Shown one piece after another: positions 1 through 64,000 of a stretch of 64,000 nucleotides of DNA. How positions within the stretch are numbered: position 1 is the stretch's first letter; each line of letters opens with the position of its first letter. The stretch is from NCBI GenBank assembly GCA_902517795.1, contig CABYDR010000001.1, forward strand, positions 2,512 through 66,511, read 5' to 3'. The notes under the pieces were generated by a model. The model was not told where the DNA came from. It saw nothing but the letters and a program-made list of their open reading frames with translations, and made no database searches. The position numbers and the translations under genes are program-made. The DNA comes from an uncultured Woeseiaceae bacterium. Its GTDB lineage: Bacteria; Pseudomonadota; Gammaproteobacteria; Steroidobacterales; Woeseiaceae.

Positions 1-650
1 TCTTTTGGGCATTCGAGATCAATCATTATATTTCTTGACGGGCCAACAACCTTTCTTACTTCTCTGATTATTGAAGCTGCCTCACCCAAGCCTCGATTCT
101 GAAGAGGATAAACTTTTATGCTGTCATAATTTTTATTTATCTGCTCTTCGACATTAGCAATCAAATTATTATCATCTTGCTTAATATCACTCCATGTATT
201 GGCGTATACAGGGATGGATTTACTATTATTTGTCCGTAACAATTCACTGACGCTTTTATTCGTATATTTTCCCAATATATCCCAAAGCGCTATCTCTATG
301 GCACTAATTGCACACATAAGATCATAGTTATCATCTTTGTAAGTCAGTTTGTTGATAAAAATGACTGGATTGATTTTCCTAAACGATAGTTTTTTAGTTA
401 GATTGTCATGAATTAATCTATTGATCAGGATTTCACTTCCATCCGATACGAAGGCTTCGCCCCAACCTTCAATTCCACACTTAGTGGTTAATTTTAGTAA
501 TAAAAAAGATTTGACTGATGAATAGAGATGCTCATTAGTGACTTTTTTTGTTATGTATGTTTCGACTTTTAAAATATCAAATCGTTCTTTACAATGTGAA
601 AGACTATTCATCAAAGAAAAAGTTAATTTATCGATTCTCTTAGTCATCAT
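1..650 (-). CDS. enolase-superfamily enzyme (mandelate racemase/muconate lactonizing enzyme family), N-terminal part; C-terminus lies beyond the window start
   Basis: Not in the ORF track because it runs off the edge. Manual translation from ATG at 648-650 is open to nt 1: MMTKRIDKL..CGIEGWGEAF..AISAIEIALWDILGKY..SIKVYPL..IMIDLEC. These are typical MR/MLE capping-domain and barrel motifs. Confidence 0.55.
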   Translation of the reverse strand, partial: MMTKRIDKLTFSLMNSLSHCKERFDILKVETYITKKVTNEHLYSSVKSFLLLKLTTKCGIEGWGEAFVSDGSEILINRLIHDNLTKKLSFRKINPVIFINKLTYKDDNYDLMCAISAIEIALWDILGKYTNKSVSELLRTNNSKSIPVYANTWSDIKQDDNNLIANVEEQINKNYDSIKVYPLQNRGLGEAASIIREVRKVVGPSRNIMIDLECPK

Positions 651-718
651 TAATTTAATTATTTTTTAAAAAAGATTAAAATTACTATATAAAAATCTTA
701 TAAACCAACTTAACAAAT

Positions 719-2353
719 ATGGAATTTGATTACATTATTATTGGTGCTGGTTCAGCAGGGTGTGTTCTCGCAAATCGGCTATCAGATAGTAACAATAATA
801 TACTAATTATTGAGGCTGGCCCCAACAACAATAGCTATAAGATAAATATGCCAGCATCAATGCTGACAAACCTAAAAGAAAAAAAATACAATTGGTCCTT
901 TAAAGGTGAGCCTGAGAAAAATCTTAATGGTCGTAAAATTCAGCATGATCGAGGAAAAGTGATTGGAGGTTCATCCTCAATTAATGGAATGGTTTATGTC
1001 CGAGGTCATGCTGAGGATTTTAATGGATGGAGTGAACTTGGTTGCGAGGGCTGGAGTTATGCTGATGTTCTGCCCTATTTTATTAGGATGGAAGCTTATT
1101 CTGGGGGTGACAAAGATTATAGAGGTGAAGATGGCCCATTAAAGATCCATAGACCAACACCCAAAGATCCTATTTCACTTGCTTTTCTAGAATCCGGAAA
1201 AGAGAAAAATTATCAGATTACAAACGATATAAATGGGTTTTGCCAAGAAGGGTTTGGTGTTTTTGATAGCACGATTGACAAAGGCAAGCGCTTTAGTGCA
1301 GCAGATGCTTATTTAAAACCAGTAAAAAATAGAAATAATTTAACAATACTGTCTGAATCCCATGTTAATAAGATAATTTTCAAAAATAAGATTGCTATTG
1401 GAATTGAATTTTATGATAAACAAAAAAACAAAGTACTGGCTTATGCTTCAAAAGAAATAATATTATCTGCAGGTGCTATTGGAACACCACATATATTAAT
1501 GCTCTCTGGTATTGGCCCCGAACAACAGTTGAGAAAATTAAATATTGATGTTGTAAAGAATAGTCCTGGTGTCGGATCAAATCTTAATGATCATCCAGAT
1601 TTTGTTCTAAAATACCAGTGTACAAAACCGGTCTCACTGTGGCCTAAAACGAAGATGATTCCGAGTATTATTCAGGGATTACGGTGGTTTTTATTCTCTG
1701 ATGGTATGTGTGCAAGCAATCATTTTGATGTCATTGCATGTATTAGATCAAATCGTTCCGTTAATTATCCAGATATACAATTATGCCTTTCTCCAATTGC
1801 AGTTGATGATAAAACTTGGAAACCAATCCAGAAGCATGCTTTCCAAATTCATATTGGCTTGATGCAAACATTCAGTAGAGGTCATTTAAGATTGGCAGAC
1901 TCGAACCCATTAAGTGACCCAATTATTTCTGCAAATTATTTATCAGATAAAAGAGATACTCAGGCTATTTTAGATGGAATTAAAATAGTCAGAGATTTGA
2001 TTAAAGCACCCTCTTTCAAAGAATTATGTGGAGATGAGATCTTTCCAGGAATAAAAAATCAGTCTGATTATGAACTGACTGAAGAAATTAAAAATCATCT
2101 TAATACGCAATGGCATCTATCAGGAACAGCTTCAATGGGTGAAGAAAATAATCCAAACGCTGTTGTAGATAATCATGGTAAAGTATTTGGTGTAGATAAA
2201 CTGCGTGTAGTTGATGCATCAATTATGCCTCGTGCAACTAACGGCAATACAAACAGTCCGACTATCATGTTGGCCGAAAAATTAAGTGATAGCATCCTTG
2301 GTAAAAAAGCTTTGCCAAAAAATAATATAAACATATGGCAACGAGAAAACTAA
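719..2353 (+). CDS. GMC-family FAD oxidoreductase, choline dehydrogenase-like (possible betA)
   Basis: N-terminal FDYIIIGAGSAGCVLANRLS Rossmann motif and GMC signature GGSSSINGMVYVRG. Followed by an aldehyde dehydrogenase and a BCCT-type transporter. Confidence 0.8.
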   Translation: MEFDYIIIGAGSAGCVLANRLSDSNNNILIIEAGPNNNSYKINMPASMLTNLKEKKYNWSFKGEPEKNLNGRKIQHDRGKVIGGSSSINGMVYVRGHAEDFNGWSELGCEGWSYADVLPYFIRMEAYSGGDKDYRGEDGPLKIHRPTPKDPISLAFLESGKEKNYQITNDINGFCQEGFGVFDSTIDKGKRFSAADAYLKPVKNRNNLTILSESHVNKIIFKNKIAIGIEFYDKQKNKVLAYASKEIILSAGAIGTPHILMLSGIGPEQQLRKLNIDVVKNSPGVGSNLNDHPDFVLKYQCTKPVSLWPKTKMIPSIIQGLRWFLFSDGMCASNHFDVIACIRSNRSVNYPDIQLCLSPIAVDDKTWKPIQKHAFQIHIGLMQTFSRGHLRLADSNPLSDPIISANYLSDKRDTQAILDGIKIVRDLIKAPSFKELCGDEIFPGIKNQSDYELTEEIKNHLNTQWHLSGTASMGEENNPNAVVDNHGKVFGVDKLRVVDASIMPRATNGNTNSPTIMLAEKLSDSILGKKALPKNNINIWQREN

Positions 2354-2365
2354 ATTGGAGTAATA

Positions 2366-3787
2366 ATGGAAAACTTTAAGAAATTCTATATTGACGGGCA
2401 ATGGGTAGACCCTCAATCTTCGACTACATTTCCTTTTATAAATCCTGCTACTGAAGAAAAGATAGGCGTCATCGCAATGGGTGGAAAAAAAGATGTGGAT
2501 CTTGCAGTCGCTGCAGCAAAAAAAGCGTTTGAATCATTCTCTGTGACATCCAAAGATGTTCGATTGGAATATCTTAAAAAACTTAGAACTATCACATTAA
2601 ATAGATTTGATGAATTAGCTGAAGCTATAAGCACTGAAATGGGTGCACCAATTACAATGTCAAAAGAAGCACAAGCGGATGCTGCTATCGGTCATTTAGA
2701 TGGATTTATTAGTGCCCTAGATTCCTTGGAAGAAACTGAGAAATTAGATAATGGCGATATACTAACCAAAGAACCTATTGGAGTGTGTGGTCTTATCACC
2801 CCTTGGAATTGGCCAATTAACCAAATAACACTAAAAGTACTTCCCGCCTTGGCAACCGGTTGCACATGCATCCTCAAGCCCTCTGAACATACACCTTTAT
2901 CAGCTATTATTTATGCCGAAATAATAGCTGAAGCAGGCTATCCCGCTGGTGTTTTTAATTTAATAAATGGTGATGGACCTACAGTTGGAAGTGAATTATC
3001 TAAACACCCTGATATACAGATGATGTCATTTACTGGATCTACGAGAGCCGGAATCTGTGTTACCAAAGATTCAGCAGATACAGTTAAACGTGTGACGCTT
3101 GAGCTAGGTGGAAAATCTCCTAATTTGGTATTCTCAGACTGTGATTTAGAGGAACGAGTGAGCGCCTCAGTAAATGAGTGCATGTTCAATACTGGTCAAT
3201 CTTGTGATGCCCCAACACGTCTCATAGTTGAAGAGTCCTGCTATGATGAGGTAGTTAAAATTGCTAAAAAATCATGCGATAAAGTATTAGTGGACTCACC
3301 AAAAAAAGAAGGTGATCACATTGGGCCGCTATTTGATAAAATTCAATTCGAACGGGTACAAACCCTAATTAATACTGGGATTGATGAGGGTGCGACACTA
3401 TTGTGCGGTGGACCTGGAAAACCGGAAGGTTTTGAAAATGGTTGGTTCGTCAAACCGACTATTTTTAAAGATGTTACAAATGATATGAAAATTGCCAAAG
3501 AAGAAATTTTTGGTCCTGTTTTAGTAATTATTCCTTTTAAAGATGAAGATGAAGCTATAGAAATTGCCAATGACACACCCTATGGTCTTGCTGCTTATCT
3601 TCAAACTGGATCTGATGAAAGAGCAAAGAGAGTTTCCGCAAAACTCAGAGCAGGTGCAGTTCATATCAATGGTGGTGAGTATAATTATGGATCACCTTTC
3701 GGTGGTTATAAGCAGTCCGGTAATGGTCGTGAAGGTGGAATAATGGGCTTAGAAGACTATTTGGAATCAAAAACCTTACATTATTAA
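2366..3787 (+). CDS. NAD(P)-dependent aldehyde dehydrogenase (possible betaine-aldehyde dehydrogenase)
   Basis: ALDH motifs ELGGKSP and catalytic Cys context FNTGQSCDAP, plus EEIFGPV. Starts 13 nt after the GMC oxidoreductase. Confidence 0.85.
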   Translation: MENFKKFYIDGQWVDPQSSTTFPFINPATEEKIGVIAMGGKKDVDLAVAAAKKAFESFSVTSKDVRLEYLKKLRTITLNRFDELAEAISTEMGAPITMSKEAQADAAIGHLDGFISALDSLEETEKLDNGDILTKEPIGVCGLITPWNWPINQITLKVLPALATGCTCILKPSEHTPLSAIIYAEIIAEAGYPAGVFNLINGDGPTVGSELSKHPDIQMMSFTGSTRAGICVTKDSADTVKRVTLELGGKSPNLVFSDCDLEERVSASVNECMFNTGQSCDAPTRLIVEESCYDEVVKIAKKSCDKVLVDSPKKEGDHIGPLFDKIQFERVQTLINTGIDEGATLLCGGPGKPEGFENGWFVKPTIFKDVTNDMKIAKEEIFGPVLVIIPFKDEDEAIEIANDTPYGLAAYLQTGSDERAKRVSAKLRAGAVHINGGEYNYGSPFGGYKQSGNGREGGIMGLEDYLESKTLHY

Positions 3788-3817
3788 TATAAATCATATA
3801 TTTATTACAATATATCA

Positions 3818-5044
3818 ATGTCTTACTTTATGTCATCATGGTTAAACCTTGGCCTTTTGACCAGCTATGCATTTATTGCATACATACTCATTAAATGGGG
3901 AAATATTCGGTGTATTGGAGTTACGCCACTTAGAACACCGGTTTTCATGGCAATATTATTTACTTCGGGTCTCGAAGTGGGTGGAATTATGCTGCCATTA
4001 ATCGATTTTCCTGTATTTGAAGATACTTTAGCTAATCCAGAATATAAATTCACTAACCCATTGGCAATGGAGTTTGCTTCTATGGGTTTTGCCATATGGT
4101 CTGGTTACTTTATGATGTGTTTTTATTTTTGTGTTATAGAGCCAAAAGTAAGGTTTTTTGAGATTCCTTTTATTAAATTTCTGAATACAGTTGTTATTAT
4201 CATTACATGTTCATTTACGACATTTTTATTTCTGTCAAATCTCCCATTTTATTTACCTGAATTTGGTGACGGTAAATCACTTAACCTCTTCTTTTATTTA
4301 GTTGTCCTTATTGTCATATCAACAGCAACATACTCGAGTACTAAAATCAAATACGTCAAAATATTGAGCATGACATCGTCAACTTTATTTTTTTTATTAA
4401 TCTTTGGTATGTGGATCACATCAATTATCTGGGAAGATATTGAATATACTCAGATATTTAGCTCAATGGCTCGCATTGGAGATTATTTTAAAGATTTACC
4501 ACAATACTTGCTGCCAATTAATCTTTATCATGAGTTTTATTTATACTGGTGGTTCTCTTGGTACATTATGATCGGTCAATTCTTAGCAAGATTTGTAGGT
4601 GGAATCAGAACCTATCAATTGTTGCTCATGATACTTATTATCCCTTCAATTCCATTGGGTTTGTGGTTTTCGGTAATTTATATCTATCACCAAAATAATA
4701 TCGAGATATACGGCTTATATAACCTTATGATGATGTTTGTTGGGACCTTATTTGTAATTAACTCTCTTGATTCTTTGATTAGATTATATACAGATAACTT
4801 AAACCTTACACCTCAAAATCTTGGGCAAAAGAAATACATTTTATTAAATATAATATCATTGAGTTTTCTTACTTTACTCTATAATTTCGAATTTTTAAAA
4901 ATTGAATGGATCGGTGCTATTGTAATTGCTATGTTCCTAGGATGCCTAATAAACATATTGTTTACAAAACTGAGAATTGTGAATGATATTAAATCATCAC
5001 CACCGGAAAACAAACTCGATTTCAAAAAAGTCGACTCCACTTAA
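3818..5044 (+). CDS. short, divergent BCCT-family (betaine/carnitine/choline) transporter
   Basis: Multi-TM protein. YLYWWFSWYIMIGQFLARFVGGIRTYQ corresponds to the BCCT Trp-rich signature (W..WW.SW.P..G.F.ARIS.GRTI). N-terminal KWGNIRCIG resembles the conserved G.I.LG segment. Confidence 0.6.
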   Translation: MSYFMSSWLNLGLLTSYAFIAYILIKWGNIRCIGVTPLRTPVFMAILFTSGLEVGGIMLPLIDFPVFEDTLANPEYKFTNPLAMEFASMGFAIWSGYFMMCFYFCVIEPKVRFFEIPFIKFLNTVVIIITCSFTTFLFLSNLPFYLPEFGDGKSLNLFFYLVVLIVISTATYSSTKIKYVKILSMTSSTLFFLLIFGMWITSIIWEDIEYTQIFSSMARIGDYFKDLPQYLLPINLYHEFYLYWWFSWYIMIGQFLARFVGGIRTYQLLLMILIIPSIPLGLWFSVIYIYHQNNIEIYGLYNLMMMFVGTLFVINSLDSLIRLYTDNLNLTPQNLGQKKYILLNIISLSFLTLLYNFEFLKIEWIGAIVIAMFLGCLINILFTKLRIVNDIKSSPPENKLDFKKVDST

Positions 5045-5076
5045 TATGCCAATAAATTGATTTTAAAATATTGGTT

Positions 5077-5301
5077 TTATTTTTTATTAAGGTTGTACAA
5101 CTTGAGCGATAAAAGCATTCCCAAAGTCATTATAATTACAGAAATCTTTCCGCGATGAGCTGTTTCATATGTCCATAAATTGGTATCCAAAAAGTAAAAT
5201 ATATAAATTGAAATTACCCATGGAATGAAATTGATTATGTTCTTAATGCTTTTAGACAGTTTATCCATATTTCTCACAGAAATGTTGTAAGGTATTAACA
5301 A
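5077..5301 (-). CDS. hypothetical small two-TM membrane protein
   Basis: 74-aa ORF filling an otherwise empty intergenic gap, with two hydrophobic segments. No homology recognised. Confidence 0.3.
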   Translation of the reverse strand: MLIPYNISVRNMDKLSKSIKNIINFIPWVISIYIFYFLDTNLWTYETAHRGKISVIIMTLGMLLSLKLYNLNKK

Positions 5302-5314
5302 TGTTTAATTTATC

Positions 5315-6226
5315 GTGGCACAATATTCTATTATGAGTCAATCGCAGTCAATTTTTAATCACATTTATTTGAATAAATGGAATTTATTCTGGCTGACCTC
5401 TATACCGATGTCATTAATCATGACGTACGTGATGATTCAGCATGACTTGACAACTGGTGATGGTGTATCGGAAATGATTGGTTTCTCAGTAAGATGGGCT
5501 GTCCCGCTAATATACATCGTCACAGCCGCTTCAGCTGTTTATATATTGTTCCCCAACACTTTTACAAAATGGTGGTTTAGAAATAGAAAGTATATAGGCC
5601 TTACATTTGCTGTGGCTATGGGTTGGCAAGGTACTTTCATTTATATAATGTCAACATTCTTTCGAGATTATTACTTCGAAGATGTCTATCTATTGCGTAA
5701 TGAGATTGAAGGCAGTATTGGTTATATCTTTCTAGCAGCAATGGTTGTGACTTCTTTTAAGTTTGGAAGTAAATATGTCAATGGTGTTCAATGGAAAATT
5801 ATCCATAAAAGTGGGGTTTATTTTCTGTGGGCCTATGCCTACACCGTATATTGGTGGGCTTTGTATTACTATGATGATCCCGTTCTTTTTGAGTATATTT
5901 TCTACTGGCTTGGATTTGCCGCATTTGCTTTACGTATATTTGCATGGGGGAAAAAAAGAGCCAGAAACTCAAGCAACCCAAATTTATTTCTCTCAACTAC
6001 AGGATATTTTTTGGTAATATTTGGATTGGTCATCGCCTACTCTGGATTAACATGGCGAGAGACTGCTACAAATATTTTACTTGCCCCTAAATGGTCAGCA
6101 AACCTAGAACTGTGGCTTCCATTCTGGCCATTTGAGCCTTTTTTCTGCTTTTTTATTATGGGTTTGGGTGTGATGATCTTGACGCCAAAAGAGAAACAAA
6201 AGCCATTGGGTGAAAAACCTATCTAA
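5315..6226 (+). CDS. hypothetical Trp/Tyr-rich integral membrane protein
   Basis: 303-aa ORF with a GTG start (alternative ATG at 5333) and about 7 hydrophobic helices. No motif recognised. Confidence 0.5.
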   Translation: MAQYSIMSQSQSIFNHIYLNKWNLFWLTSIPMSLIMTYVMIQHDLTTGDGVSEMIGFSVRWAVPLIYIVTAASAVYILFPNTFTKWWFRNRKYIGLTFAVAMGWQGTFIYIMSTFFRDYYFEDVYLLRNEIEGSIGYIFLAAMVVTSFKFGSKYVNGVQWKIIHKSGVYFLWAYAYTVYWWALYYYDDPVLFEYIFYWLGFAAFALRIFAWGKKRARNSSNPNLFLSTTGYFLVIFGLVIAYSGLTWRETATNILLAPKWSANLELWLPFWPFEPFFCFFIMGLGVMILTPKEKQKPLGEKPI

Positions 6227-6923
6227 TTGTAATTTCCTCTTCTGATAGATCTAGAATAGCATTATAAGAATTTTTTAAATCATTTAATAATCGCCCATAC
6301 ATGAGGCCACTGAGTTTTTGAGCTGATAAATATCCGTGTAACTCATCAGACAGATAGTATTGCTCATTAAATTTATATTTCTCTAGTACCTGAGAACCAT
6401 AGAATTGACCATCAAAGGTGTTATAGCTCATTTCAATACGGAAATTTGTGTAAACTTCTTTTACATAATCATTTACTAAAAAATCAATGTCATCTTCCAT
6501 ACTTAATTTCCTTTGATTTTTATGATTATAAATATCCAGCAACCTATTTTTGAGTTGCTTGTTAGATATAAGCTCGAATGAACCAGATGATATAAGCTCG
6601 GTATATATCCCATCCTCCGGAAAAAATGAAATTGAAACATTAACAGAAATTAATTTAGATATCGCATCTCGGTCTGAGAGTTCTTTATGAGAATGACTCA
6701 TATCATTTTGGAGCTCAGCTATCAATTCAAGCGACTCAATTATATTTTTCTGAACCTCTTCTATTTGTGAGAGATCATTCTTAATAGCTGTATTCAAATC
6801 ACTGAGTAACTCGTTCTTTATTTCTTGGCTTTTATTTTGAGATCTTATTTCCTCAATATAAAATGAAAATAATATTCCCACGATTATTACTGACGCCTCA
6901 ATTGTATATCTCAAAATCGTCAT
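6219..6923 (-). CDS. hypothetical N-terminally membrane-anchored helical protein
   Basis: One N-terminal TM (ASVIIVGILFSFYI) followed by a predicted helical region. Starts 5 nt downstream of the stop of the serine hydrolase gene. Confidence 0.5.
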   Translation of the reverse strand: MTILRYTIEASVIIVGILFSFYIEEIRSQNKSQEIKNELLSDLNTAIKNDLSQIEEVQKNIIESLELIAELQNDMSHSHKELSDRDAISKLISVNVSISFFPEDGIYTELISSGSFELISNKQLKNRLLDIYNHKNQRKLSMEDDIDFLVNDYVKEVYTNFRIEMSYNTFDGQFYGSQVLEKYKFNEQYYLSDELHGYLSAQKLSGLMYGRLLNDLKNSYNAILDLSEEEITIR

Positions 6924-6927
6924 AAAA

Positions 6928-8082
6928 TTAATTATTCTCTCTATCGAAGTATAAATCAGTTATTTTATCGGATATCTGTCCAGCATCAATTTCTTCATTA
7001 TTACAAAAAACTACCGATGAAAATTCTAGATCCTCAAACCTAGAATATTTGGCCGTATACCCAACCCATGAACCAGAATGAGACCATCTATTGAAACCTC
7101 TATAGACATCAAAATTCTGTGCAAATGCATACGTATCCTCGTCACGGTAAACGTCGTTGTCTTTTCTTGCTTTTTCGGCTGATTGCTTAAAAAAGTTTCG
7201 CTTCATTCGTTGAATCAATTTATCTTTTTGATCGCCTAATTTGTTGACATAAAAATTCTGGTCCCATTTAATGAAGTCATTAATCGTCGTATACAGACCT
7301 CCATCACCTACATTACTCAAATTGGTCATAAAAATTTTGTACTCCCCAGGATGATTTTCTCTTGGTGTATATGCATCGGCTCTATTCGTAACAACTTGAT
7401 TCACATCATCATTAAAAAAAGTATTATCCATACCCAATGGCTTGAAGATCTCTTTTTCAGCAAACTCTCTAAGAGTCATGCCAGTAATATTTTCTATCAC
7501 TATTGCCAGTAATCCGTAGCCTAGATTACTGTACCAAAACTTTGTCTCAGGCTTCATAATGAGAGGAAGGGTTTTAAATAACGCATACACCTCATCATTA
7601 GACATGTAATCCTGGTTACCCCATCTAAATTCCTCTCCTACAGAGTTAATGAAACGACCAGGATAATCACTGTATTCATAGTCCCCAAGACCACTGTAGT
7701 GATGAACTAGATGCCTAATTGTGACATTCTCTTTATAGTCTATTAAATCAGGAATATATTTTTTTATTGGTTCATCTAGAGATAAGACGCCCTTTTCTTC
7801 CAATATAAGGATTGCCATTGCAGTGAACTGTTTACTGATGGAGCCAATCCTGAAAACTGAATCTGGAGTTAGTGATATTTCATGTTCAAGATTAGAGAGC
7901 CCATAGCCTCGTTTAAAAAGATATTCTTTATTTTTGATTACACCTATAGCACAAGCAGGTTCAGCTTCGAGATTTATCTCAGAAAAAATACTGTCAATCC
8001 TGTCAGACAATGATCTTTCGTTGGAACTCACATTACAGAATGATGTAATCAAAAGAGCAAACAAAAGTATTTTTCTAATCAT
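6928..8082 (-). CDS. secreted serine hydrolase, beta-lactamase (class C)/DD-peptidase fold
   Basis: Signal peptide, S-x-x-K motif in GSISKQFTA, and YSN motif (WYSNLGYG). Confidence 0.8.
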   Translation of the reverse strand: MIRKILLFALLITSFCNVSSNERSLSDRIDSIFSEINLEAEPACAIGVIKNKEYLFKRGYGLSNLEHEISLTPDSVFRIGSISKQFTAMAILILEEKGVLSLDEPIKKYIPDLIDYKENVTIRHLVHHYSGLGDYEYSDYPGRFINSVGEEFRWGNQDYMSNDEVYALFKTLPLIMKPETKFWYSNLGYGLLAIVIENITGMTLREFAEKEIFKPLGMDNTFFNDDVNQVVTNRADAYTPRENHPGEYKIFMTNLSNVGDGGLYTTINDFIKWDQNFYVNKLGDQKDKLIQRMKRNFFKQSAEKARKDNDVYRDEDTYAFAQNFDVYRGFNRWSHSGSWVGYTAKYSRFEDLEFSSVVFCNNEEIDAGQISDKITDLYFDRENN

Positions 8083-9055
8083 TTAATTCATCAAAGGTGT
8101 TATATACTGCTTCTGCAATAACTAAATCTTGGACTGCAACACCAGTTAAATCTGCAACAGTAATATCCTCATCATTTTTTCTTCCTTTCTGAGGGTTTTC
8201 AAATATGCATCCGATCTCGATAAGATCTGCTTCATTTATTGCATTATGTTTAAGCGCTTGGTGTATTTCACCCCTCAAGACATTCTGCTCAATACTGTCA
8301 GCAACAACCAGATCAGCTTTAGCAAGAATATTATAATCAAGCTCGCATTTGTCATGTGTGTCCGAACCAACAGCTGTGATATGGGTACCGGGCTGAACCC
8401 ACTCGGAATTAACTAGAGGCGATCTGGCTGAAGTAGTTGTAATTATGAGTTTAGATGACCTCACCGCAGATTCTAAATTTTTTTCAATTTCGACATTGAT
8501 ATTATCTGATTTTATGTCATTTGAGAGTTTGTCAATTTTGCTCTCATCCCTACCCCACAATAAGACTTTAGAAATACCCATCTCTTGGCAGATATATTTC
8601 GTTTGGTATCTAGCTTGGACCCCTGTACCAACAATCAATACCTCATCCACATTTTTTGATGCCAGTTCACTTGAAGTGATGGCACCCGCAATACCGGTTC
8701 GAATATCTGTCAAATTTGCCTCATCGATTAAGATAGATAATGGTTGGCCCGTTTTTATATCAAATAAAAGCATCATGCCTTGTCCTGGCTTGATACCAAG
8801 CTCATTATTACCTACAAACCCAGATGCAATTTTTATGACATAATGCTTTCCACCCTTCAGATAACCATACTTAATGTGAACGTCACCAGGTGGATCTTCC
8901 ATTATCAACTCACCAACTGGTGGGATTTCAGCGAGGCCTTTTGAATAATCAATAAAGCCCTGCTTCATTGGCTCAATCACATCAATTTTTGAAAGAATAG
9001 GCTCAATTTGATACCAGTTTATAACTTTTGGTTTCATGACGGTTTTGATTGCCAT
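8075..9055 (-). CDS. ornithine cyclodeaminase/mu-crystallin family protein
   Basis: LTDIRTGIAGAI segment and Rossmann VGTGVQARYQ typical of the OCD family. Overlaps the downstream hydrolase gene by 8 nt. Confidence 0.8.
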   Translation of the reverse strand: MAIKTVMKPKVINWYQIEPILSKIDVIEPMKQGFIDYSKGLAEIPPVGELIMEDPPGDVHIKYGYLKGGKHYVIKIASGFVGNNELGIKPGQGMMLLFDIKTGQPLSILIDEANLTDIRTGIAGAITSSELASKNVDEVLIVGTGVQARYQTKYICQEMGISKVLLWGRDESKIDKLSNDIKSDNINVEIEKNLESAVRSSKLIITTTSARSPLVNSEWVQPGTHITAVGSDTHDKCELDYNILAKADLVVADSIEQNVLRGEIHQALKHNAINEADLIEIGCIFENPQKGRKNDEDITVADLTGVAVQDLVIAEAVYNTFDELND

Positions 9056-9089
9056 AATAATATTAAAATTAAATAGCTAGGAATTATAA

Positions 9090-9572
9090 CTATTGGATTA
9101 ATTGTCCTTCTATCCAGGAACACGAAACTTCTTTATATTCTCTCTTATCTGCAAGACCAACACTGAACGTATCAATTCTTCCTAGAGATCTTATTACACA
9201 GGAGCCATTTCCATGAGGTAAATCATTTGCAAACTCTCCCATATACTCCTCACCTTGAGAATACCTAATATGACCCTTACCGTGCTTCATTCCTTGGGAA
9301 AATTCTCCTTCATAAACATCTCCATTAGACCAGGAATAAGCTCCATATCCATGAGATAGTCCTTCTGAAAATGCTCCTTCATATTTATCGCCATTTCTAT
9401 ACTCAAGAACACCCTGCCCATGTGATTTTCCATTAACGAATGATCCAGTGTATTTACTGCCATCGGCATTTATCATTGTGCCATTTTTATTTTCACAGTC
9501 GCCCTCAATACATAATTGTGCAGATGCATTCATGTACAGAAAAAAACCGAACAAAATGATGAAGATTCTCAT
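9090..9572 (-). CDS. secreted MORN-repeat protein
   Basis: Signal peptide plus about 5 repeats of Y.G.F..G..HG.G (YTGSFVNGKSHGQG, YEGAFSEGLSHGYG, YEGEFSQGMKHGKG, YMGEFANDLPHGNG). Confidence 0.8.
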   Translation of the reverse strand: MRIFIILFGFFLYMNASAQLCIEGDCENKNGTMINADGSKYTGSFVNGKSHGQGVLEYRNGDKYEGAFSEGLSHGYGAYSWSNGDVYEGEFSQGMKHGKGHIRYSQGEEYMGEFANDLPHGNGSCVIRSLGRIDTFSVGLADKREYKEVSCSWIEGQLIQ

Positions 9573-9635
9573 AGACCAAAATATACATTAATTGAATTCT
9601 TGAGGCTATAATTAGAATAAAAACTGGAGAAAAAA

Positions 9636-9998
9636 ATGAAAAATCTCAATGTTATTGTCAAAAGATTTGATATGCCTGACGAAGTAATTCATTTTGAAAA
9701 AGGTGTGTTTGAGACTATAAAAATAAATGGCACTGTATTAGGAAGAGCAACCTATGAACCTGGGTGGAAATGGTCAAAACATGTAGGCCCGAAAATCAAT
9801 AAAGATTATTGTGATGTTGAGCACCTGGGTATGGTGATATCTGGTCAAGCAACGGCAGCTTCTCCAGATGGAGAAATAACTGTTTTTAAACCTGGTGATA
9901 TTTTCTACGTACCAAAAGAAGATCATGATAGCTGGGTTGTGGGTGACGAGCCTTATGTTTCCCTGCATTTTCTTGGTGCCGACAAATACACCAAATAA
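9636..9998 (+). CDS. cupin-domain protein
   Basis: 120-aa single beta-barrel-sized protein. The HLGMVISG ... GDIFYVP spacing resembles cupin motifs 1 and 2. Confidence 0.6.
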   Translation: MKNLNVIVKRFDMPDEVIHFEKGVFETIKINGTVLGRATYEPGWKWSKHVGPKINKDYCDVEHLGMVISGQATAASPDGEITVFKPGDIFYVPKEDHDSWVVGDEPYVSLHFLGADKYTK

Positions 9999-9999
9999 A

Positions 10000-10824
10000 T
10001 TATTGAGCAACTACGCTTATCACATTTGAACCAGTGCTAGTTCCGTTATTATTTTTAGCAAATATTCGATACCAGTAAGTACCTGCAGTAACAATAGAAC
10101 TGTCTTCGAATGACTCTGTTGTTGGCAATCCAACACTCACGTATGTCCCTGTCGGCGAATTTTTTCTCTGCACATCATAATTAGTCTCTGAATTATCACC
10201 AGCACTCCATGTTAATGAGATTTTTCCACTAGTCACTACTGCTGATAGTCCTGACGGAGATAGAGGTGGCACTGACGTCTTCCTGCAATTCGTTGTTGAA
10301 TCATTAATGTTACCCATTCTAAAACACTGATTTGAAATCATTTGGATATCATAATAACCCGTGTTGTAACAGGTATCCTCATATGAGCCAGTGTCTGTGA
10401 GGCCATTAGTCATAAGAATTTTACCGTTAACAATATGCCCTAAACAGTCTTGTGCTCCAGTTTCTTGAAAACCTTGACCAAAATTATGCGGATAATTGAA
10501 TCGCACCTTAAGATCATTGTGTGATGATATGATTACCTCTTGAGTGACTGTGAATAGACCAAGAGTATTTTGAGTGTAACCGTTTTGAACACCACTAGCT
10601 CCACCCGGGCGAAGAGTTGATGTACATTGCCACGTTCCAACCAAATCTTCAGTATCAATACCACCAGTTATAATATTATTTATTCTAGTAAAGATATCGT
10701 TCAAAACATCGGCTGAGACTACATCACCCTCCTGAATATTGATTGATTCAGGAGTGCATTGAACCTCTTGAGAGTTTGCTTGTATGCTAACCATTAAAAC
10801 TAAAAATAAAATTATGCTTCTCAT
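10000..10824 (-). CDS. secreted protein with C-terminal fibronectin type III-like domain
   Basis: Signal peptide. The C-terminal about 90 aa (PSGLSAVVTSGKISLTWSAG..YDVQRK..GTYWYRIFAKNNNG) follows the FN3 pattern. Confidence 0.55.
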   Translation of the reverse strand: MRSIILFLVLMVSIQANSQEVQCTPESINIQEGDVVSADVLNDIFTRINNIITGGIDTEDLVGTWQCTSTLRPGGASGVQNGYTQNTLGLFTVTQEVIISSHNDLKVRFNYPHNFGQGFQETGAQDCLGHIVNGKILMTNGLTDTGSYEDTCYNTGYYDIQMISNQCFRMGNINDSTTNCRKTSVPPLSPSGLSAVVTSGKISLTWSAGDNSETNYDVQRKNSPTGTYVSVGLPTTESFEDSSIVTAGTYWYRIFAKNNNGTSTGSNVISVVAQ

Positions 10825-10834
10825 TTTGATTGCC

Positions 10835-11110
10835 TTATTGATAGGTTATTTTTCCGTATATTGCCGTCCCATATCTGTTTTTTTCTGCTAAATTATTCGC
10901 ATTTTCAATATCTCTTATCTTAGAGTTAGGCAGATCGTCAAATGCACGTGAGTCACGATGAAAACGATTGGGATTATCAGATCGAATTTCTGAGGTTGTT
11001 CCTTCTGAGGGTGGAGGACTTCCTGAGAGAATTTCTGTATCACCGGGGCCTCCACAACTAGCAAGAGAAAAAATGATGGAGACTTTTATTAGTTTTTTTA
11101 TGAAGTGCAA
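10835..11110 (-). CDS. hypothetical small lipoprotein
   Basis: Lipobox-like SLASC after a hydrophobic N-terminus. 91 aa. Confidence 0.4.
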   Translation of the reverse strand: MHFIKKLIKVSIIFSLASCGGPGDTEILSGSPPPSEGTTSEIRSDNPNRFHRDSRAFDDLPNSKIRDIENANNLAEKNRYGTAIYGKITYQ

Positions 11111-11129
11111 ACCTCACCTCTTTCTAATG

Positions 11130-11753
11130 CTATGAACATATTGTCCTAAATGTTAAATTAATTCTAGGTTCTCTAATTTTTTTTGATTTTGGCAATTGAT
11201 GCATCCAATGTTCCTGTAACCTATCTTTCATTGTCAACAAACTACCATTGCCTAGTGTCAGATGTATTTTTTCTTTAGTCTTTTTGTGCTTAAAAGAAAA
11301 TTTTCTCATAGCTCCTAAGCTGACTGAAGCGATAACACCATTTTTTTTTAATTCTTTTTCATTATCTGAGTGCCACCCCATTCCATCATCACCATCATGA
11401 TAAAAATTCAGAAGGCATGAATTAAATTTTCTTGATACGTTTTTTTCAACAATATACTTTATTTCAAGCAATTCATTAGTCCAAGGCAATGCAGCTCTTT
11501 TTATCTTTGAGTATGTATAACAAAAAGGTCGATCTCCATACCAGGCAGTTTTTCTCCTAGTGATGAAATGCTTTCCAAATATTACTGATTCATCATTTTT
11601 CCATTGTATGTTTTTTGATAACAGCAATAAAAAAAGTTTAGATTTTTCTTCTGAAATTAATGAATCAATATAAATCGCTATACCGTCCTTATTGATTATT
11701 GTTTGGCTTGACACAGCGTTGTCTGATGAGGTGATATTTAAACTTGCATGCAT
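11130..11753 (-). CDS. alkB: AlkB-like Fe(II)/2-oxoglutarate-dependent dioxygenase
   Basis: LLNFYHDGDDGMGWHSD (H-x-D), a later H, and the terminal RINLTFR motif characteristic of AlkB. Confidence 0.8.
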   Translation of the reverse strand: MHASLNITSSDNAVSSQTIINKDGIAIYIDSLISEEKSKLFLLLLSKNIQWKNDESVIFGKHFITRRKTAWYGDRPFCYTYSKIKRAALPWTNELLEIKYIVEKNVSRKFNSCLLNFYHDGDDGMGWHSDNEKELKKNGVIASVSLGAMRKFSFKHKKTKEKIHLTLGNGSLLTMKDRLQEHWMHQLPKSKKIREPRINLTFRTICS

Positions 11754-11762
11754 ATATTGATA

Positions 11763-12995
11763 TTATCTAAATTTCTCAATCAGAGCATCAATCAGATCAT
11801 CACTCTTGTCCCAATATTGATTATTAATGTCGCCATCAGCTCGAGGCCATGTTGAATAGATTGCTACAACCATTTCTGCTTGCGGAGCCACGCGTAACAA
11901 TTGACCATGGATTCCATACCCATTCAGATCTCGCTCTGTATTACCCTTGCCCCACCAAAATGAACGGTAATATGGTGAAGTTCCATCAGATACATCATAA
12001 GGCCAATTTTGATCTTCATGAGCATGCATATCTCTAATAAATTCAGCAGGAATAATCTGTTGATCAAATGCTTTACCTTCATTCAAAACCAAAAGCCCGA
12101 TGCGACTCAAATCTCTCAATGTGGAATTCATACCGTGGTCGGCTAAAACGAAACCGCTCTCATCTACTGTGATGTAGGCATCAAACTCTGCACCCATAGG
12201 TTTCCATATATATTCAGAAATTAAATTTGCCAGAGGTTTTCTTGAGGCTTTTTCTAGGACCCAGCCAATTACATCCGTTGATCCAGATCGGTATTTAAAT
12301 GTTCCTATATTTGATTCTTTTCGACCTATTGTTGGAAGGAAATTATAAAGCCCATTTTCTATTTTCTCTGGACAATAATCTGCATCCGTCCATCCAATAG
12401 CACAATCTTGAATACGAAAAGTTGTTGTGAAATCCGGATAGTCTTCTGAATAGTCTGAACCGTCTTTCATATCTAGTACTAATCTCAGAGAATCAGTCCC
12501 CCACCCACTTTTTGACAATTCAGGCACGTAATATGAAACAGGTTTATCAAAGTCAATCAATCCATCTTGCTCTAACTTGCCGGCTAATAGACCCACTACA
12601 GATTTTGAGATTGAATTCATAAGATGGGGTTTATCTTCGGTCAGATTCTCATAATATCGTTCTAATAGAATTTCATCATTTTTTAAAATGATAATCCCAT
12701 CGATGTATCGTTTTTCAGCGATTTCATTTATAGATTGTGTTTGCCCATCATAGTCAAGATCGAAGTTTTCAGTGTATTTTTTACTTTTCTTAAGTTCTAA
12801 AGTTTTCTCATCACCGTGTTCTATATTGACAGTTGGCAAAACTTCTCGGAGATGACTAAAACTCCATCGATTGAAAGGTCCAAATTGAAAATTTGAAAGA
12901 TTGACATCCTTTGGTCTGGCACTTTGATCAGCAAAAACTATAGATGGAGATAGTAAAGCAATTAGAATTATATATTTAAAATACCTTCTCATCAT
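11763..12995 (-). CDS. secreted serine hydrolase, beta-lactamase fold
   Basis: Signal peptide and S-x-x-K in NSISKSVVG. Second member of this fold in the window. Confidence 0.75.
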   Translation of the reverse strand: MMRRYFKYIILIALLSPSIVFADQSARPKDVNLSNFQFGPFNRWSFSHLREVLPTVNIEHGDEKTLELKKSKKYTENFDLDYDGQTQSINEIAEKRYIDGIIILKNDEILLERYYENLTEDKPHLMNSISKSVVGLLAGKLEQDGLIDFDKPVSYYVPELSKSGWGTDSLRLVLDMKDGSDYSEDYPDFTTTFRIQDCAIGWTDADYCPEKIENGLYNFLPTIGRKESNIGTFKYRSGSTDVIGWVLEKASRKPLANLISEYIWKPMGAEFDAYITVDESGFVLADHGMNSTLRDLSRIGLLVLNEGKAFDQQIIPAEFIRDMHAHEDQNWPYDVSDGTSPYYRSFWWGKGNTERDLNGYGIHGQLLRVAPQAEMVVAIYSTWPRADGDINNQYWDKSDDLIDALIEKFR

Positions 12996-13002
12996 TTGGT
13001 CC

Positions 13003-15012
13003 CTAGTTCTTTAAACCAATATCTCTTTTCATTATGTCATCAACATACAGATCAGAATCAATTTCAAGAAGAAATCTATTATTTATGAGGTCTTGAGAGG
13101 ACTTTCTGAGTCTCTCAATATATTCATTTTTGGTTTTATATCTTTCCTGTATTGATAATCTTGGGTCGCCACTCTTTAGTCTTTCTGATTTAGTTTTGGC
13201 AAATGGAATATATGAACCAACTGCACCACATAAAGATCCTTTTGCGAAACCTTCGCTGCCTATATTCCATCCAACATAGGTAGCAATGGGAGCATCGAGA
13301 TAAGGCAATTTTATCCCCTCATAGTCATTGCCATCGGAATCGACTTTTGGAATGAAAATAGGATAAGACTCACCTTCATTTGCTGGAATAACTGAGTAGT
13401 CTGTGACTTCTAGGTTGTTTATAAAACTAGGAAATGGGACATTAGGAATATCAGGAAAACCAGCTTTTACTTGATCAAAATCACCCAATGTTCCACTTGA
13501 ATGAGATGGAAATTGGCTCTCTGGAGGTGATACTCCTTCAGTAACCCAGAGATCTAATGCCTTAAGCAAGGCCCTCATTGGCCCACCATTATGTAATGTG
13601 TTGACTGTATATTGACAATAATTGAGGTGATACGGTTTATCCCCATAAACTTCAGAGTGTGGAGTACTGGGCATATAATAAGCTCGTACATTTTCAGGTA
13701 AATCGATATCTTGACCTTTTGTGTCAGTGACGACTAGAGATGATCTTCCCTGCCAAAACTCAGTTGCTGTATCGGTATGAAATACTTTTGGACAAGTATT
13801 AGTTTCTAAACATCGCTTCATGATTCCATCAGTTTTTCCAGTTAAATGATCTTCAATTACTGAATAAGTAAATGGAAATTGATCTCCTGGCTGGAGATGA
13901 TCTTTATGCTCTTGAGACCAACGTCCTGGCTGAGAAAAGCGAAAATTTATCCATGTTTTTCGAGAGCCAGCAACATCAGGATTCAAACCATCAAAAACCA
14001 TTCGGTTTTTTTCATCCTCATTAAATCCTTGATACAAAAAATCTCTAACAAACCTTCCACTTTGGGAAATCCCATGGCCGTATGCATAAATAGTTGATGG
14101 TTCGCCATTAATCAGCATAGGATTCGGTGCACCCATCTTATCTTCTTTTTCATAGCGAAGAAATGAAACAACATCTCTTACAGAAGCAAATGCTAAACCC
14201 ATAACTTTGGGTTTTTTTGCCTCATAAACAAATTCAAAAATTGCACTTGCATCGTAACCTTTTGGTCGATAAATAGTGATCTGTTTATTTGTATACGGTT
14301 TGATTCCTGACCTTTGATCAGAGAAGTATTCAAACTTTAGATCTTCTGGAGTTGAACGCTTATCCTTCTGCCTAGATCTGACAGTCAATTTTGCTTTTGA
14401 TGTATCCAGTGAAGCAGCAGGATAACTTAATGTTGCCACAAATGGGTTGAAATCATGATTAAAAACGATTTCATCACTTACAAGTCCAGTTACACCAGAA
14501 ATTGTTGGAACCTGAAGACCCATTTGATTCTCTCCTGATGGCATATCTCCTTGCCAGCCTGACCATACAATTGAATAACCTTCATTCATTAAATGCCCAT
14601 TACCAGCATCCAAATCTTCATAATAATCATTCCATTTTGCATCATTGAACAAGATTAAAGATATTTTGTCGCCTCTATTGAGCACTTCATAAAAAATTCT
14701 TTTATTTCCTTTTTCTAGATCCATGGGCATAAGGATTACCACGTCTGCCACAGCTTCAACCAATCCATCAGAATTTACTGGCGCAATATCAATGTCTACT
14801 ATCCCTTGATTAAGACGATGTTGTGGATCTACAGCGATGGTCGCTTTTGCTGTAATTTTCTTATATTGACCAACCTCACCGAATTGCCTTCCATCAAATG
14901 TTGGTGATTCTATCGACAAAATATTAAAATTAATCACTTCAGAACGAGTGTGGTTACTGATACAAAGAAAAGGTGCTATAAATAAAATTTGCAATATATA
15001 TTTACATTTCAT
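13003..15012 (-). CDS. large secreted protein, putative alpha/beta hydrolase
   Basis: Signal peptide and a nucleophile-elbow-like G-x-S-x-G (GHGISQSGRF). No further motif recognised. Confidence 0.45.
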   Translation of the reverse strand: MKCKYILQILFIAPFLCISNHTRSEVINFNILSIESPTFDGRQFGEVGQYKKITAKATIAVDPQHRLNQGIVDIDIAPVNSDGLVEAVADVVILMPMDLEKGNKRIFYEVLNRGDKISLILFNDAKWNDYYEDLDAGNGHLMNEGYSIVWSGWQGDMPSGENQMGLQVPTISGVTGLVSDEIVFNHDFNPFVATLSYPAASLDTSKAKLTVRSRQKDKRSTPEDLKFEYFSDQRSGIKPYTNKQITIYRPKGYDASAIFEFVYEAKKPKVMGLAFASVRDVVSFLRYEKEDKMGAPNPMLINGEPSTIYAYGHGISQSGRFVRDFLYQGFNEDEKNRMVFDGLNPDVAGSRKTWINFRFSQPGRWSQEHKDHLQPGDQFPFTYSVIEDHLTGKTDGIMKRCLETNTCPKVFHTDTATEFWQGRSSLVVTDTKGQDIDLPENVRAYYMPSTPHSEVYGDKPYHLNYCQYTVNTLHNGGPMRALLKALDLWVTEGVSPPESQFPSHSSGTLGDFDQVKAGFPDIPNVPFPSFINNLEVTDYSVIPANEGESYPIFIPKVDSDGNDYEGIKLPYLDAPIATYVGWNIGSEGFAKGSLCGAVGSYIPFAKTKSERLKSGDPRLSIQERYKTKNEYIERLRKSSQDLINNRFLLEIDSDLYVDDIMKRDIGLKN

Positions 15013-15094
15013 TCAATTAATCTAACTTATTTAATATTCCAAAATCAATTATTAGATAATCAAACCAGATTTTACAATAACATTAGGAGGTAAA

Positions 15095-15787
15095 ATGGCA
15101 ACCATACTTGTTACAGGCGCAAATCGAGGTCTGGGTATTGAATTTGTTGAGCAATATATTAATGGGGGCAATGAAGTTATCGCAACCTACAGAAATGAAA
15201 ACAGCTCGATTGATTTAATTGAAATGGGTAATGAACGATCTAATTTAAAATTACTTCAGCTTGATGTCAGCTCAAACAAATCTCTCGATAGTTTTGCAGA
15301 AAATTTAGGCAACTCGCCGATAGATATTTTTATCAATAATGCTGGTGTCTATGGCCCAAGAAACAGTTCATTTGCTAATGTGGATGAAGAAAACTGGATA
15401 CCGGCAATAAAAATAAATGCTATTGCTCCAGTTCTTCTGACTCAATTAATTATCAAAAATATTAGGGCAGGAACTGATAAAAAACTGATCTATATAACTT
15501 CAAAAATGGGATCAATTGACGACAATAAAGGTGGTGGCGCTTATGTTTACCGTAGCTCAAAAACAGCACTTAACGCGGTCGTAAAGAGCCTATCGATAGA
15601 TTTAAAAAATGAGAACATTGCTGTTGCTTTGATTCATCCTGGTTGGGTAAAAACTGATATGGGTGGACCCAATGCACTTATTGACAAAGACACGAGCGTA
15701 AGAGGAATGACTGAAGTTATCTCTAATCTTGATATCTCATCAACTGGTAACTTTTTTAATTATGATGGAACAATCATTCCTTGGTGA
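15095..15787 (+). CDS. short-chain dehydrogenase/reductase (SDR) family oxidoreductase
   Basis: TGANRGLG cofactor motif, NNAG, and catalytic YRSSK (Y-x-x-x-K). Confidence 0.85.
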   Translation: MATILVTGANRGLGIEFVEQYINGGNEVIATYRNENSSIDLIEMGNERSNLKLLQLDVSSNKSLDSFAENLGNSPIDIFINNAGVYGPRNSSFANVDEENWIPAIKINAIAPVLLTQLIIKNIRAGTDKKLIYITSKMGSIDDNKGGGAYVYRSSKTALNAVVKSLSIDLKNENIAVALIHPGWVKTDMGGPNALIDKDTSVRGMTEVISNLDISSTGNFFNYDGTIIPW

Positions 15788-15823
15788 GTAACCTTAATAA
15801 TATTTTTTAGCCTAAGGCTTGAA

Positions 15824-16495
15824 TCATCTGGACTCATGTAGGCAGTCCACTCTAAATTTTGTTCCGAGGTGACCGACGTATTTGGCGCCATTGGCACAAT
15901 TGTAAGTGCCTTGTCCGTGTCGTTTGTAATCTTGGTGCTCACCGACGTATATGTCTCCATTGTTATATTTGTAAGTGCCTTGTCCGTGCTGTTTGTCATC
16001 TTGGTACTCACCGATGTATTTGTCTCCATCGGCATAAGTGTAAGTGCCTTGTCCGTGCTGTTTGTCATCTTGGTACTCACCGACGTATTGAATTCCACTA
16101 GCCCAAGTGTAAGTGCCTTGTCCGTGCTGTTTGCCATCATGGTACTCACCGACGTATTGGTTTCCACTAGCCCAAGTGAAAGTGCCTTGTCCGTGTCGTT
16201 TGCCATCTTGGTGCTCACCGATGTATTGGTCTCCATCGGCAAAAGTGAAAGTGCCTTGTCCGTGTCGTTTGTCATCTTGGTACTCACCGATGTATTGGTC
16301 TCCATTGGCCCAAGTGTAAGTGCCTTGTCCGTGTCGTTTGCCATCTTGGTACTCACCGACGTATTGACTTCCACTAGCCCAAGTGGAAGTGCCAACACAG
16401 TCATGCCACATTACGGATGGATCAGTAGGACAAGTTGTTTGTGCCTGGGAATTGATTGAGAATAAGAACGCTGTAATGAGGAGCAGTTTTTTCAT
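15824..16495 (-). CDS. secreted MORN-repeat protein (about 8 near-identical 23-aa repeats)
   Basis: Signal peptide MKKLLLITAFLFSINSQAQ followed by repeats of Y[VI]GEYQDGKRHGQGTYTWA.GDQ. This frame is preferred over the other ORFs across the repeat. Confidence 0.85.
   Translation of the reverse strand: MKKLLLITAFLFSINSQAQTTCPTDPSVMWHDCVGTSTWASGSQYVGEYQDGKRHGQGTYTWANGDQYIGEYQDDKRHGQGTFTFADGDQYIGEHQDGKRHGQGTFTWASGNQYVGEYHDGKQHGQGTYTWASGIQYVGEYQDDKQHGQGTYTYADGDKYIGEYQDDKQHGQGTYKYNNGDIYVGEHQDYKRHGQGTYNCANGAKYVGHLGTKFRVDCLHESR
15878..16392. repeat. 69-bp tandem repeat array (about 7 copies) inside the MORN gene
   Basis: The motif g[ta]aagtgccttgtccgtg recurs at 15902, 15971, 16040, 16109, 16178, 16247 and 16316, an exact 69-nt period. 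Confidence 0.9.
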
Positions 16496-16555
16496 GTGTT
16501 TAATTTATAACAAAATAGTTATTTTCTGCAAAAGATAATCCTAGTTAGCCTCGGA

Positions 16556-16612
16556 TGATGTCCGAGGCCGGAATCGAACTGGCACGTCCTTCCGAACAAC
16601 GGATTTTAAGTC
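16556..16612 (-). repeat. degenerate copy A of the 3' half of tRNA-Leu(UAA) (att-like remnant)
   Basis: tgatgtccgaggccggaatcgaactggcacgtccttccgaacaacggattttaagtc aligns with 27894-27950 with about 8 mismatches in 57 (by eye). The acceptor part is remodelled into a perfect 8-bp hairpin at 16548-16568. Confidence 0.7.
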
Positions 16613-16716
16613 ATTTACAGAGATAAATAATCTTGACTAATATTTAATTAGGATATTTTTCCAGTATTATATAATATATTTGTTAATAATTTTTATAACT
16701 ATTAGGAAAGAGACAT

Positions 16717-17127
16717 ATGAAATTAATAACAATACTTACGGCATTAATGATATTAATTATTAATGGTTGCGGTGGAAGCGCACCAACATTTGATGGAACC
16801 TCAGAAGAAACTGCTGAGTCATCAATGATGAAAATGTTCCCCGACATTGATTTTGATGATGATGGACCTTCAGAAGAAGCCATGAAAAATCTTCCACCAG
16901 CGTTAGAAACGTACATGTGCAAATCAATAGAGATTATGTTCTCAAATTTTGGGCAGAACGAAGAAGAATCTCTTTCAGAAGTTCGAGAGATCTTTAATGG
17001 AATGACAGCGAATGAAATGGAAGCTTATGGCATGGAAAATGATCTGATCGGATGCATAAGCGGAATGATGGAAGGGCTTAAAGAATTAGAAGAAGGGCTT
17101 GAAGAATTAGAAAATATGTTTCAATAA
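16717..17127 (+). CDS. small acidic lipoprotein
   Basis: Lipobox LIINGC after a hydrophobic N-terminus. The mature part is Glu/Asp/Met-rich. It is the only gene of cassette 1. Confidence 0.55.
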   Translation: MKLITILTALMILIINGCGGSAPTFDGTSEETAESSMMKMFPDIDFDDDGPSEEAMKNLPPALETYMCKSIEIMFSNFGQNEEESLSEVREIFNGMTANEMEAYGMENDLIGCISGMMEGLKELEEGLEELENMFQ

Positions 17128-17138
17128 TATTATCAATT

Positions 17139-17160
17139 ACTTATCGAGGTGCCCAAGACC
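17139..17160 (-). repeat. short remnant D of the tRNA-Leu 3' end plus flank
   Basis: acttatcgaggtgcccaagacc versus acttatcttggtgcccagggcc at 27887-27908. The 7-nt flank is identical and the tRNA part matches about 11 of 15. The match is short, so this is tentative. Confidence 0.4.
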
Positions 17161-17219
17161 TAACAATATAATTGCTCCTATAAATTAATAATTTAATTCA
17201 AAAAAATGGTGATAAATAA

Positions 17220-18191
17220 GTGCGTATTTTCAAATCAATAATTTTTCTAATTATATTTATATTCAGTATCTCTGGAAATTTCTCGTTAGCTGAAGACTAT
17301 TCAGATTCTGATATTACAAAAGTTGTCATGCTAGGATCAGGAAACCCATTCCCTGATCCAAAGAGATCAGGTCCATCTGTAGCTATTGTTGTTAATGGCG
17401 TTCCTTATTTATTTGATGCTGGTGCGGGAGTTTGGCAGGCAACTGGTGCAGCTACACCAAAATACGGAGGAACAATCAAAGCATTAGAAAGTGGTAATAT
17501 CTCAAAAGTGTTTATCACTCACTTACACTCCGATCATGTTGTTGGTCTACCAAGTTTAATACTTCTTCCCTGGGCACTTGGTCGTGAAGCTCCTCTTGAG
17601 GTATGGGGGCCTCCCGGAACTGAGCATATGATTAAGCATCTGGTAGAGGCATATAGAGAAGATGTAGGGTCAAGAAAATATGGTCTGGGTCAAGACAATG
17701 ATACTGGTTGGCGCGCTATAGGACATAATGTGCCAAAAGCCGGGTTAGTTTATCAAGATGAAAATGTAAAAATTGAAGCTTATCGGACCTTACATACTAC
17801 ATGGCCAATAACTTATGCGTATCGTGTTACCACCCCAGATAAAGTAGTGACCATTTCTGGGGATACAGTCAAGAACAAAGGAATCATTGAGGCAAGCAGA
17901 GGTACTGATATTTTAGTTCATGAAGTAGTTACTATCGAAGGTCAAGATACAGCAGGTTGGGCAAATGGTGGAAAGGAAGATCGTCATAATTTCGGCAATA
18001 TAATTGGCTTCTATCATGCAAATACTAAAGATCTAGCTGAAATTGCAAATGAAGCAAAGCCGAAGCTACTTGTTCTCTATCATGTGCAAAATTATACATC
18101 GCCGCTTCGACCCGAGGTTACAGTAGAAGAGATAAAGAAATATGGATATGACGGAAAAGTAATTCTTTCACAAGATCAAGATATATATTAA
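17220..18191 (+). CDS. secreted MBL-fold metallo-hydrolase
   Basis: Signal peptide and the metallo-beta-lactamase motif THLHSDH. GTG start. Confidence 0.8.
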   Translation: MRIFKSIIFLIIFIFSISGNFSLAEDYSDSDITKVVMLGSGNPFPDPKRSGPSVAIVVNGVPYLFDAGAGVWQATGAATPKYGGTIKALESGNISKVFITHLHSDHVVGLPSLILLPWALGREAPLEVWGPPGTEHMIKHLVEAYREDVGSRKYGLGQDNDTGWRAIGHNVPKAGLVYQDENVKIEAYRTLHTTWPITYAYRVTTPDKVVTISGDTVKNKGIIEASRGTDILVHEVVTIEGQDTAGWANGGKEDRHNFGNIIGFYHANTKDLAEIANEAKPKLLVLYHVQNYTSPLRPEVTVEEIKKYGYDGKVILSQDQDIY

Positions 18192-18225
18192 TACTGCTTT
18201 TTATTTGTTATATAAAATTTTATCG

Positions 18226-18283
18226 TGGTGCCCACGGCTAGACTCGAACCGGCAATATCCATTCGGACAACGGATTTTAAGTC
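18226..18283 (-). repeat. copy B of the 3' half of tRNA-Leu(UAA)
   Basis: tggtgcccacggctagactcgaaccggcaatatccattcggacaacggattttaagtc aligns with 27894-27950 with about 7 differences including 1 indel (by eye). Preceded by ttatc, as at the intact tRNA. Confidence 0.8.
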
Positions 18284-18286
18284 TTA

Positions 18287-19444
18287 CTACAAAATATTTT
18301 CGCTTGGTCTCTTCCGAAGTACTGCCCAAAACATAATTGACACAAAAACCATGCTGGTTGTGTAAGTCAAAAATACGATATGGCCGTAGTTATATACATA
18401 TCCTGCAACAGCAGAAGCTATTAACGAAGATAGTGAATAAATTGCAGGAATAAGAATAACAATTTTCCCATATCTATCTTCAGCGGCAATCGACGCAAAC
18501 ATATAAGCTAGTATAGCAGACCAACATGCTTGGAAAAGTACAGATAATACCCAGAACACAGATTCATTAAATATAGTAATCAAACCCACCATTACCAAAA
18601 TAAATATCAGCCCAATGGCTATGATCATACTATTTCGATTAATTCGGTTATAAACGAGAATAGGAAGAAAAGCGCCCAAGGTACCAATTCCAACAGCTGT
18701 TGATAGTGTTATTGCAATTGATTCAGTTGTGTAACCTGTATTAGTGGCAATGCGTTCATAGAATACCCAAAAGCCATTTAAACCTAAGTTAAAGATGAAT
18801 AAAGCTGCCATCGCCATAATGGCAGGACTTAATTGCTTAACATCAATTGCTTGGTTATTGTGCTGTGCTCCAATATCAATACTTTGTTTCCCAGTCAATG
18901 GAAAGGTGATTAATGCAACCGCAAGCACTACTGCCATGGCAAGCAACATGAATACGCCGGTAAGACCCCAAATAGGTGATATCCAGATAGGTACAACGTA
19001 AAGGCCAATCATCATCAATATAGATTGAAACAATTGAGAAAACCCAAAACCACGATCTGGGTTTTTGGCAGCGCCCAAGCAGGCCATTGAAATACAATAT
19101 AATATTCCAGTACCAATACCGGCTATGCCTAACGCTATTAGTAAAATTGCAAAACTAGTGGTAAATGCGGCAAAAATATAACCAAAAAATGCACATGCGC
19201 CACCAAACAATAATAATAATTTTCTATTGATCCGTCTGACCCAAAAACTGAGTAACAAACTGATAAGCACTTTAGCGCTCATGCCAGGGACCATTAACAT
19301 ACCAAGTTGCTGGTTACTGAAGCCACGATTGTCTGCAGCTGCACCAACAATAACGGGACTGATATTAAAAAAAAGTGCACTTAACGCAATAATTCCAGCA
19401 AAAGTTAGGATAGTCGTAAGTTGATTAACGTCTCTTCTTATCAT
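18287..19444 (-). CDS. MFS-type transporter
   Basis: 385 aa with about 12 hydrophobic helices in a 6+6 arrangement. Confidence 0.7.
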   Translation of the reverse strand: MIRRDVNQLTTILTFAGIIALSALFFNISPVIVGAAADNRGFSNQQLGMLMVPGMSAKVLISLLLSFWVRRINRKLLLLFGGACAFFGYIFAAFTTSFAILLIALGIAGIGTGILYCISMACLGAAKNPDRGFGFSQLFQSILMMIGLYVVPIWISPIWGLTGVFMLLAMAVVLAVALITFPLTGKQSIDIGAQHNNQAIDVKQLSPAIMAMAALFIFNLGLNGFWVFYERIATNTGYTTESIAITLSTAVGIGTLGAFLPILVYNRINRNSMIIAIGLIFILVMVGLITIFNESVFWVLSVLFQACWSAILAYMFASIAAEDRYGKIVILIPAIYSLSSLIASAVAGYVYNYGHIVFLTYTTSMVFVSIMFWAVLRKRPSENIL

Positions 19445-19451
19445 TATTTGG

Positions 19452-21083
19452 TTACCGCCAACACTGATCTAATTCATCCCAGCTATCTTGACGCAGATCT
19501 GTTTTCATATCTTTTAGCTGGTGTTTAGCAACTTTTTCTGATGGGGTATACGGAAAAGACTTAACGTATTCAAAATAACGTGGGATCTTAAACGGTGCGA
19601 GTCGTTGCTGACAATGAATAATAATATCTGCTGGAGATATTTGTTCAATTGTATAGCCTGCCGACAATAACACATAGATTTTTACCTCTTCATCACGCTT
19701 TTTATCGGGTACAGCTATTGCAGCCGCATCCTCGATACCTTGTTTAGAACGAATGGCAGTCTCAACCTCCAAAGCAGAGATATTTTCCATAGACCGACGA
19801 ATCATGTCTTTTAAGCGACCAACGATCGTATGATATCCAAGCTCATCCTTGATAAATAAATCTCCGGTTCTAAACCACCCATCAATAAAGATCTCTTTGT
19901 TAGCTTCGGGTTTCTTATAATAACCTTTAATGATGCCAGCACCTTTTATCCATAGCTCACCAGAGTTTCCTGACTCAACTTCGTTTCCATTATCATCGGC
20001 AATTTTTACCTCTCGAAAAGGTGCAGGTAATCCGCAACTATTTAGAGCTGAGTCAGTGTTAACAGTTTCTGGTACAAATAGTCCTGGACCGATCTCTGTC
20101 ATGCCGTAAGAATCTCTGGTTAAAACTTTAAATCGCTCTTCAACAAGACGTGTCATCTCTGCATTAAGAGCAAATCCTATAAATTTCTTAAGCGATGTAG
20201 CAGAATCTCGCGGTGATGGAGGCGCTTCAAGTAAAGGTGTTGGGAAATAGGCCAATTCGATCTGATGATTATCAATCCAGTCTAAAAATCGACTAACACT
20301 CATGCCTTTAGATACATGAACAGTCATCCCTGAAAATAATCCCATAATAAGCATATATTGATCGTCAATATAGAAAAAAGGAGCATCGGCTAATACTGAT
20401 TTAATGCCCTTGTTTCGAAGAGCAGCTACACAACCTATTATTATCCAGAATTTTTGTGATTGCATGCAGCCCTTTGGAAATCCTGTGGTACCGGACGTAT
20501 ACTGAATATTAAGAAGATCATCAGAATTTACTTGATAGTTATATTGAGCATCTTTGCTTCCGCGCAACAGAATGGAATTCCAGTTATTCTTTGTGTCTTT
20601 ATCAGTGACGATAATGATTGACTCATCGGTTAAAGCTTCTGGTTTTTTGCTCATCGCTTTTAGAGTTGATAAGAATTTATCCTCTATAACTACAAACTCA
20701 GCATCAGAATCATTAAGAACATAGTCTAACTCGGCGCTCGTGTATGCATGATTGACAGGAATCATCACAGCACCGATCACGGCTATTGCCAACCAGGATA
20801 CTGGGAACTCTATTCTATTACTCATAATAACAGCAACATGAGTTCCTTTTTTAATCCCTTTTTGCTGAAATCCATCCGCCAACTTATATACCAACACACG
20901 TAAATCAGCATAAGATATGGATTTGGCTTGTGGTTCCTGCTCAAAGAAGTTAATGGCTAATGCCGTTGGATAATGATCAGCCGCTTGATCAAGTAACTCT
21001 TGTATATTTTCAGGAAAATCAATAGTTTCTTCAATAAACTTTTTTTCTTTAAAGTATTTTTTAGTAGCGACTTCTATCTTCAT
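19452..21083 (-). CDS. acyl-CoA synthetase / AMP-dependent ligase
   Basis: AMP-binding motif YTSGTTGFPKG and the later GWFRTGD motif. Confidence 0.85.
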   Translation of the reverse strand: MKIEVATKKYFKEKKFIEETIDFPENIQELLDQAADHYPTALAINFFEQEPQAKSISYADLRVLVYKLADGFQQKGIKKGTHVAVIMSNRIEFPVSWLAIAVIGAVMIPVNHAYTSAELDYVLNDSDAEFVVIEDKFLSTLKAMSKKPEALTDESIIIVTDKDTKNNWNSILLRGSKDAQYNYQVNSDDLLNIQYTSGTTGFPKGCMQSQKFWIIIGCVAALRNKGIKSVLADAPFFYIDDQYMLIMGLFSGMTVHVSKGMSVSRFLDWIDNHQIELAYFPTPLLEAPPSPRDSATSLKKFIGFALNAEMTRLVEERFKVLTRDSYGMTEIGPGLFVPETVNTDSALNSCGLPAPFREVKIADDNGNEVESGNSGELWIKGAGIIKGYYKKPEANKEIFIDGWFRTGDLFIKDELGYHTIVGRLKDMIRRSMENISALEVETAIRSKQGIEDAAAIAVPDKKRDEEVKIYVLLSAGYTIEQISPADIIIHCQQRLAPFKIPRYFEYVKSFPYTPSEKVAKHQLKDMKTDLRQDSWDELDQCWR

Positions 21084-21086
21084 AGA

Positions 21087-21824
21087 TTATTTACCTTTGA
21101 TATGATCTATGCCTGATTTTGCCTCAGGTTCTTGATGGTACACCTCTAGCTGATGAGCATATAATTTGCGTGTTAAGCTAATGGCTTCTTTTAAACTCAT
21201 CTCTGGGCATTTTTGCAGGCATTCCATTTCTGTCTGAATCGCAATTAATGGATGTAAGGCGATCATATTTGCAATCTCTAATGCTCTTTCGAAAACTTTA
21301 TCATTCGAAACTACCTCATTAATTAATTGGTATTGCAATGCTTGGTCTGCGGTAATCTTCTCACCTGTGAGTGCAATCCAATTTGCCCACACACGGGGAA
21401 TTTGAAGAGATAAACGTGATGTACCACTGGCTCCTGCCATCCCATAAGCGATCTCAGGTAAGCCAAATCTTGCGCCTTTACCAGCTACTCTTATATCGGT
21501 AAGTAATGAAACATAAATCAAACCTTCGCCAATGCACCAACTATTTATCGCACCAATAATAGGTTTGTTTCGAGGCAATGAAAATATCATTTCTGTGATA
21601 TCTTCACCATCTGGATAAGCATCCCCTTCATTGAGATCATCTCCGGCACTAAAACACTTGCCTTCACTACCTTTCAGAATTCCGACTTTAATATTATCGT
21701 CATTCAAAAAGTCATTTAAATGAGAATATAATTGCTTATGCATAGCAAACGTCAAGACGTTAACTTTACCATTATCAATTGTAAATATTCCGATGTGTCC
21801 CTGTTTTTCATAAGTAATAGTCAT
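21087..21824 (-). CDS. enoyl-CoA hydratase/isomerase (crotonase) family protein
   Basis: Crotonase-fold pattern (FSAGDDL, GGAINSWCIGEG-type oxyanion segment, GLPEIAYGM). Confidence 0.85.
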   Translation of the reverse strand: MTITYEKQGHIGIFTIDNGKVNVLTFAMHKQLYSHLNDFLNDDNIKVGILKGSEGKCFSAGDDLNEGDAYPDGEDITEMIFSLPRNKPIIGAINSWCIGEGLIYVSLLTDIRVAGKGARFGLPEIAYGMAGASGTSRLSLQIPRVWANWIALTGEKITADQALQYQLINEVVSNDKVFERALEIANMIALHPLIAIQTEMECLQKCPEMSLKEAISLTRKLYAHQLEVYHQEPEAKSGIDHIKGK

Positions 21825-21855
21825 TAATGTTACCTAAAATTTATTTTAATAAGTG

Positions 21856-21885
21856 ATGGTTAAGTATGGTTAAGCATGGATTAAG
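21856..21885. repeat. three tandem 10-bp direct repeats (atggttaagt / atggttaagc / atggattaag)
   Basis: Read directly from the sequence. Starts 32 nt upstream of the enoyl-CoA hydratase start codon and ends 38 nt before tRNA fragment C. Confidence 0.6.
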
Positions 21886-21923
21886 AGTATAGTTATAGCT
21901 CTATTATTACCAATAACTTATCG

Positions 21924-21979
21924 TGGCGCCCGATGCCGGACTCGAACCGGCACGTCCTTTCAGACAACGGATTTTAAGA
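21924..21979 (-). repeat. copy C of the 3' half of tRNA-Leu(UAA)
   Basis: tggcgcccgatgccggactcgaaccggcacgtcctttcagacaacggattttaaga aligns with 27894-27949 with about 5 mismatches in 56 (by eye). Preceded by acttatc, as at the intact tRNA. Confidence 0.85.
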
Positions 21980-22118
21980 CAGTAGCCATAAAATAAGTAT
22001 TTAGACATATCTCACTATCTCTATCATTTCAAAGGAAATTATTTTATGTATAAAGCACCTATGCCTGTTATATAGTTATTGAGAATGTCTAAATATTAAT
22101 TAAAATAAGAATCTGATA

Positions 22119-23306
22119 ATGATTAAACTAATAATACTCACAATAGTAATATTTTTTGTGCAAATTAATACAACTCTTTCTCAAGAAGTTAGATGTGATA
22201 GAGAAATGAATATCACTTATTACAAAAATCCCAAAATATTACTAAATGAATTTTCATCATTTCCTGAACGTAAGTCACAAGTGGCTATAAATGCTTCAAA
22301 TAAAGCTGAAAAAATAGTAGATGAATACTGGAATCATATTGGACCCGAAAAACACCTACATGAACTAAATACTGTTTTGACTAAATACAGCATTATTACT
22401 GAAAATTTTGAAAAAAATGGAGAGTTTGAGTTTTTATTCAATAATAATGGCAAATTACAAGCCACTAATTTCGCAAACTGTAAAACAGAAATCCTTTATT
22501 GGGAATATCAATCACAACCATATAATGGAACATTCAGTATATACATAGGCTCCAAGGATACTAATGAATACCTCATAAGATTTGGGATTCAAGGCTCACA
22601 TTCACAAAATCATTACAGGCTCAACTATTATAAAAGAGGAAGTCAAAATTGCTACAACTCGATGAATCCAATCTGTCATAAACATCTAACTGAATTAAGA
22701 ATATTGGGATACGCAGATCTAGAATCAAATTTAAAATTTGATGAATTAAAAAATATTGTTAAAACCGAATTGGAAACAGCTAAAAAAATAACCGAAGAAG
22801 CATATGCTAAGCAATTAGCTCAAGAAAAAGCTGATAGAGATCGGGCTCAGAATGCAAAAGAAGCTAGAGTAAAGGCGGAAAGAGAGAGAATTGAAGCAGA
22901 AAAGGCGAAAAGATTGAGACTTATAAAAGAAAAAGAAGAATTTGATGGCTCTCCTTATGGTCAACTTTATAATTCATATTCATCATATTTGATGATTAGT
23001 GATTTATATGATGCTAGAAAGGAATTTGCAACTCCATATATTACACAAACAAAAATGTCTGAAGTAAAGAAGAAGATGAGAGAAATAGAGAACAAAATGA
23101 TATCTGAAAAAAAACTTGATACAGATATGATTTGGGCTAATGCTGAAAAAAGTTACCAAACTGAATTCTCAACTTCAATGGGTCTCATAAAATCTTCCGG
23201 CATCTATTCAAATGAAGCAAATTCAATGGCAAAAATACAATTAATAACGTTCGATGCAATTCATAAAGATGTTGTTGGATACAAATCAATTGAAAAGGAT
23301 TTTTAA
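22119..23306 (+). CDS. hypothetical secreted protein with central E/R/K-rich helix (module protein A)
   Basis: Signal peptide MIKLIILTIVIFFVQINTTLSQ. Charged segment AQEKADRDRAQNAKEARVKAERERIEAEKAKRLRLIKEKEE. No catalytic motif recognised. Confidence 0.6.
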   Translation: MIKLIILTIVIFFVQINTTLSQEVRCDREMNITYYKNPKILLNEFSSFPERKSQVAINASNKAEKIVDEYWNHIGPEKHLHELNTVLTKYSIITENFEKNGEFEFLFNNNGKLQATNFANCKTEILYWEYQSQPYNGTFSIYIGSKDTNEYLIRFGIQGSHSQNHYRLNYYKRGSQNCYNSMNPICHKHLTELRILGYADLESNLKFDELKNIVKTELETAKKITEEAYAKQLAQEKADRDRAQNAKEARVKAERERIEAEKAKRLRLIKEKEEFDGSPYGQLYNSYSSYLMISDLYDARKEFATPYITQTKMSEVKKKMREIENKMISEKKLDTDMIWANAEKSYQTEFSTSMGLIKSSGIYSNEANSMAKIQLITFDAIHKDVVGYKSIEKDF

Positions 23307-23371
23307 TAACTGATTTTTCTCCTCTAATGCTATTTACTTTCAAACGTATTGATTTTATTTTTCTAAAGTGG

Positions 23372-23480
23372 TTATAGCGATGCCCGGGTGCCAACACAGT
23401 TATGCCACTTTATGGATGTACCAGAAGGACAAGTTGTTTGAGCTTGAGCATTGATTGAGAATAAGAATGCTGTAATGAGG
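23372..23480 (-). pseudogene. 5'-truncated remnant of a MORN-repeat protein gene
   Basis: 23388-23480 aligns with 16389-16481 (signal peptide and N-terminus of the MORN gene) with about 11 mismatches in 93 (by eye). The start codon is missing and there is an in-frame TAA at 23372-23374. Confidence 0.7.
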
Positions 23481-23483
23481 GGT

Positions 23484-24104
23484 TCACTTAATAAGCTCTT
23501 TTGCAATGAAAGAAACTCTTAATACACCACTTTCTCTTTGAAATTGCTCGCCACCTATAGAGGCAATATAAGTCTTCCAAGCTGCATTTATACCATCAAA
23601 GAAAATAACATTTGACCTCCCTGCTTGGTTAATCTCCATCATTTCTCCAGCAATATTGACCGAAAGCAATTTTTTTATATAAAGCTCTACTGATTCCTTA
23701 CCACCAAGAAATATAACTCTATTAGAAGTAAAAATTAATTCGCCAAAATCAATACTCGTTAGAGCCTGTTTTTGTTTTCTTGAAAACTCGCCTATACGAT
23801 AACTAAGACCATCCATGACTCTGAGAGAAATACCTTGATATATTCCCTTTTGTTTAATATTTTTAAATTCTAATAATTGGACATCATCTAATTTCAAAAT
23901 AATTCTTTCTTGATCTTGGAGCCTTATTGACGAGTCTTGAATTGCAGCTTCCAAGACTAGATTTTCCAGCGCTTTTGCTTCCTCCTTGGAAATTCTTGTG
24001 ACGGGAATCTCTTTATTGATTTTAAATTCTGGTTTTTTGATAAGCTTAATTACAAAGAGAATTAATACCATAAACATCAATATTACAAAGATATCTAAAA
24101 TCAT
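23484..24104 (-). CDS. hypothetical membrane-anchored protein (module protein B)
   Basis: Strong SD (aaggagg, 5 nt before the ATG) and an N-terminal TM. The C-terminal beta-rich part (GELIFTSNRVIFLGG..MEINQAGRSNVIFF) is faintly reminiscent of bacterial PH-like domains. Confidence 0.6.
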   Translation of the reverse strand: MILDIFVILMFMVLILFVIKLIKKPEFKINKEIPVTRISKEEAKALENLVLEAAIQDSSIRLQDQERIILKLDDVQLLEFKNIKQKGIYQGISLRVMDGLSYRIGEFSRKQKQALTSIDFGELIFTSNRVIFLGGKESVELYIKKLLSVNIAGEMMEINQAGRSNVIFFDGINAAWKTYIASIGGEQFQRESGVLRVSFIAKELIK

Positions 24105-24146
24105 ATTATCCTCCTTGTAAGGTTAAATATACTGCCTATATTTTAT

Positions 24147-24515
24147 CTAGAGATTATCAAATAAATCGTCATTCTTATCCACCTTGGTAGACTCGTCGAT
24201 TAGCTTCGATGATGTGTCTTTAGTTGCTACTTTTTTCTCTGTAACTTCCTCTTTCTGAATATCAGGGCTCTCCTGTGTTTCAGTGTTATCTTTTTTCTTT
24301 ACAGGTGCTTGAGAGGATTTTGATATTTTTCTATAAATTAGCCGAATGATAACGAAAGGAACGTAAATCATTAAGAACACCATTATTATGGCTCCAATTA
24401 TTGCCAATGGTATTTCTAGAGGAGTCCCTTTTAAAAATCGGCCCGCGATGAAAGCTATTGCAAATAAAGCACCGAAAGATACATATAATATTTTCTTAGT
24501 AGACCAATTTTTCAT
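24147..24515 (-). CDS. hypothetical 2-TM protein with disordered Lys/Glu/Thr tail ending NDDLFDNL (module protein C)
   Basis: Its ATG overlaps the stop of the upstream gene (TAATG). Two hydrophobic helices are followed by an about 55-aa low-complexity tail. Confidence 0.6.
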   Translation of the reverse strand: MKNWSTKKILYVSFGALFAIAFIAGRFLKGTPLEIPLAIIGAIIMVFLMIYVPFVIIRLIYRKISKSSQAPVKKKDNTETQESPDIQKEEVTEKKVATKDTSSKLIDESTKVDKNDDLFDNL

Positions 24516-24955
24516 TATATATCATCGAATAAATTATCAACTTTTTTTTCATCTGCTGCTAAAGCTTTCTCTGTTTGAGTTTTTTTCGTTGCTGCTTCTG
24601 ATTTTTTAGTATTTTGTTTATTTACTTTTTTAGTTGGTGTTGGGGTTTCATCTACCATTATCATCATTAAAGCAATCACAAACATGACCCATCCAAGAAT
24701 GGTTAAATCTACGTTTGGCAGATCACCATGCACAATTTCCCCAAGAGACCAAATATTTAAAGCTGAAACGCCCCATCCGTCAAGAAGATAGGCGCTGATT
24801 AATCGCCATGCACCCCATACCAAAGCTAATAAAAATACTAAACCTAATAGAGCTTCTCTACCGTGTTTTCTTCCATACAAACTAGAAACCAATACTAATA
24901 ATGCAAGACTAAAAGGCCAATTTTCTTGAGCCCACTGTAAGGTTTCAGTTAGCAT
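24515..24955 (-). CDS. hypothetical 3-TM protein with Lys-rich tail ending VDNLFDDI (module protein D)
   Basis: The ORF track starts at 24967. I prefer the ATG at 24953-24955 because GGAGG (24961-24965) lies 5 nt upstream. Overlaps the end of the upstream gene by 11 nt. Confidence 0.6.
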   Translation of the reverse strand: MLTETLQWAQENWPFSLALLVLVSSLYGRKHGREALLGLVFLLALVWGAWRLISAYLLDGWGVSALNIWSLGEIVHGDLPNVDLTILGWVMFVIALMMIMVDETPTPTKKVNKQNTKKSEAATKKTQTEKALAADEKKVDNLFDDI

Positions 24956-26324
24956 ATTTACCTCCAAATTCGTTGAATAATTTATTGAGATTTTTTGAAT
25001 CTTTTGAGAGTTTTAAGCCTTCATTTTTAACTCTTTCCATTGCTTTTAACACTTTTTCGTCTTCATAATAACTTAACGCTTTCTCAAGATTGGCTAACCT
25101 CATTTCTAGGTTTTTATAGAGTGCCCCATAAAGCTTTTTATATCTACCAAGTGTCTTTTCATAATAACCATTTCCTTCTAAAGTTTGATTAACTTTTGGG
25201 TTATCATGTATATCAGCGTATGAATTCTCTACTCTATTCTTCAGTACTTTAGCATTACTCTCAGTTGATAGGATTATCGTAATTAAGCCTGGAGTTTTTT
25301 TCCAAATTACACTGCCAAGCGCTTGAGCCTCTTTAGCAAATTTCCCTTTACCAAACCAAGATGATTTGTGATTCTTATCTAAAGTTTCAAGATCTGAATT
25401 CATTTTATCAATCTGAGTTTTCATCGTTTTGCCAGTCTTTACTGCTTTGTCTATGGCTTTATCAAATAAAGCCATGACTTCTTTACACCCATCATCAAGT
25501 TCTTTTTTTTCTTTTGCTCTTTGCTTAGCTTCTTCTTCTTTCTTTTTTATATCAGCAGCAATCTCTGGGACAAGGGGAGCAACATTAGCCTCAATATATT
25601 TCGAGATTACCTCAGCATTTACTGGATCTTCAAAACCAGAAAAATCATCAAAACTAAGATTTTTGGGAAGCGAATCTTTTATAGACACTTCACACTTGCT
25701 TTTAAAAATTTTTATCATTGAATGATTAGCGATCTTAGAAGATGTTGCTACTTTCTTTAATTCACTCTCGTACAACAGATCAAAAGTGTCAAGAATGTGA
25801 ACCCCGACAGCTAATTTAAAAAGATTCTCTTCGAGAAAAGGAACGGTGACTTTTTTAAACTGTGAGCTTGTTGTAAGACCATTCTCATTGTTGTAAACAC
25901 GGGCTACTACTCTTAGATCGACCCCAAATAACTTCAAGGGAACGTCATGTTCTAAGAATCTTCCTTTTAAGATAAGAAGTTCTTTTTCATATTTTTCTTG
26001 TTCTTTTTTTTCTTGGGCAAGAAGCTTCTGACGTTCTTTTTCATCTGCAATTGATTTTCTTTCAGCTGCTTTTACTGCTGCTGCTGATGCTTTTTCACTT
26101 TCTCTTACCCTTTTGGCGTGTTCTCTAGCAGATCGTTTCCTAGATCGCTCAGCTTCTCTTTCTCGCCTCTTTCGAGCTGTTTCAGCCGCTCTTGCTTCTT
26201 TCCTTCGAGCAGTTTCAGCTGCTCTCTTTCGTTTTCGCGCCTGCACAGCACTTTTTTTTACCGCATTACTCGCAGCGGCTCCCCAATCCACTTTGCCTTT
26301 TTTCCAAACTTTTTTATATGCCAT
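24945..26324 (-). CDS. hypothetical soluble protein with extremely basic Arg/Lys/Ala/Glu N-terminal region (module protein E)
   Basis: 459 aa with no signal peptide or TM. Residues about 25-115 are R/K/E/A-rich with an internal AAETAR repeat. The remainder is predicted helical. No catalytic motif recognised. Confidence 0.6.
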   Translation of the reverse strand: MAYKKVWKKGKVDWGAAASNAVKKSAVQARKRKRAAETARRKEARAAETARKRREREAERSRKRSAREHAKRVRESEKASAAAVKAAERKSIADEKERQKLLAQEKKEQEKYEKELLILKGRFLEHDVPLKLFGVDLRVVARVYNNENGLTTSSQFKKVTVPFLEENLFKLAVGVHILDTFDLLYESELKKVATSSKIANHSMIKIFKSKCEVSIKDSLPKNLSFDDFSGFEDPVNAEVISKYIEANVAPLVPEIAADIKKKEEEAKQRAKEKKELDDGCKEVMALFDKAIDKAVKTGKTMKTQIDKMNSDLETLDKNHKSSWFGKGKFAKEAQALGSVIWKKTPGLITIILSTESNAKVLKNRVENSYADIHDNPKVNQTLEGNGYYEKTLGRYKKLYGALYKNLEMRLANLEKALSYYEDEKVLKAMERVKNEGLKLSKDSKNLNKLFNEFGGKYAN

Positions 26325-26403
26325 AATTAACTGTTAGTATTGATTGAATATATTTTAATAATATAATTATTTTATTATCATAATTTATCATAATAATAAA
26401 ATC

Positions 26404-27663
26404 ATGAATAAAACGTTATTGCAATTAATCAGACCCCACCTGTTGTTATTGACTCTATGTTTAAGCGCCTATGTATCTGCTGAATCATATGACACAAATG
26501 AATATATTGGTTTAGATAATGCAATCTGCAAAAACGCAAGCAAACATCTAACTCTAGAAACCTCAGGCTTCTTTGAATACATTGGTGCTGGTGAATCAAA
26601 AATATTTGAATGCGGGAAGCATAGTGACGAACCATGCAGAAAAGATTCTGAGTTAATTTGTAGAAATACACATAAAAAATACATTCTAGATAGATCTGAA
26701 GCTCTTCTAATTGGCGCTAATAAATATACTGATAACACAAAAAAAATAAAAAACCGAAAAAAATTAGAGCGAGCAATCAAAAAGCAAACCAAATTAAATG
26801 AAAATTGGAAAAATTCAAACGATATTCTTTCACTGATCGGCTCTTTAGAGAGGGAAGTTATGCTTACTGCCTCTTTATTGCCCTCCGAGACTTATTCTCA
26901 AATTAACAATGAGCTTAAAGTTCAACATGATCAAATTCGACAGGAAATCCTTGAGCAACAGAGAATCGCAAGAGAAGCAAGCTTGAAAAAACAAAGGCAA
27001 AAAGCAGCTAAACAAGCAATAGAAACTCGTCAACAACGGGAGATTGATGAGCAGATACAAATCATGATGTATCTTTTAGGGATACTTGCGATTGTAGTTT
27101 TAGCTGGAACACTTACAAACAAATGGATATTTTTTGACAGTGAACAAGATTTTTTTATGACCCTAGGTTTATTAGCTTCTATTACGACCTGTTTCTTTAT
27201 GATTGAAGAATATGATTACAAACAAAACGTTACTGTTTCAGGAGATCTATTTTATTGGTCTATAACCAGTGTTTCTGCCCTGCTTTCAATATGGTTAATA
27301 TTTAAAACATACATGACTTCAATAAAAGGAAATGGCTTCTTTGTAGGAACTTTTATTTATTTATTTAAAGTGGCATTTAGCATTATTCTGGTAATGTTCA
27401 TTGTTGCTAAAATTGCTGACATTACAAGCAATAAAGATGGAAGGACAAGGGCAAATCGTGCTCCAGCTTTGGCAATTCTTGCTTTAATTGCGATTTTTTG
27501 GAAACCAATAAAATGGCTTCTTATAAATGGTGATAGAGTGAGAGAAAAAAAAGCAGCTAATAGAATGAAAACTCAAGTTAAAACCGCACCGCCTGTGAGT
27601 GAAACTAAAGCTTCTAATCATAAAAACCTAGACGCCAGCGATGATATGTTTAGCGATATTTAA
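26404..27663 (+). CDS. hypothetical polytopic membrane protein with Cys-containing N-terminal exodomain, charged helix, about 5 TM and a tail ending SDDMFSDI (module protein F)
   Basis: Signal peptide, five Cys in the mature exodomain, charged segment EQQRIAREASLKKQRQKAAKQAIETRQQRE, then hydrophobic helices. Divergent from protein E across a 79-bp AT-rich spacer. Confidence 0.6.
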   Translation: MNKTLLQLIRPHLLLLTLCLSAYVSAESYDTNEYIGLDNAICKNASKHLTLETSGFFEYIGAGESKIFECGKHSDEPCRKDSELICRNTHKKYILDRSEALLIGANKYTDNTKKIKNRKKLERAIKKQTKLNENWKNSNDILSLIGSLEREVMLTASLLPSETYSQINNELKVQHDQIRQEILEQQRIAREASLKKQRQKAAKQAIETRQQREIDEQIQIMMYLLGILAIVVLAGTLTNKWIFFDSEQDFFMTLGLLASITTCFFMIEEYDYKQNVTVSGDLFYWSITSVSALLSIWLIFKTYMTSIKGNGFFVGTFIYLFKVAFSIILVMFIVAKIADITSNKDGRTRANRAPALAILALIAIFWKPIKWLLINGDRVREKKAANRMKTQVKTAPPVSETKASNHKNLDASDDMFSDI

Positions 27664-27893
27664 TTTCCATTGATTTGAAGGTATTTTTGTAACTTGACTA
27701 ATGAATTTTCGGTTTTGATGTCATTAGAAATAATCTTACGTGAATTAATAAAATAACATAAGTATTATGGAATATTCATAAAAACACTAAAAAGTTGCCT
27801 AAATTTTGCCTAAAATCACAAAAAAACCCCTTCCCTAATCTTCCAAAGAAAATCAACAAAGAGGTTTAATTTAATCAAATCAACTACTTATCT

Positions 27894-27980
27894 TGGTGCC
27901 CAGGGCCGGACTCGAACCGGCACGTCCTTTCGGACAACGGATTTTAAGTCCGTAGCGTCTACCAATTCCGCCACCCGGGC
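27894..27980 (-). tRNA. leuZ: tRNA-Leu (anticodon UAA)
   Basis: The reverse complement GCCCGGGTGGCGGAATTGGTAGACGCTACGGACTTAAAATCCGT...GGTTCGAGTCCGGCCCTGGGCACCA has a 7-bp acceptor stem, a long variable arm, a CTTAAAA anticodon loop and an encoded CCA. Confidence 0.9.
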
Positions 27981-27994
27981 CTAGGAAAGTTGAT

Positions 27995-28068
27995 TGGAGG
28001 CTAGGGTCGGAATCGAACCGGCGTCCGCGGCTTTGCAGGCCGCTGCATAACCACTCTGCCACCTAGCC
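27995..28068 (-). tRNA. cysT: tRNA-Cys (anticodon GCA)
   Basis: The reverse complement is GGCTAGGTGGCAGAGTGGTTATGCAGCGGCCTGCAAAGCCGCGGACGCCGGTTCGATTCCGACCCTAGCCTCCA. It folds as a cloverleaf with a CTGCAAA anticodon loop. Confidence 0.9.
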
Positions 28069-28140
28069 TGAACAACCAATAACTTCATATAGACTATGTA
28101 AAGATTATGACATTACATATATATCGAAGTATACATCGCT

Positions 28141-29430
28141 ATGCTTTATAATCAATCTCAAAAAATGATAACAATGTTAAATTTTATGAAAAAAATTAAA
28201 CCTATTGCATTATTAATGTATATATTTTCCTCAGTTTCAATCGCTGAAGACTCTCTTGATATTCAATTCTCAGATATATCGATAAAGACACCTGCTGGAA
28301 GCATGTCACCTCACCTGTCTACAAGTAAATCTAATATCACGATTTTGAATTGGCTAGAGCCAACTGATGATGGGCATAGAATACAGTTTTCTAGATTTGT
28401 TTCTGGCTGGACAGAACCATCGACAGTAACAAATGGAAATGATTGGTTTATTAACTGGGCTGATTTCCCTTCAGTCATTAATTTTAATCAAAATCAATAT
28501 GCAGCTCACTGGCTAAAAAAGAGCGGTGAATCAACATACGCTTATGATACTTATATTTCTATATCGAAAAATAATGGAAAATCCTGGTCAAAACCAATAA
28601 AAGCTCATGAAGATAAAACTCAAACAGAGCATGGCTTTCTCTCTTTTTATGAGTATAAAAATGAACTTGGATTTATATATCTAGACGGCAGAAAAATGGC
28701 AAATAAAGCTACACACGATAAAAACCATTCATCAATGTCGCTAAGATCAGGTTCTATCGATAGAAATTTGAAATTAAATAATACACACAATATTGATGGT
28801 TTAGTCTGTGAATGCTGTCAGACAGATATCACGATGACAGACAGGGGTCCAATCGGAGTATATCGCGACCGATCGACAGAAGAATATAGAGATATATATA
28901 TAACTAAATTAGAAAATGAGAGCTGGACTGAAGGTAAGCCATTACATCTAGATAACTGGAAAATTAACGGGTGCCCTGTAAATGGACCTGTAATAACGGG
29001 AAATAACAATGAGATTACAGTTGCCTGGTATACAAGATCTGGTGGAAAATCTAATATAAAGGTTGCCAAATCATTTGATTATGGTGAAACATTTAACGAG
29101 CCACTGCTCATCGGAACAAATGAGACAGTTGGTCATATAAGCATGACTAGCGATAACAAGAGAAATACTTGGTTGTTATGGCAAAAAACAGCAAAAAAAG
29201 GATTGGTCGAGCTCGTTTTAACAAGAATTGAACCCGACACAAATCAAATTATGCACAAAATTATTGAAGAAGCTGGAAAAAGCCCGAGATTCAGCTTTCC
29301 ACAGATTATTAGAAATGGTGAAACGATAATTCTAGCTTATACCACTGTGATTAATGATTCTCGTGAAACAAGAGGTAATAACAAGAAAACCTCAATTAAA
29401 TCAATATCTTTTAATACTAATCTATACTAG
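28141..29430 (+). CDS. secreted BNR/Asp-box repeat protein (sialidase-like beta-propeller superfamily)
   Basis: Asp-box-like motifs SKNNGKSW and SFDYGETF. The real start is probably the ATG at 28186 (MKKIKPIALLMYIFSSVSIAED signal peptide). Confidence 0.6.
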   Translation: MLYNQSQKMITMLNFMKKIKPIALLMYIFSSVSIAEDSLDIQFSDISIKTPAGSMSPHLSTSKSNITILNWLEPTDDGHRIQFSRFVSGWTEPSTVTNGNDWFINWADFPSVINFNQNQYAAHWLKKSGESTYAYDTYISISKNNGKSWSKPIKAHEDKTQTEHGFLSFYEYKNELGFIYLDGRKMANKATHDKNHSSMSLRSGSIDRNLKLNNTHNIDGLVCECCQTDITMTDRGPIGVYRDRSTEEYRDIYITKLENESWTEGKPLHLDNWKINGCPVNGPVITGNNNEITVAWYTRSGGKSNIKVAKSFDYGETFNEPLLIGTNETVGHISMTSDNKRNTWLLWQKTAKKGLVELVLTRIEPDTNQIMHKIIEEAGKSPRFSFPQIIRNGETIILAYTTVINDSRETRGNNKKTSIKSISFNTNLY

Positions 29431-29434
29431 ATTA

Positions 29435-29749
29435 TTATTTAATTTTTAATTTTGGTGCGTTAGTCATTATGCTTTTTATGCCTCTGTTCATTGAAGCTTT
29501 GTCCGCGTAACTTTGACTTGTCGCAATAACCTTATTATTTGCCGCTCTAACATTAAATGACCACTTTCCTGCTCTATTTTGCTTGGTATCAAATGAATCT
29601 TTACTTGCAGAGTTCATTGCTAGTGATTTAATGCCTTTCATGCAACCCGATCTTGAGGCATACCCTTGACTGGCACAGATTATCTGACCATTTCTTGCTC
29701 TGAGTCTGAATCTGGACTTTCCAGATCTGTCTTTATAAATTTCAAACAT
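29435..29749 (-). CDS. yegP: YegP-family protein (two DUF1508 repeats)
   Basis: Two tandem repeats of the pattern F.L.A.NG..I..SQ.Y.S......GI.S (FRLRARNGQIICASQGYASRSGCMKGIKS and FNVRAANNKVIATSQSYADKASMNRGIKS). Confidence 0.75.
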   Translation of the reverse strand: MFEIYKDRSGKSRFRLRARNGQIICASQGYASRSGCMKGIKSLAMNSASKDSFDTKQNRAGKWSFNVRAANNKVIATSQSYADKASMNRGIKSIMTNAPKLKIK

Positions 29750-29925
29750 TTTTTACTCCTATGTGCATAAATATAAAATGATATACTAACAAAAATAATT
29801 ACAAATAAAATTTAAAAAAAAATATTTTTAGGATTGGATATCTTTGCAATTAGTTGTATAGTATTTATCTTAAATCAACAACTAAACATTCAAATTATCC
29901 AAGACTCATGGGGAATAGAGAAAAA

Positions 29926-30336
29926 ATGAAAGCGTCGTCCTTTTTAAAGTTGGCCACTATATTTGGATCAACATTGCTAATTTTATCAGGATGCGCAGCT
30001 CCTGTTTATGTTTACCCAGAAACACCATCTTATGCTGTGCATTTTGAAAAAAATCCACGATCATTAAACTGCAGGCAATTGAATGAAGTTCGAATACAAG
30101 TATCATCATATATTGATGTAATTGCTGAAGAACAGATCGAAGGTGCTTCAAGAAGTACACCGAACTTCACTGCCGGTGTATCAATTTCTAATCCAACAAC
30201 TGGTAGAGATTTTCTTGGTTATCGTTCTGAAGGTGTAATGCCTGAAGTAAATGAATTTAGAAGATTAAAAGTCCTTCTAGAGGAAATAGAAGATTTACAA
30301 GTGCTGAAGTGCACAAGAACTAGTTTAGATAATTAA
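29926..30336 (+). CDS. hypothetical lipoprotein
   Basis: The ORF track starts at 29854. The internal ATG at 29926 gives MKASSFLKLATIFGSTLLILSGC with a lipobox. Confidence 0.5.
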   Translation: MKASSFLKLATIFGSTLLILSGCAAPVYVYPETPSYAVHFEKNPRSLNCRQLNEVRIQVSSYIDVIAEEQIEGASRSTPNFTAGVSISNPTTGRDFLGYRSEGVMPEVNEFRRLKVLLEEIEDLQVLKCTRTSLDN

Positions 30337-30390
30337 AATCAATTTAATAAAATTATTTAATTAATACAAATAAGTAACTGATAAATAGAG

Positions 30391-31248
30391 TTATTTACAA
30401 TCATCATTTCTTATACCCCAGGGAAGCTTTGTTTTACAAAGTATGGCTTTATCAATATTGATATTGAGTATTTTTGCAAATCTTAGATTTGCATACCGAA
30501 GATCAGCATTAAAGAAATTTGTGTTTATAAGTTTAGCACCAGTAAAATCAGTACCCGATAAATCCGCACTTGAAAAATTGGTATTAGATAAGTCTGCATT
30601 CATAAAATTAGATTGTCTTAAATTTGATTTGATGAACTGAGCATCAACTAATTTGGTGTCTACAAATACTGATCCATGAGCATCTGAATGACTAAGATCT
30701 CCTTCTTCAATATTTGCTTCCGAAAAATTAGACATAGATAAGACCGATGAACGCATCACAATATTTTTCATTCCTGCTTTAACGAGTGATGATCTGCTAA
30801 TATTTATATTATTTGCCCAGGCATTATTTAACTCAGCTTCATCAAGAATTGTGTTTTTAAGACTTGTATTTCTTATGCTTGAATTGGATAAATTCGAATA
30901 ACTTAGATCCGCATCCATCAAATCAGAATCGTCCAGCTTTGCTGATTGAAATGAAGCATATCTTAAATTAGTGTTTTTAAAATTTGCGGCTGTTATTGTT
31001 GAATTATTCAGTGACGCATTAATCAAAGTTGAATCAGAAAAATTAGTGTTGGCTAAATTCGCATTTTCTAATTCAGCATTATTCAGATTTATATCGCTTA
31101 AATTAGTATTCGAAAGATTGCATCCGTTACAGATATTTGATTCAAGAAAATTATCAAGCTCTATGCTTCTATCTTGAGCAAAAGCTAACTTGATTGGAAA
31201 TATCAAAAAAATGTAAAGCTGGATTTTTTTATTTAGCATTAAAATCAA
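30391..31248 (-). CDS. secreted pentapeptide-repeat protein
   Basis: Signal peptide followed by more than 35 consecutive A(D/N)LXX-type pentapeptides (NLSNTNLSDINLNNAELENANLANTNFSDS...). Confidence 0.85.
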   Translation of the reverse strand: MILMLNKKIQLYIFLIFPIKLAFAQDRSIELDNFLESNICNGCNLSNTNLSDINLNNAELENANLANTNFSDSTLINASLNNSTITAANFKNTNLRYASFQSAKLDDSDLMDADLSYSNLSNSSIRNTSLKNTILDEAELNNAWANNINISRSSLVKAGMKNIVMRSSVLSMSNFSEANIEEGDLSHSDAHGSVFVDTKLVDAQFIKSNLRQSNFMNADLSNTNFSSADLSGTDFTGAKLINTNFFNADLRYANLRFAKILNINIDKAILCKTKLPWGIRNDDCK

Positions 31249-31336
31249 ATATGATGAGTATTAATACAATAATAATAACAAGGGCAATTATGTCAACTAT
31301 GCGTTGCTCTTGCTCTAGTTCGAAACAACTTTAAAT

Positions 31337-32140
31337 CTAATGATTTTTTTTCAATGAAGTTTTCATATAGTCTACAAGAATCATATGCGGCACAGTTAGC
31401 GCTGCCAGGCCAATAAAAGTTATCTTTAGCAAATCATCTGAAATCATTTTGTTATCGCTAACATAATAAACAGTAGAAAAAATTAGCATAAATGTCACCA
31501 TGCTATATACCAGAGTTTCTTTTATTGCTTGATGCTTCTCTTTTTTACTTAATATTCTTAGAACTTTATTCATATGCCTAGGGCCATGTATCAAACAAAA
31601 GTAGATTGAGAAAGAGACTAGAGGTGGCAACACATAAATCAAAATTAATAAAATAATTAATTGAACATACCTTTTTACATAGGATTTTCTTCTAATAAAA
31701 TTAACTGTGTATAAAAAGAACACTAAAAACCAAGCGTAAAATAGATAAGTGATTATTGAGATTAGAAAGGTTGCTGTGTCAGCACCTAGCAAAAAAAATA
31801 TATCTGTTGCTTCTTCAGTATGCGACCATGGGATCATAACTGGCACCAAGCCAGCGTGTGAAAAAAAGGATATCCTGTTTATTTTTTCATCATCATCGTA
31901 TTCACTATGCGCGAAGTGAAGACCGGAAATCAACAAAAAAATTATAAGTGAAATCAGGGGCTGATATAACCAAAATACAATAACAAATAGAGAAATGACG
32001 ATGTAGGAAAAATGAAAGACAAAAAAATAATTTGCTGTATTAGGCCATCCCTTCATTCGCGCAATCGTGTTATCTAATGCGCCGTGCGGTATACCGAGAA
32101 GAATAATGCATAACAGTGCTACCCAGTTGTATACCTCCAT
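31337..32140 (-). CDS. blh: Brp/Blh-family beta-carotene 15,15'-dioxygenase (retinal synthesis)
   Basis: Polytopic membrane protein with the N-terminal GIPHGALD motif and conserved His residues. Lies directly after crtY in the proteorhodopsin cluster. Confidence 0.8.
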   Translation of the reverse strand: MEVYNWVALLCIILLGIPHGALDNTIARMKGWPNTANYFFVFHFSYIVISLFVIVFWLYQPLISLIIFLLISGLHFAHSEYDDDEKINRISFFSHAGLVPVMIPWSHTEEATDIFFLLGADTATFLISIITYLFYAWFLVFFLYTVNFIRRKSYVKRYVQLIILLILIYVLPPLVSFSIYFCLIHGPRHMNKVLRILSKKEKHQAIKETLVYSMVTFMLIFSTVYYVSDNKMISDDLLKITFIGLAALTVPHMILVDYMKTSLKKNH

Positions 32141-32145
32141 ATAAT

Positions 32146-33255
32146 TTATCCTCTTTTGATGCTTTTAAGAATTTGCTCAATAAATGGCTTTTTTGGCATT
32201 TGAGCTATCACTTTTGACCAAATATTGAAGCTTGTTGTGTTTGTCATAAACCTTGCAAATTCGTCTGCAGATAATGATTTTGACGTATTAAGGAACAAAT
32301 CAATGGCAATCTGAGGGTTATTTATTAATACTTTGTTGAATATCTCATCCATGAAAGTAACAAATTTATTCATTGTTACTGGAACATCATAGCACTCATT
32401 TCTTATATTATTTGCCAATTCGCCAACTTGAGATTGAATATTATGAAAAGCATATCCTGAGGACATCCTGACAGCACCTCCCCTTGCTCCAATGCAATGG
32501 ATACCCTTATTTTTATATTCTATTTTACCTTGAGATATAACACCCTTTTCAGATGAAAGTTTTTTTAGATAATTTAGGTTTTTATTTTTCATCCATAATT
32601 TTATCTGATCCTCATACCATTCTACCTGGTTGAGCTCTTTTGAAATTACAGTTGACTCAACGAATAACTTTCTTTCTGAAAAAGGGAGTGCATATATAAA
32701 GTGCAACCCATTATATTGATCAACATCAAAATCCATTAAAATCACTGAATCAATGTGATGAGCTTCAGTTAATTCAAACTCTATACCGTAAAAATGTTGT
32801 CTTAATAAACCAGCATTTAGTTTTGGTGGTCTACTATCATAAACATGGCATGCAGAGACAATATTATTTTTACAGATTATTTCTTTTCGATTATTTTTTT
32901 TTGAGATCTCAACTACTGCGTCTCTTATAATAAGAATATTAGAATTATTTAACTCATTTTCAATTTGTGATAAATACATGGATGCATTTATACATACGTA
33001 TTTATAACTTGAGCTGGAGTGAATTATTTTTTGTGTTTTATTAGAAACTGTCCAATCTTCCCAACTACCCTTTATTGAATTTTTAAAAATAGAAAGATTG
33101 TCTTTATGCATCCAAGTGCACCAATTTGCAACTTTATTCTCTGGAAGCTCTGGCTCAATAACAACTATCTTCTTTTTTGTTTGATCTCGAAATAAATTTC
33201 TCGCCAATGATAGTCCAGCATTACCAGCACCTATAATTGCAATATCAAAGTTCAT
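32146..33255 (-). CDS. crtY: lycopene beta-cyclase
   Basis: Rossmann start MNFDIAIIGAGNAGLSLA. The ORF track extends to 33324, but that would overlap crtB by 80 nt, so the ATG at 33253-33255 is preferred. Confidence 0.8.
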   Translation of the reverse strand: MNFDIAIIGAGNAGLSLARNLFRDQTKKKIVVIEPELPENKVANWCTWMHKDNLSIFKNSIKGSWEDWTVSNKTQKIIHSSSSYKYVCINASMYLSQIENELNNSNILIIRDAVVEISKKNNRKEIICKNNIVSACHVYDSRPPKLNAGLLRQHFYGIEFELTEAHHIDSVILMDFDVDQYNGLHFIYALPFSERKLFVESTVISKELNQVEWYEDQIKLWMKNKNLNYLKKLSSEKGVISQGKIEYKNKGIHCIGARGGAVRMSSGYAFHNIQSQVGELANNIRNECYDVPVTMNKFVTFMDEIFNKVLINNPQIAIDLFLNTSKSLSADEFARFMTNTTSFNIWSKVIAQMPKKPFIEQILKSIKRG

Positions 33256-34162
33256 TGGCACCTGATAAACCCTGAAAATATTTATGGAGCTTTTTTTCAT
33301 GAAGGGGAACTTTTTTTGGAACAATGCAATTCAGTGAGATAATGCTTAAAAGCATTTTCTTTTTATTACTAACAATTGTTCTTCCTTTCCACCATTGAGT
33401 GCCATTTTGGACCAGTTTAACTCCAATTTGCCGATATAATTTTAGTGCGATAGCTATAGCAATTCTCGATCTCATGGGAATGTAATAAATTCCTTTTGAA
33501 GCACTTTCATAATATTTTTCTGCAAGAGAAAAAAGTTTTGCAGTCGCATTTGAAATAGCTTCTTTGTCTGATAAATTTTTCTGAGCTATCCTCTCAGGTT
33601 CATTATCTAACCAAGTTGATGGAATATATCTTCGTCCAATTTGAGCATCTTCAAGGACATCTCTAGCGATATTAGTCAATTGCATTGCAACACCCAGGTC
33701 TACAGCAAAATATACTGACTGCCTTTCAGAACAATTTAGGATGCTTTGAACCATAACACCAACAGTTCCTGCAACAGCATGGCAATACCTTAGTAGTTCT
33801 TTTTCATCAGCAATTCTTACTGATCCTTGATCACTCAGCATTCCCTCCATTAATTCTTCCGCCGCATGGACTGGTATAGAGCATTCTGATACAAGATCAA
33901 GGAATTCTTTTACAACTTCTGGCTGATTCTTCTGATCTTTATTTACTAAGTGATCTTTAATATTGTTCAGCAATAATTCTCTGTTTGGATTATTGCTGTC
34001 TGCGAGATTATCAACGTATCTACAAAACTTATAAAGTCTTGCCACTTTTTGAGAAAGTATTTTACCTAAAAACTGACTAGCCCAATAAAAAGAGCTCCCA
34101 TATTTTTTTAATACTTGTTTAGGTTCATTTTGAATCATTTTTTTCACCTGATCCGACTTCAA
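33245..34162 (-). CDS. crtB: phytoene synthase
   Basis: Squalene/phytoene synthase motifs YCHAVAGTVG and QLTNIARDVLEDAQIGRRYIP. Confidence 0.85.
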   Translation of the reverse strand: MKSDQVKKMIQNEPKQVLKKYGSSFYWASQFLGKILSQKVARLYKFCRYVDNLADSNNPNRELLLNNIKDHLVNKDQKNQPEVVKEFLDLVSECSIPVHAAEELMEGMLSDQGSVRIADEKELLRYCHAVAGTVGVMVQSILNCSERQSVYFAVDLGVAMQLTNIARDVLEDAQIGRRYIPSTWLDNEPERIAQKNLSDKEAISNATAKLFSLAEKYYESASKGIYYIPMRSRIAIAIALKLYRQIGVKLVQNGTQWWKGRTIVSNKKKMLLSIISLNCIVPKKVPLHEKKLHKYFQGLSGANEL

Positions 34163-35642
34163 CTCCTGTCATAAGCTCTTGCATTACTTTAGCAGAACTT
34201 ATGACACCAGGTAATCCTGCACCAGGATGTGTCCCTGCACCAACAAAATAGAGATTTTTGTATCTCTTATGTTGATTGTGAAATCTAAACCATGCAGATT
34301 GGGTAAGCTTTGGCTCAACTGAAAATCCAGCACCATTAATAGACCTATAGTCATCTTTAAATTCTTGTGGAGTCATCCAAAATACTCCCTCTATACACTC
34401 ATTTAAATTCGGCATGATTGTTTGATTTAATGCTTCAATTATCTTATCTGCTAGGACTTTTCCCTCTATCTTCCAGTTAACATCCCCTTGTAAATTTGGA
34501 ACAGGACACAATACGTAGAATGAGTCATGCCCTTCAGGAGCGAATGAGCTATCTGTCGCAGATGGACGATGCAAGTATAAGGAGAAATCATCGCCTAATT
34601 TTTTTTTCTCAAAAATATCATGCAATAGTGATTGGTATTTTTTCCCCATCCATATCGTATGGTGGGCGACATTATTAAATTTAACTTTGGTGCCAAAATA
34701 AAGCACGTAAAGTCCCATTGAATAGGTTTTTTTTAGGTTAAATGGATTTGTGACAGATTTTTCACTAAGTAATTCTCGGTAACAAACTTCTGGATCACCG
34801 GCAAATACAATATTATCAGCGATGAGATTTGTATTATCTTCAGTATCTATTGAAATAACTTTATTGCCTTGTTTATTAATTCTTTTAACATCGCAATTTT
34901 TAATAATTTTAATTTCATGCCTTAACATTAGTTTTTCTAGCTCACTGACTAATTTACCGGTCCCCCCCATACAAAAGAACACACCCCACTTTCTTTCTAA
35001 ATAATGAATTAATGCATAGATAGATGTTGTAGTGAATGGGTTTCCTCCAATTAAAAGAGGATGAATTGAGAATGCTTTTCTGATCAAAGGATGTTTAAGA
35101 TGTTTGCTGACCATTTGCCAAACTGTTCTATAACATTTTAATCTCAGTAAGGCCGGTATCTGAGATACCATTGAATATAGGGATACAAATGGCCTATGGA
35201 CAAGTTTTTTGAAGCCAATATCGTAGATTAATTTTGACTCAACTAAAAGGTCCTCATACCTTCTAGTATCTTTAGGATCAAATTTTTCAATTTCCGACTT
35301 TGTATCTTCTATAGAAGCTCTATAGTTAAAATACTCGTCGGATTCACTAAAGTAAAAACGGTAGTAAGGATCGAGGTGGACAAATTCTAGATGATCATCT
35401 AGATGCTCATCAAATAGCTCGAATAATTCGCGAAATAAAAAAGGTGCCGTTATGACTGTTGGTCCAGCATCATGTTTATACTCACCTTTTTTGAAGGTTC
35501 TTGCCCTGCCGCCTAATTGATCCAGTCTCTCAATTAATATCACCTCATGACCGAGCGATCTTAGCCTGAGTGCCGATGCGATACCAGCAAACCCTGAACC
35601 AATAACAATTGATTTGATTGAATAAGTTTTTGATATTTCCAA
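34125..35642 (-). CDS. crtI: phytoene desaturase
   Basis: N-terminal FAD motif VIGSGFAGIASALRL..LIERLDQLGGRA, C-terminal FVGAGTHPGAGLPGV, about 500 aa. Confidence 0.85.
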   Translation of the reverse strand: MEISKTYSIKSIVIGSGFAGIASALRLRSLGHEVILIERLDQLGGRARTFKKGEYKHDAGPTVITAPFLFRELFELFDEHLDDHLEFVHLDPYYRFYFSESDEYFNYRASIEDTKSEIEKFDPKDTRRYEDLLVESKLIYDIGFKKLVHRPFVSLYSMVSQIPALLRLKCYRTVWQMVSKHLKHPLIRKAFSIHPLLIGGNPFTTTSIYALIHYLERKWGVFFCMGGTGKLVSELEKLMLRHEIKIIKNCDVKRINKQGNKVISIDTEDNTNLIADNIVFAGDPEVCYRELLSEKSVTNPFNLKKTYSMGLYVLYFGTKVKFNNVAHHTIWMGKKYQSLLHDIFEKKKLGDDFSLYLHRPSATDSSFAPEGHDSFYVLCPVPNLQGDVNWKIEGKVLADKIIEALNQTIMPNLNECIEGVFWMTPQEFKDDYRSINGAGFSVEPKLTQSAWFRFHNQHKRYKNLYFVGAGTHPGAGLPGVISSAKVMQELMTGVEVGSGEKNDSK

Positions 35643-35683
35643 GCTGTTTACCCAAAGCTTGATATTGAGGTTTGATGGATTGT

Positions 35684-35709
35684 GAAGGTCGGGAATAAGC
35701 CCGACCTTT
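35684..35709 (-). terminator. stem-loop between proteorhodopsin and crtI (possible partial terminator or RNA-stability element)
   Basis: A 9-10 bp perfect stem (aaggtcggg / cccgacctt) with a 6-nt loop, starting 26 nt after the PR stop codon. No U-tract follows on the transcript, so termination efficiency is uncertain. Confidence 0.4.
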
Positions 35710-35734
35710 CACGAATCCGATTAACTCAGATCAA

Positions 35735-36415
35735 TTATCCTGAGTCTTTAACTGCTGCTGCCCATATAACTAAACCAAATGCAGTCTTGTTTACCAAGTC
35801 TGCTAAGTTGTAAATTATATTAAGAGCATCGGCATTTCCTTCACCACCGACTAAGTAACCTATTGGGTATATAGCCCATCCAACTAGAACGATCATCCGG
35901 AGAGCGTTAAAAGCCATCTGACCAGCTGCATTTCCGCTAGCCTCGCTGGCTTTCGCTGCATCTCCAGCGAAAATCAAGTAGATTACAGCTGCCCATCCAA
36001 TCATACCAATAGTGAATGCAGGCATGCTTGCCATATATCCAGTTTCTCCCATGTAGCCACCTATTAACATGACTAGAGAAGCAATTAGTAGCTTCCAGAA
36101 TAGTGAAGATCTAACTGTAGTCACAGCAGCAAGAATGAGATAAAACTCAACTATCTGCAATGGAACAGTAATCAACCAATCAATATATCTGAGAACTGTT
36201 GGTGACTCACCAGTTGCTACCCATCCGGCCCTCATGTAGAGATAGTGCCAAAAAGCAACACCTGTTACCAAAGCTGCAACTGTGAGCGATGTTCTCCACT
36301 TACCATTTACATCTCCTCTTTCAGCAAGAAAGAAGACAGTAGATGCAAGCATTATCGCAGTTGCCAGCCAAAAGGAAATACCAACGGCATCGTTGGTTGC
36401 GAGCATAGATTCCAT
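35735..36415 (-). CDS. proteorhodopsin, blue-tuned (Gln at the position-105 equivalent)
   Basis: RYIDWLITVPLQIVEFY contains the Asp97 acceptor, Gln105 and Glu108 donor equivalents. FWHY contains the His75 equivalent and NLADLVNKTAFG the Schiff-base Lys. I prefer the ATG at 36413-36415 (MESML...) because AAGGGGA lies 6 nt upstream. The ORF track starts at 36436. Confidence 0.9.
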   Translation of the reverse strand: MESMLATNDAVGISFWLATAIMLASTVFFLAERGDVNGKWRTSLTVAALVTGVAFWHYLYMRAGWVATGESPTVLRYIDWLITVPLQIVEFYLILAAVTTVRSSLFWKLLIASLVMLIGGYMGETGYMASMPAFTIGMIGWAAVIYLIFAGDAAKASEASGNAAGQMAFNALRMIVLVGWAIYPIGYLVGGEGNADALNIIYNLADLVNKTAFGLVIWAAAVKDSG

Positions 36416-36732
36416 AAGAAATCCCCTTATTTTCAAATTGTTAGCACTCCAGTTTTTAATTTGAAATACTAACTTTTAAAAACATGACTTCATTTTGAAT
36501 TAATACTTTAGAATATCAAAATAAAGTCACCCAAAAGCCTGTGCAAGGCTCATTTGTGCCATAAGTTAAAATTGAGACTTTAACTTGTATATCATGAATA
36601 GCACAATTTTCTAGATGAGAATGATTCTCATACCTCACCTAACTAAAATTTAACAATACTTAACAATAGAATTCAAGTCATATTTAACTTAAATATTGAC
36701 ATATTCTGACATGCAAAAATGGGCTAATTGAA

Positions 36733-36808
36733 TGGAGCGGGAAACCGGGTTCGAACCGGCGACCTCAACCTTGGCAAGGTTGCGCTCTACCAACTGAGCT
36801 ATTCCCGC
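36733..36808 (-). tRNA. glyW: tRNA-Gly (anticodon GCC)
   Basis: The reverse complement is GCGGGAATAGCTCAGTTGGTAGAGCGCAACCTTGCCAAGGTTGAGGTCGCCGGTTCGAACCCGGTTTCCCGCTCCA, with a TTGCCAA anticodon loop. Confidence 0.9.
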
Positions 36809-37132
36809 ATAAGTAAGAAATATATTCTAACTGGATCTTGAGATTAGATAAAGAATTGATTGCCGTCACACCACCGTCACTTATCAGGCTTACAGGTATT
36901 ACAGATCTTTTGGAGTTATTTGGAGGTTGTAAAATTTTTTTAAAGGTTAATTTTGATTTGGTTACATCAATTAAACAAGAACAAGATTAATGTCATGAAA
37001 GTTAATTTCTTCATACCTAAACCCTAACAAGAACTCCCTGAATAAACAAATCAGGATGCTTTTTGATAAATAAACCTCCTATTTATTCACTATTTATTTA
37101 CAGAAATATTCCTATGTTGTTAAATACAGGCT

Positions 37133-38401
37133 ATGTCTTATTCTGAAACAATATCCAATTTAATAGAGAATCTTTTCGAAAACAGCAAAAGAGCTTCATC
37201 AAAACTATTATCCAAAAGAGAGAGAAGCTCAAAAGATATAAAAGAGCTTGCCAGCGATATAATTGACTCGGGTAACAATATAGCAAGAGTTCAAAGTGCA
37301 AAAGAGTTCTTTAGCATTATCAATAATCTTAGTGATTGCGAATTCAAGAAATTAATACTGCATCTTAGAGATGATAGAGATATCAATATTGAAAAAGCTA
37401 AACTTGCCGTAAAAGCCTATGATGATGACAAATCAGAAAAAAACTATATTGCACTTCAAAAAGCAAATGTGTCTGAAAGAAAGATACTTTTTAGAAAATT
37501 AAATTCATTCGATGAGTCGACCACCTACCTAGTAAAACTTCGCGAAAGAATCCTCTCTTCTTCATCAAAAAATCAAAACTATAATAAAGTTGATAATGAT
37601 CTAAAGACATTATTTTTCGATTGGTTTAATCGTGGTTTTTTGGTTCTGAAGCCAATTGATTGGAATACGCCAGCAGCTATATTAGAAAAGATCATTAAGT
37701 ATGAGTCAGTTCATCAAATAAATAGCTGGAGCGAATTAAGAGATAGAATCAATTCTATAGATAGAAAATGTTTTGCGTTTTTTCATCCTGCAATGGGAAA
37801 CGAACCATTAATTTTTGTTGAGATAGCACTTACCTCAGAATTGCCAAAGAATATTAATCAAATACTTAACACCACCAGATCAACAAGCAATATCAATAAA
37901 TTAAATAAGGCAATATTTTATTCGATATCAAATTGCCAAAGAGGTCTAGACGGAATCTCTTTTGGCAATTATTTAATTAAAGATGTGGTTAGATACATAC
38001 AAACAGAAATACCAGGCATAAAAGAGTTTTTCACTTTATCGCCTGTGCCTGGCTTTATGGACTGGATGAAAATAAATAATTATGACTTCTACAGAGACTT
38101 AAATTCTAATCTATCAGTAGAAACTATTACGGAAAATAAAAAGTCATTAGATGATCTGGTAAGAAGATATTTACTAGTAACAAATAGAAAAGATAACAAA
38201 CCCAATGATTCAGTGACTAGATTTCACATTGGCAATGGTGCATCGATGCATCAGATTAATTTTTTAGCGGATACTTCAAAAAACGGCCTAAAGAAAGGTT
38301 GTTCATTCATGATCAACTATAGGTATGACATTAATAATATAAAAAGCAATCAGGAAAAGTATGCTGCAAATGGACATATCCAGTACAAAAAAAATATCTA
38401 A
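37133..38401 (+). CDS. malonyl-CoA decarboxylase family protein
   Basis: The segment CFAFFHPAMGNEPLIFVEIALT and overall size match the MCD family. The N-terminal helical domain is also present. Confidence 0.7.
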   Translation: MSYSETISNLIENLFENSKRASSKLLSKRERSSKDIKELASDIIDSGNNIARVQSAKEFFSIINNLSDCEFKKLILHLRDDRDINIEKAKLAVKAYDDDKSEKNYIALQKANVSERKILFRKLNSFDESTTYLVKLRERILSSSSKNQNYNKVDNDLKTLFFDWFNRGFLVLKPIDWNTPAAILEKIIKYESVHQINSWSELRDRINSIDRKCFAFFHPAMGNEPLIFVEIALTSELPKNINQILNTTRSTSNINKLNKAIFYSISNCQRGLDGISFGNYLIKDVVRYIQTEIPGIKEFFTLSPVPGFMDWMKINNYDFYRDLNSNLSVETITENKKSLDDLVRRYLLVTNRKDNKPNDSVTRFHIGNGASMHQINFLADTSKNGLKKGCSFMINYRYDINNIKSNQEKYAANGHIQYKKNI

Positions 38402-38408
38402 CTTTATT

Positions 38409-39149
38409 TTACTTGATGGTCACTAAGACATACTCGATTGTCTCTTTCCCTTCATTCCCTCTTTCAAATGTGTCATTTGGAGATTCTGACTCTAACCATT
38501 CAACATCTCCAGGAGAGATCTCTCTTTCGCGGAATAAATATTCTCCATTTCTCTTTGATGAAATTGAGCCCCCTTTTATTACAATTGAAATTCGCCGTCC
38601 ATTTTGTAAGTGAGCCCCCTCCCACTCGCGTGGATTTAATATAACTTTTTGTGCAAAGAATCTGTGATTATCAAAAAGTAACTCTAGATTTACATATGGA
38701 TAGGTTTGCAGTTCAGTATCACCTCTCTCTTTTTCTGATGTATCTTGTTTCAGTGTCACGTATATCAATTCTATTGGGTTATCCCCACTGTTACCTGAGT
38801 CATGGCGATCCTCTATGGGGATAGCACCCACCCATCCGACCGAACCATCAGGAGAAAATTCTTTTTCGTACTCAAGTTCACCGTGCATTCTGCCAGACCA
38901 ATACCCACCTTTTATGTGAACATAAATCTGGTTTCCAGGGTGACTGTGGACACCTTCCCACTCTCCAGGGCCGACTACCAGCCTTTGAAGAACAACATAT
39001 TCATTATTAAAAATTACCTCACCGTCAGGATCATCAAGATTGGGATAATTAAGAAGATATTTAGAGAGATTTTCAGAATTTGAATTAGGTGCAAAAAGAA
39101 AATTAACTAGAAGAATAAATATAAAAGCTAATTTATTCTTTTTGCTCAT
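38409..39149 (-). CDS. secreted bicupin-like protein
   Basis: Two similar halves (PGEWEGVHSHPGNQIYVHIKGG and PREWEGAHLQNGRRISIVIKGG). The preferred start is the ATG at 39147-39149, with AAGGAG upstream and the signal peptide MSKKNKLAFIFILLVNFLFA. Confidence 0.55.
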   Translation of the reverse strand: MSKKNKLAFIFILLVNFLFAPNSNSENLSKYLLNYPNLDDPDGEVIFNNEYVVLQRLVVGPGEWEGVHSHPGNQIYVHIKGGYWSGRMHGELEYEKEFSPDGSVGWVGAIPIEDRHDSGNSGDNPIELIYVTLKQDTSEKERGDTELQTYPYVNLELLFDNHRFFAQKVILNPREWEGAHLQNGRRISIVIKGGSISSKRNGEYLFREREISPGDVEWLESESPNDTFERGNEGKETIEYVLVTIK

Positions 39150-39150
39150 T

Positions 39151-41034
39151 TCAAGATAGCTCCTTAACAGCACGCCATGCCTCTTCAATTGCCCTATTCA
39201 TTAATGAGCTTCCAGATGCATCACTATTTGCAATTGCTATTTTTCCAAATGGTCTTATGCCGATTTCACTCACTTTTCCATATGAATAACCATGCGCCCA
39301 TCTATTAACAGTAATACTTGCAACATCGCGATCGAAATTAAAGTAGTTTTTCGGTAACATTCCAGTTAAATGCTCTCTTATCTCCGCCTCATAATCTGAA
39401 AACTTCTTTCCAAGCATCCTGTATCTTGCCTCTTTGAATTGCTGGATAGCCGGGGCACCATGTGTGTCACCCTGGAGACAGCATCTCATGTGAAGGATAC
39501 AAGGATCATTAGGTGAATTAGTATACTCATATCCACCCATACTGGTTGGAAAATCCATATTAACTGCCTGATGCATGTTTCCTGGAGACATCGCCATGCC
39601 AATTCCTGCCTCCTTAACTGCCCTCCAATTTCTTAAACCAATAGTTGAGTACTGGAGAGGAATCTTTGTCAGTTTCATTAACTCTTGATACTGATCTTCA
39701 GGTAAATTATTAACTATATGTGGTATCATCATGTTATAGCAGGCTAAAATAACATTCTTTGACTTTACTCTGTAAGACGTTTCATTCTTTATATAATCTG
39801 TATAAACATAATCAGAATTACTTGCATCAGTCTCATGCTCAATATTTATGGCCGTGCTATTAAGCCTTAATCTTACATTGCTATTTTTTTTATCTAATTG
39901 GTGATAGTTAAACTTAGATAAGATTATTTCTTCAACATTGTCACCTTTTCCTACATTTGGAATAAGCTTTTTTACAAGCATTCTAGCTATAGTTGCATTG
40001 CCATCAGGATAGTGCTCAATAAATGGCTCCTCCACTGCGTATGTCCCGTCCTTTCGGTCAATATAATTCTGATAAGCCCCATCGTCGAGGACTTCCTTCC
40101 AAGTTGCCGCGTTCATGCCCAATGCTCCACCCTCAAGCGCACCATTTATAGTCATTACATCTGGTATTCCACCATAATCAACGATAGATTGTCTTGCCAT
40201 TCTATGAATCAGTGGATCTACAACCCCCAATGTATCTCTCATGTAATCAAAATAGGATACTTCTCTTACATATCTTCTCCATTGACTTTTTTCTATTCCA
40301 AGCGTCGAAGGTTTGCTCGTCAATAACTTTAATAGCTGTCTTTTTCCTTCAATATTCAAGGGAACTTGCTCGACAGCTTCATTGATGTCAATTTTGGGTC
40401 GCAGAAGACCTTCAATAAAACCCGGGTAGTCGCAAAATGGGTGTCTCACAATTTTATCTTCACCAAAATAACGCTCATTGAAATAAGTAACTGCTTCTAA
40501 CCCATGTTTTTTGAAGAAGTCTCTGTCATAAGCAGACTTAAAGGTTTCCATGTCAACACCGAGCTCATCCAAAAGTTTTAGTACAACATTACTGAATCCA
40601 CTGGGGTATTCAAATGACTCAGAGCCCCCCTCACCCAAAATCAATTTACCATCAACAATATGTTCATTCCTTCTGGCATGACCTCCAAAGTCGTCGTGAT
40701 TTTCAATTATGAGGATTTTTTTATTACTACCGTATTGTTGAGAGAAGAAATAGGCTGATGCAAGTCCGCTTATTCCTCCACCGACAACAACCAAATCATA
40801 CTCTTCGTCTAAGAGATTTCTCTTGCCCCAATCATTATTGCTCGTCCATGCTTTTTTATGGGCACTCTCGTTAGACCCAGGGTGACTGCCCCTAAGCCCA
40901 TTAAGTGCTGGCGGGTAACTCGAATTAGATATATCTTTAGGGTGTTGACCCATGCTGCTTCCAACTGGCATAGCCGAAGAGCCAAAGAGCATTAAACAGC
41001 CATTAATAAAATCTCTTCTATCAATTTTACTCAT
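39151..41034 (-). CDS. Tat-exported FAD-dependent amine-oxidase-like oxidoreductase (spermidine dehydrogenase-like)
   Basis: Twin-arginine-type N-terminus MSKIDRRDFINGCLMLFGSSAM and dinucleotide motif YDLVVVGGGISGLASAYFF. Confidence 0.65.
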   Translation of the reverse strand: MSKIDRRDFINGCLMLFGSSAMPVGSSMGQHPKDISNSSYPPALNGLRGSHPGSNESAHKKAWTSNNDWGKRNLLDEEYDLVVVGGGISGLASAYFFSQQYGSNKKILIIENHDDFGGHARRNEHIVDGKLILGEGGSESFEYPSGFSNVVLKLLDELGVDMETFKSAYDRDFFKKHGLEAVTYFNERYFGEDKIVRHPFCDYPGFIEGLLRPKIDINEAVEQVPLNIEGKRQLLKLLTSKPSTLGIEKSQWRRYVREVSYFDYMRDTLGVVDPLIHRMARQSIVDYGGIPDVMTINGALEGGALGMNAATWKEVLDDGAYQNYIDRKDGTYAVEEPFIEHYPDGNATIARMLVKKLIPNVGKGDNVEEIILSKFNYHQLDKKNSNVRLRLNSTAINIEHETDASNSDYVYTDYIKNETSYRVKSKNVILACYNMMIPHIVNNLPEDQYQELMKLTKIPLQYSTIGLRNWRAVKEAGIGMAMSPGNMHQAVNMDFPTSMGGYEYTNSPNDPCILHMRCCLQGDTHGAPAIQQFKEARYRMLGKKFSDYEAEIREHLTGMLPKNYFNFDRDVASITVNRWAHGYSYGKVSEIGIRPFGKIAIANSDASGSSLMNRAIEEAWRAVKELS

Positions 41035-42234
41035 TTACTTTACCGTTGTTTTCTCATAGATATCGGCATCGGATAGTTTCTTCCAATCGACATCGACGCC
41101 AAGCCCTGGTTTCTTGAATTCTCTTGTAAACCCATTTTCAATCAAATTATCATTCTTGAGACCAAAATGATACATGTCAATAGGAGCTGGCGTTTCAAAA
41201 TATGTAGATTTGCATGAAGCTAGCATAATATGAAGATTTACTGCCTGTGCCAGCGTATTGCCCCAACATTGCATTTCTAATTTTGCTGAATATTTATTTA
41301 TTATATTAATTAACTCGAGACTCTTAGTAAGACCGCCTACAATAGTTGCGTCAAATCTCGCGGCGCTCCAACAGTCATGCTTTAATCCATTTTCAATGTG
41401 ATCTTCAGAATAGAGGGTATAGCCATCTGGAATAATTGGAATAGAAATAGATCTCTTTAACCTGCTGTAATCGTCCAATAAATTATCCTTCATTGGTGCC
41501 TCTAGCCATTTAAATGTATTTTTATTCATCGCTTTACCAATTCTAAATGCTTGATCAAAATTATATTCACCTTCAAGGTCTAATATAAATTGGAATGCCT
41601 TATTACGAAATTGTTCTTCGATAAGGTTGACTAACTCAAGATCTTTCTCTATCAATCCCCAAGTATGAATTTTAAATACCTCAAAACCCATTAGAGCATG
41701 TAACTCAATGTTTGCGATCAAATCTTTGTTTTCACTATAAAAAGGCAGGCTTGCATACGCCTTCATGCTATGTTTCTGTCCACCAAGAAATTTATAAAGT
41801 GGCATGGAGGCTTTTTTGGCAGCCAAGTCCCAACATGCAATATCAATGCACGTGAGCACACTATCAGAGACATTTGAATATTTATTTTTAAGAAGTCTCC
41901 TTAAAACAATAGGATCATTTTCTCTGTTCGAAATTAAATACGAGCAAACGGATACAAGCTCGTAATAATGACTTAAATCAAACTCTTTAATCGAGTTAGT
42001 TGTTATGCCAGATAAACCTTCTAGACCATCTGATGTGATTACTCTCAAGATAAGATTTAAATGTTTCCATACCTCCCACTTAGAAGAGTATTTGGCATCT
42101 GTTTCATTTAAACCATAGGCATAAATCTCTATGGTTTTTATCTCTGGATTATTAGAAGAAGAGAAATATGAATCGTAATTGATATTGATTTTATTAGGAA
42201 GCTTATAAATTAAATCTCTAGTTTTATAGGACAT
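41035..42234 (-). CDS. enolase-superfamily enzyme (mandelate racemase/muconate lactonizing enzyme family)
   Basis: AIDIACWDLAAK-type motif (CIDIACWDLAAKKASMPLYKFLGG) and the barrel-domain pattern. Its stop abuts the start of the flavoprotein gene. Confidence 0.75.
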   Translation of the reverse strand: MSYKTRDLIYKLPNKININYDSYFSSSNNPEIKTIEIYAYGLNETDAKYSSKWEVWKHLNLILRVITSDGLEGLSGITTNSIKEFDLSHYYELVSVCSYLISNRENDPIVLRRLLKNKYSNVSDSVLTCIDIACWDLAAKKASMPLYKFLGGQKHSMKAYASLPFYSENKDLIANIELHALMGFEVFKIHTWGLIEKDLELVNLIEEQFRNKAFQFILDLEGEYNFDQAFRIGKAMNKNTFKWLEAPMKDNLLDDYSRLKRSISIPIIPDGYTLYSEDHIENGLKHDCWSAARFDATIVGGLTKSLELINIINKYSAKLEMQCWGNTLAQAVNLHIMLASCKSTYFETPAPIDMYHFGLKNDNLIENGFTREFKKPGLGVDVDWKKLSDADIYEKTTVK

Positions 42235-42795
42235 TTATGATTCTTTTTTCATAGACGGCCACGCTAATTGAAGATACCTGAACATAGACCAAAGAGTCAT
42301 TCCAACAGCAAGCAAAAGAAGTGTAAAACCTGTCGCGTATGTATCAATATTCATTATTGGTTCCTTGTATACCATGAAACCAATGCCGAACATTTGAAGG
42401 GCAGTTTTTAGTTTTCCCGACCAAGAAACGGCTACCTTTGATCTGTCACCAATTGTTGCCATCCATTCCCTTAAGGCCGATATCGTTATCTCTCGACCTA
42501 TAATAATTACAGCAATTATATCTACATACCACCCTGGATCTGATTGAACAAGAAGCACTAATACGATTGCAACCATCAATTTATCGGCAACGGGGTCAAG
42601 AAATGCACCAAATCTTGATATCTGCCCATATTTTCTGGCTATATAACCATCAAAAAAGTCAGTAATTGCAGCAATCCCAAAGATTATGCCTGCAATTGGT
42701 CTAGCTATAGCGTGATCCACATAGAAACATACCACTACTATCGGGATTGCAAGAATTCGCATTATCGTAAGCAGATTTGCAAGTGAATATTTCAT
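42235..42795 (-). CDS. pgsA: CDP-diacylglycerol--glycerol-3-phosphate 3-phosphatidyltransferase
   Basis: CDP-alcohol phosphatidyltransferase motif DFFDGYIARKYGQISRFGAFLDPVADK. 186 aa, directly after uvrC as in E. coli. Confidence 0.9.
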   Translation of the reverse strand: MKYSLANLLTIMRILAIPIVVVCFYVDHAIARPIAGIIFGIAAITDFFDGYIARKYGQISRFGAFLDPVADKLMVAIVLVLLVQSDPGWYVDIIAVIIIGREITISALREWMATIGDRSKVAVSWSGKLKTALQMFGIGFMVYKEPIMNIDTYATGFTLLLLAVGMTLWSMFRYLQLAWPSMKKES

Positions 42796-42817
42796 AACAA
42801 TATAGTAATTCTCAGCC

Positions 42818-44641
42818 CTACTTATGTAAATTATTACTTATGCGAACTGCTAAATCTTTACTGATGCCTCTGACCTTCCTGAGATCATCGGCACTGGCTA
42901 TTAAAACACCTTGGATACCACCAAACTGTTTAAGCAGTTCACGTTTTTTTACAGGTCCTAAACCCTCGATACCGTCTAATTTTGAGGACTTTCTGTTTAT
43001 TTTTCTTCTGATGCGATGACCAGTAACAGCAAATCTATGGGCTTCGTCTCTGATCTGCTGTATATAGTGAAATGCAGGCGAGTGAGATAAAACTTTTAGT
43101 ATATTTTTACTGTCATTAACATATATAGTTTCGTCTCCTGATTTTCTTTCTTTTCCTTTAGCTATTGCAGCAACAGATAAATCACTTATTTCTAGTGATT
43201 TTAAGATTTCATTTACCCTGCTTAACTGCCCTTTTCCCCCATCAATGAATAATATATCTGGCTTCTTTTCAGCTTTATTTTTAACTTTTTTGTATCTTCT
43301 TAGGATTGCTTCCGCCATCGCGGCATAATCATCACCTATTTGGGTTGTTTTAATATTATAGCGTCGATAGTCGGATTTTAATGGGCCATTTTTATCGAAT
43401 ACAACGCATGATGCCACAGTTGCTTCACCTGATATATGACTTACATCTATACATTCCATTCTTTCCGGCATCCTTCCATTCAAAATCAATTTTCCGAGAC
43501 TCTTAAGTTTAATCTCAGTTGATGAATCTATGGATAATTCATATTCCAAGCCTGATCGAGCATTTTTATTTGCTAGCTCTTGCCATTTTAATCTGTTGCC
43601 ACGGACATTATTGTTGAGTTTGATTTTTTTTCTGTATTTTGTTTTTAGAGAATTTTGAATCCATTCTTTATTATAAATCTCTTCTGATAATATAATTTCT
43701 GAAGGTGGTTCTATCTCAAAATAATGCTGGAGTATGAACCCTTCTTGAATAATCTCTTTGTCTTTGCAATTTTTAATTTTAGGAAAATGGTTCTTACTTC
43801 CCAAAATAGAGCCACCTCTAATAAATAAAACCGTAACACAATGTATATTTCCATTAGTTGCAATGCCGATGACATCCATATCGTATTTTTTATTTGAAAT
43901 GGCCAGCTGTTTTGCTTGTATTTCTTTTAATCGTTTAATTTGATCTCTGTAACGAATAGCTTCCTCATAATTCTGTTGGTTGGATTGCAAATCCATTTTT
44001 TTTATCAGTTGGTTGATTATTGAAGTATTTTTTCCTCTTAAGAAAGATATGGTCGACCTTACATCTTGCGAATACTCATCTTTTTTAATTAGGTTTACAC
44101 AAGGTGCTGAACATCTTTTTATTTGATACTGCAAACATGGTCTTGATCTATTTCTAAAATAACTGTCCTTGCATTGTCTAACCTTAAATATCTTTTGCAG
44201 CTCGGTGAGGGTTTCCCTAACGGCCATTACGTTTGGATAGGGCCCAAAATATTCTCCTTTTAGAACTTTATTTTTCCTTTGAAATTCAATTCTTGGAAAA
44301 TCCTGATGAGAAGATACATATATATATGGATAACTCTTATCATCTCTCAGCACAACATTGTATTTTGGTCTGTACCTTTTTATTAATGAGTATTCAAGGA
44401 TCAATGCTTCATTCTCGGTGTTGGTTACAGTTAGATCCAAACTTTTTACATTGCTCATTAGCAATCTTGTCTTACCGTGAGACTCATTTTTATTAAAGTA
44501 GCTGGGTATTCTTTTTTTCAAATTTTTTGCTTTACCAACATAAAGAACTTTTTCATCCGAATCTAACATCCTATAAGTACCAGGTTTTGATGGGATATTT
44601 TTAATGATAGTCGTGGGATGATCTTTTATTTCTATTAGCAT
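42818..44641 (-). CDS. uvrC: excinuclease ABC subunit C
   Basis: GIY-YIG N-terminus (PGTYRMLD..VLYVGKAKNLKKR), UVR domain and a C-terminal helix-hairpin-helix. 607 aa. Confidence 0.95.
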   Translation of the reverse strand: MLIEIKDHPTTIIKNIPSKPGTYRMLDSDEKVLYVGKAKNLKKRIPSYFNKNESHGKTRLLMSNVKSLDLTVTNTENEALILEYSLIKRYRPKYNVVLRDDKSYPYIYVSSHQDFPRIEFQRKNKVLKGEYFGPYPNVMAVRETLTELQKIFKVRQCKDSYFRNRSRPCLQYQIKRCSAPCVNLIKKDEYSQDVRSTISFLRGKNTSIINQLIKKMDLQSNQQNYEEAIRYRDQIKRLKEIQAKQLAISNKKYDMDVIGIATNGNIHCVTVLFIRGGSILGSKNHFPKIKNCKDKEIIQEGFILQHYFEIEPPSEIILSEEIYNKEWIQNSLKTKYRKKIKLNNNVRGNRLKWQELANKNARSGLEYELSIDSSTEIKLKSLGKLILNGRMPERMECIDVSHISGEATVASCVVFDKNGPLKSDYRRYNIKTTQIGDDYAAMAEAILRRYKKVKNKAEKKPDILFIDGGKGQLSRVNEILKSLEISDLSVAAIAKGKERKSGDETIYVNDSKNILKVLSHSPAFHYIQQIRDEAHRFAVTGHRIRRKINRKSSKLDGIEGLGPVKKRELLKQFGGIQGVLIASADDLRKVRGISKDLAVRISNNLHK

Positions 44642-44724
44642 TTTAATTACTGGATCAGAATTTTCTTATAAACTTATCAATGTGATTAATCAATTATAAA
44701 TCAAAAGATGATTTTATAACCATA

Positions 44725-45282
44725 ATGCCATTTATATTATTCAATAAACCATATAATGTTCAGTGCCAATTCTCAGGGCCCAGTCCGAATTTATCAGATC
44801 ACATTCATACAAAAGATGTATACGCAGCAGGCAGACTCGATAAGAGAAGCGAAGGTCTTTTAATCCTAACTGATGATGGGCGGCTTCAGTCGCGAATAAC
44901 AGAACCAAAAATGAAACTTGAAAAACATTATTGGGTTCAGCTAGAAGGTGAATTGAGAGACGAACATACCGATATACTCGAAAAAGGTGTCATGCTCAGA
45001 GATGGAAATGCGAGAGCTTTATCTGCGAAATTAATTGATGAGCCAGTATCATTATGGCGAAGATCTAAACCTATCAGATATAGGAAACATATAAATACCT
45101 CATGGGTAAATATCGTTATTTCTGAGGGGAGAAATCATCAAATCAGAAGAATGACCGCACACATAGGTTTTCCCACGCTGAGACTTATTCGCCATAGAAT
45201 AGGTCCTTGGAAACTGGAAAAGTTAGTGCCTGGTGAATTGATAGCCTATAGAAATAAAGAGGCTTGGTCGAACCTAAAATAA
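44725..45282 (+). CDS. rluE: 23S rRNA pseudouridine synthase E (RsuA/RluE family)
   Basis: Catalytic motif AAGRLDKRSEGLLILTDDG and the later GRNHQIRRM. Confidence 0.8.
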   Translation: MPFILFNKPYNVQCQFSGPSPNLSDHIHTKDVYAAGRLDKRSEGLLILTDDGRLQSRITEPKMKLEKHYWVQLEGELRDEHTDILEKGVMLRDGNARALSAKLIDEPVSLWRRSKPIRYRKHINTSWVNIVISEGRNHQIRRMTAHIGFPTLRLIRHRIGPWKLEKLVPGELIAYRNKEAWSNLK

Positions 45283-45292
45283 GGTGATCATC

Positions 45293-46636
45293 TTAGGCTG
45301 ATAACCCAGATATACCCAGCGCTATCTCCATAGCCTGCTCGTAATTTAATCTCGGATCTACAGGAGACTTATAGGCAATTGCCAGATCCTCATCATTCAA
45401 ACCTCTTGCACCTCCAGTGCATTCGGTAACATTTTCACCTGTTAATTCAAGGTGAACGCCCCCTAAGTACGAGCCCATATTTTTATGAATCTTAAAGGCT
45501 GACTCTAGCTCAGAGGTGATATTATCGAATCTTCTGGTCTTGACTCCGCTGGATGTTGATTCTGTGTTTCCGTGCATTGGATCGCATACCCAAAGAACGG
45601 GTGAAGCTGATTCTTGAACTGTCTTAATCAGTTGAGGTAATGTATCTTCGATTTTATCTGCTCCAAATCTATGAATTAGAGTAATTCTTCCAGGAATATT
45701 CTCAGGATTTAGTGACTTCAAGAGATCTTGCAACCAATCTTTAGTCATACCTGGTCCAATTTTGATGCCCATAGGATTTGCTACACCGCGAAAGTACTCA
45801 ACGTGCGCACCATCTAATTCAGCGGTTCTCATGCCAATCCATGGAAAATGCGTGGTCAGATTATAATAATTCTTCGTTCTTTCAATATATCGAGTTTGAG
45901 CTTGCTCGTAATGCAAATGAAGACCTTCATGAGCAGCATATATTTCTGCTTTTTGCGAAAGGAATAATGGTCTTCCTGAAGTACTCTCTATAAAGTCAAT
46001 CGATTCGGTTATGCTTTGAATTATTTTTTTGTACCTATCGCCCATCTCTGAATGACCTAGCCAATCAAGATCCCAGTATTCTGGGTGATGAAGATCGACG
46101 AAACCTCCATCGATTAGAGATCTCACAAAATTCATAGTTAGAGCTGCTCTTTCGTATCCTCTTAAAATCAATGATGGATCAGGAACTCGATCATCGCTAG
46201 TGAATGCACTTCTGTTGATTATATCGCCACGATAACTAGGAAGCTCTTGCCCATTCTTTAATTCTATATCTGCTGATCTTGGCTTGGCATACTGACCTGC
46301 CATCCTACCAACTCTCACTACCGGTTTTTTGAGGCCATACTGCATTACTGTGCTCATCTGTAGCAGAATCTTTAATTTAGCGACAATGCTATCTGAATTG
46401 CAGTCTGAAAAGCTTTCAGCGCAATCACCGCCTTGAAGAATGAAAACATCTCCTCTTTGTGCTGACGCTATATGCTCACGCAATTTATCCACTTCCCATG
46501 AAGTAACAATCGGCGGTAATTGACTTAAATCTAAAACAGCCTGGTTTAATTGATTCGCATCAGGGTAAGTCGCTTGTTGAGAAGCATTCATTTTTTGCCA
46601 AGAGTCTGGCGACCAATTTTTTTTGTTATCACTCAA
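45293..46636 (-). CDS. class II 3-deoxy-7-phosphoheptulonate (DAHP) synthase
   Basis: The 447-aa length and motifs (GRMAGQYAKPRS, CDPMHGNT) are typical of class II (plant-like) DAHP synthases. Confidence 0.85.
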   Translation of the reverse strand: MSDNKKNWSPDSWQKMNASQQATYPDANQLNQAVLDLSQLPPIVTSWEVDKLREHIASAQRGDVFILQGGDCAESFSDCNSDSIVAKLKILLQMSTVMQYGLKKPVVRVGRMAGQYAKPRSADIELKNGQELPSYRGDIINRSAFTSDDRVPDPSLILRGYERAALTMNFVRSLIDGGFVDLHHPEYWDLDWLGHSEMGDRYKKIIQSITESIDFIESTSGRPLFLSQKAEIYAAHEGLHLHYEQAQTRYIERTKNYYNLTTHFPWIGMRTAELDGAHVEYFRGVANPMGIKIGPGMTKDWLQDLLKSLNPENIPGRITLIHRFGADKIEDTLPQLIKTVQESASPVLWVCDPMHGNTESTSSGVKTRRFDNITSELESAFKIHKNMGSYLGGVHLELTGENVTECTGGARGLNDEDLAIAYKSPVDPRLNYEQAMEIALGISGLSA

Positions 46637-46871
46637 TGTATCAAAATTGCCTATTTTAAAATTCCAGAGAAGAATTGTGCACGTGTAAACATCTTAATGC
46701 AATCATAAGCTTACAAACATTATGTAAATTTTTTCTCTAATTTCTAATCATATATGCAATTAAGGAAAACAAATGAAATCTAAAACACTACTGGAAAGAA
46801 TTCAAAAGGATTGGCAAAATATGAACTATTATTGATATTGCATTTACCTCATTTTTCAAAGGGAGTCCATT

Positions 46872-48389
46872 TTGAAAGAAATTCTAGAAAAACTTAATCT
46901 AAACGCCATCAATCCTGGAAGTTGGTCAGGCACTCAATCCATGCAAACAGATAAGGAAAAATTAATCGAATCGATTAATCCATCTTCAAAGGAAGTTATA
47001 GCTTCTGTTATCAATACAAATAATGATGAATATGAGCAAATCATTAAGAATGCACAAGAAGCTGCAAAAGAATGGAAAAAGATACCGGCTCCTGTCCGTG
47101 GGGATGCTGTCAGAAGAATTGGTGAATCACTCAGAGAACATAAGGATGCACTCGGAAGCCTTGTTAGCCTTGAAATGGGAAAAATTAAAGCTGAAGGTGA
47201 CGGTGAAGTTCAGGAGATGATAGACATGGCAGACCTTGCTGTGGGTCAATCGAGAATGCTCTATGGAGTTACCACTCAATCTGAAAGACCAATGCACAGA
47301 ATGTATGAACAATGGCATCCTTTAGGATTAGTTGGAATTATAACGGCTTTTAATTTTCCAGTAGCTGTATGGTCATGGAATGCTTTTATTGCAGCTATAT
47401 GTGGCAATATAAATATATGGAAGCCCTCCCCTAAGACTCCTCTTTGTTCTGTTGCTGTGCAAAAAATATGCAATCAGGCCTTGAAGGATCAGGGCTTTCC
47501 TGATGTTTTTCATCTTATGAATGATGAATCAAATGTTCTGTCACAAAAATTGATTGATGATGAAAGAATTGGCTTATTGTCATTTACTGGATCCAGTCAT
47601 GTAGGAAGAAAAGTTGGACAACAAGTAGCATCAAGGATGGGAAAGTACCTTCTTGAATTGGGTGGAAATAATGCAATTATAGTAGATAAATCTGCAAACT
47701 TTGATATTACTGTTCCCGGTATTGTATTTGGCTCAGTGGGAACAGCAGGACAGAGATGCACAACAACTAGGCGTGTCTTTGTCCATCAATCGCGCATGGC
47801 AGAATTACAGGAAAAACTCATTAATGCATACAAGCAAATACCAATAGGTGACCCGCTTAATCCAGACACCCTGATGGGACCAATTATCGATGAGCCATCA
47901 CTTCAAAATCTTGAAGAGGCAATCGATCAAATAAAAAAAGCAGGAGGAGAAATCTTAATAGGAGGAAAACGTACAAAAGAAGAAGGTTTTTTCTTTGAGC
48001 CTACAATTGCCCTAGCAGAAAACGATTGGGATATTGTTCAAAAAGAGACTTTTGGCCCAATACTTTATTTAATACCTTTTGATACACTCGATGATGCCAT
48101 AAATATGCAAAATAACGTGAAACAAGGTCTTTCTTCGGCAATTTTTACCGATAACTTGCAAAATGCTGAGTTTTTCCTGTCTAACTTGGGATCAGATTGT
48201 GGAATCGCTAATGTCAATATTGGTACATCCGGAGCTGAAATTGGGGGTGCATTTGGAGGTGAGAAAGAAACTGGTGGCGGAAGAGAAGCCGGTTCAGACG
48301 CCTGGAAAGCCTATATGCGAAGACAGACTAATACAATTAACTGGGGCAAAGAGTTGCCTCTTGCACAAGGTGTTAATTTTGACATTTGA
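46872..48389 (+). CDS. ALDH7-family aldehyde dehydrogenase (alpha-aminoadipic semialdehyde / piperideine-6-carboxylate dehydrogenase-like)
   Basis: Long stretches match antiquitin-type enzymes: [73 protein letters not shown] start. Confidence 0.85.
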
Positions 48390-48415
48390 TTATAATTTTA
48401 ACGTCTAAACTAGAA

Positions 48416-49048
48416 TCATTTTAACCTTAACAATAAAAATAATGATGAGATTATAGCTGCTGTCGCCCCCCAAATCCTATAATCTTTATAATGGTATTCA
48501 AAGACAGGAATATCAGTATTCTTGATTTTAATTTTTCTTGTTATTTTATTTTTTTTATTGATAAAAAAATCAAACGGTACGTAAAAATAATCTTCGACTT
48601 CAGAATCATCAATCTTAATAGAAATTTCATTTTCTATAATACCAACGATAGGATGAATCAAAAACCCAGTAAGAGTTGGAACAGAGTCTAGAAATCCAAG
48701 AATTTTTATTTTTTGATCAGGTATACCAATTTCTTCTCTAGTCTCCCTCAGTGCAGTATTGACTAGGCTCTTGTCTTTTTTTGACCATCGCCCACCAGGA
48801 AAACATATCTCACCAGAATGTGATTTCAATTTTTTTGAACGAACAGTGAACAATAAATTAAGTGTATTGTCCTTTTTTATTATTGGGACCAATACTGAGG
48901 ACTGAATAAAATTTTTTTGATCCTGCTCACTCAACAATGATGCGATCTTTTTTTTTGAAAATCTTTTGTCTATTGAATTAATTGAAAATAAGAGTGGTTC
49001 CTTTTGACTGAGGTTTTCAAAGCATCTCAATTCATGGTCAATAAGCAT
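48416..49048 (-). CDS. nudL: NUDIX hydrolase, CoA pyrophosphatase-like
   Basis: Nudix box GGRWSKKDKSLVNTALRETREEIGI preceded by the CFPGG context typical of CoA pyrophosphatases. Confidence 0.7.
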   Translation of the reverse strand: MLIDHELRCFENLSQKEPLLFSINSIDKRFSKKKIASLLSEQDQKNFIQSSVLVPIIKKDNTLNLLFTVRSKKLKSHSGEICFPGGRWSKKDKSLVNTALRETREEIGIPDQKIKILGFLDSVPTLTGFLIHPIVGIIENEISIKIDDSEVEDYFYVPFDFFINKKNKITRKIKIKNTDIPVFEYHYKDYRIWGATAAIISSLFLLLRLK

Positions 49049-49078
49049 AAAAATATATTAAGCCCTACTTAATTGAGA

Positions 49079-50464
49079 TTATTTTAAACCACCTTCAGTA
49101 AGGTCCAATGGATCCAATGCCTGATCAATCTCATCTTCCGACAGATCTGTCATTTCCATTGCTACATCTTTAATTGATCTGTTCTGTTGATATGCTTTTT
49201 TTGCAATTTTTGCACCTAACTCATAACCAATCTTTGAGTTTAATGCAGTGACTAATATTGGGTTACGTTTGAGGTTTTTATCGATAACTTCCCGATTGAC
49301 CTCAAACCCAGAAATTGCCTTTTCATCGATAGAAGAAATGGCATTTGCCATGATATTAATACTTTGTATTAAGTTATAAGCAATAACCGGTAACATGACA
49401 TTTAATTGGAAATTGCCAGACTGAGCTGAGTAAGCTATTGTCGCGTCATTTCCAATTACTTGTGCACAAGCCATAATTACAGCCTCAGGAATAACTGGAT
49501 TTACTTTACCTGGCATAATGCTTGAACCTGGTTGAAGTTCGGGTAATTTTATCTCACTGATACCAGCGAGTGGTCCAGAGTTCATCCACCTGAGATCATT
49601 TGAAATTTTAATTAGACATGTAGCTAATGATCTCAGATGACTAGATAGTTCCAGCGAGCTATCTTGTGAGGACATAGCCTCAAAATATGAGGGGGAAACC
49701 TTAAAATCAATACTTGTTTTTTTAGAGACATTTTTTACAAATTTCTCTGCAAAATCCGGATGAGCATTAATTCCTGTTCCAACAGCTGTGCCTCCTTGAG
49801 CGAGACAAGATAACCGCCCCTGACTTTCTTCGATTCTGTCGCGTACTTTTTGAAGTTGATGTTTCCAACCATCAACTTCTTGAGCCAATGTGATAGGCAT
49901 GGCGTCCATGAGATGTGTTCGTCCCGTCTTAACGACGTCTTTCAAGCTATCACTCTTGTGACCCAATGAGGAGATGATGTTGTTGAGCGCTGGTAATAAA
50001 CTCTCTTTGAGCCGGATAATTGCAGCTACGCTTATAGCAGTGGGAACAACATCATTACTGCTTTGGCTCATGTTAACATCATCATTAGGATGAACTTTCT
50101 CATCTGTTAACAAAGAAGCTATGCTAGCAATTACTTCATTGGCATTCATATTCGAACTTGTCCCAGATCCTGTCTGAAACACGTCAACTAAAAATTCCTC
50201 ATTAACATCACCATCTATAAGATTTTGAGCGGCTTTTTGTATAGATTTTGATTTTTTCTTACTTATTAAGCCCAGTTGTTCGTTCGTGAGTGCTGCTGAC
50301 CACTTAATAAGACCCAATGCAGATATAAATTCAGATGGCATGGTTAGGTCGCTTATACAAAAATTATCAAGTGCCCTTTGAGTTTGGGCGCCCCACTTAG
50401 CATCCATCGGCACTTTAAGATCGCCCATGCTATCTGTTTCAATCCTGAATTTATCTTTTTTCAT
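49079..50464 (-). CDS. fumC: class II fumarate hydratase
   Basis: Signature GSSIMPGKVNP. 461 aa, aspartase/fumarase family. Confidence 0.9.
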   Translation of the reverse strand: MKKDKFRIETDSMGDLKVPMDAKWGAQTQRALDNFCISDLTMPSEFISALGLIKWSAALTNEQLGLISKKKSKSIQKAAQNLIDGDVNEEFLVDVFQTGSGTSSNMNANEVIASIASLLTDEKVHPNDDVNMSQSSNDVVPTAISVAAIIRLKESLLPALNNIISSLGHKSDSLKDVVKTGRTHLMDAMPITLAQEVDGWKHQLQKVRDRIEESQGRLSCLAQGGTAVGTGINAHPDFAEKFVKNVSKKTSIDFKVSPSYFEAMSSQDSSLELSSHLRSLATCLIKISNDLRWMNSGPLAGISEIKLPELQPGSSIMPGKVNPVIPEAVIMACAQVIGNDATIAYSAQSGNFQLNVMLPVIAYNLIQSINIMANAISSIDEKAISGFEVNREVIDKNLKRNPILVTALNSKIGYELGAKIAKKAYQQNRSIKDVAMEMTDLSEDEIDQALDPLDLTEGGLK

Positions 50465-50567
50465 AATATATTTTTTTTGTAATATTATTTAATTATGACA
50501 CAGCAAATAATTAAATTTTAGCTCTATTAGTGTATGATTCTATTTTAATATCTTATGCAAACAAGTA

Positions 50568-51926
50568 ATGCCTTACAGTAACCTCAAATCAATATCACCT
50601 CTTGATGGTCGTTATTCTGAGAAAGTCTCAGAATTAAGAGATATATTCAGTGAATACGGCTTAATAAAGTACAGAGTGTTTATTGAAATCAAATGGCTGC
50701 AACATTTATCGTCAATAAATGATTTGAAAGAATTGCCAAAATTTAACTCCGATCTCGAAAAAAAATTAAATTCAATTTTAAATTCCTTTAGCGTTGATCA
50801 AGCAAACGAAATAAAAAAAATTGAAAGTGTCACAAATCACGACGTGAAAGCGATTGAATATTACCTGAGAGATTCACTGAAGGATTATGACGGCATTGAG
50901 GGGTTTATTCATTTTGGATGCACTTCAGAAGATATAAATAATTTGTCTTACGCTCTTATGTTTCGTGAAGCGCGAGAAAATATACTTTTACCAATGATGA
51001 AGGATATCAAAACAGCGTTAACTGATATCACAGATAAATATTCTGACACCCCCATGATTTCAAGAACTCATGGGCAGACCGCCAGTCCAACCACTGTAGG
51101 AAAGGAAATGGCTAATATCATACACAGATTGAATGCTGCGGTTACAGATCTTAATGAAATTATTATTCTTGGAAAATTTAATGGTGCGGTTGGAAATTTC
51201 AATGCGCACTATTCAGCCTACCCAGAATTAGATTGGATTGAAATAAGTAATAACTTCATAAAATCAATTGGATTAACGCCAAATGAGCTTACCACACAAA
51301 TAGAACCTCACGATTGGACTGCTAAGTTTTGTCATTGCTTGATAAGATACAACGTAATCCTACTTGATTTATGCAAAGACATATGGGGATATATTTCAAT
51401 TGGTTATTTTAAACAAAAATTGAATAAAAATGAGGTTGGATCTTCAACAATGCCCCATAAAGTCAATCCAATTGACTTTGAGAATGCAGAGGGTAACTTG
51501 GGAGTCGCAAATTCTATGCTGAGTCACTTTTCAGAAAAACTGCCAATCTCTCGCTTTCAAAGAGATCTGACTGATTCTACAGTTCAGAGAAACTTTGGTG
51601 TTGCGATTGGATATACAATTATTTCAATGAAATCGTTACTAAAAGGCCTAAAAAAACTTGAGCTGGATGAGGATAAAATTAATGATGACCTGCTAAATTC
51701 TTGGGAGGTAATCAGTGAAGCCATTCAAACTGTAATGAGGAGATACAATATTCCTGAACCCTATGAAAAATTAAAAGAGCTCACCAGAGGTCAAAAAATT
51801 AATAATGAAATTCTAATCGAATTCATTGAATCTCTTGAAATTCCAGATACCGCAAAAAAAGAATTAATTTCTATCAGTCCATCTAGTTATATTGGTGCCG
51901 CGTCGATACTCGCAAAAAAAATATAG
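50568..51926 (+). CDS. purB: adenylosuccinate lyase
   Basis: SSTMPHKVNP signature, N-terminal SPLDGRY motif. 452 aa. Confidence 0.9.
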   Translation: MPYSNLKSISPLDGRYSEKVSELRDIFSEYGLIKYRVFIEIKWLQHLSSINDLKELPKFNSDLEKKLNSILNSFSVDQANEIKKIESVTNHDVKAIEYYLRDSLKDYDGIEGFIHFGCTSEDINNLSYALMFREARENILLPMMKDIKTALTDITDKYSDTPMISRTHGQTASPTTVGKEMANIIHRLNAAVTDLNEIIILGKFNGAVGNFNAHYSAYPELDWIEISNNFIKSIGLTPNELTTQIEPHDWTAKFCHCLIRYNVILLDLCKDIWGYISIGYFKQKLNKNEVGSSTMPHKVNPIDFENAEGNLGVANSMLSHFSEKLPISRFQRDLTDSTVQRNFGVAIGYTIISMKSLLKGLKKLELDEDKINDDLLNSWEVISEAIQTVMRRYNIPEPYEKLKELTRGQKINNEILIEFIESLEIPDTAKKELISISPSSYIGAASILAKKI

Positions 51927-51986
51927 ACATACAGGAAGATCAGCTTCTATTAGAGAATCAATAGATTAAATAGTTAAAAATTAACC

Positions 51987-53090
51987 GTGATTGATGTCAA
52001 TAATAAAAAGGTAATAATCGGACTATCCGGTGGAGTTGATTCTGCTGTATCAATGTTGCTGCTGAGAGAAAAAGGTGCAATTGTTGAGGCATTGCATATG
52101 ACAAATTGGGATGACGATGACCAATATTGTAGTGCAGCAGAAGATCTTCAAGACGCAAAAAAACTATGCAAACAATTATCTGTTCCTTTGCATCACATTA
52201 ATTTCACTAAAGAATATAGAGAAAATGTATTTGAAAACTTCCTTAATGAATATAAAAAAGGAAGGACACCAAATCCAGATATTCTTTGCAACAGAGAAAT
52301 TAAGTTTGGGGTATTTAAGAATCATGCGGAAAGATTAGGCGCAGAATTTATTGCCACAGGTCATTATGCTAAGATAAAAAGCGACAATGGGGCATTAAAA
52401 CTTTTTAAATCAAAAGACAAAAATAAAGATCAAACATACTTCCTCTATGCGGTTGAACCAAAAAATTTCATAAACACCATATTCCCACTTGCAGATATCT
52501 CTAAGGAAGAAGTAAGAGCGATAGCACAAGCCAATGGCTTGATAAATTATAAAAAAAGAGACAGTACTGGAATCTGTTTCATAGGCAAACGACCGTTTAA
52601 GGAATTCCTTGGATCATATATTCCATCTGAACCTGGAAATATAATAGACAAAGACGGGGCCATTGTTGGTGAACACGATGGACTCATGTTTCATACGATT
52701 GGGCAAAGACAAGGATTAAATATCGGTGGCATAAAGAATGGAAGTGGTGAGCCTTGGTATGTTTCAGAGAAAGATATAAAAAATAATACATTAATAGTAG
52801 TTCAAGGTGATCACCCTTCTCTTTATTCAAAGGGAATAGTAATAATTGATGAATCGTGGATTGAATCTTCACCAGTGACAAAAAACAGTGCCAATGACCA
52901 TTTAGAATGCACAGTAAAAGTCAGATACAGACAGGCTGATCAAGGATGCAAATTATATCTTACTGAGGATGAAAAAATTACGGTAATATTCAATGAGCCG
53001 CAAAGATCAGTTGCCTTGGGGCAATCGGCTGTTTTCTATATGGGTGAGGAATGTTTAGGCGGAGGCATAATTGACGAAATCATCAAATAA
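51987..53090 (+). CDS. mnmA: tRNA-specific 2-thiouridylase
   Basis: PP-loop GLSGGVDSAV, CNREIKF motif. 367 aa, GTG start. Confidence 0.9.
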   Translation: MIDVNNKKVIIGLSGGVDSAVSMLLLREKGAIVEALHMTNWDDDDQYCSAAEDLQDAKKLCKQLSVPLHHINFTKEYRENVFENFLNEYKKGRTPNPDILCNREIKFGVFKNHAERLGAEFIATGHYAKIKSDNGALKLFKSKDKNKDQTYFLYAVEPKNFINTIFPLADISKEEVRAIAQANGLINYKKRDSTGICFIGKRPFKEFLGSYIPSEPGNIIDKDGAIVGEHDGLMFHTIGQRQGLNIGGIKNGSGEPWYVSEKDIKNNTLIVVQGDHPSLYSKGIVIIDESWIESSPVTKNSANDHLECTVKVRYRQADQGCKLYLTEDEKITVIFNEPQRSVALGQSAVFYMGEECLGGGIIDEIIK

Positions 53091-53188
53091 GAAAAATTAG
53101 AGCCAAAAAATAACAAATTTAAGTCATGTTCGGATATAATTCTGCGCCAAGAGAGACAGAGAAAACCACTATAAGCTAGGAACTCAGA

Positions 53189-55852
53189 ATGCAATACCAA
53201 TCATCTGCAAAGAAAGAATTAACCATCAATAATAGAAAATTTGAGTATTTTGATCTCAACTCAATAGATAATGAACTTGTAAGAACCCTTCCCTATTCAT
53301 TAAAAATACTTCTTGAAAACCTTCTAAGACATGAAGATGGTATTAACGTGACCAGAGAAGATATACTGGCAATTGCAAACTGGGATCCAAACCAAAAACC
53401 AGAAAAAGAAATTTCATTCACACCGTCGCGTGTGATTTTACAAGATTTTACTGGTGTTCCAGCTGTGGTTGATTTGGCGGCAATGAGAGACGCTATAGTA
53501 AATCTAGGTTCAGATGCAAATAAAATAAATCCGTTATCTCCTGTTGAGCTCGTAATTGATCATTCTGTGCAAGTAGATAACTACGCCAAATCCAATGCGC
53601 TAGATTTAAACAATATAATAGAATTCAAAAGGAATAAGGAAAGATATTCATTTTTGAAGTGGGGTCAAAAAGAATTTAAGAATTTTAAAGTTGTACCTCC
53701 AAATACAGGAATTGTTCATCAAGTTAATTTGGAATACCTTAGCCGGGTTGTTTTTAATCACAACTCCTCTGATTCAAATACTCTTTATCCAGACACAGTA
53801 GTAGGAACCGACAGTCATACGACGATGATCAATGGTCTTGGAATATTAGGTTGGGGAGTGGGCGGAATAGAGGCTGAAGCTGCCATGTTAGGGCAACCAA
53901 TCACTATGCTAATCCCTCAAGTTGTTGGTTTTAAGTTAACTGGAAAGTTACGCGAGGGAACCACTGCAACAGATTTAGTGTTAGCAGTAACAGAAATTCT
54001 TAGGAACAAAGGTGTTGTTGGTAAATTTGTTGAATTCTTTGGAGATGGTTTAGATGACCTTCCATTGGCGGATAGAGCTACTTTAGGAAATATGTCACCA
54101 GAATTTGGCAGCACCTGTGCCATATTTCCTATAGATCAAGAAACACTTAGGTATCTGAGCTTATCTGGAAGAGATGAAGATCAGATTCGCGTAGTTGAGG
54201 GCTATGCTAGAGCACAGGGTTTTTGGCGGAACACTGAACAAGATGATGCCAGATACTCTGATCTTATTGAGCTCGACATGAGCGCAGTTGAACCAAGTAT
54301 CGCTGGACCAAAGAGACCGCAAGACAGAATACTTTTGCATGACGCCAAAAAAACAATTTGCTCGCATATTGATAAAATTAAAACCAATAAAAATTCACAA
54401 AAATTAGATGATGGGGGCGCAAAAAAAAGTATTTTAAATGATGGCTCTATATTGATAGCTGCTATTACAAGTTGCACAAATACATCCAATCCAGCTGTAA
54501 TGATCGCAGCAGGAATTCTTGCTAAAAAAGCAAATGAGCTTGGTCTAAGCACCAAAAGTTGGGTAAAAACCAGCCTAGCTCCTGGCTCGAGAGTCGTGAC
54601 TGATTATCTGGAAAAAGCAGGTCTTGATGAGCATCTCGATAAGCTTGGATTTCAAACTGTTGGCTATGGTTGCACTACATGCATAGGTAATTCTGGACCG
54701 CTCAATCAAGACATATCAGAAGCAGTCATTGAAGGAAATATAATCGGTTGCAGCGTTCTATCAGGAAATCGAAATTTTGAAGGCAGAATCCATCCACTAG
54801 TTCAAATGAATTTTCTTGCGTCACCTCCGCTGGTTGTTGCTTATTCATTAGTAGGAACCATGAACATTAATTTAGCTAATGATTCTATCGGGAAAGATAA
54901 AGACGACAATGATGTTTATTTAAAAGATATCTGGCCAAGTCAAAGTGAAGTCTCGATCGTACTTTCATCTTCTATTAACTCAGAAATGTTTGCCTCCAGC
55001 TATAAATCTGTCTTTGATGGTGACGACAATTGGAATTCTCTTGATATAGCAACAGGAGAGAAATTTGCATGGGACAGTAAATCCACTTATATAAAACATC
55101 CACCATACTTCGAAAATATGAAACAAGAACCTGCTGGTGTAATGGATATAAAAAATGCAAGGTTATTGGCTCTGCTTGGTGATTCTGTGACAACAGATCA
55201 TATATCACCCGCTGGCGCAATCGCAAAAGACAGTCCTGCTGCAAAATACCTAATTGATCAGGGAATTGATGAAAATAATTTCAACTCATATGGATCCAGA
55301 AGAGGAAATCATGAAGTCATGATGAGGGGTACATTTGCTAATATCAGGTTGCGCAATAAAATGGCACCAGGAACTGAGGGAGGATGGACGACACATCACC
55401 CCAGTAACGAAATAATGACAATTTATGATGCCGCACAAAAATACAAAAAAGATGCTGCCCCCCTCGTGATAATAGCTGGCAGTGAATATGGAACTGGATC
55501 ATCGCGTGACTGGGCAGCAAAAGGCACGCTTCTACTTGGCGTAAAAGCGGTTATAGCAAAGAGTTATGAAAGAATTCATAGGTCCAATCTTATTGGAATG
55601 GGAGTGCTGCCCTTACAATTCAAAGATGGAGAGTGCGCAGAGTCTTTTGGTATAAACGGCAATGAAGAGTTCACAATTACAGGTCACATTGACCCAAAAA
55701 ATAAATATGCAACAGTTACAGCAAAAACAGCTGATTCTGAAAAAATTTCTTTTGAAACACAAATAAGAATAGACACACCAAAAGAACGAGAATATTTCGA
55801 GCATGGCGGGATATTGCAATATGTCTTAAGACAGATCGTCAATCAAAAATAA
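53189..55852 (+). CDS. acnA: aconitate hydratase A
   Basis: 887 aa with Fe-S cluster Cys motifs (ITSCTNTSNP, GCTTCIGNSG) and the aconitase swivel domain. Confidence 0.9.
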   Translation: MQYQSSAKKELTINNRKFEYFDLNSIDNELVRTLPYSLKILLENLLRHEDGINVTREDILAIANWDPNQKPEKEISFTPSRVILQDFTGVPAVVDLAAMRDAIVNLGSDANKINPLSPVELVIDHSVQVDNYAKSNALDLNNIIEFKRNKERYSFLKWGQKEFKNFKVVPPNTGIVHQVNLEYLSRVVFNHNSSDSNTLYPDTVVGTDSHTTMINGLGILGWGVGGIEAEAAMLGQPITMLIPQVVGFKLTGKLREGTTATDLVLAVTEILRNKGVVGKFVEFFGDGLDDLPLADRATLGNMSPEFGSTCAIFPIDQETLRYLSLSGRDEDQIRVVEGYARAQGFWRNTEQDDARYSDLIELDMSAVEPSIAGPKRPQDRILLHDAKKTICSHIDKIKTNKNSQKLDDGGAKKSILNDGSILIAAITSCTNTSNPAVMIAAGILAKKANELGLSTKSWVKTSLAPGSRVVTDYLEKAGLDEHLDKLGFQTVGYGCTTCIGNSGPLNQDISEAVIEGNIIGCSVLSGNRNFEGRIHPLVQMNFLASPPLVVAYSLVGTMNINLANDSIGKDKDDNDVYLKDIWPSQSEVSIVLSSSINSEMFASSYKSVFDGDDNWNSLDIATGEKFAWDSKSTYIKHPPYFENMKQEPAGVMDIKNARLLALLGDSVTTDHISPAGAIAKDSPAAKYLIDQGIDENNFNSYGSRRGNHEVMMRGTFANIRLRNKMAPGTEGGWTTHHPSNEIMTIYDAAQKYKKDAAPLVIIAGSEYGTGSSRDWAAKGTLLLGVKAVIAKSYERIHRSNLIGMGVLPLQFKDGECAESFGINGNEEFTITGHIDPKNKYATVTAKTADSEKISFETQIRIDTPKEREYFEHGGILQYVLRQIVNQK

Positions 55853-55857
55853 TTTTC

Positions 55858-56655
55858 ATGGAAAATATAGAGTTAGTGGACATAGGCGCAAATCTGACTC
55901 ATAAAGATTTTTCTGCTGACTTGGATAATGTAATTGAAGAAGCTCTAAATAATAATATAAGCAAAATAATTGTCACAGGCACAACAGGACAAGAGAGCTT
56001 TAAGGCCGCGAACTTAACCAAAAACTATCCAAAAATACTTTACAGCACAGTAGGTGTTCACCCACATTACGCCAATGATTATTGTCATGCGGAAGAAGAA
56101 ATCATAATAGAGCTATCTGCTAAATCAAACGTAGTAGCAATCGGTGAGTGCGGATTAGATTACTATAGAAATTTCTCAACAAAGACGAATCAATTAAATG
56201 CATTTCAGGGTCAAATAGAAATAGCGCATGAACAAAAACTCCCTTTGTTTATGCATCAACGAGATGCTCATGATGATTTTATTGCCCTGTTAAGGTCCAA
56301 CTCAAAGATTCTCGAAAAAGGAGTCGTGCATTGTTTTACTGGAACTAAGCAGATGTTGTATGAGTATCTTGATATGGATCTTTATATTGGCGTTACTGGC
56401 TGGATATGCGATGAAAGACGCGGCAAAAATCTTCAGAGTTTTGTCAAAGATATTCCACTAGAGAGGTTGTTGATAGAGACTGATTGCCCTTATCTTATTC
56501 CAAGAACTCTTAAAAATAGACCAAAAAATAACAGAAATGAACCAAAATATTTAATTGAAATTTTGGATACCTTGGAAATGCTAACTCCATATTCAAAAAA
56601 AGAAATTGCAGATGCTTCGTATAAAAATGCGTGCAATCTTTTTAAATTATATTAA
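55858..56655 (+). CDS. tatD: TatD-family metal-dependent hydrolase/DNase
   Basis: Size and motifs (GVHPH, AIGECGLDY, LFMHQRDA, ETDCPYL) of the TatD family. Confidence 0.85.
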   Translation: MENIELVDIGANLTHKDFSADLDNVIEEALNNNISKIIVTGTTGQESFKAANLTKNYPKILYSTVGVHPHYANDYCHAEEEIIIELSAKSNVVAIGECGLDYYRNFSTKTNQLNAFQGQIEIAHEQKLPLFMHQRDAHDDFIALLRSNSKILEKGVVHCFTGTKQMLYEYLDMDLYIGVTGWICDERRGKNLQSFVKDIPLERLLIETDCPYLIPRTLKNRPKNNRNEPKYLIEILDTLEMLTPYSKKEIADASYKNACNLFKLY

Positions 56656-56683
56656 ATATCAATAACTTATATTATATAATTAA

Positions 56684-57979
56684 CTATAAATATTTATTAG
56701 TTAATTCTCTAAATTCTTTCAATGAAGGTTTAATCTGATAAAAGTGATTGGGTTTGTTCAAGATTGATTTTAACTCATCCGGTATGTTTACTTTTCCCTC
56801 TATTAAGGGCTCAACAATGGTTTCGAATTTTGCTGGATGTGCTGTCGCCACTATAACCCAATCTTCTGTCTTAATATCATTATCAAGATTCTGATATGCA
56901 CAACTGGCAGTGGATGTATGTGGACATAAAATAATATTTTGCTCATGAAATGAACGGATTATCTCATTCTTTATCTCATCGTCAGAAATTGATGTGGCAC
57001 TAATTTTTCTTTGAATATCCTGAAAACTAAATAGACTGGTCAACCTTTCCATATTACTTGCATTACCTACGTCCATTGCATTTGCAAGCGTTTGTATAGT
57101 TTCACGTTTTTCCCACTGATCTCCATCAATAAAATCTTTTATCATCTTGTTCTCATTAAGCGCTAAGACAATCCTCCCTATCGGAAAGCCCATTTGTTTC
57201 GATAATATGCAAGCGAGTCCATTTCCCAAGTTACCCGTAGGTATAATAAAATTCGGTTTTCTATTGGTCTTGTTATAGTGGGAGATACCGGTGTGAGCAT
57301 AATAAATTGCCTGAGGTAGCAATCGCCCCATATTTATACTGTTTGCAGAACTGAATCTATATTGTGCCATCAAGTCATGATCTGCAAATACCTTTTTTAC
57401 TAAGTCCTGACAAGAATCAAAACTGCCCTTAACTGAGAGGGCCAGTATATTATCACCCCAGGATGTTAATTGTTTTTCTTGTCTTTTTGAAACTTTGCCT
57501 TCAGGAAAGAAAATTATAACTTTAACATTGGGTAACCCATGAAATGCAGCTGCTACCGCTCCTCCTGTATCACCAGATGTAGCAACAAGAATAACTAATG
57601 GATCATTTTTATCTTTATTTAATTTGCTTAAACACGAAGCCAAAAATCTAGCTCCAACATCCTTAAATGCAGCTGTAGGCCCATGAAATAATTCTAAATA
57701 CCAAAGATTATTTTTTTCATATTTAACCGAAGGTATATTGAAAGATAAACATTCTTTGATTATGTTATCCAAATCTTTTTTTAATGCAGAGCGTTCAAAG
57801 AATGGGGATAGAAGTATTTTTGCTGTATCAATGATAGATTTTGAATCATTAAATTCTTTTTCTTTAAAAATTGGAAGAGATTCGGGTAAAAACAGCCCGC
57901 CATCATCAGCAATACCCTTTTTAAGCACATCATCAATGCTTGAAGCAAAGTCTTTACCTCTTGTACTAATGTACTTCAT
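56684..57979 (-). CDS. thrC: threonine synthase
   Basis: PLP-lysine context GPTAAFKDVGARF. 431 aa, last gene of the thrA-thrB-thrC arrangement. Confidence 0.9.
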   Translation of the reverse strand: MKYISTRGKDFASSIDDVLKKGIADDGGLFLPESLPIFKEKEFNDSKSIIDTAKILLSPFFERSALKKDLDNIIKECLSFNIPSVKYEKNNLWYLELFHGPTAAFKDVGARFLASCLSKLNKDKNDPLVILVATSGDTGGAVAAAFHGLPNVKVIIFFPEGKVSKRQEKQLTSWGDNILALSVKGSFDSCQDLVKKVFADHDLMAQYRFSSANSINMGRLLPQAIYYAHTGISHYNKTNRKPNFIIPTGNLGNGLACILSKQMGFPIGRIVLALNENKMIKDFIDGDQWEKRETIQTLANAMDVGNASNMERLTSLFSFQDIQRKISATSISDDEIKNEIIRSFHEQNIILCPHTSTASCAYQNLDNDIKTEDWVIVATAHPAKFETIVEPLIEGKVNIPDELKSILNKPNHFYQIKPSLKEFRELTNKYL

Positions 57980-57982
57980 TTT

Positions 57983-58927
57983 TTAATCTTCTATTGCAGA
58001 TCCTTTAGAGTTTGATTGGCTGATCCATGTTTGACAATCGTAACCTTGATTTAAACAAGATTCTCTCATTAACCTCTCTAATTGAGAAGATTTATTGTTT
58101 TCACATATAGCGAATATACTTGGCCCGCTCCCAGAAATGGAACATCCAAGCGCCCCATTATTAAGGGCGATTTCTTGTATTTTTTTGAAACAAGGCACAT
58201 CAGGTGCCCTCTGCGGTTCTATCAAAATATCTCTTAAATTTTCTCGTATAAGAGTGATATCATTTTGAATTACACCAAGAACAAAACCAGCAAGATATGA
58301 CTGTTGTTCAAGCAGTACATCTAATGAATAATTCTTTTTAAGCTTCAACCTGCTTTCGGCAGTATTAACCTTTAATTCAGGATGAAGGACTATACTTGAA
58401 AGTGTGTCGGGCATTTTTATGGAACTTGTCACTGGAAGACTATTTTGAGGGCAAAAAACAAGTCCGCCAAATAAACTCGGTGCAACATTATCTGCATGAA
58501 GACCACCGCTGGCAAATTTTTCTCCCTCTAGTGCATACATGAGTATTTCTTTTTTGCTTAAAGGATTTTCTAGCAATGCATTTGCTGCAACAGCACCTGC
58601 AACAGCAGATGCAGCTGAACTGCCCATGCCCGATTGCAATGGAATGCCTTTATGGATTACTAATTCTAATCCACATGATTGAGACTGACTCTCCCACAAA
58701 CTGTTTGCAGATATTGAAGCTGTATTCTCATTGGTATTTTTAGATAAAGAAGAATGAACATCACCATTTAAATCATATATTTCTTTGATACGAACGCCTT
58801 TCTCCTCAGTCTTTCTGGCTGATACTCTATCACCAACATTCTCAATTGCTAATCCCAACATATCAAAACCAACCCCAACATTTCCAATCGAAGCTGGCGC
58901 AAAAGCTGTTATATATTTATCTGTCAT
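57983..58927 (-). CDS. thrB: homoserine kinase
   Basis: GHMP kinase motif PLQSGMGSSAASAVAG. Lies between thrA and thrC. Confidence 0.9.
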   Translation of the reverse strand: MTDKYITAFAPASIGNVGVGFDMLGLAIENVGDRVSARKTEEKGVRIKEIYDLNGDVHSSLSKNTNENTASISANSLWESQSQSCGLELVIHKGIPLQSGMGSSAASAVAGAVAANALLENPLSKKEILMYALEGEKFASGGLHADNVAPSLFGGLVFCPQNSLPVTSSIKMPDTLSSIVLHPELKVNTAESRLKLKKNYSLDVLLEQQSYLAGFVLGVIQNDITLIRENLRDILIEPQRAPDVPCFKKIQEIALNNGALGCSISGSGPSIFAICENNKSSQLERLMRESCLNQGYDCQTWISQSNSKGSAIED

Positions 58928-58928
58928 A

Positions 58929-61418
58929 TCAGTTAGTTAATTTTATTAAAGTTACAATATCAGCGAATATTCCCGCAGCTGTTACCTCTGGTCCGGCTCC
59001 AGGGCCTTGGATTACCATTGGATTTTTTGAGTAACGATCGGATTGAATCTGAATAATATTGTCTGTTAATTGAATATTACTGAATGCGTGATCTTTTGGG
59101 TATTCAGATAATCCAATAAAGACCTCATTGTCTTTGTTTAATTTAGCCGTGTACCTCAGGACCATAGAGTTTTTCTTGGCATTTAAAAACCTTTCCTGCA
59201 TATCATTATCATAACTTTTAAACAAATCCAGGAATTGATCTGAGTCAACATTCATTAATTCTTCTGGCACAAGATTTTCGATATTAAAAGTATCTATTTT
59301 TAGTGCCCTACCAGCCTCTCTACCTATTATCGCTAACTTTCTGGCAACATCCATGCCTGTTAGATCATCTCTTGGGTCGGGTTCAGTGTATCCACTGCTC
59401 TTTGCCTCAGAAACAATTTGAGAAAACGGTTTTGTACCATCATAAACATTGAATAAATAGGCCAATGTTCCTGAAAATATTCCTTCTATTGAATGAATAG
59501 TGTCACCTGTGTCAATCAAACTCTGAACTGTTGATATTACAGGCAAGCCTGCAGCAACTGTGGTCTCATAGAAACAATAGTTCCCAGTACTATTCGAAAG
59601 ATCTTTTATTTTTTTATATGCATCAAGATTACCACTGAAAGCCTTTTTATTAGGCGTGATAACATGCAATCCAGATTCTAGCCATTGTGAGTATTTACTG
59701 GATATATCTTCATTAGATGTACAATCTATAATCAATGTATTTTGATTTACGCCACCTTCAGAGACGTGTTTCACAAATTTATCGATATCAAAATCAACAG
59801 ACGAAGATTCAATTAACGTCTTCCAATCAGAACAATCCAATGAATCCTCAGTTAGGATCATTGCATTGGATTTAGCAATCCCCTTTATTTCAAGTTGTAT
59901 ATTGAATTTATTGCAAATTTTTTCTGTATTATTGTTCAGTTGATTTAACAATTCACCACCAACTACACCAATACCTATAATTCCAACATTCAGAGTAGAT
60001 TTAGTCATAAAAAATCCTTTATGAATTTCATTGAGTGCTTGGTTGGCATTTTTAGAATCAATTACAGCAGATATATTTCTCTCAGAGGAACCTTGAGCTA
60101 TGGCTCTAACACTAATACCTGCCTCACCAAGAGTATTAAAAAATTTTCCTGCTATTCCATATTGTCCAACCATATTATCTCCTACAACAGCAAGGACGGA
60201 GAGATCTCTTTTAATATCTATATTTGAAATTAGACCTGATTTGATCTCTTCAGAGAATGCATCATTTATTTGATTGTATGCAATTTCAATTAGTGATTGA
60301 GGAATCGCTATGCAGATTGAATGCTCTGAGCTCGCCTGAGAAATAAGTGACACGGAGATATTTTTTTCTTTCAGTGAGGCAAATAATTTATCAGCTGTAC
60401 CTGGAACACCTAACATTCCTGTCCCCTCTACATTGATTAAAGCCATTGACTCAATAACTGTAATGCCTTTTATTTCTCTGTTGGCATCAATGTTTGATGA
60501 AATTTTAGTGCCTTTTTTTTCGGGATCAAAAGTATTTCTTATAAAAATTGGAATTTCTTGCTTTATAAGCGGACTAAACGTTTTTGGATGAATAACTTTA
60601 GCACCAAAATAAGCGAGCTCCATTGCCTCATTGTAAGATAAATTAGATATCAATCTGGCACTTTTAACACGATTTGGATCAGCACTTAATACACCATCAA
60701 CATCCGTCCATATGACCAGCTCCTCTGCTTCAAAGAGAGAAGCAAAAATTGCAGCAGAGTAGTCACTGCCATTCCTACCGAGATTAGTCGAAATACCATT
60801 ATATTTAGAAGCTATAAAACCAGTGATTACATATATGCTAGATGGAGATGATGATATTAAATCAGAAAAACTTTCTTTGGACTTTAGCCAATCTACAGTG
60901 TGATCAATATGACTCTTTTCTAAAAAAAGAACTTTTCTACTATCCAAAAAAGCTGATTTTTTCTCTGCCAGTAGTTTATTTAAATATATATTCATTAATC
61001 TGGCTGACCACAACTCTCCATAACCAGCAATTATCTCACCCTTTTCTCCACAGTCTGCTGAATCAGATGGTTGCTCTAGAATATTTTTAATTTTATCAAA
61101 GTCACTAAAGACATTTTCAAGGTATTCTTTAGATTCTTTTTCTTCAAGCAAATCATTTGAAAGTACTGAAATTCTCTCAGAGATTAATTTATATTCATCA
61201 GATGAAAAGAGAGATTCAGATGTACAATCTTCTGATATCTTTATCAAAAGATCAGTGAATCCACCCATAGCAGAGACCACAATGCCATGATTATGGCTCT
61301 CGTTTACATAATATGAGTCTAATATAATTTTTGAAACTCTAACAAAACATGCTGTATCAGCAAGGCTAGAACCTCCAAATTTATATATTTTCCAGTTTTT
61401 TCTTTTGTTTGAGCTCAT
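58929..61418 (-). CDS. thrA: bifunctional aspartokinase / homoserine dehydrogenase I
   Basis: 829 aa with N-terminal aspartokinase (KFGGSS), ACT region and a C-terminal homoserine dehydrogenase Rossmann motif (GIIGIGVVGG). Confidence 0.9.
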   Translation of the reverse strand: MSSNKRKNWKIYKFGGSSLADTACFVRVSKIILDSYYVNESHNHGIVVSAMGGFTDLLIKISEDCTSESLFSSDEYKLISERISVLSNDLLEEKESKEYLENVFSDFDKIKNILEQPSDSADCGEKGEIIAGYGELWSARLMNIYLNKLLAEKKSAFLDSRKVLFLEKSHIDHTVDWLKSKESFSDLISSSPSSIYVITGFIASKYNGISTNLGRNGSDYSAAIFASLFEAEELVIWTDVDGVLSADPNRVKSARLISNLSYNEAMELAYFGAKVIHPKTFSPLIKQEIPIFIRNTFDPEKKGTKISSNIDANREIKGITVIESMALINVEGTGMLGVPGTADKLFASLKEKNISVSLISQASSEHSICIAIPQSLIEIAYNQINDAFSEEIKSGLISNIDIKRDLSVLAVVGDNMVGQYGIAGKFFNTLGEAGISVRAIAQGSSERNISAVIDSKNANQALNEIHKGFFMTKSTLNVGIIGIGVVGGELLNQLNNNTEKICNKFNIQLEIKGIAKSNAMILTEDSLDCSDWKTLIESSSVDFDIDKFVKHVSEGGVNQNTLIIDCTSNEDISSKYSQWLESGLHVITPNKKAFSGNLDAYKKIKDLSNSTGNYCFYETTVAAGLPVISTVQSLIDTGDTIHSIEGIFSGTLAYLFNVYDGTKPFSQIVSEAKSSGYTEPDPRDDLTGMDVARKLAIIGREAGRALKIDTFNIENLVPEELMNVDSDQFLDLFKSYDNDMQERFLNAKKNSMVLRYTAKLNKDNEVFIGLSEYPKDHAFSNIQLTDNIIQIQSDRYSKNPMVIQGPGAGPEVTAAGIFADIVTLIKLTN

Positions 61419-61494
61419 GTTTTACTTCGAGGCGCTAACGCCACAATTATTTACGAAAAGCGGATTATACATGATTATCAGAATAAAAAATAAG

Positions 61495-61569
61495 TGGTGG
61501 GGCGTGTAGGAGTCGAACCTACGACCAGTCGGTTAAAAGCCGAATGCTCTACCTCTGAGCTAACGCCCC
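61495..61569 (-). tRNA. lysT: tRNA-Lys (anticodon UUU)
   Basis: The reverse complement is GGGGCGTTAGCTCAGAGGTAGAGCATTCGGCTTTTAACCGACTGGTCGTAGGTTCGACTCCTACACGCCCCACCA, with a CTTTTAA anticodon loop. Confidence 0.9.
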
Positions 61570-61697
61570 ACTCTTGAAAATCGCAATTATTAAAAGTTAG
61601 TATTTTGCGTGGATAATACCGAACTGCCTGCAAATCTCAAGACAATTATTTGAGTGCGAAATTATACAATAAGAACGATTAATAATTGATTTATTTT

Positions 61698-62456
61698 TTA
61701 TAAATTTCTATCGCTCAAAACTTTAATTCTTTGTTCGGCTAATTTGGCCACTGTGGAATCTGGGTAATCATTTTGAATTTTTTCAAAGACAGATCTTGCT
61801 TGATTCCAGTCGCCTAATTCGAAGTGACAATATCCAATTTTAAGCAGTGCATCAGAGACTTTTCTTGAACGAGGATAATTCTCAATAACTTTTGTGAATT
61901 GATCTAATGCCTGTTGAAATTGATTCGCAGCATAATAGGATTCTGACAACCAATATTGTGCATTATCAATTAAGCTGCTCCCAGGAAAAGAAGACAAAAA
62001 TCTAATAAAAGCCAGAGATGCCAGCTCATATTCCTGCTCTTTTAAAAGCTCAAATGCAGCTTGATAATTTTCTTGATCTGTACCTCCAGGAACAGGAAGC
62101 TCTCCCAATAGAATTTCATCCTCATCTACAATATTCATTGAATTCAGAGCGCTAATCGATCTCTCTAGATCTTGTAAACGATCATCTAAATCTATATAAA
62201 GTGAACGCTGTCGATCCTGAGTAGATTGAGATTTATAATCTAAGTCTTCCAAAGATCCCTGCATTTGTGCGACTTGTCTTTGTAAGTCATCTAGCTGACG
62301 AACAATCTCCATGATTCCTTGTTCATTGGATCTCATGGGAGGATTTTGCATTGAAGATTGCGGGTTTTGATATGCGCCATTAACAGGCGCCTGCGCACAT
62401 CCATATGTGAGCACAGCAAATGATACTATGCTGATATACCTGAATTTAAAGCTCAT
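61698..62456 (-). CDS. cpoB: Tol-Pal system protein CpoB/YbgF
   Basis: Signal peptide, coiled-coil N-domain and C-terminal TPR repeats. Lies directly after pal. Confidence 0.85.
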   Translation of the reverse strand: MSFKFRYISIVSFAVLTYGCAQAPVNGAYQNPQSSMQNPPMRSNEQGIMEIVRQLDDLQRQVAQMQGSLEDLDYKSQSTQDRQRSLYIDLDDRLQDLERSISALNSMNIVDEDEILLGELPVPGGTDQENYQAAFELLKEQEYELASLAFIRFLSSFPGSSLIDNAQYWLSESYYAANQFQQALDQFTKVIENYPRSRKVSDALLKIGYCHFELGDWNQARSVFEKIQNDYPDSTVAKLAEQRIKVLSDRNL

Positions 62457-62463
62457 TGGTATT

Positions 62464-62988
62464 TTAATTTATAACAACGATCTCAACACGACGATTTTGC
62501 TGATAAGAACTCTCGTTGCTTCCAAATGCCATCGGCCTTTCTTCACCATAACTCACAGTTGTGATTTGATTTGCTGAAACACCATTAAGAAGCATAGCTC
62601 TTCTCACGGCTTGAGCTCGTCTTTCTCCTAGCCCAATGTTGTACTCACGTGAACCTCTCTCATCAGCATGACCTTCAAGTCTGACCGTGGCCAGTGTATT
62701 TGCATTTAATCTCTGCGCATATGCAGACACCAAATCATCGTATTCTAGGCGCAAGTCAGAACGATCAAAATCAAAGTAAATAATAGTGTCTAATGGCTCA
62801 GCAAAACTATCGTCGCCAATCCTTTCCATTGAATCATCGCCATCCATACCCATTCCATAAGAGGATGGATCATTGTCATCTGCAGATGACATGGATGATG
62901 AGCCTGTTGGACCAGGCCCTGAATACAATGTACAACCTGAGACGAAAAATATTAAAGTACTTACTGTTAACCACTTAAACCGATTCAT
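62464..62988 (-). CDS. pal: peptidoglycan-associated lipoprotein
   Basis: Lipobox FVSGC and an OmpA-like domain (LEGHADERGSREYNIGLGERRA). Confidence 0.9.
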   Translation of the reverse strand: MNRFKWLTVSTLIFFVSGCTLYSGPGPTGSSSMSSADDNDPSSYGMGMDGDDSMERIGDDSFAEPLDTIIYFDFDRSDLRLEYDDLVSAYAQRLNANTLATVRLEGHADERGSREYNIGLGERRAQAVRRAMLLNGVSANQITTVSYGEERPMAFGSNESSYQQNRRVEIVVIN

Positions 62989-63043
62989 TTTTTACTCCCT
63001 AATCTCGTTATTCAACTTAATATATCTATAATCTAACACATAA

Positions 63044-64000
63044 TTATAATTTTAAAAATGGTGACCAAACTGGTTCCCTTATGTCGCCCAATTTAGGCGC
63101 CATTCTTTGCCTAACTAAGCCGTCTGCAGTAACAGTCTCAAGCACACCATTACCCCTTAATTTTGTCGCATAAATCAGTGTATCGCTATTTGGCGCAAAG
63201 CTTGGTGATTCATCTTGCTTACCTGAGGATAATATCAGGAAGTTTTCCTCTTTAATATCAAGAATTGCGATTCTATAGTCACCTCGATATTGATGAACCA
63301 TAGCAAGTTTATTTCCATCAGGTGATAATCTTGGTCTGGCATTATAGCTACCTTCAAAAGTTACTCTAGTGGCTCTATCTGCATTAACCTTCATCTTATA
63401 TATCTGGGGTGACCCTCCACGATCAGATGTAAAATAAATTTCCTCTCCATTGGGTGCCCAAGTGGCTTCTGTATCGATAGCACGATTATAAGTTAGCCTT
63501 CTCAATTTTCTTGAAGCTATATCCAGTATATGGATATCAAGATTACCGTCAGATCCACCTAGCGTGAGAACTAACTGTCGACCATCTGGTGAGAAAGCTG
63601 GTGAGCCATTTATGCCTGGTAATTCAGAGATTTTTCTTCTATTACCGGTTCTTAGGTTTTGAACAAAAATAGATGACATGTTTCCTTCGAAAGAAACATA
63701 TGAGAGAAGCCTGCTATCCGGCGACCATGATGGAGACATTATGGGGTCTTTTGACTCAAGGATAATCTGCTCATTCTCACCATCAGAATCAGATACCACA
63801 AGGGCATAACTGCTTCTATCTCTTGATACATTGGACCTAACATATGCTACTTTTGTATCGAATACACCTCTTATTCCAGTCAGCTCCTCAAAAACCATAT
63901 CAGCAATCCTATGAGCTGATCTTCTCATAGTAATCTCATTTGCAGGCAGTCTATATCCGACAATTTGTTCGCGTTTAAATATATCGAAAAGTTGAAACTG
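63044..64000 (-). CDS. tolB: Tol-Pal system beta-propeller protein TolB (N-terminus beyond the window end)
   Basis: Repeated SP.WSPDG-type blades (SPSWSPDSRLLSY, SPAFSPDGRQLV, RLSPDGNKLA, SPSFAPNSDTL). The frame stays open upstream of the track's Met (63928) to nt 64000. Confidence 0.9.
   Translation of the reverse strand, partial: QFQLFDIFKREQIVGYRLPANEITMRRSAHRIADMVFEELTGIRGVFDTKVAYVRSNVSRDRSSYALVVSDSDGENEQIILESKDPIMSPSWSPDSRLLSYVSFEGNMSSIFVQNLRTGNRRKISELPGINGSPAFSPDGRQLVLTLGGSDGNLDIHILDIASRKLRRLTYNRAIDTEATWAPNGEEIYFTSDRGGSPQIYKMKVNADRATRVTFEGSYNARPRLSPDGNKLAMVHQYRGDYRIAILDIKEENFLILSSGKQDESPSFAPNSDTLIYATKLRGNGVLETVTADGLVRQRMAPKLGDIREPVWSPFLKL

What the first reader, a model, noticed from the sequence alone, without database searches (positions are those of the whole stretch)
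27894..44641. Conserved uvrC-pgsA-tRNAGly-tRNACys-tRNALeu locus is split open; the proteorhodopsin photosystem lies inside the tRNA operon
- Order here: on the minus strand the order is uvrC, pgsA, tRNA-Gly(GCC), tRNA-Cys(GCA), tRNA-Leu(UAA).
- Reference arrangement: in E. coli K-12 exactly these genes are contiguous (uvrC-pgsA-glyW-cysT-leuZ, same anticodons).
- Spacing here: tRNA-Cys and tRNA-Leu are still only 14 nt apart.
- First insertion: 5426 nt separate pgsA from tRNA-Gly. This carries the enolase-family enzyme, Tat flavoprotein, bicupin and malonyl-CoA decarboxylase.
- Second insertion: 8664 nt separate tRNA-Gly from tRNA-Cys. This carries PR, crtI, crtB, crtY, blh, the pentapeptide protein, a lipoprotein, YegP and the Asp-box protein.
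- Interpretation: together with the cassette array after tRNA-Leu, this makes the locus a triple insertion hotspot. It also gives a concrete genomic context for lateral acquisition of the retinal photosystem.
- Caveat: I did not find duplicated tRNA-Gly or tRNA-Cys fragments flanking these two insertions, so their mechanism is unclear.
Basis: partly seen in the sequence, partly recalled or inferred. Interest (0 to 1): 0.65.

Follow-up and report, generated by a model that had tools for sequence, protein, structure and literature searches.

The report
Proteorhodopsin gene block beside a tRNA gene
In an uncultured low-GC marine gammaproteobacterium, an old three-tRNA gene cluster has been pulled apart in steps, and the light-harvesting proteorhodopsin gene block sits right next to one of those tRNAs, where wild relatives swap or lose it by ordinary homologous recombination; this is a clear example of a known kind of genome variation, not a new mechanism.

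Summary
The gene order, tRNA anticodons, spacings of 14, 5426 and 8664 nt, gene identities and the E. coli reference order were all verified.

- **The tRNA-Gly/tRNA-Cys split is old.** A BNR (Asp-box) gene already separates the two tRNAs in most Woeseiaceae, the nearest named relatives.
- **Both "insertions" are shared and native-looking.** They occur with the same layout in a second species about 70% identical in DNA (MAG MED-G80). Their base composition matches the core, and they carry no integrase and no tRNA-fragment repeats.
- **PR-crtI-crtB-crtY-blh is a discrete 5.4-kb unit** flush with the 3' end of tRNA-Gly.
- **A PR-less genotype exists.** One wild genotype, 90-97% identical on both outer flanks, lacks exactly this unit within a divergent tract. 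That pattern indicates a homologous-recombination replacement. At least five independent assemblies carry it.
- **The PR gene alone has been swapped.** Two MED-G80 strains that are 97-100% identical around it differ in PR type (Med12-type Gln105 versus GPR-type Leu105). The swap is bounded by tRNA-Gly and crtI.
- **Only the tRNA-Leu site shows the integrase-type signature.** It has three partial tRNA-Leu copies bounding strain-variable cassettes.

Verdict: a real variable locus and a new member of a known kind.

The parts
42818..44641 (-). uvrC, the conserved anchor gene of the locus
   Evidence: Pfam domains GIY-YIG, UVR and UvrC RNase H. Orthologs occupy the same position in MED-G80 and all Woeseiaceae loci.
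42235..42795 (-). pgsA (CDP-alcohol phosphatidyltransferase), a conserved anchor gene. In Woeseiaceae and E. coli it is followed directly by tRNA-Gly.
36809..42234 (.). Clade-specific block between pgsA and tRNA-Gly. It holds an enolase-superfamily enzyme (41035-42234, -), a Tat-signal FAD oxidoreductase (39151-41034, -), a 259-aa cupin-like ORF (38409-39188, -) and malonyl-CoA decarboxylase (37133-38401, +).
   Evidence: Pfam/NCBIfam and the twin-arginine motif. MED-G80 (L001, L084) has the same four genes in the same order; Woeseiaceae lack them. Composition is native (z = -0.7).
36809..37050 (.). 242-nt non-coding segment at the 5' side of tRNA-Gly. It is absent from close relative L081 and from contigs in runs X1 and X2.
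   Evidence: blastn gap; joint 36808->37051; no Rfam hit.
36733..36808 (-). tRNA-Gly(GCC). It marks the fixed right-hand edge of the PR module and serves as a recombination anchor.
   Evidence: It is 100% identical in L083 and 97.6% over 82 nt in L084. The breakpoint of the PR swap lies at its 3' end.
31303..36732 (-). PR photosystem module, about 5.43 kb: PR (35735-36412), crtI (34125-35642), crtB (33245-34162), crtY (32146-33324) and blh (31337-32140). No crtE or idi is present in the cluster.
   Evidence: Pfam/NCBIfam. PR best matches PDB 4jq6 at E = 5.6e-93. The module is precisely absent in L083, L173, L176, L177 and L178. The same five-gene unit lies in another context in L161. Composition is native (z = 0.1). 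PR mRNA is abundant in metatranscriptomes.
31269..31296 (-). Best sigma-70-like promoter match in the interval (TTGACA-16-TATTAT, 11 of 12), upstream of the pentapeptide gene. The left edge of the PR module lies just upstream of it.
   Evidence: The TGTCAA motif and its surroundings are retained in PR-less L083. This is a consensus match only.
29435..31248 (.). Clade-specific block kept when PR is absent: pentapeptide-repeat protein (30391-31248, -), lipoprotein (29854-30336, +) and DUF1508/YegP (29435-29749, -).
   Evidence: Present in L081-L087, L083/L173 and L166. Absent from the Woeseiaceae interval.
28141..29430 (+). BNR/Asp-box protein, divergently placed next to tRNA-Cys. It is the ancient occupant of the Gly-Cys interval.
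   Evidence: Positional orthologs lie next to tRNA-Cys in 12 or more Woeseiaceae loci. In an NJ tree they are sister to the window clade.
27894..28068 (-). tRNA-Cys(GCA) at 27995-28068 and tRNA-Leu(UAA) at 27894-27980, 14 nt apart. This is the remaining intact part of the ancestral tRNA cluster.
16556..27893 (-). Cassette array downstream of tRNA-Leu. Partial tRNA-Leu copies (tRNA positions about 25-31 to 87) lie at 21924-21986, 18226-18283 and 16556-16612. They bound three cassettes: 21987-27893 (six ORFs with no family hit), 18284-21923 (MFS transporter, acyl-CoA ligase, enoyl-CoA hydratase) and 16613-18225 (136-aa ORF plus MBL-fold protein).
   Evidence: L081 lacks 18284-27887, and L086 and L166 carry other cassettes with the same tRNA-Leu fragments. 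Cassette 21987-27893 is compositionally atypical (z = 7.2).

Best explanation
This is the ancestral gammaproteobacterial uvrC-pgsA-tRNAGly-tRNACys-tRNALeu locus, expanded in at least four separate steps of different ages.

1. Before this pelagic low-GC clade split from Woeseiaceae, a BNR gene came to lie between tRNA-Gly and tRNA-Cys. That ended co-transcription of the three tRNAs.
2. In the ancestor of the window species and the MED-G80 species, a four-gene metabolic block entered between pgsA and tRNA-Gly. YegP, lipoprotein, pentapeptide and the five-gene PR-crtI-crtB-crtY-blh module came to lie between tRNA-Gly and BNR. The PR module is flush with the 3' end of tRNA-Gly.
3. Since then the module has mostly been inherited vertically, but it behaves as a replaceable allele. 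Homologous recombination with crossovers in conserved flanks has replaced the PR gene alone (flanks: tRNA-Gly and the 5' end of crtI). It has also replaced the whole region with a PR-less version (flanks: the pentapeptide gene and the bicupin/Tat-flavoprotein boundary).
4. Downstream of tRNA-Leu, cassettes accumulate by serial site-specific integration. Each integration leaves a copy of the 3' two-thirds of tRNA-Leu.

Shown directly: the gene orders, the presence/absence states, the identity breakpoints, the repeats and the composition. Inferred: the order of events, recombination as the mechanism, and loss rather than gain in the PR-less genotype.
For: Ancestral order.
- Outgroups L028 and L029 have Gly-Cys spacers of 71-72 nt, and E. 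coli has the contiguous order.

Old split.
- In Woeseiaceae, pgsA is 54-115 nt from tRNA-Gly.
- The Gly-Cys gap ranges from 0.15 to 8.5 kb, with a BNR ortholog next to tRNA-Cys.
- BNR from those loci is sister to the window clade's BNR.
- Other genes in that gap (DUF5916/CBM9, OmpW, GDSL lipase and others) include no integrase.

Shared layout.
- L001 and L084 (MED-G80 species, about 70% nt identity) have the same genes in the same order on both sides of tRNA-Gly.
- Divergence of crt and blh genes scales with that of flanking genes. The ratio of divergence to MED-G80 over divergence to L082 is 2.2-3.0 for module genes and 2.0-4.7 for flanking genes (numbers).
- Composition of the PR module (z = 0.1) and of the pgsA-Gly block (z = -0.7) cannot be told from the core.
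- There is no integrase and no tRNA-Gly or tRNA-Cys fragment.

PR-less allele.
- L083, L173, L176, L177 and L178 come from independent assemblies and are 99.9% identical to each other.
- Their order is BNR-YegP-lipoprotein-pentapeptide | tRNA-Gly | agmatinase | MCD | bicupin | Tat flavoprotein.
- Identity to the window is 90-97% outside and 56-81% inside a central tract.
- The Tat flavoprotein is 99% identical while MCD is 73% and bicupin 66%.
- In runs X1 and X2 a joint 31110->36731 is present and depth over the module is far below the flanks. In X24 and X25 depth is even and there is no such joint.

PR-only swap.
- L001 and L084 are 97-100% identical on both sides.
- They are 43-75% identical only from the tRNA-Gly 3' end to the crtI start.
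- L001 PR is 92% identical to the window PR (Gln105, no signal peptide).
- L084 PR is 61% identical to the window PR, carries Leu105 and a signal peptide, and best matches GPR structures at 71% identity.

tRNA-Leu array.
Against: - No complete genomes or core-gene phylogeny of the clade were available, so the relative ages rest on parsimony over a limited sample and on a rough NJ tree without bootstrap support.
- One Woeseiaceae locus (L008) has Gly-Cys only 151 nt apart with no BNR. The BNR position could therefore have been gained after the base of the family, or lost in L008.
- A related low-GC lineage (L161) carries the same five-gene module at a different locus without a tRNA. The module has therefore moved or been acquired at least twice, and the original route of entry next to tRNA-Gly is unknown.
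- The donor of the PR-less tract was not found.
- Metagenome contigs can be chimeric at tRNAs. I argue against this for the L083 type, because identity changes away from the tRNA and five assemblies agree. I cannot argue against it for L175.
Confidence: 0.7

Rival explanations
1. The PR photosystem and the four-gene metabolic block are two lateral insertions delivered into an intact tRNA operon by tRNA-targeted integrative elements. The locus would then be a record of the acquisition event.
For: - The module is flush with the 3' end of tRNA-Gly and is a discrete present/absent unit.
- Rhodopsin operons next to tRNA genes have been reported as recent horizontal operon transfers (PMC7701988).
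- The neighbouring tRNA-Leu clearly is an integration site.
Against: - No integrase, and no tRNA-Gly or tRNA-Cys partial repeats.
- Composition is native.
- The same layout occurs in a species about 70% identical in DNA.
- BNR already split Gly from Cys in Woeseiaceae.
- Breakpoints of the observed variants lie in flanking genes, not at an att site.
Confidence: 0.1
2. The PR-less arrangement (pentapeptide | tRNA-Gly) is the older state within the window's species complex. The PR module spread into lineages by recombination, so the polymorphism reflects gain rather than loss.
For: - PR genes demonstrably move by recombination at this site.
- The module exists at another locus in L161.
- The PR-less tract is itself old and divergent, at 56-81% identity.
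Against: - PR-positive states occur in all other sampled window-like lineages: L081, L082, L103, L179 and L182.
- They also occur in the more distant MED-G80 species at the same site.
- crt and blh divergence tracks that of the flanks.
- The PR-less type is a single near-clonal genotype, 99.9% identical across assemblies.
Confidence: 0.17
3. The interrupted arrangement, or the PR-less variant, is an assembly or binning artefact caused by joining contigs at conserved tRNA genes.
For: - Logan contigs break inside tRNA-Gly, which has very high depth.
- The alignment of L175 to L083 starts exactly at the tRNA end.
Against: - The window layout is reproduced by L081, L082, L103, L179 and L180.
- The PR-less layout is reproduced by five assemblies from different samples.
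- Its identity shifts occur about 350 nt and about 2.9 kb away from the tRNA.
- Depth on the two sides covaries across four runs.
Confidence: 0.03

Closest known systems
E. coli K-12 uvrY-uvrC-pgsA-glyW-cysT-leuZ locus
   Same: The order, orientation and anticodons of uvrC, pgsA, tRNA-Gly(GCC), tRNA-Cys(GCA) and tRNA-Leu(UAA) are the same. Cys and Leu are still adjacent, at 14 nt here against 12 nt in E. coli.
   Different: 5.4 kb and 8.7 kb of genes, some on the opposite strand, separate pgsA from Gly and Gly from Cys. The three tRNAs therefore cannot be one transcription unit. No uvrY lies upstream of uvrC in the window.
Proteorhodopsin photosystem gene clusters (PR with crtEIBY, blh and idi) of marine bacteria. 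Their lateral transfer is long established (own knowledge: Sabehi 2005, Frigaard 2006, McCarren and DeLong 2007, Martinez 2007).
   Same: PR followed by crtI, crtB, crtY and blh on one strand. The PR is canonical: H75, D97, T101, E108 and K231 by homology, and its best PDB match is the blue-absorbing PR entry 4jq6.
   Different: No crtE or idi in the cluster. The PR lacks an N-terminal signal peptide. The module abuts a tRNA-Gly inside a former tRNA cluster.
Xanthorhodopsin operons next to tRNA genes in Tardiphaga, with paired MAGs that have or lack the operon (PMC7701988)
   Same: A rhodopsin operon lies beside a tRNA gene, and a homologous region in a close relative lacks it.
   Different: There the operon is nearly 100% identical between strains and is surrounded by IS elements and an integrase, indicating recent transfer. 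Here there are no mobility genes, the composition is native, the layout is shared at about 70% nt identity, and exchange is by homologous recombination.
Additive and replacement flexible genomic islands of marine bacteria (own knowledge: the Rodriguez-Valera/Lopez-Perez concept), and the tRNA-flanked islands of Prochlorococcus with repeated partial tRNA copies (Coleman 2006)
   Same: The tRNA-Leu array behaves as an additive island, with partial tRNA repeats and strain-specific cassettes. The tRNA-Gly/PR region behaves as a replacement island, with divergent alleles between highly similar flanks.
   Different: Both types sit within 9 kb of each other on the remains of one tRNA cluster. No integrase was found in the 28 kb downstream of tRNA-Leu.

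Membership tests
Integrase-mediated tRNA-targeted genomic island (applied to the PR module at tRNA-Gly) | Lies directly 3' of a tRNA gene | tested here: met
   The module ends at 36732 and the tRNA-Gly 3' end is at 36733.
Integrase-mediated tRNA-targeted genomic island (applied to the PR module at tRNA-Gly) | Direct repeat of the tRNA 3' part at the distal end (attL/attR) | tested here: not met
   blastn-short and nhmmer find no tRNA-Gly or tRNA-Cys fragment in 64 kb.
Integrase-mediated tRNA-targeted genomic island (applied to the PR module at tRNA-Gly) | Integrase or other mobility gene within the island | tested here: not met
   Pfam on all ORFs from 28 to 42 kb finds none.
Integrase-mediated tRNA-targeted genomic island (applied to the PR module at tRNA-Gly) | Atypical base composition | tested here: not met
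   Tetranucleotide distance z = 0.1 against size-matched core chunks.
Integrase-mediated tRNA-targeted genomic island (applied to the PR module at tRNA-Gly) | Present or absent among close relatives | tested here: met
   The L083, L173, L176, L177 and L178 contigs lack it; L081, L082, L103, L179 and L182 have it.
Integrase-mediated tRNA-targeted island array (applied to 16556-27893 at tRNA-Leu) | Direct repeats of the tRNA 3' part bounding each unit | tested here: met
   Three copies of tRNA-Leu positions about 25-31 to 87, at 86-89% identity. The same is seen in L086 and L166.
Integrase-mediated tRNA-targeted island array (applied to 16556-27893 at tRNA-Leu) | Integrase gene | tested here: not met
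   None in window 1-28 kb. PHROGs finds nothing for the unknown ORFs. An integrase could act in trans from elsewhere in the genome; that was not testable here.
Integrase-mediated tRNA-targeted island array (applied to 16556-27893 at tRNA-Leu) | Strain-variable content and atypical composition | tested here: met
   L081 lacks 18284-27887, and L086 and L166 carry other cassettes. Cassette 21987-27893 has z = 7.2, while the two shorter cassettes are not significant.
Replacement-type flexible island exchanged by homologous recombination | A sharp identity drop bounded by highly similar flanks, with different gene content inside | tested here: met
   L083 against the window: 90-97%, then 56-81%, then 90-97%. 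L001 against L084: 97-100%, then 43-75%, then 98-100%.
Replacement-type flexible island exchanged by homologous recombination | Formal recombination test or phylogenetic incongruence across breakpoints | not tested
   Only sliding-window identity was computed. No GARD- or ClonalFrame-type analysis was run.
Proteorhodopsin photosystem (light-driven proton pump plus retinal synthesis) | PR with a Schiff-base lysine and the D97/T101/E108 proton-pump residues | tested here: met
   Read from the translation by homology to solved PRs...RYIDWLITVPLQIVEF... and ...NLADLVNKTAFG.... Gln at position 105 points to the blue-absorbing type.
Proteorhodopsin photosystem (light-driven proton pump plus retinal synthesis) | blh plus crtI, crtB and crtY adjacent to PR | tested here: met
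   Pfam BCD, Lycopene_cycl, SQS_PSY and Amino_oxidase; NCBIfam blh_monoox above its cutoff.
Proteorhodopsin photosystem (light-driven proton pump plus retinal synthesis) | crtE (GGPP synthase) and idi in the cluster | tested here: not met
   No polyprenyl synthase or idi among the ORFs scanned with Pfam across 0.7-50.5 kb. They may lie elsewhere in the genome.
Proteorhodopsin photosystem (light-driven proton pump plus retinal synthesis) | Expression and light-driven proton pumping | tested here: inconclusive
   PR-matching RNA contigs (at least 95% identical) are abundant in four metatranscriptomes, at depths up to about 550. Pumping was not testable.
Conserved gammaproteobacterial uvrC-pgsA-tRNAGly-Cys-Leu synteny | Gene order and anticodons | tested here: met
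Conserved gammaproteobacterial uvrC-pgsA-tRNAGly-Cys-Leu synteny | Contiguity of the three tRNAs as one unit | tested here: not met
   8664 nt lie between Gly and Cys, with BNR and the lipoprotein on the opposite strand.

The most novel reading that the evidence does not exclude
The remains of one tRNA cluster may act as a three-site gene-exchange platform in a so far undescribed pelagic, low-GC sister lineage of Woeseiaceae.
- The perfectly conserved tRNA-Gly, together with crtI, would form a 'socket' in which proteorhodopsin types are swapped (Med12-type Gln105 for GPR-type Leu105) and the whole photosystem is dropped. Phototrophy would then be a population-level flexible trait.
- The tRNA-Leu array, made of one- to six-gene cassettes each ending in the same tRNA-Leu 3' copy and lacking any local integrase, could be an integron-like capture system served by a recombinase encoded elsewhere.
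Probability: 0.2. Interest if true: 0.65.

Novelty: new member of a known kind. Interest (0 to 1): 0.42.

Why it matters
Lateral transfer of proteorhodopsin is usually inferred from conflicting trees. Here the breakpoints are visible directly.
- A 1.05-kb swap of the PR gene alone, between two PR types, in strains that are 97-100% identical around it.
- A whole-module replacement in a genotype that dominates two ocean samples, while PR-positive relatives dominate two others.

This opens a testable question: does the PR-less genotype track depth, light or nutrients? It also shows that conserved tRNA and carotenoid genes can serve as recombination anchors without any mobile-element machinery.

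Finally, it is a caution. Adjacency to a tRNA does not by itself indicate a recent insertion, since most of this 'split' is old.

Tried and rejected
- **Promoter and terminator scans of 27.6-37.3 kb.** Counts were not above shuffled expectation (37 against 42.8 for promoters; 6 against 4.0 for terminators). I used only the single 11-of-12 match, and only as a landmark.
- **Co-transcription of PR with tRNA-Gly.** RNA contigs reach at most 36626 and stop short of the tRNA. The contigs laid end just past the PR stop codon, at about 35676-35712, and crt coverage is near zero. PR therefore looks monocistronic, although contig evidence is weak.
- **Rfam, evalue mode, 15.5-45 kb.** Only the three tRNAs were found.
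- **PHROGs on the seven unknown cassette ORFs.** Nothing. Pfam also found nothing significant for them.
- **Naming the taxon.** Cluster look-up gave no taxonomy. Literature searches for 'MED-G80', for 'proteorhodopsin' with 'tRNA-Gly', and a five-term search returned nothing. 'Proteorhodopsin' with 'Woeseiaceae' gave only incidental co-mentions.
- **Conserved genes downstream of tRNA-Leu.** None are shared between the window and Woeseiaceae. The true core downstream partner (window about 5-15 kb) was found only in the closer lineage L166.
- **L175 as a third state at tRNA-Gly.** I considered it but rejected it as evidence, because its alignment break coincides exactly with the tRNA end, so it may be a chimera.
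- **L032 as a PR-less relative.** It turned out to be a pgsA pseudogene remnant fused to another gene fragment.

Full report
**Observation.**
ARAGORN places tRNA-Leu(UAA) at 27894-27980, tRNA-Cys(GCA) at 27995-28068 and tRNA-Gly(GCC) at 36733-36808, all on the minus strand. Rfam confirms all three and finds no other RNA family between 15.5 and 45 kb.

Pfam and NCBIfam confirm uvrC, pgsA, an enolase-superfamily enzyme, a FAD oxidoreductase, malonyl-CoA decarboxylase, PR, crtI, crtB, crtY, blh, a pentapeptide-repeat protein, DUF1508/YegP and a BNR protein. The oxidoreductase begins MSKIDRRDFI, a twin-arginine motif. The 160-aa ORF has an LSGC lipobox.

The E. coli K-12 record shows uvrY-uvrC-pgsA-glyW-cysT-leuZ contiguous with the same anticodons.

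**Who is this, and what do relatives look like?**
A scan of one genome per species with pgsA gave one close hit, MAG MED-G80 (L001, 85% identity). The next hits were Woeseiaceae MAGs at 63-70%. The window has 35% G+C and the Woeseiaceae loci 55-61%. The organism therefore belongs to a poorly sampled pelagic, low-GC lineage whose nearest named relatives are Woeseiaceae. I found no literature on it.

- **Upstream synteny.** The order aldehyde dehydrogenase, DAHP synthase, pseudouridine synthase, uvrC, pgsA is conserved throughout.
- **Outgroups.** An Alcanivoracaceae MAG and a Lysobacterales MAG have pgsA followed by Gly, Cys and Leu with 71-72 nt between Gly and Cys. The contiguous state is therefore ancestral.
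- **Woeseiaceae.** tRNA-Gly follows pgsA within 54-115 nt in most loci. The Gly-Cys gap ranges from 151 nt to 8.5 kb.
- **BNR.** In at least twelve Woeseiaceae loci a BNR homolog lies directly beside tRNA-Cys, in the same divergent orientation as in the window. In a rough NJ tree these BNRs are sister to the window-clade BNR and separate from other BNR homologs.
- **Other genes in that gap.** They are ordinary chromosomal genes: DUF5916/CBM9, OmpW, GDSL lipase, octopine dehydrogenase, radical SAM and Mut7-C. There is no integrase.

The separation of tRNA-Gly from tRNA-Cys is thus older than the window's clade. It is not a consequence of the arrival of the PR genes.

**The two 'insertions' are shared and native-looking.**
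MED-G80 (L001) and a second contig of the same species (L084, 93.8% nt identity to L001) have the window's layout. It runs pgsA, enolase-like, Tat flavoprotein, bicupin, MCD, tRNA-Gly, PR, crtI, crtB, crtY, blh, pentapeptide, lipoprotein, YegP, BNR, tRNA-Cys. These contigs are only about 70% identical to the window in DNA.

Divergence of the module genes scales with that of the flanking genes. I took the ratio of divergence to MED-G80 over divergence to the close relative L082.

| Gene | Location | Ratio |
|---|---|---|
| blh | module | 2.2 |
| crtY | module | 2.2 |
| crtB | module | 3.0 |
| crtI | module | 2.9 |
| BNR | flank | 2.4 |
| YegP | flank | 2.0 |
| pentapeptide | flank | 4.2 |
| lipoprotein | flank | 4.7 |

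Tetranucleotide distance to the window's core, judged against size-matched core chunks, gives z = 0.1 for the PR module and z = -0.7 for the pgsA-Gly block. No integrase is encoded anywhere between 0.7 and 50.5 kb. Sensitive searches find no tRNA-Gly or tRNA-Cys fragment.

**The PR module is nevertheless a discrete, exchangeable unit.**
A metagenome scan with BNR recovered window-like contigs with the full layout (L081, L082, L103). It also recovered one, L083, in which the pentapeptide gene is followed after about 125 nt by tRNA-Gly. PR, crtI, crtB, crtY and blh are all missing.

- **Left edge.** It lies just upstream of the pentapeptide gene's promoter-like site (31269-31296), which L083 retains.
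- **Right edge.** It is the 3' end of tRNA-Gly.
- **Extra gene.** On the other side of the tRNA, L083 has an additional agmatinase gene.
- **Identity profile against the window.** It is 90-97% over the first 2.9 kb of L083. It falls to 56-81% across the 5' end of the pentapeptide gene, the tRNA flanks, MCD and bicupin. It returns to 90-97% from the bicupin/Tat-flavoprotein boundary onward.
- **Independent support.** Four further assemblies from other samples (L173, L176, L177, L178) are 99.9% identical to L083 and span the tRNA. In L173 the Tat flavoprotein is 99% identical to the window's, while MCD is 73% and bicupin 66%.

This is the signature of a double-crossover replacement by a divergent PR-less allele. 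It is not the signature of an assembly chimera at the tRNA or of an excision at an att site.

In two ocean metagenomes (X1, X2) contigs carry the joint 31110->36731. Depth over the module there is 0-7 and 0-12, against 6-10 and 18-22 on the flank. In two others (X24, X25) depth is even and the joint is absent. Other window-like lineages (L179, L182) are PR-positive. Parsimony therefore favours loss in the L083 type, but gain by recombination is not excluded.

**The PR gene alone has been swapped.**
L001 and L084 are 97-100% identical on both sides. They are only 43-75% identical over about 1.05 kb that starts at the 3' end of tRNA-Gly and ends at the start of crtI. Their crtI proteins differ by two residues.

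| Feature | L001 PR | L084 PR |
|---|---|---|
| Identity to the window's PR | 92% | 61% |
| Signal peptide | none | present |
| Residue at spectral-tuning position 105 | Gln | Leu |
| Best solved match | not searched; the window PR, 92% identical, best matches 4jq6 | green-absorbing PR structures, 71% overall and 74.5% for the mature part |

This is direct evidence of lateral replacement of PR at this locus, with a tRNA gene and a carotenoid gene as the recombination anchors.

**The module also exists elsewhere.**
PRs 86-88% identical to the window's lie on long contigs of another low-GC (36%) lineage (L161-L163). There the same PR-crtI-crtB-crtY-blh unit sits between amidohydrolase/MORN genes and a DUF4440-like gene, with no tRNA nearby. 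The five genes have therefore been placed as a unit at least twice among related lineages. A 77-78% PR (L164) stands alone without crt genes.

**tRNA-Leu is a different kind of site.**
Downstream of tRNA-Leu are three co-oriented copies of tRNA-Leu positions about 25-31 to 87, each with a few downstream bases. They lie at 21924-21986, 18226-18283 and 16556-16612.

- The copies bound cassettes of 5.9, 3.6 and 1.6 kb.
- L081 lacks the first two cassettes exactly.
- L086 has two different cassettes.
- A fourth lineage (L166) has a single beta-lactamase-like cassette followed by the same fragment. After it come genes syntenic with window 5-15 kb.
- The 5.9-kb cassette is compositionally atypical, with z = 7.2.

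This is the classic footprint of serial integration at the anticodon-loop sublocation of a tRNA gene (own knowledge: Williams 2002). However, no integrase lies within 28 kb.

**Expression.**
RNA contigs at least 95% identical to the window's PR are abundant in four metatranscriptomes, at depths up to about 550. They extend at most to 36626 upstream, and the contigs laid end just past the PR stop codon at about 35676-35712. crt and blh coverage is near zero. PR therefore appears to be transcribed on its own, not with tRNA-Gly. Contig evidence of this kind is weak.

**Comparison and verdict.**
The locus is a member of the conserved uvrC-pgsA-tRNA synteny group that has lost contiguity. The PR region fails three of five defining features of an integrase-mediated tRNA island: att repeats, an integrase and atypical composition. 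It meets those of a replacement-type flexible island. The tRNA-Leu array meets the island criteria except for a local integrase.

Rhodopsin operons beside tRNA genes, with strain pairs that have or lack them, have been described before (PMC7701988). So have PR gain and loss within conserved synteny (PMC5932025).

The finding is real and well resolved, but it is a new member of a known kind. Its implied scenario, recent insertions splitting an intact tRNA operon in this genome, does not hold.

Noticed in passing
window 16556-27893: Array of three gene cassettes, each ending in a 57-63-nt copy of the 3' part of tRNA-Leu. The content varies by strain (L081, L086, L166), and no integrase lies within 28 kb.
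   Followed up: partly
window 16389-16481 and 23388-23480: A 93-nt direct repeat at 88% identity. The first copy is the 5' end of a MORN-repeat protein gene (15824-16495, with 69-nt tandem repeats). The second lies in the unknown cassette next to a short ORF and may be a gene fragment.
   Followed up: no
window 36809-37050: A 242-nt non-coding segment directly 5' of tRNA-Gly. It is absent from close relative L081 and from contigs in runs X1 and X2, and it has no Rfam match.
   Followed up: partly
L032 9960-11800: In a low-GC Fram Strait 'Woeseiaceae' MAG, a degraded pgsA fragment with in-frame stops is fused to another gene's start. It is followed by pentapeptide and lipoprotein genes in the same relative orientation as in the window, with no tRNA, no PR and no metabolic block.
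   Followed up: partly
L175 1-1617: One contig, identical to the PR-less type to the right of tRNA-Gly, carries a 204-aa unknown ORF and an alpha/beta hydrolase to the left instead of the pentapeptide gene. The break coincides exactly with the tRNA end, so it may be a chimera.
   Followed up: partly
L166-L169 (left ends): Four long contigs (34-80 kb) of a fourth related lineage all end in or next to the lipoprotein/YegP genes, just short of where the PR module would be. This may reflect assembly breaks caused by population heterogeneity.
   Followed up: no
L083 3425-4405; L166 5555-6523: An agmatinase gene lies between tRNA-Gly and MCD in the PR-less genotype. Its 86% homolog in another lineage lies downstream of tRNA-Leu. 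The same gene thus occupies two different variable sites of the locus.
   Followed up: partly
window 35676-36626: Metatranscriptome contigs suggest a highly expressed monocistronic PR mRNA with a 5' leader of about 125-215 nt. crtI to blh are hardly represented.
   Followed up: partly
window 44641-44725 against L003-L019 (about 2 kb between the pseudouridine synthase gene and uvrC): Woeseiaceae have about 2 kb of extra sequence upstream of uvrC, where E. coli has uvrY. The window has none, so uvrC abuts the pseudouridine synthase gene. The content of the extra 2 kb was not annotated.
   Followed up: no
L171, L172: In lineages whose MCD is 58-59% identical, MCD lies in a different neighbourhood with no tRNA (TonB receptor, MAPEG, SAM hydroxide adenosyltransferase). 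The pgsA-Gly block is therefore not universal in the wider group.
   Followed up: no
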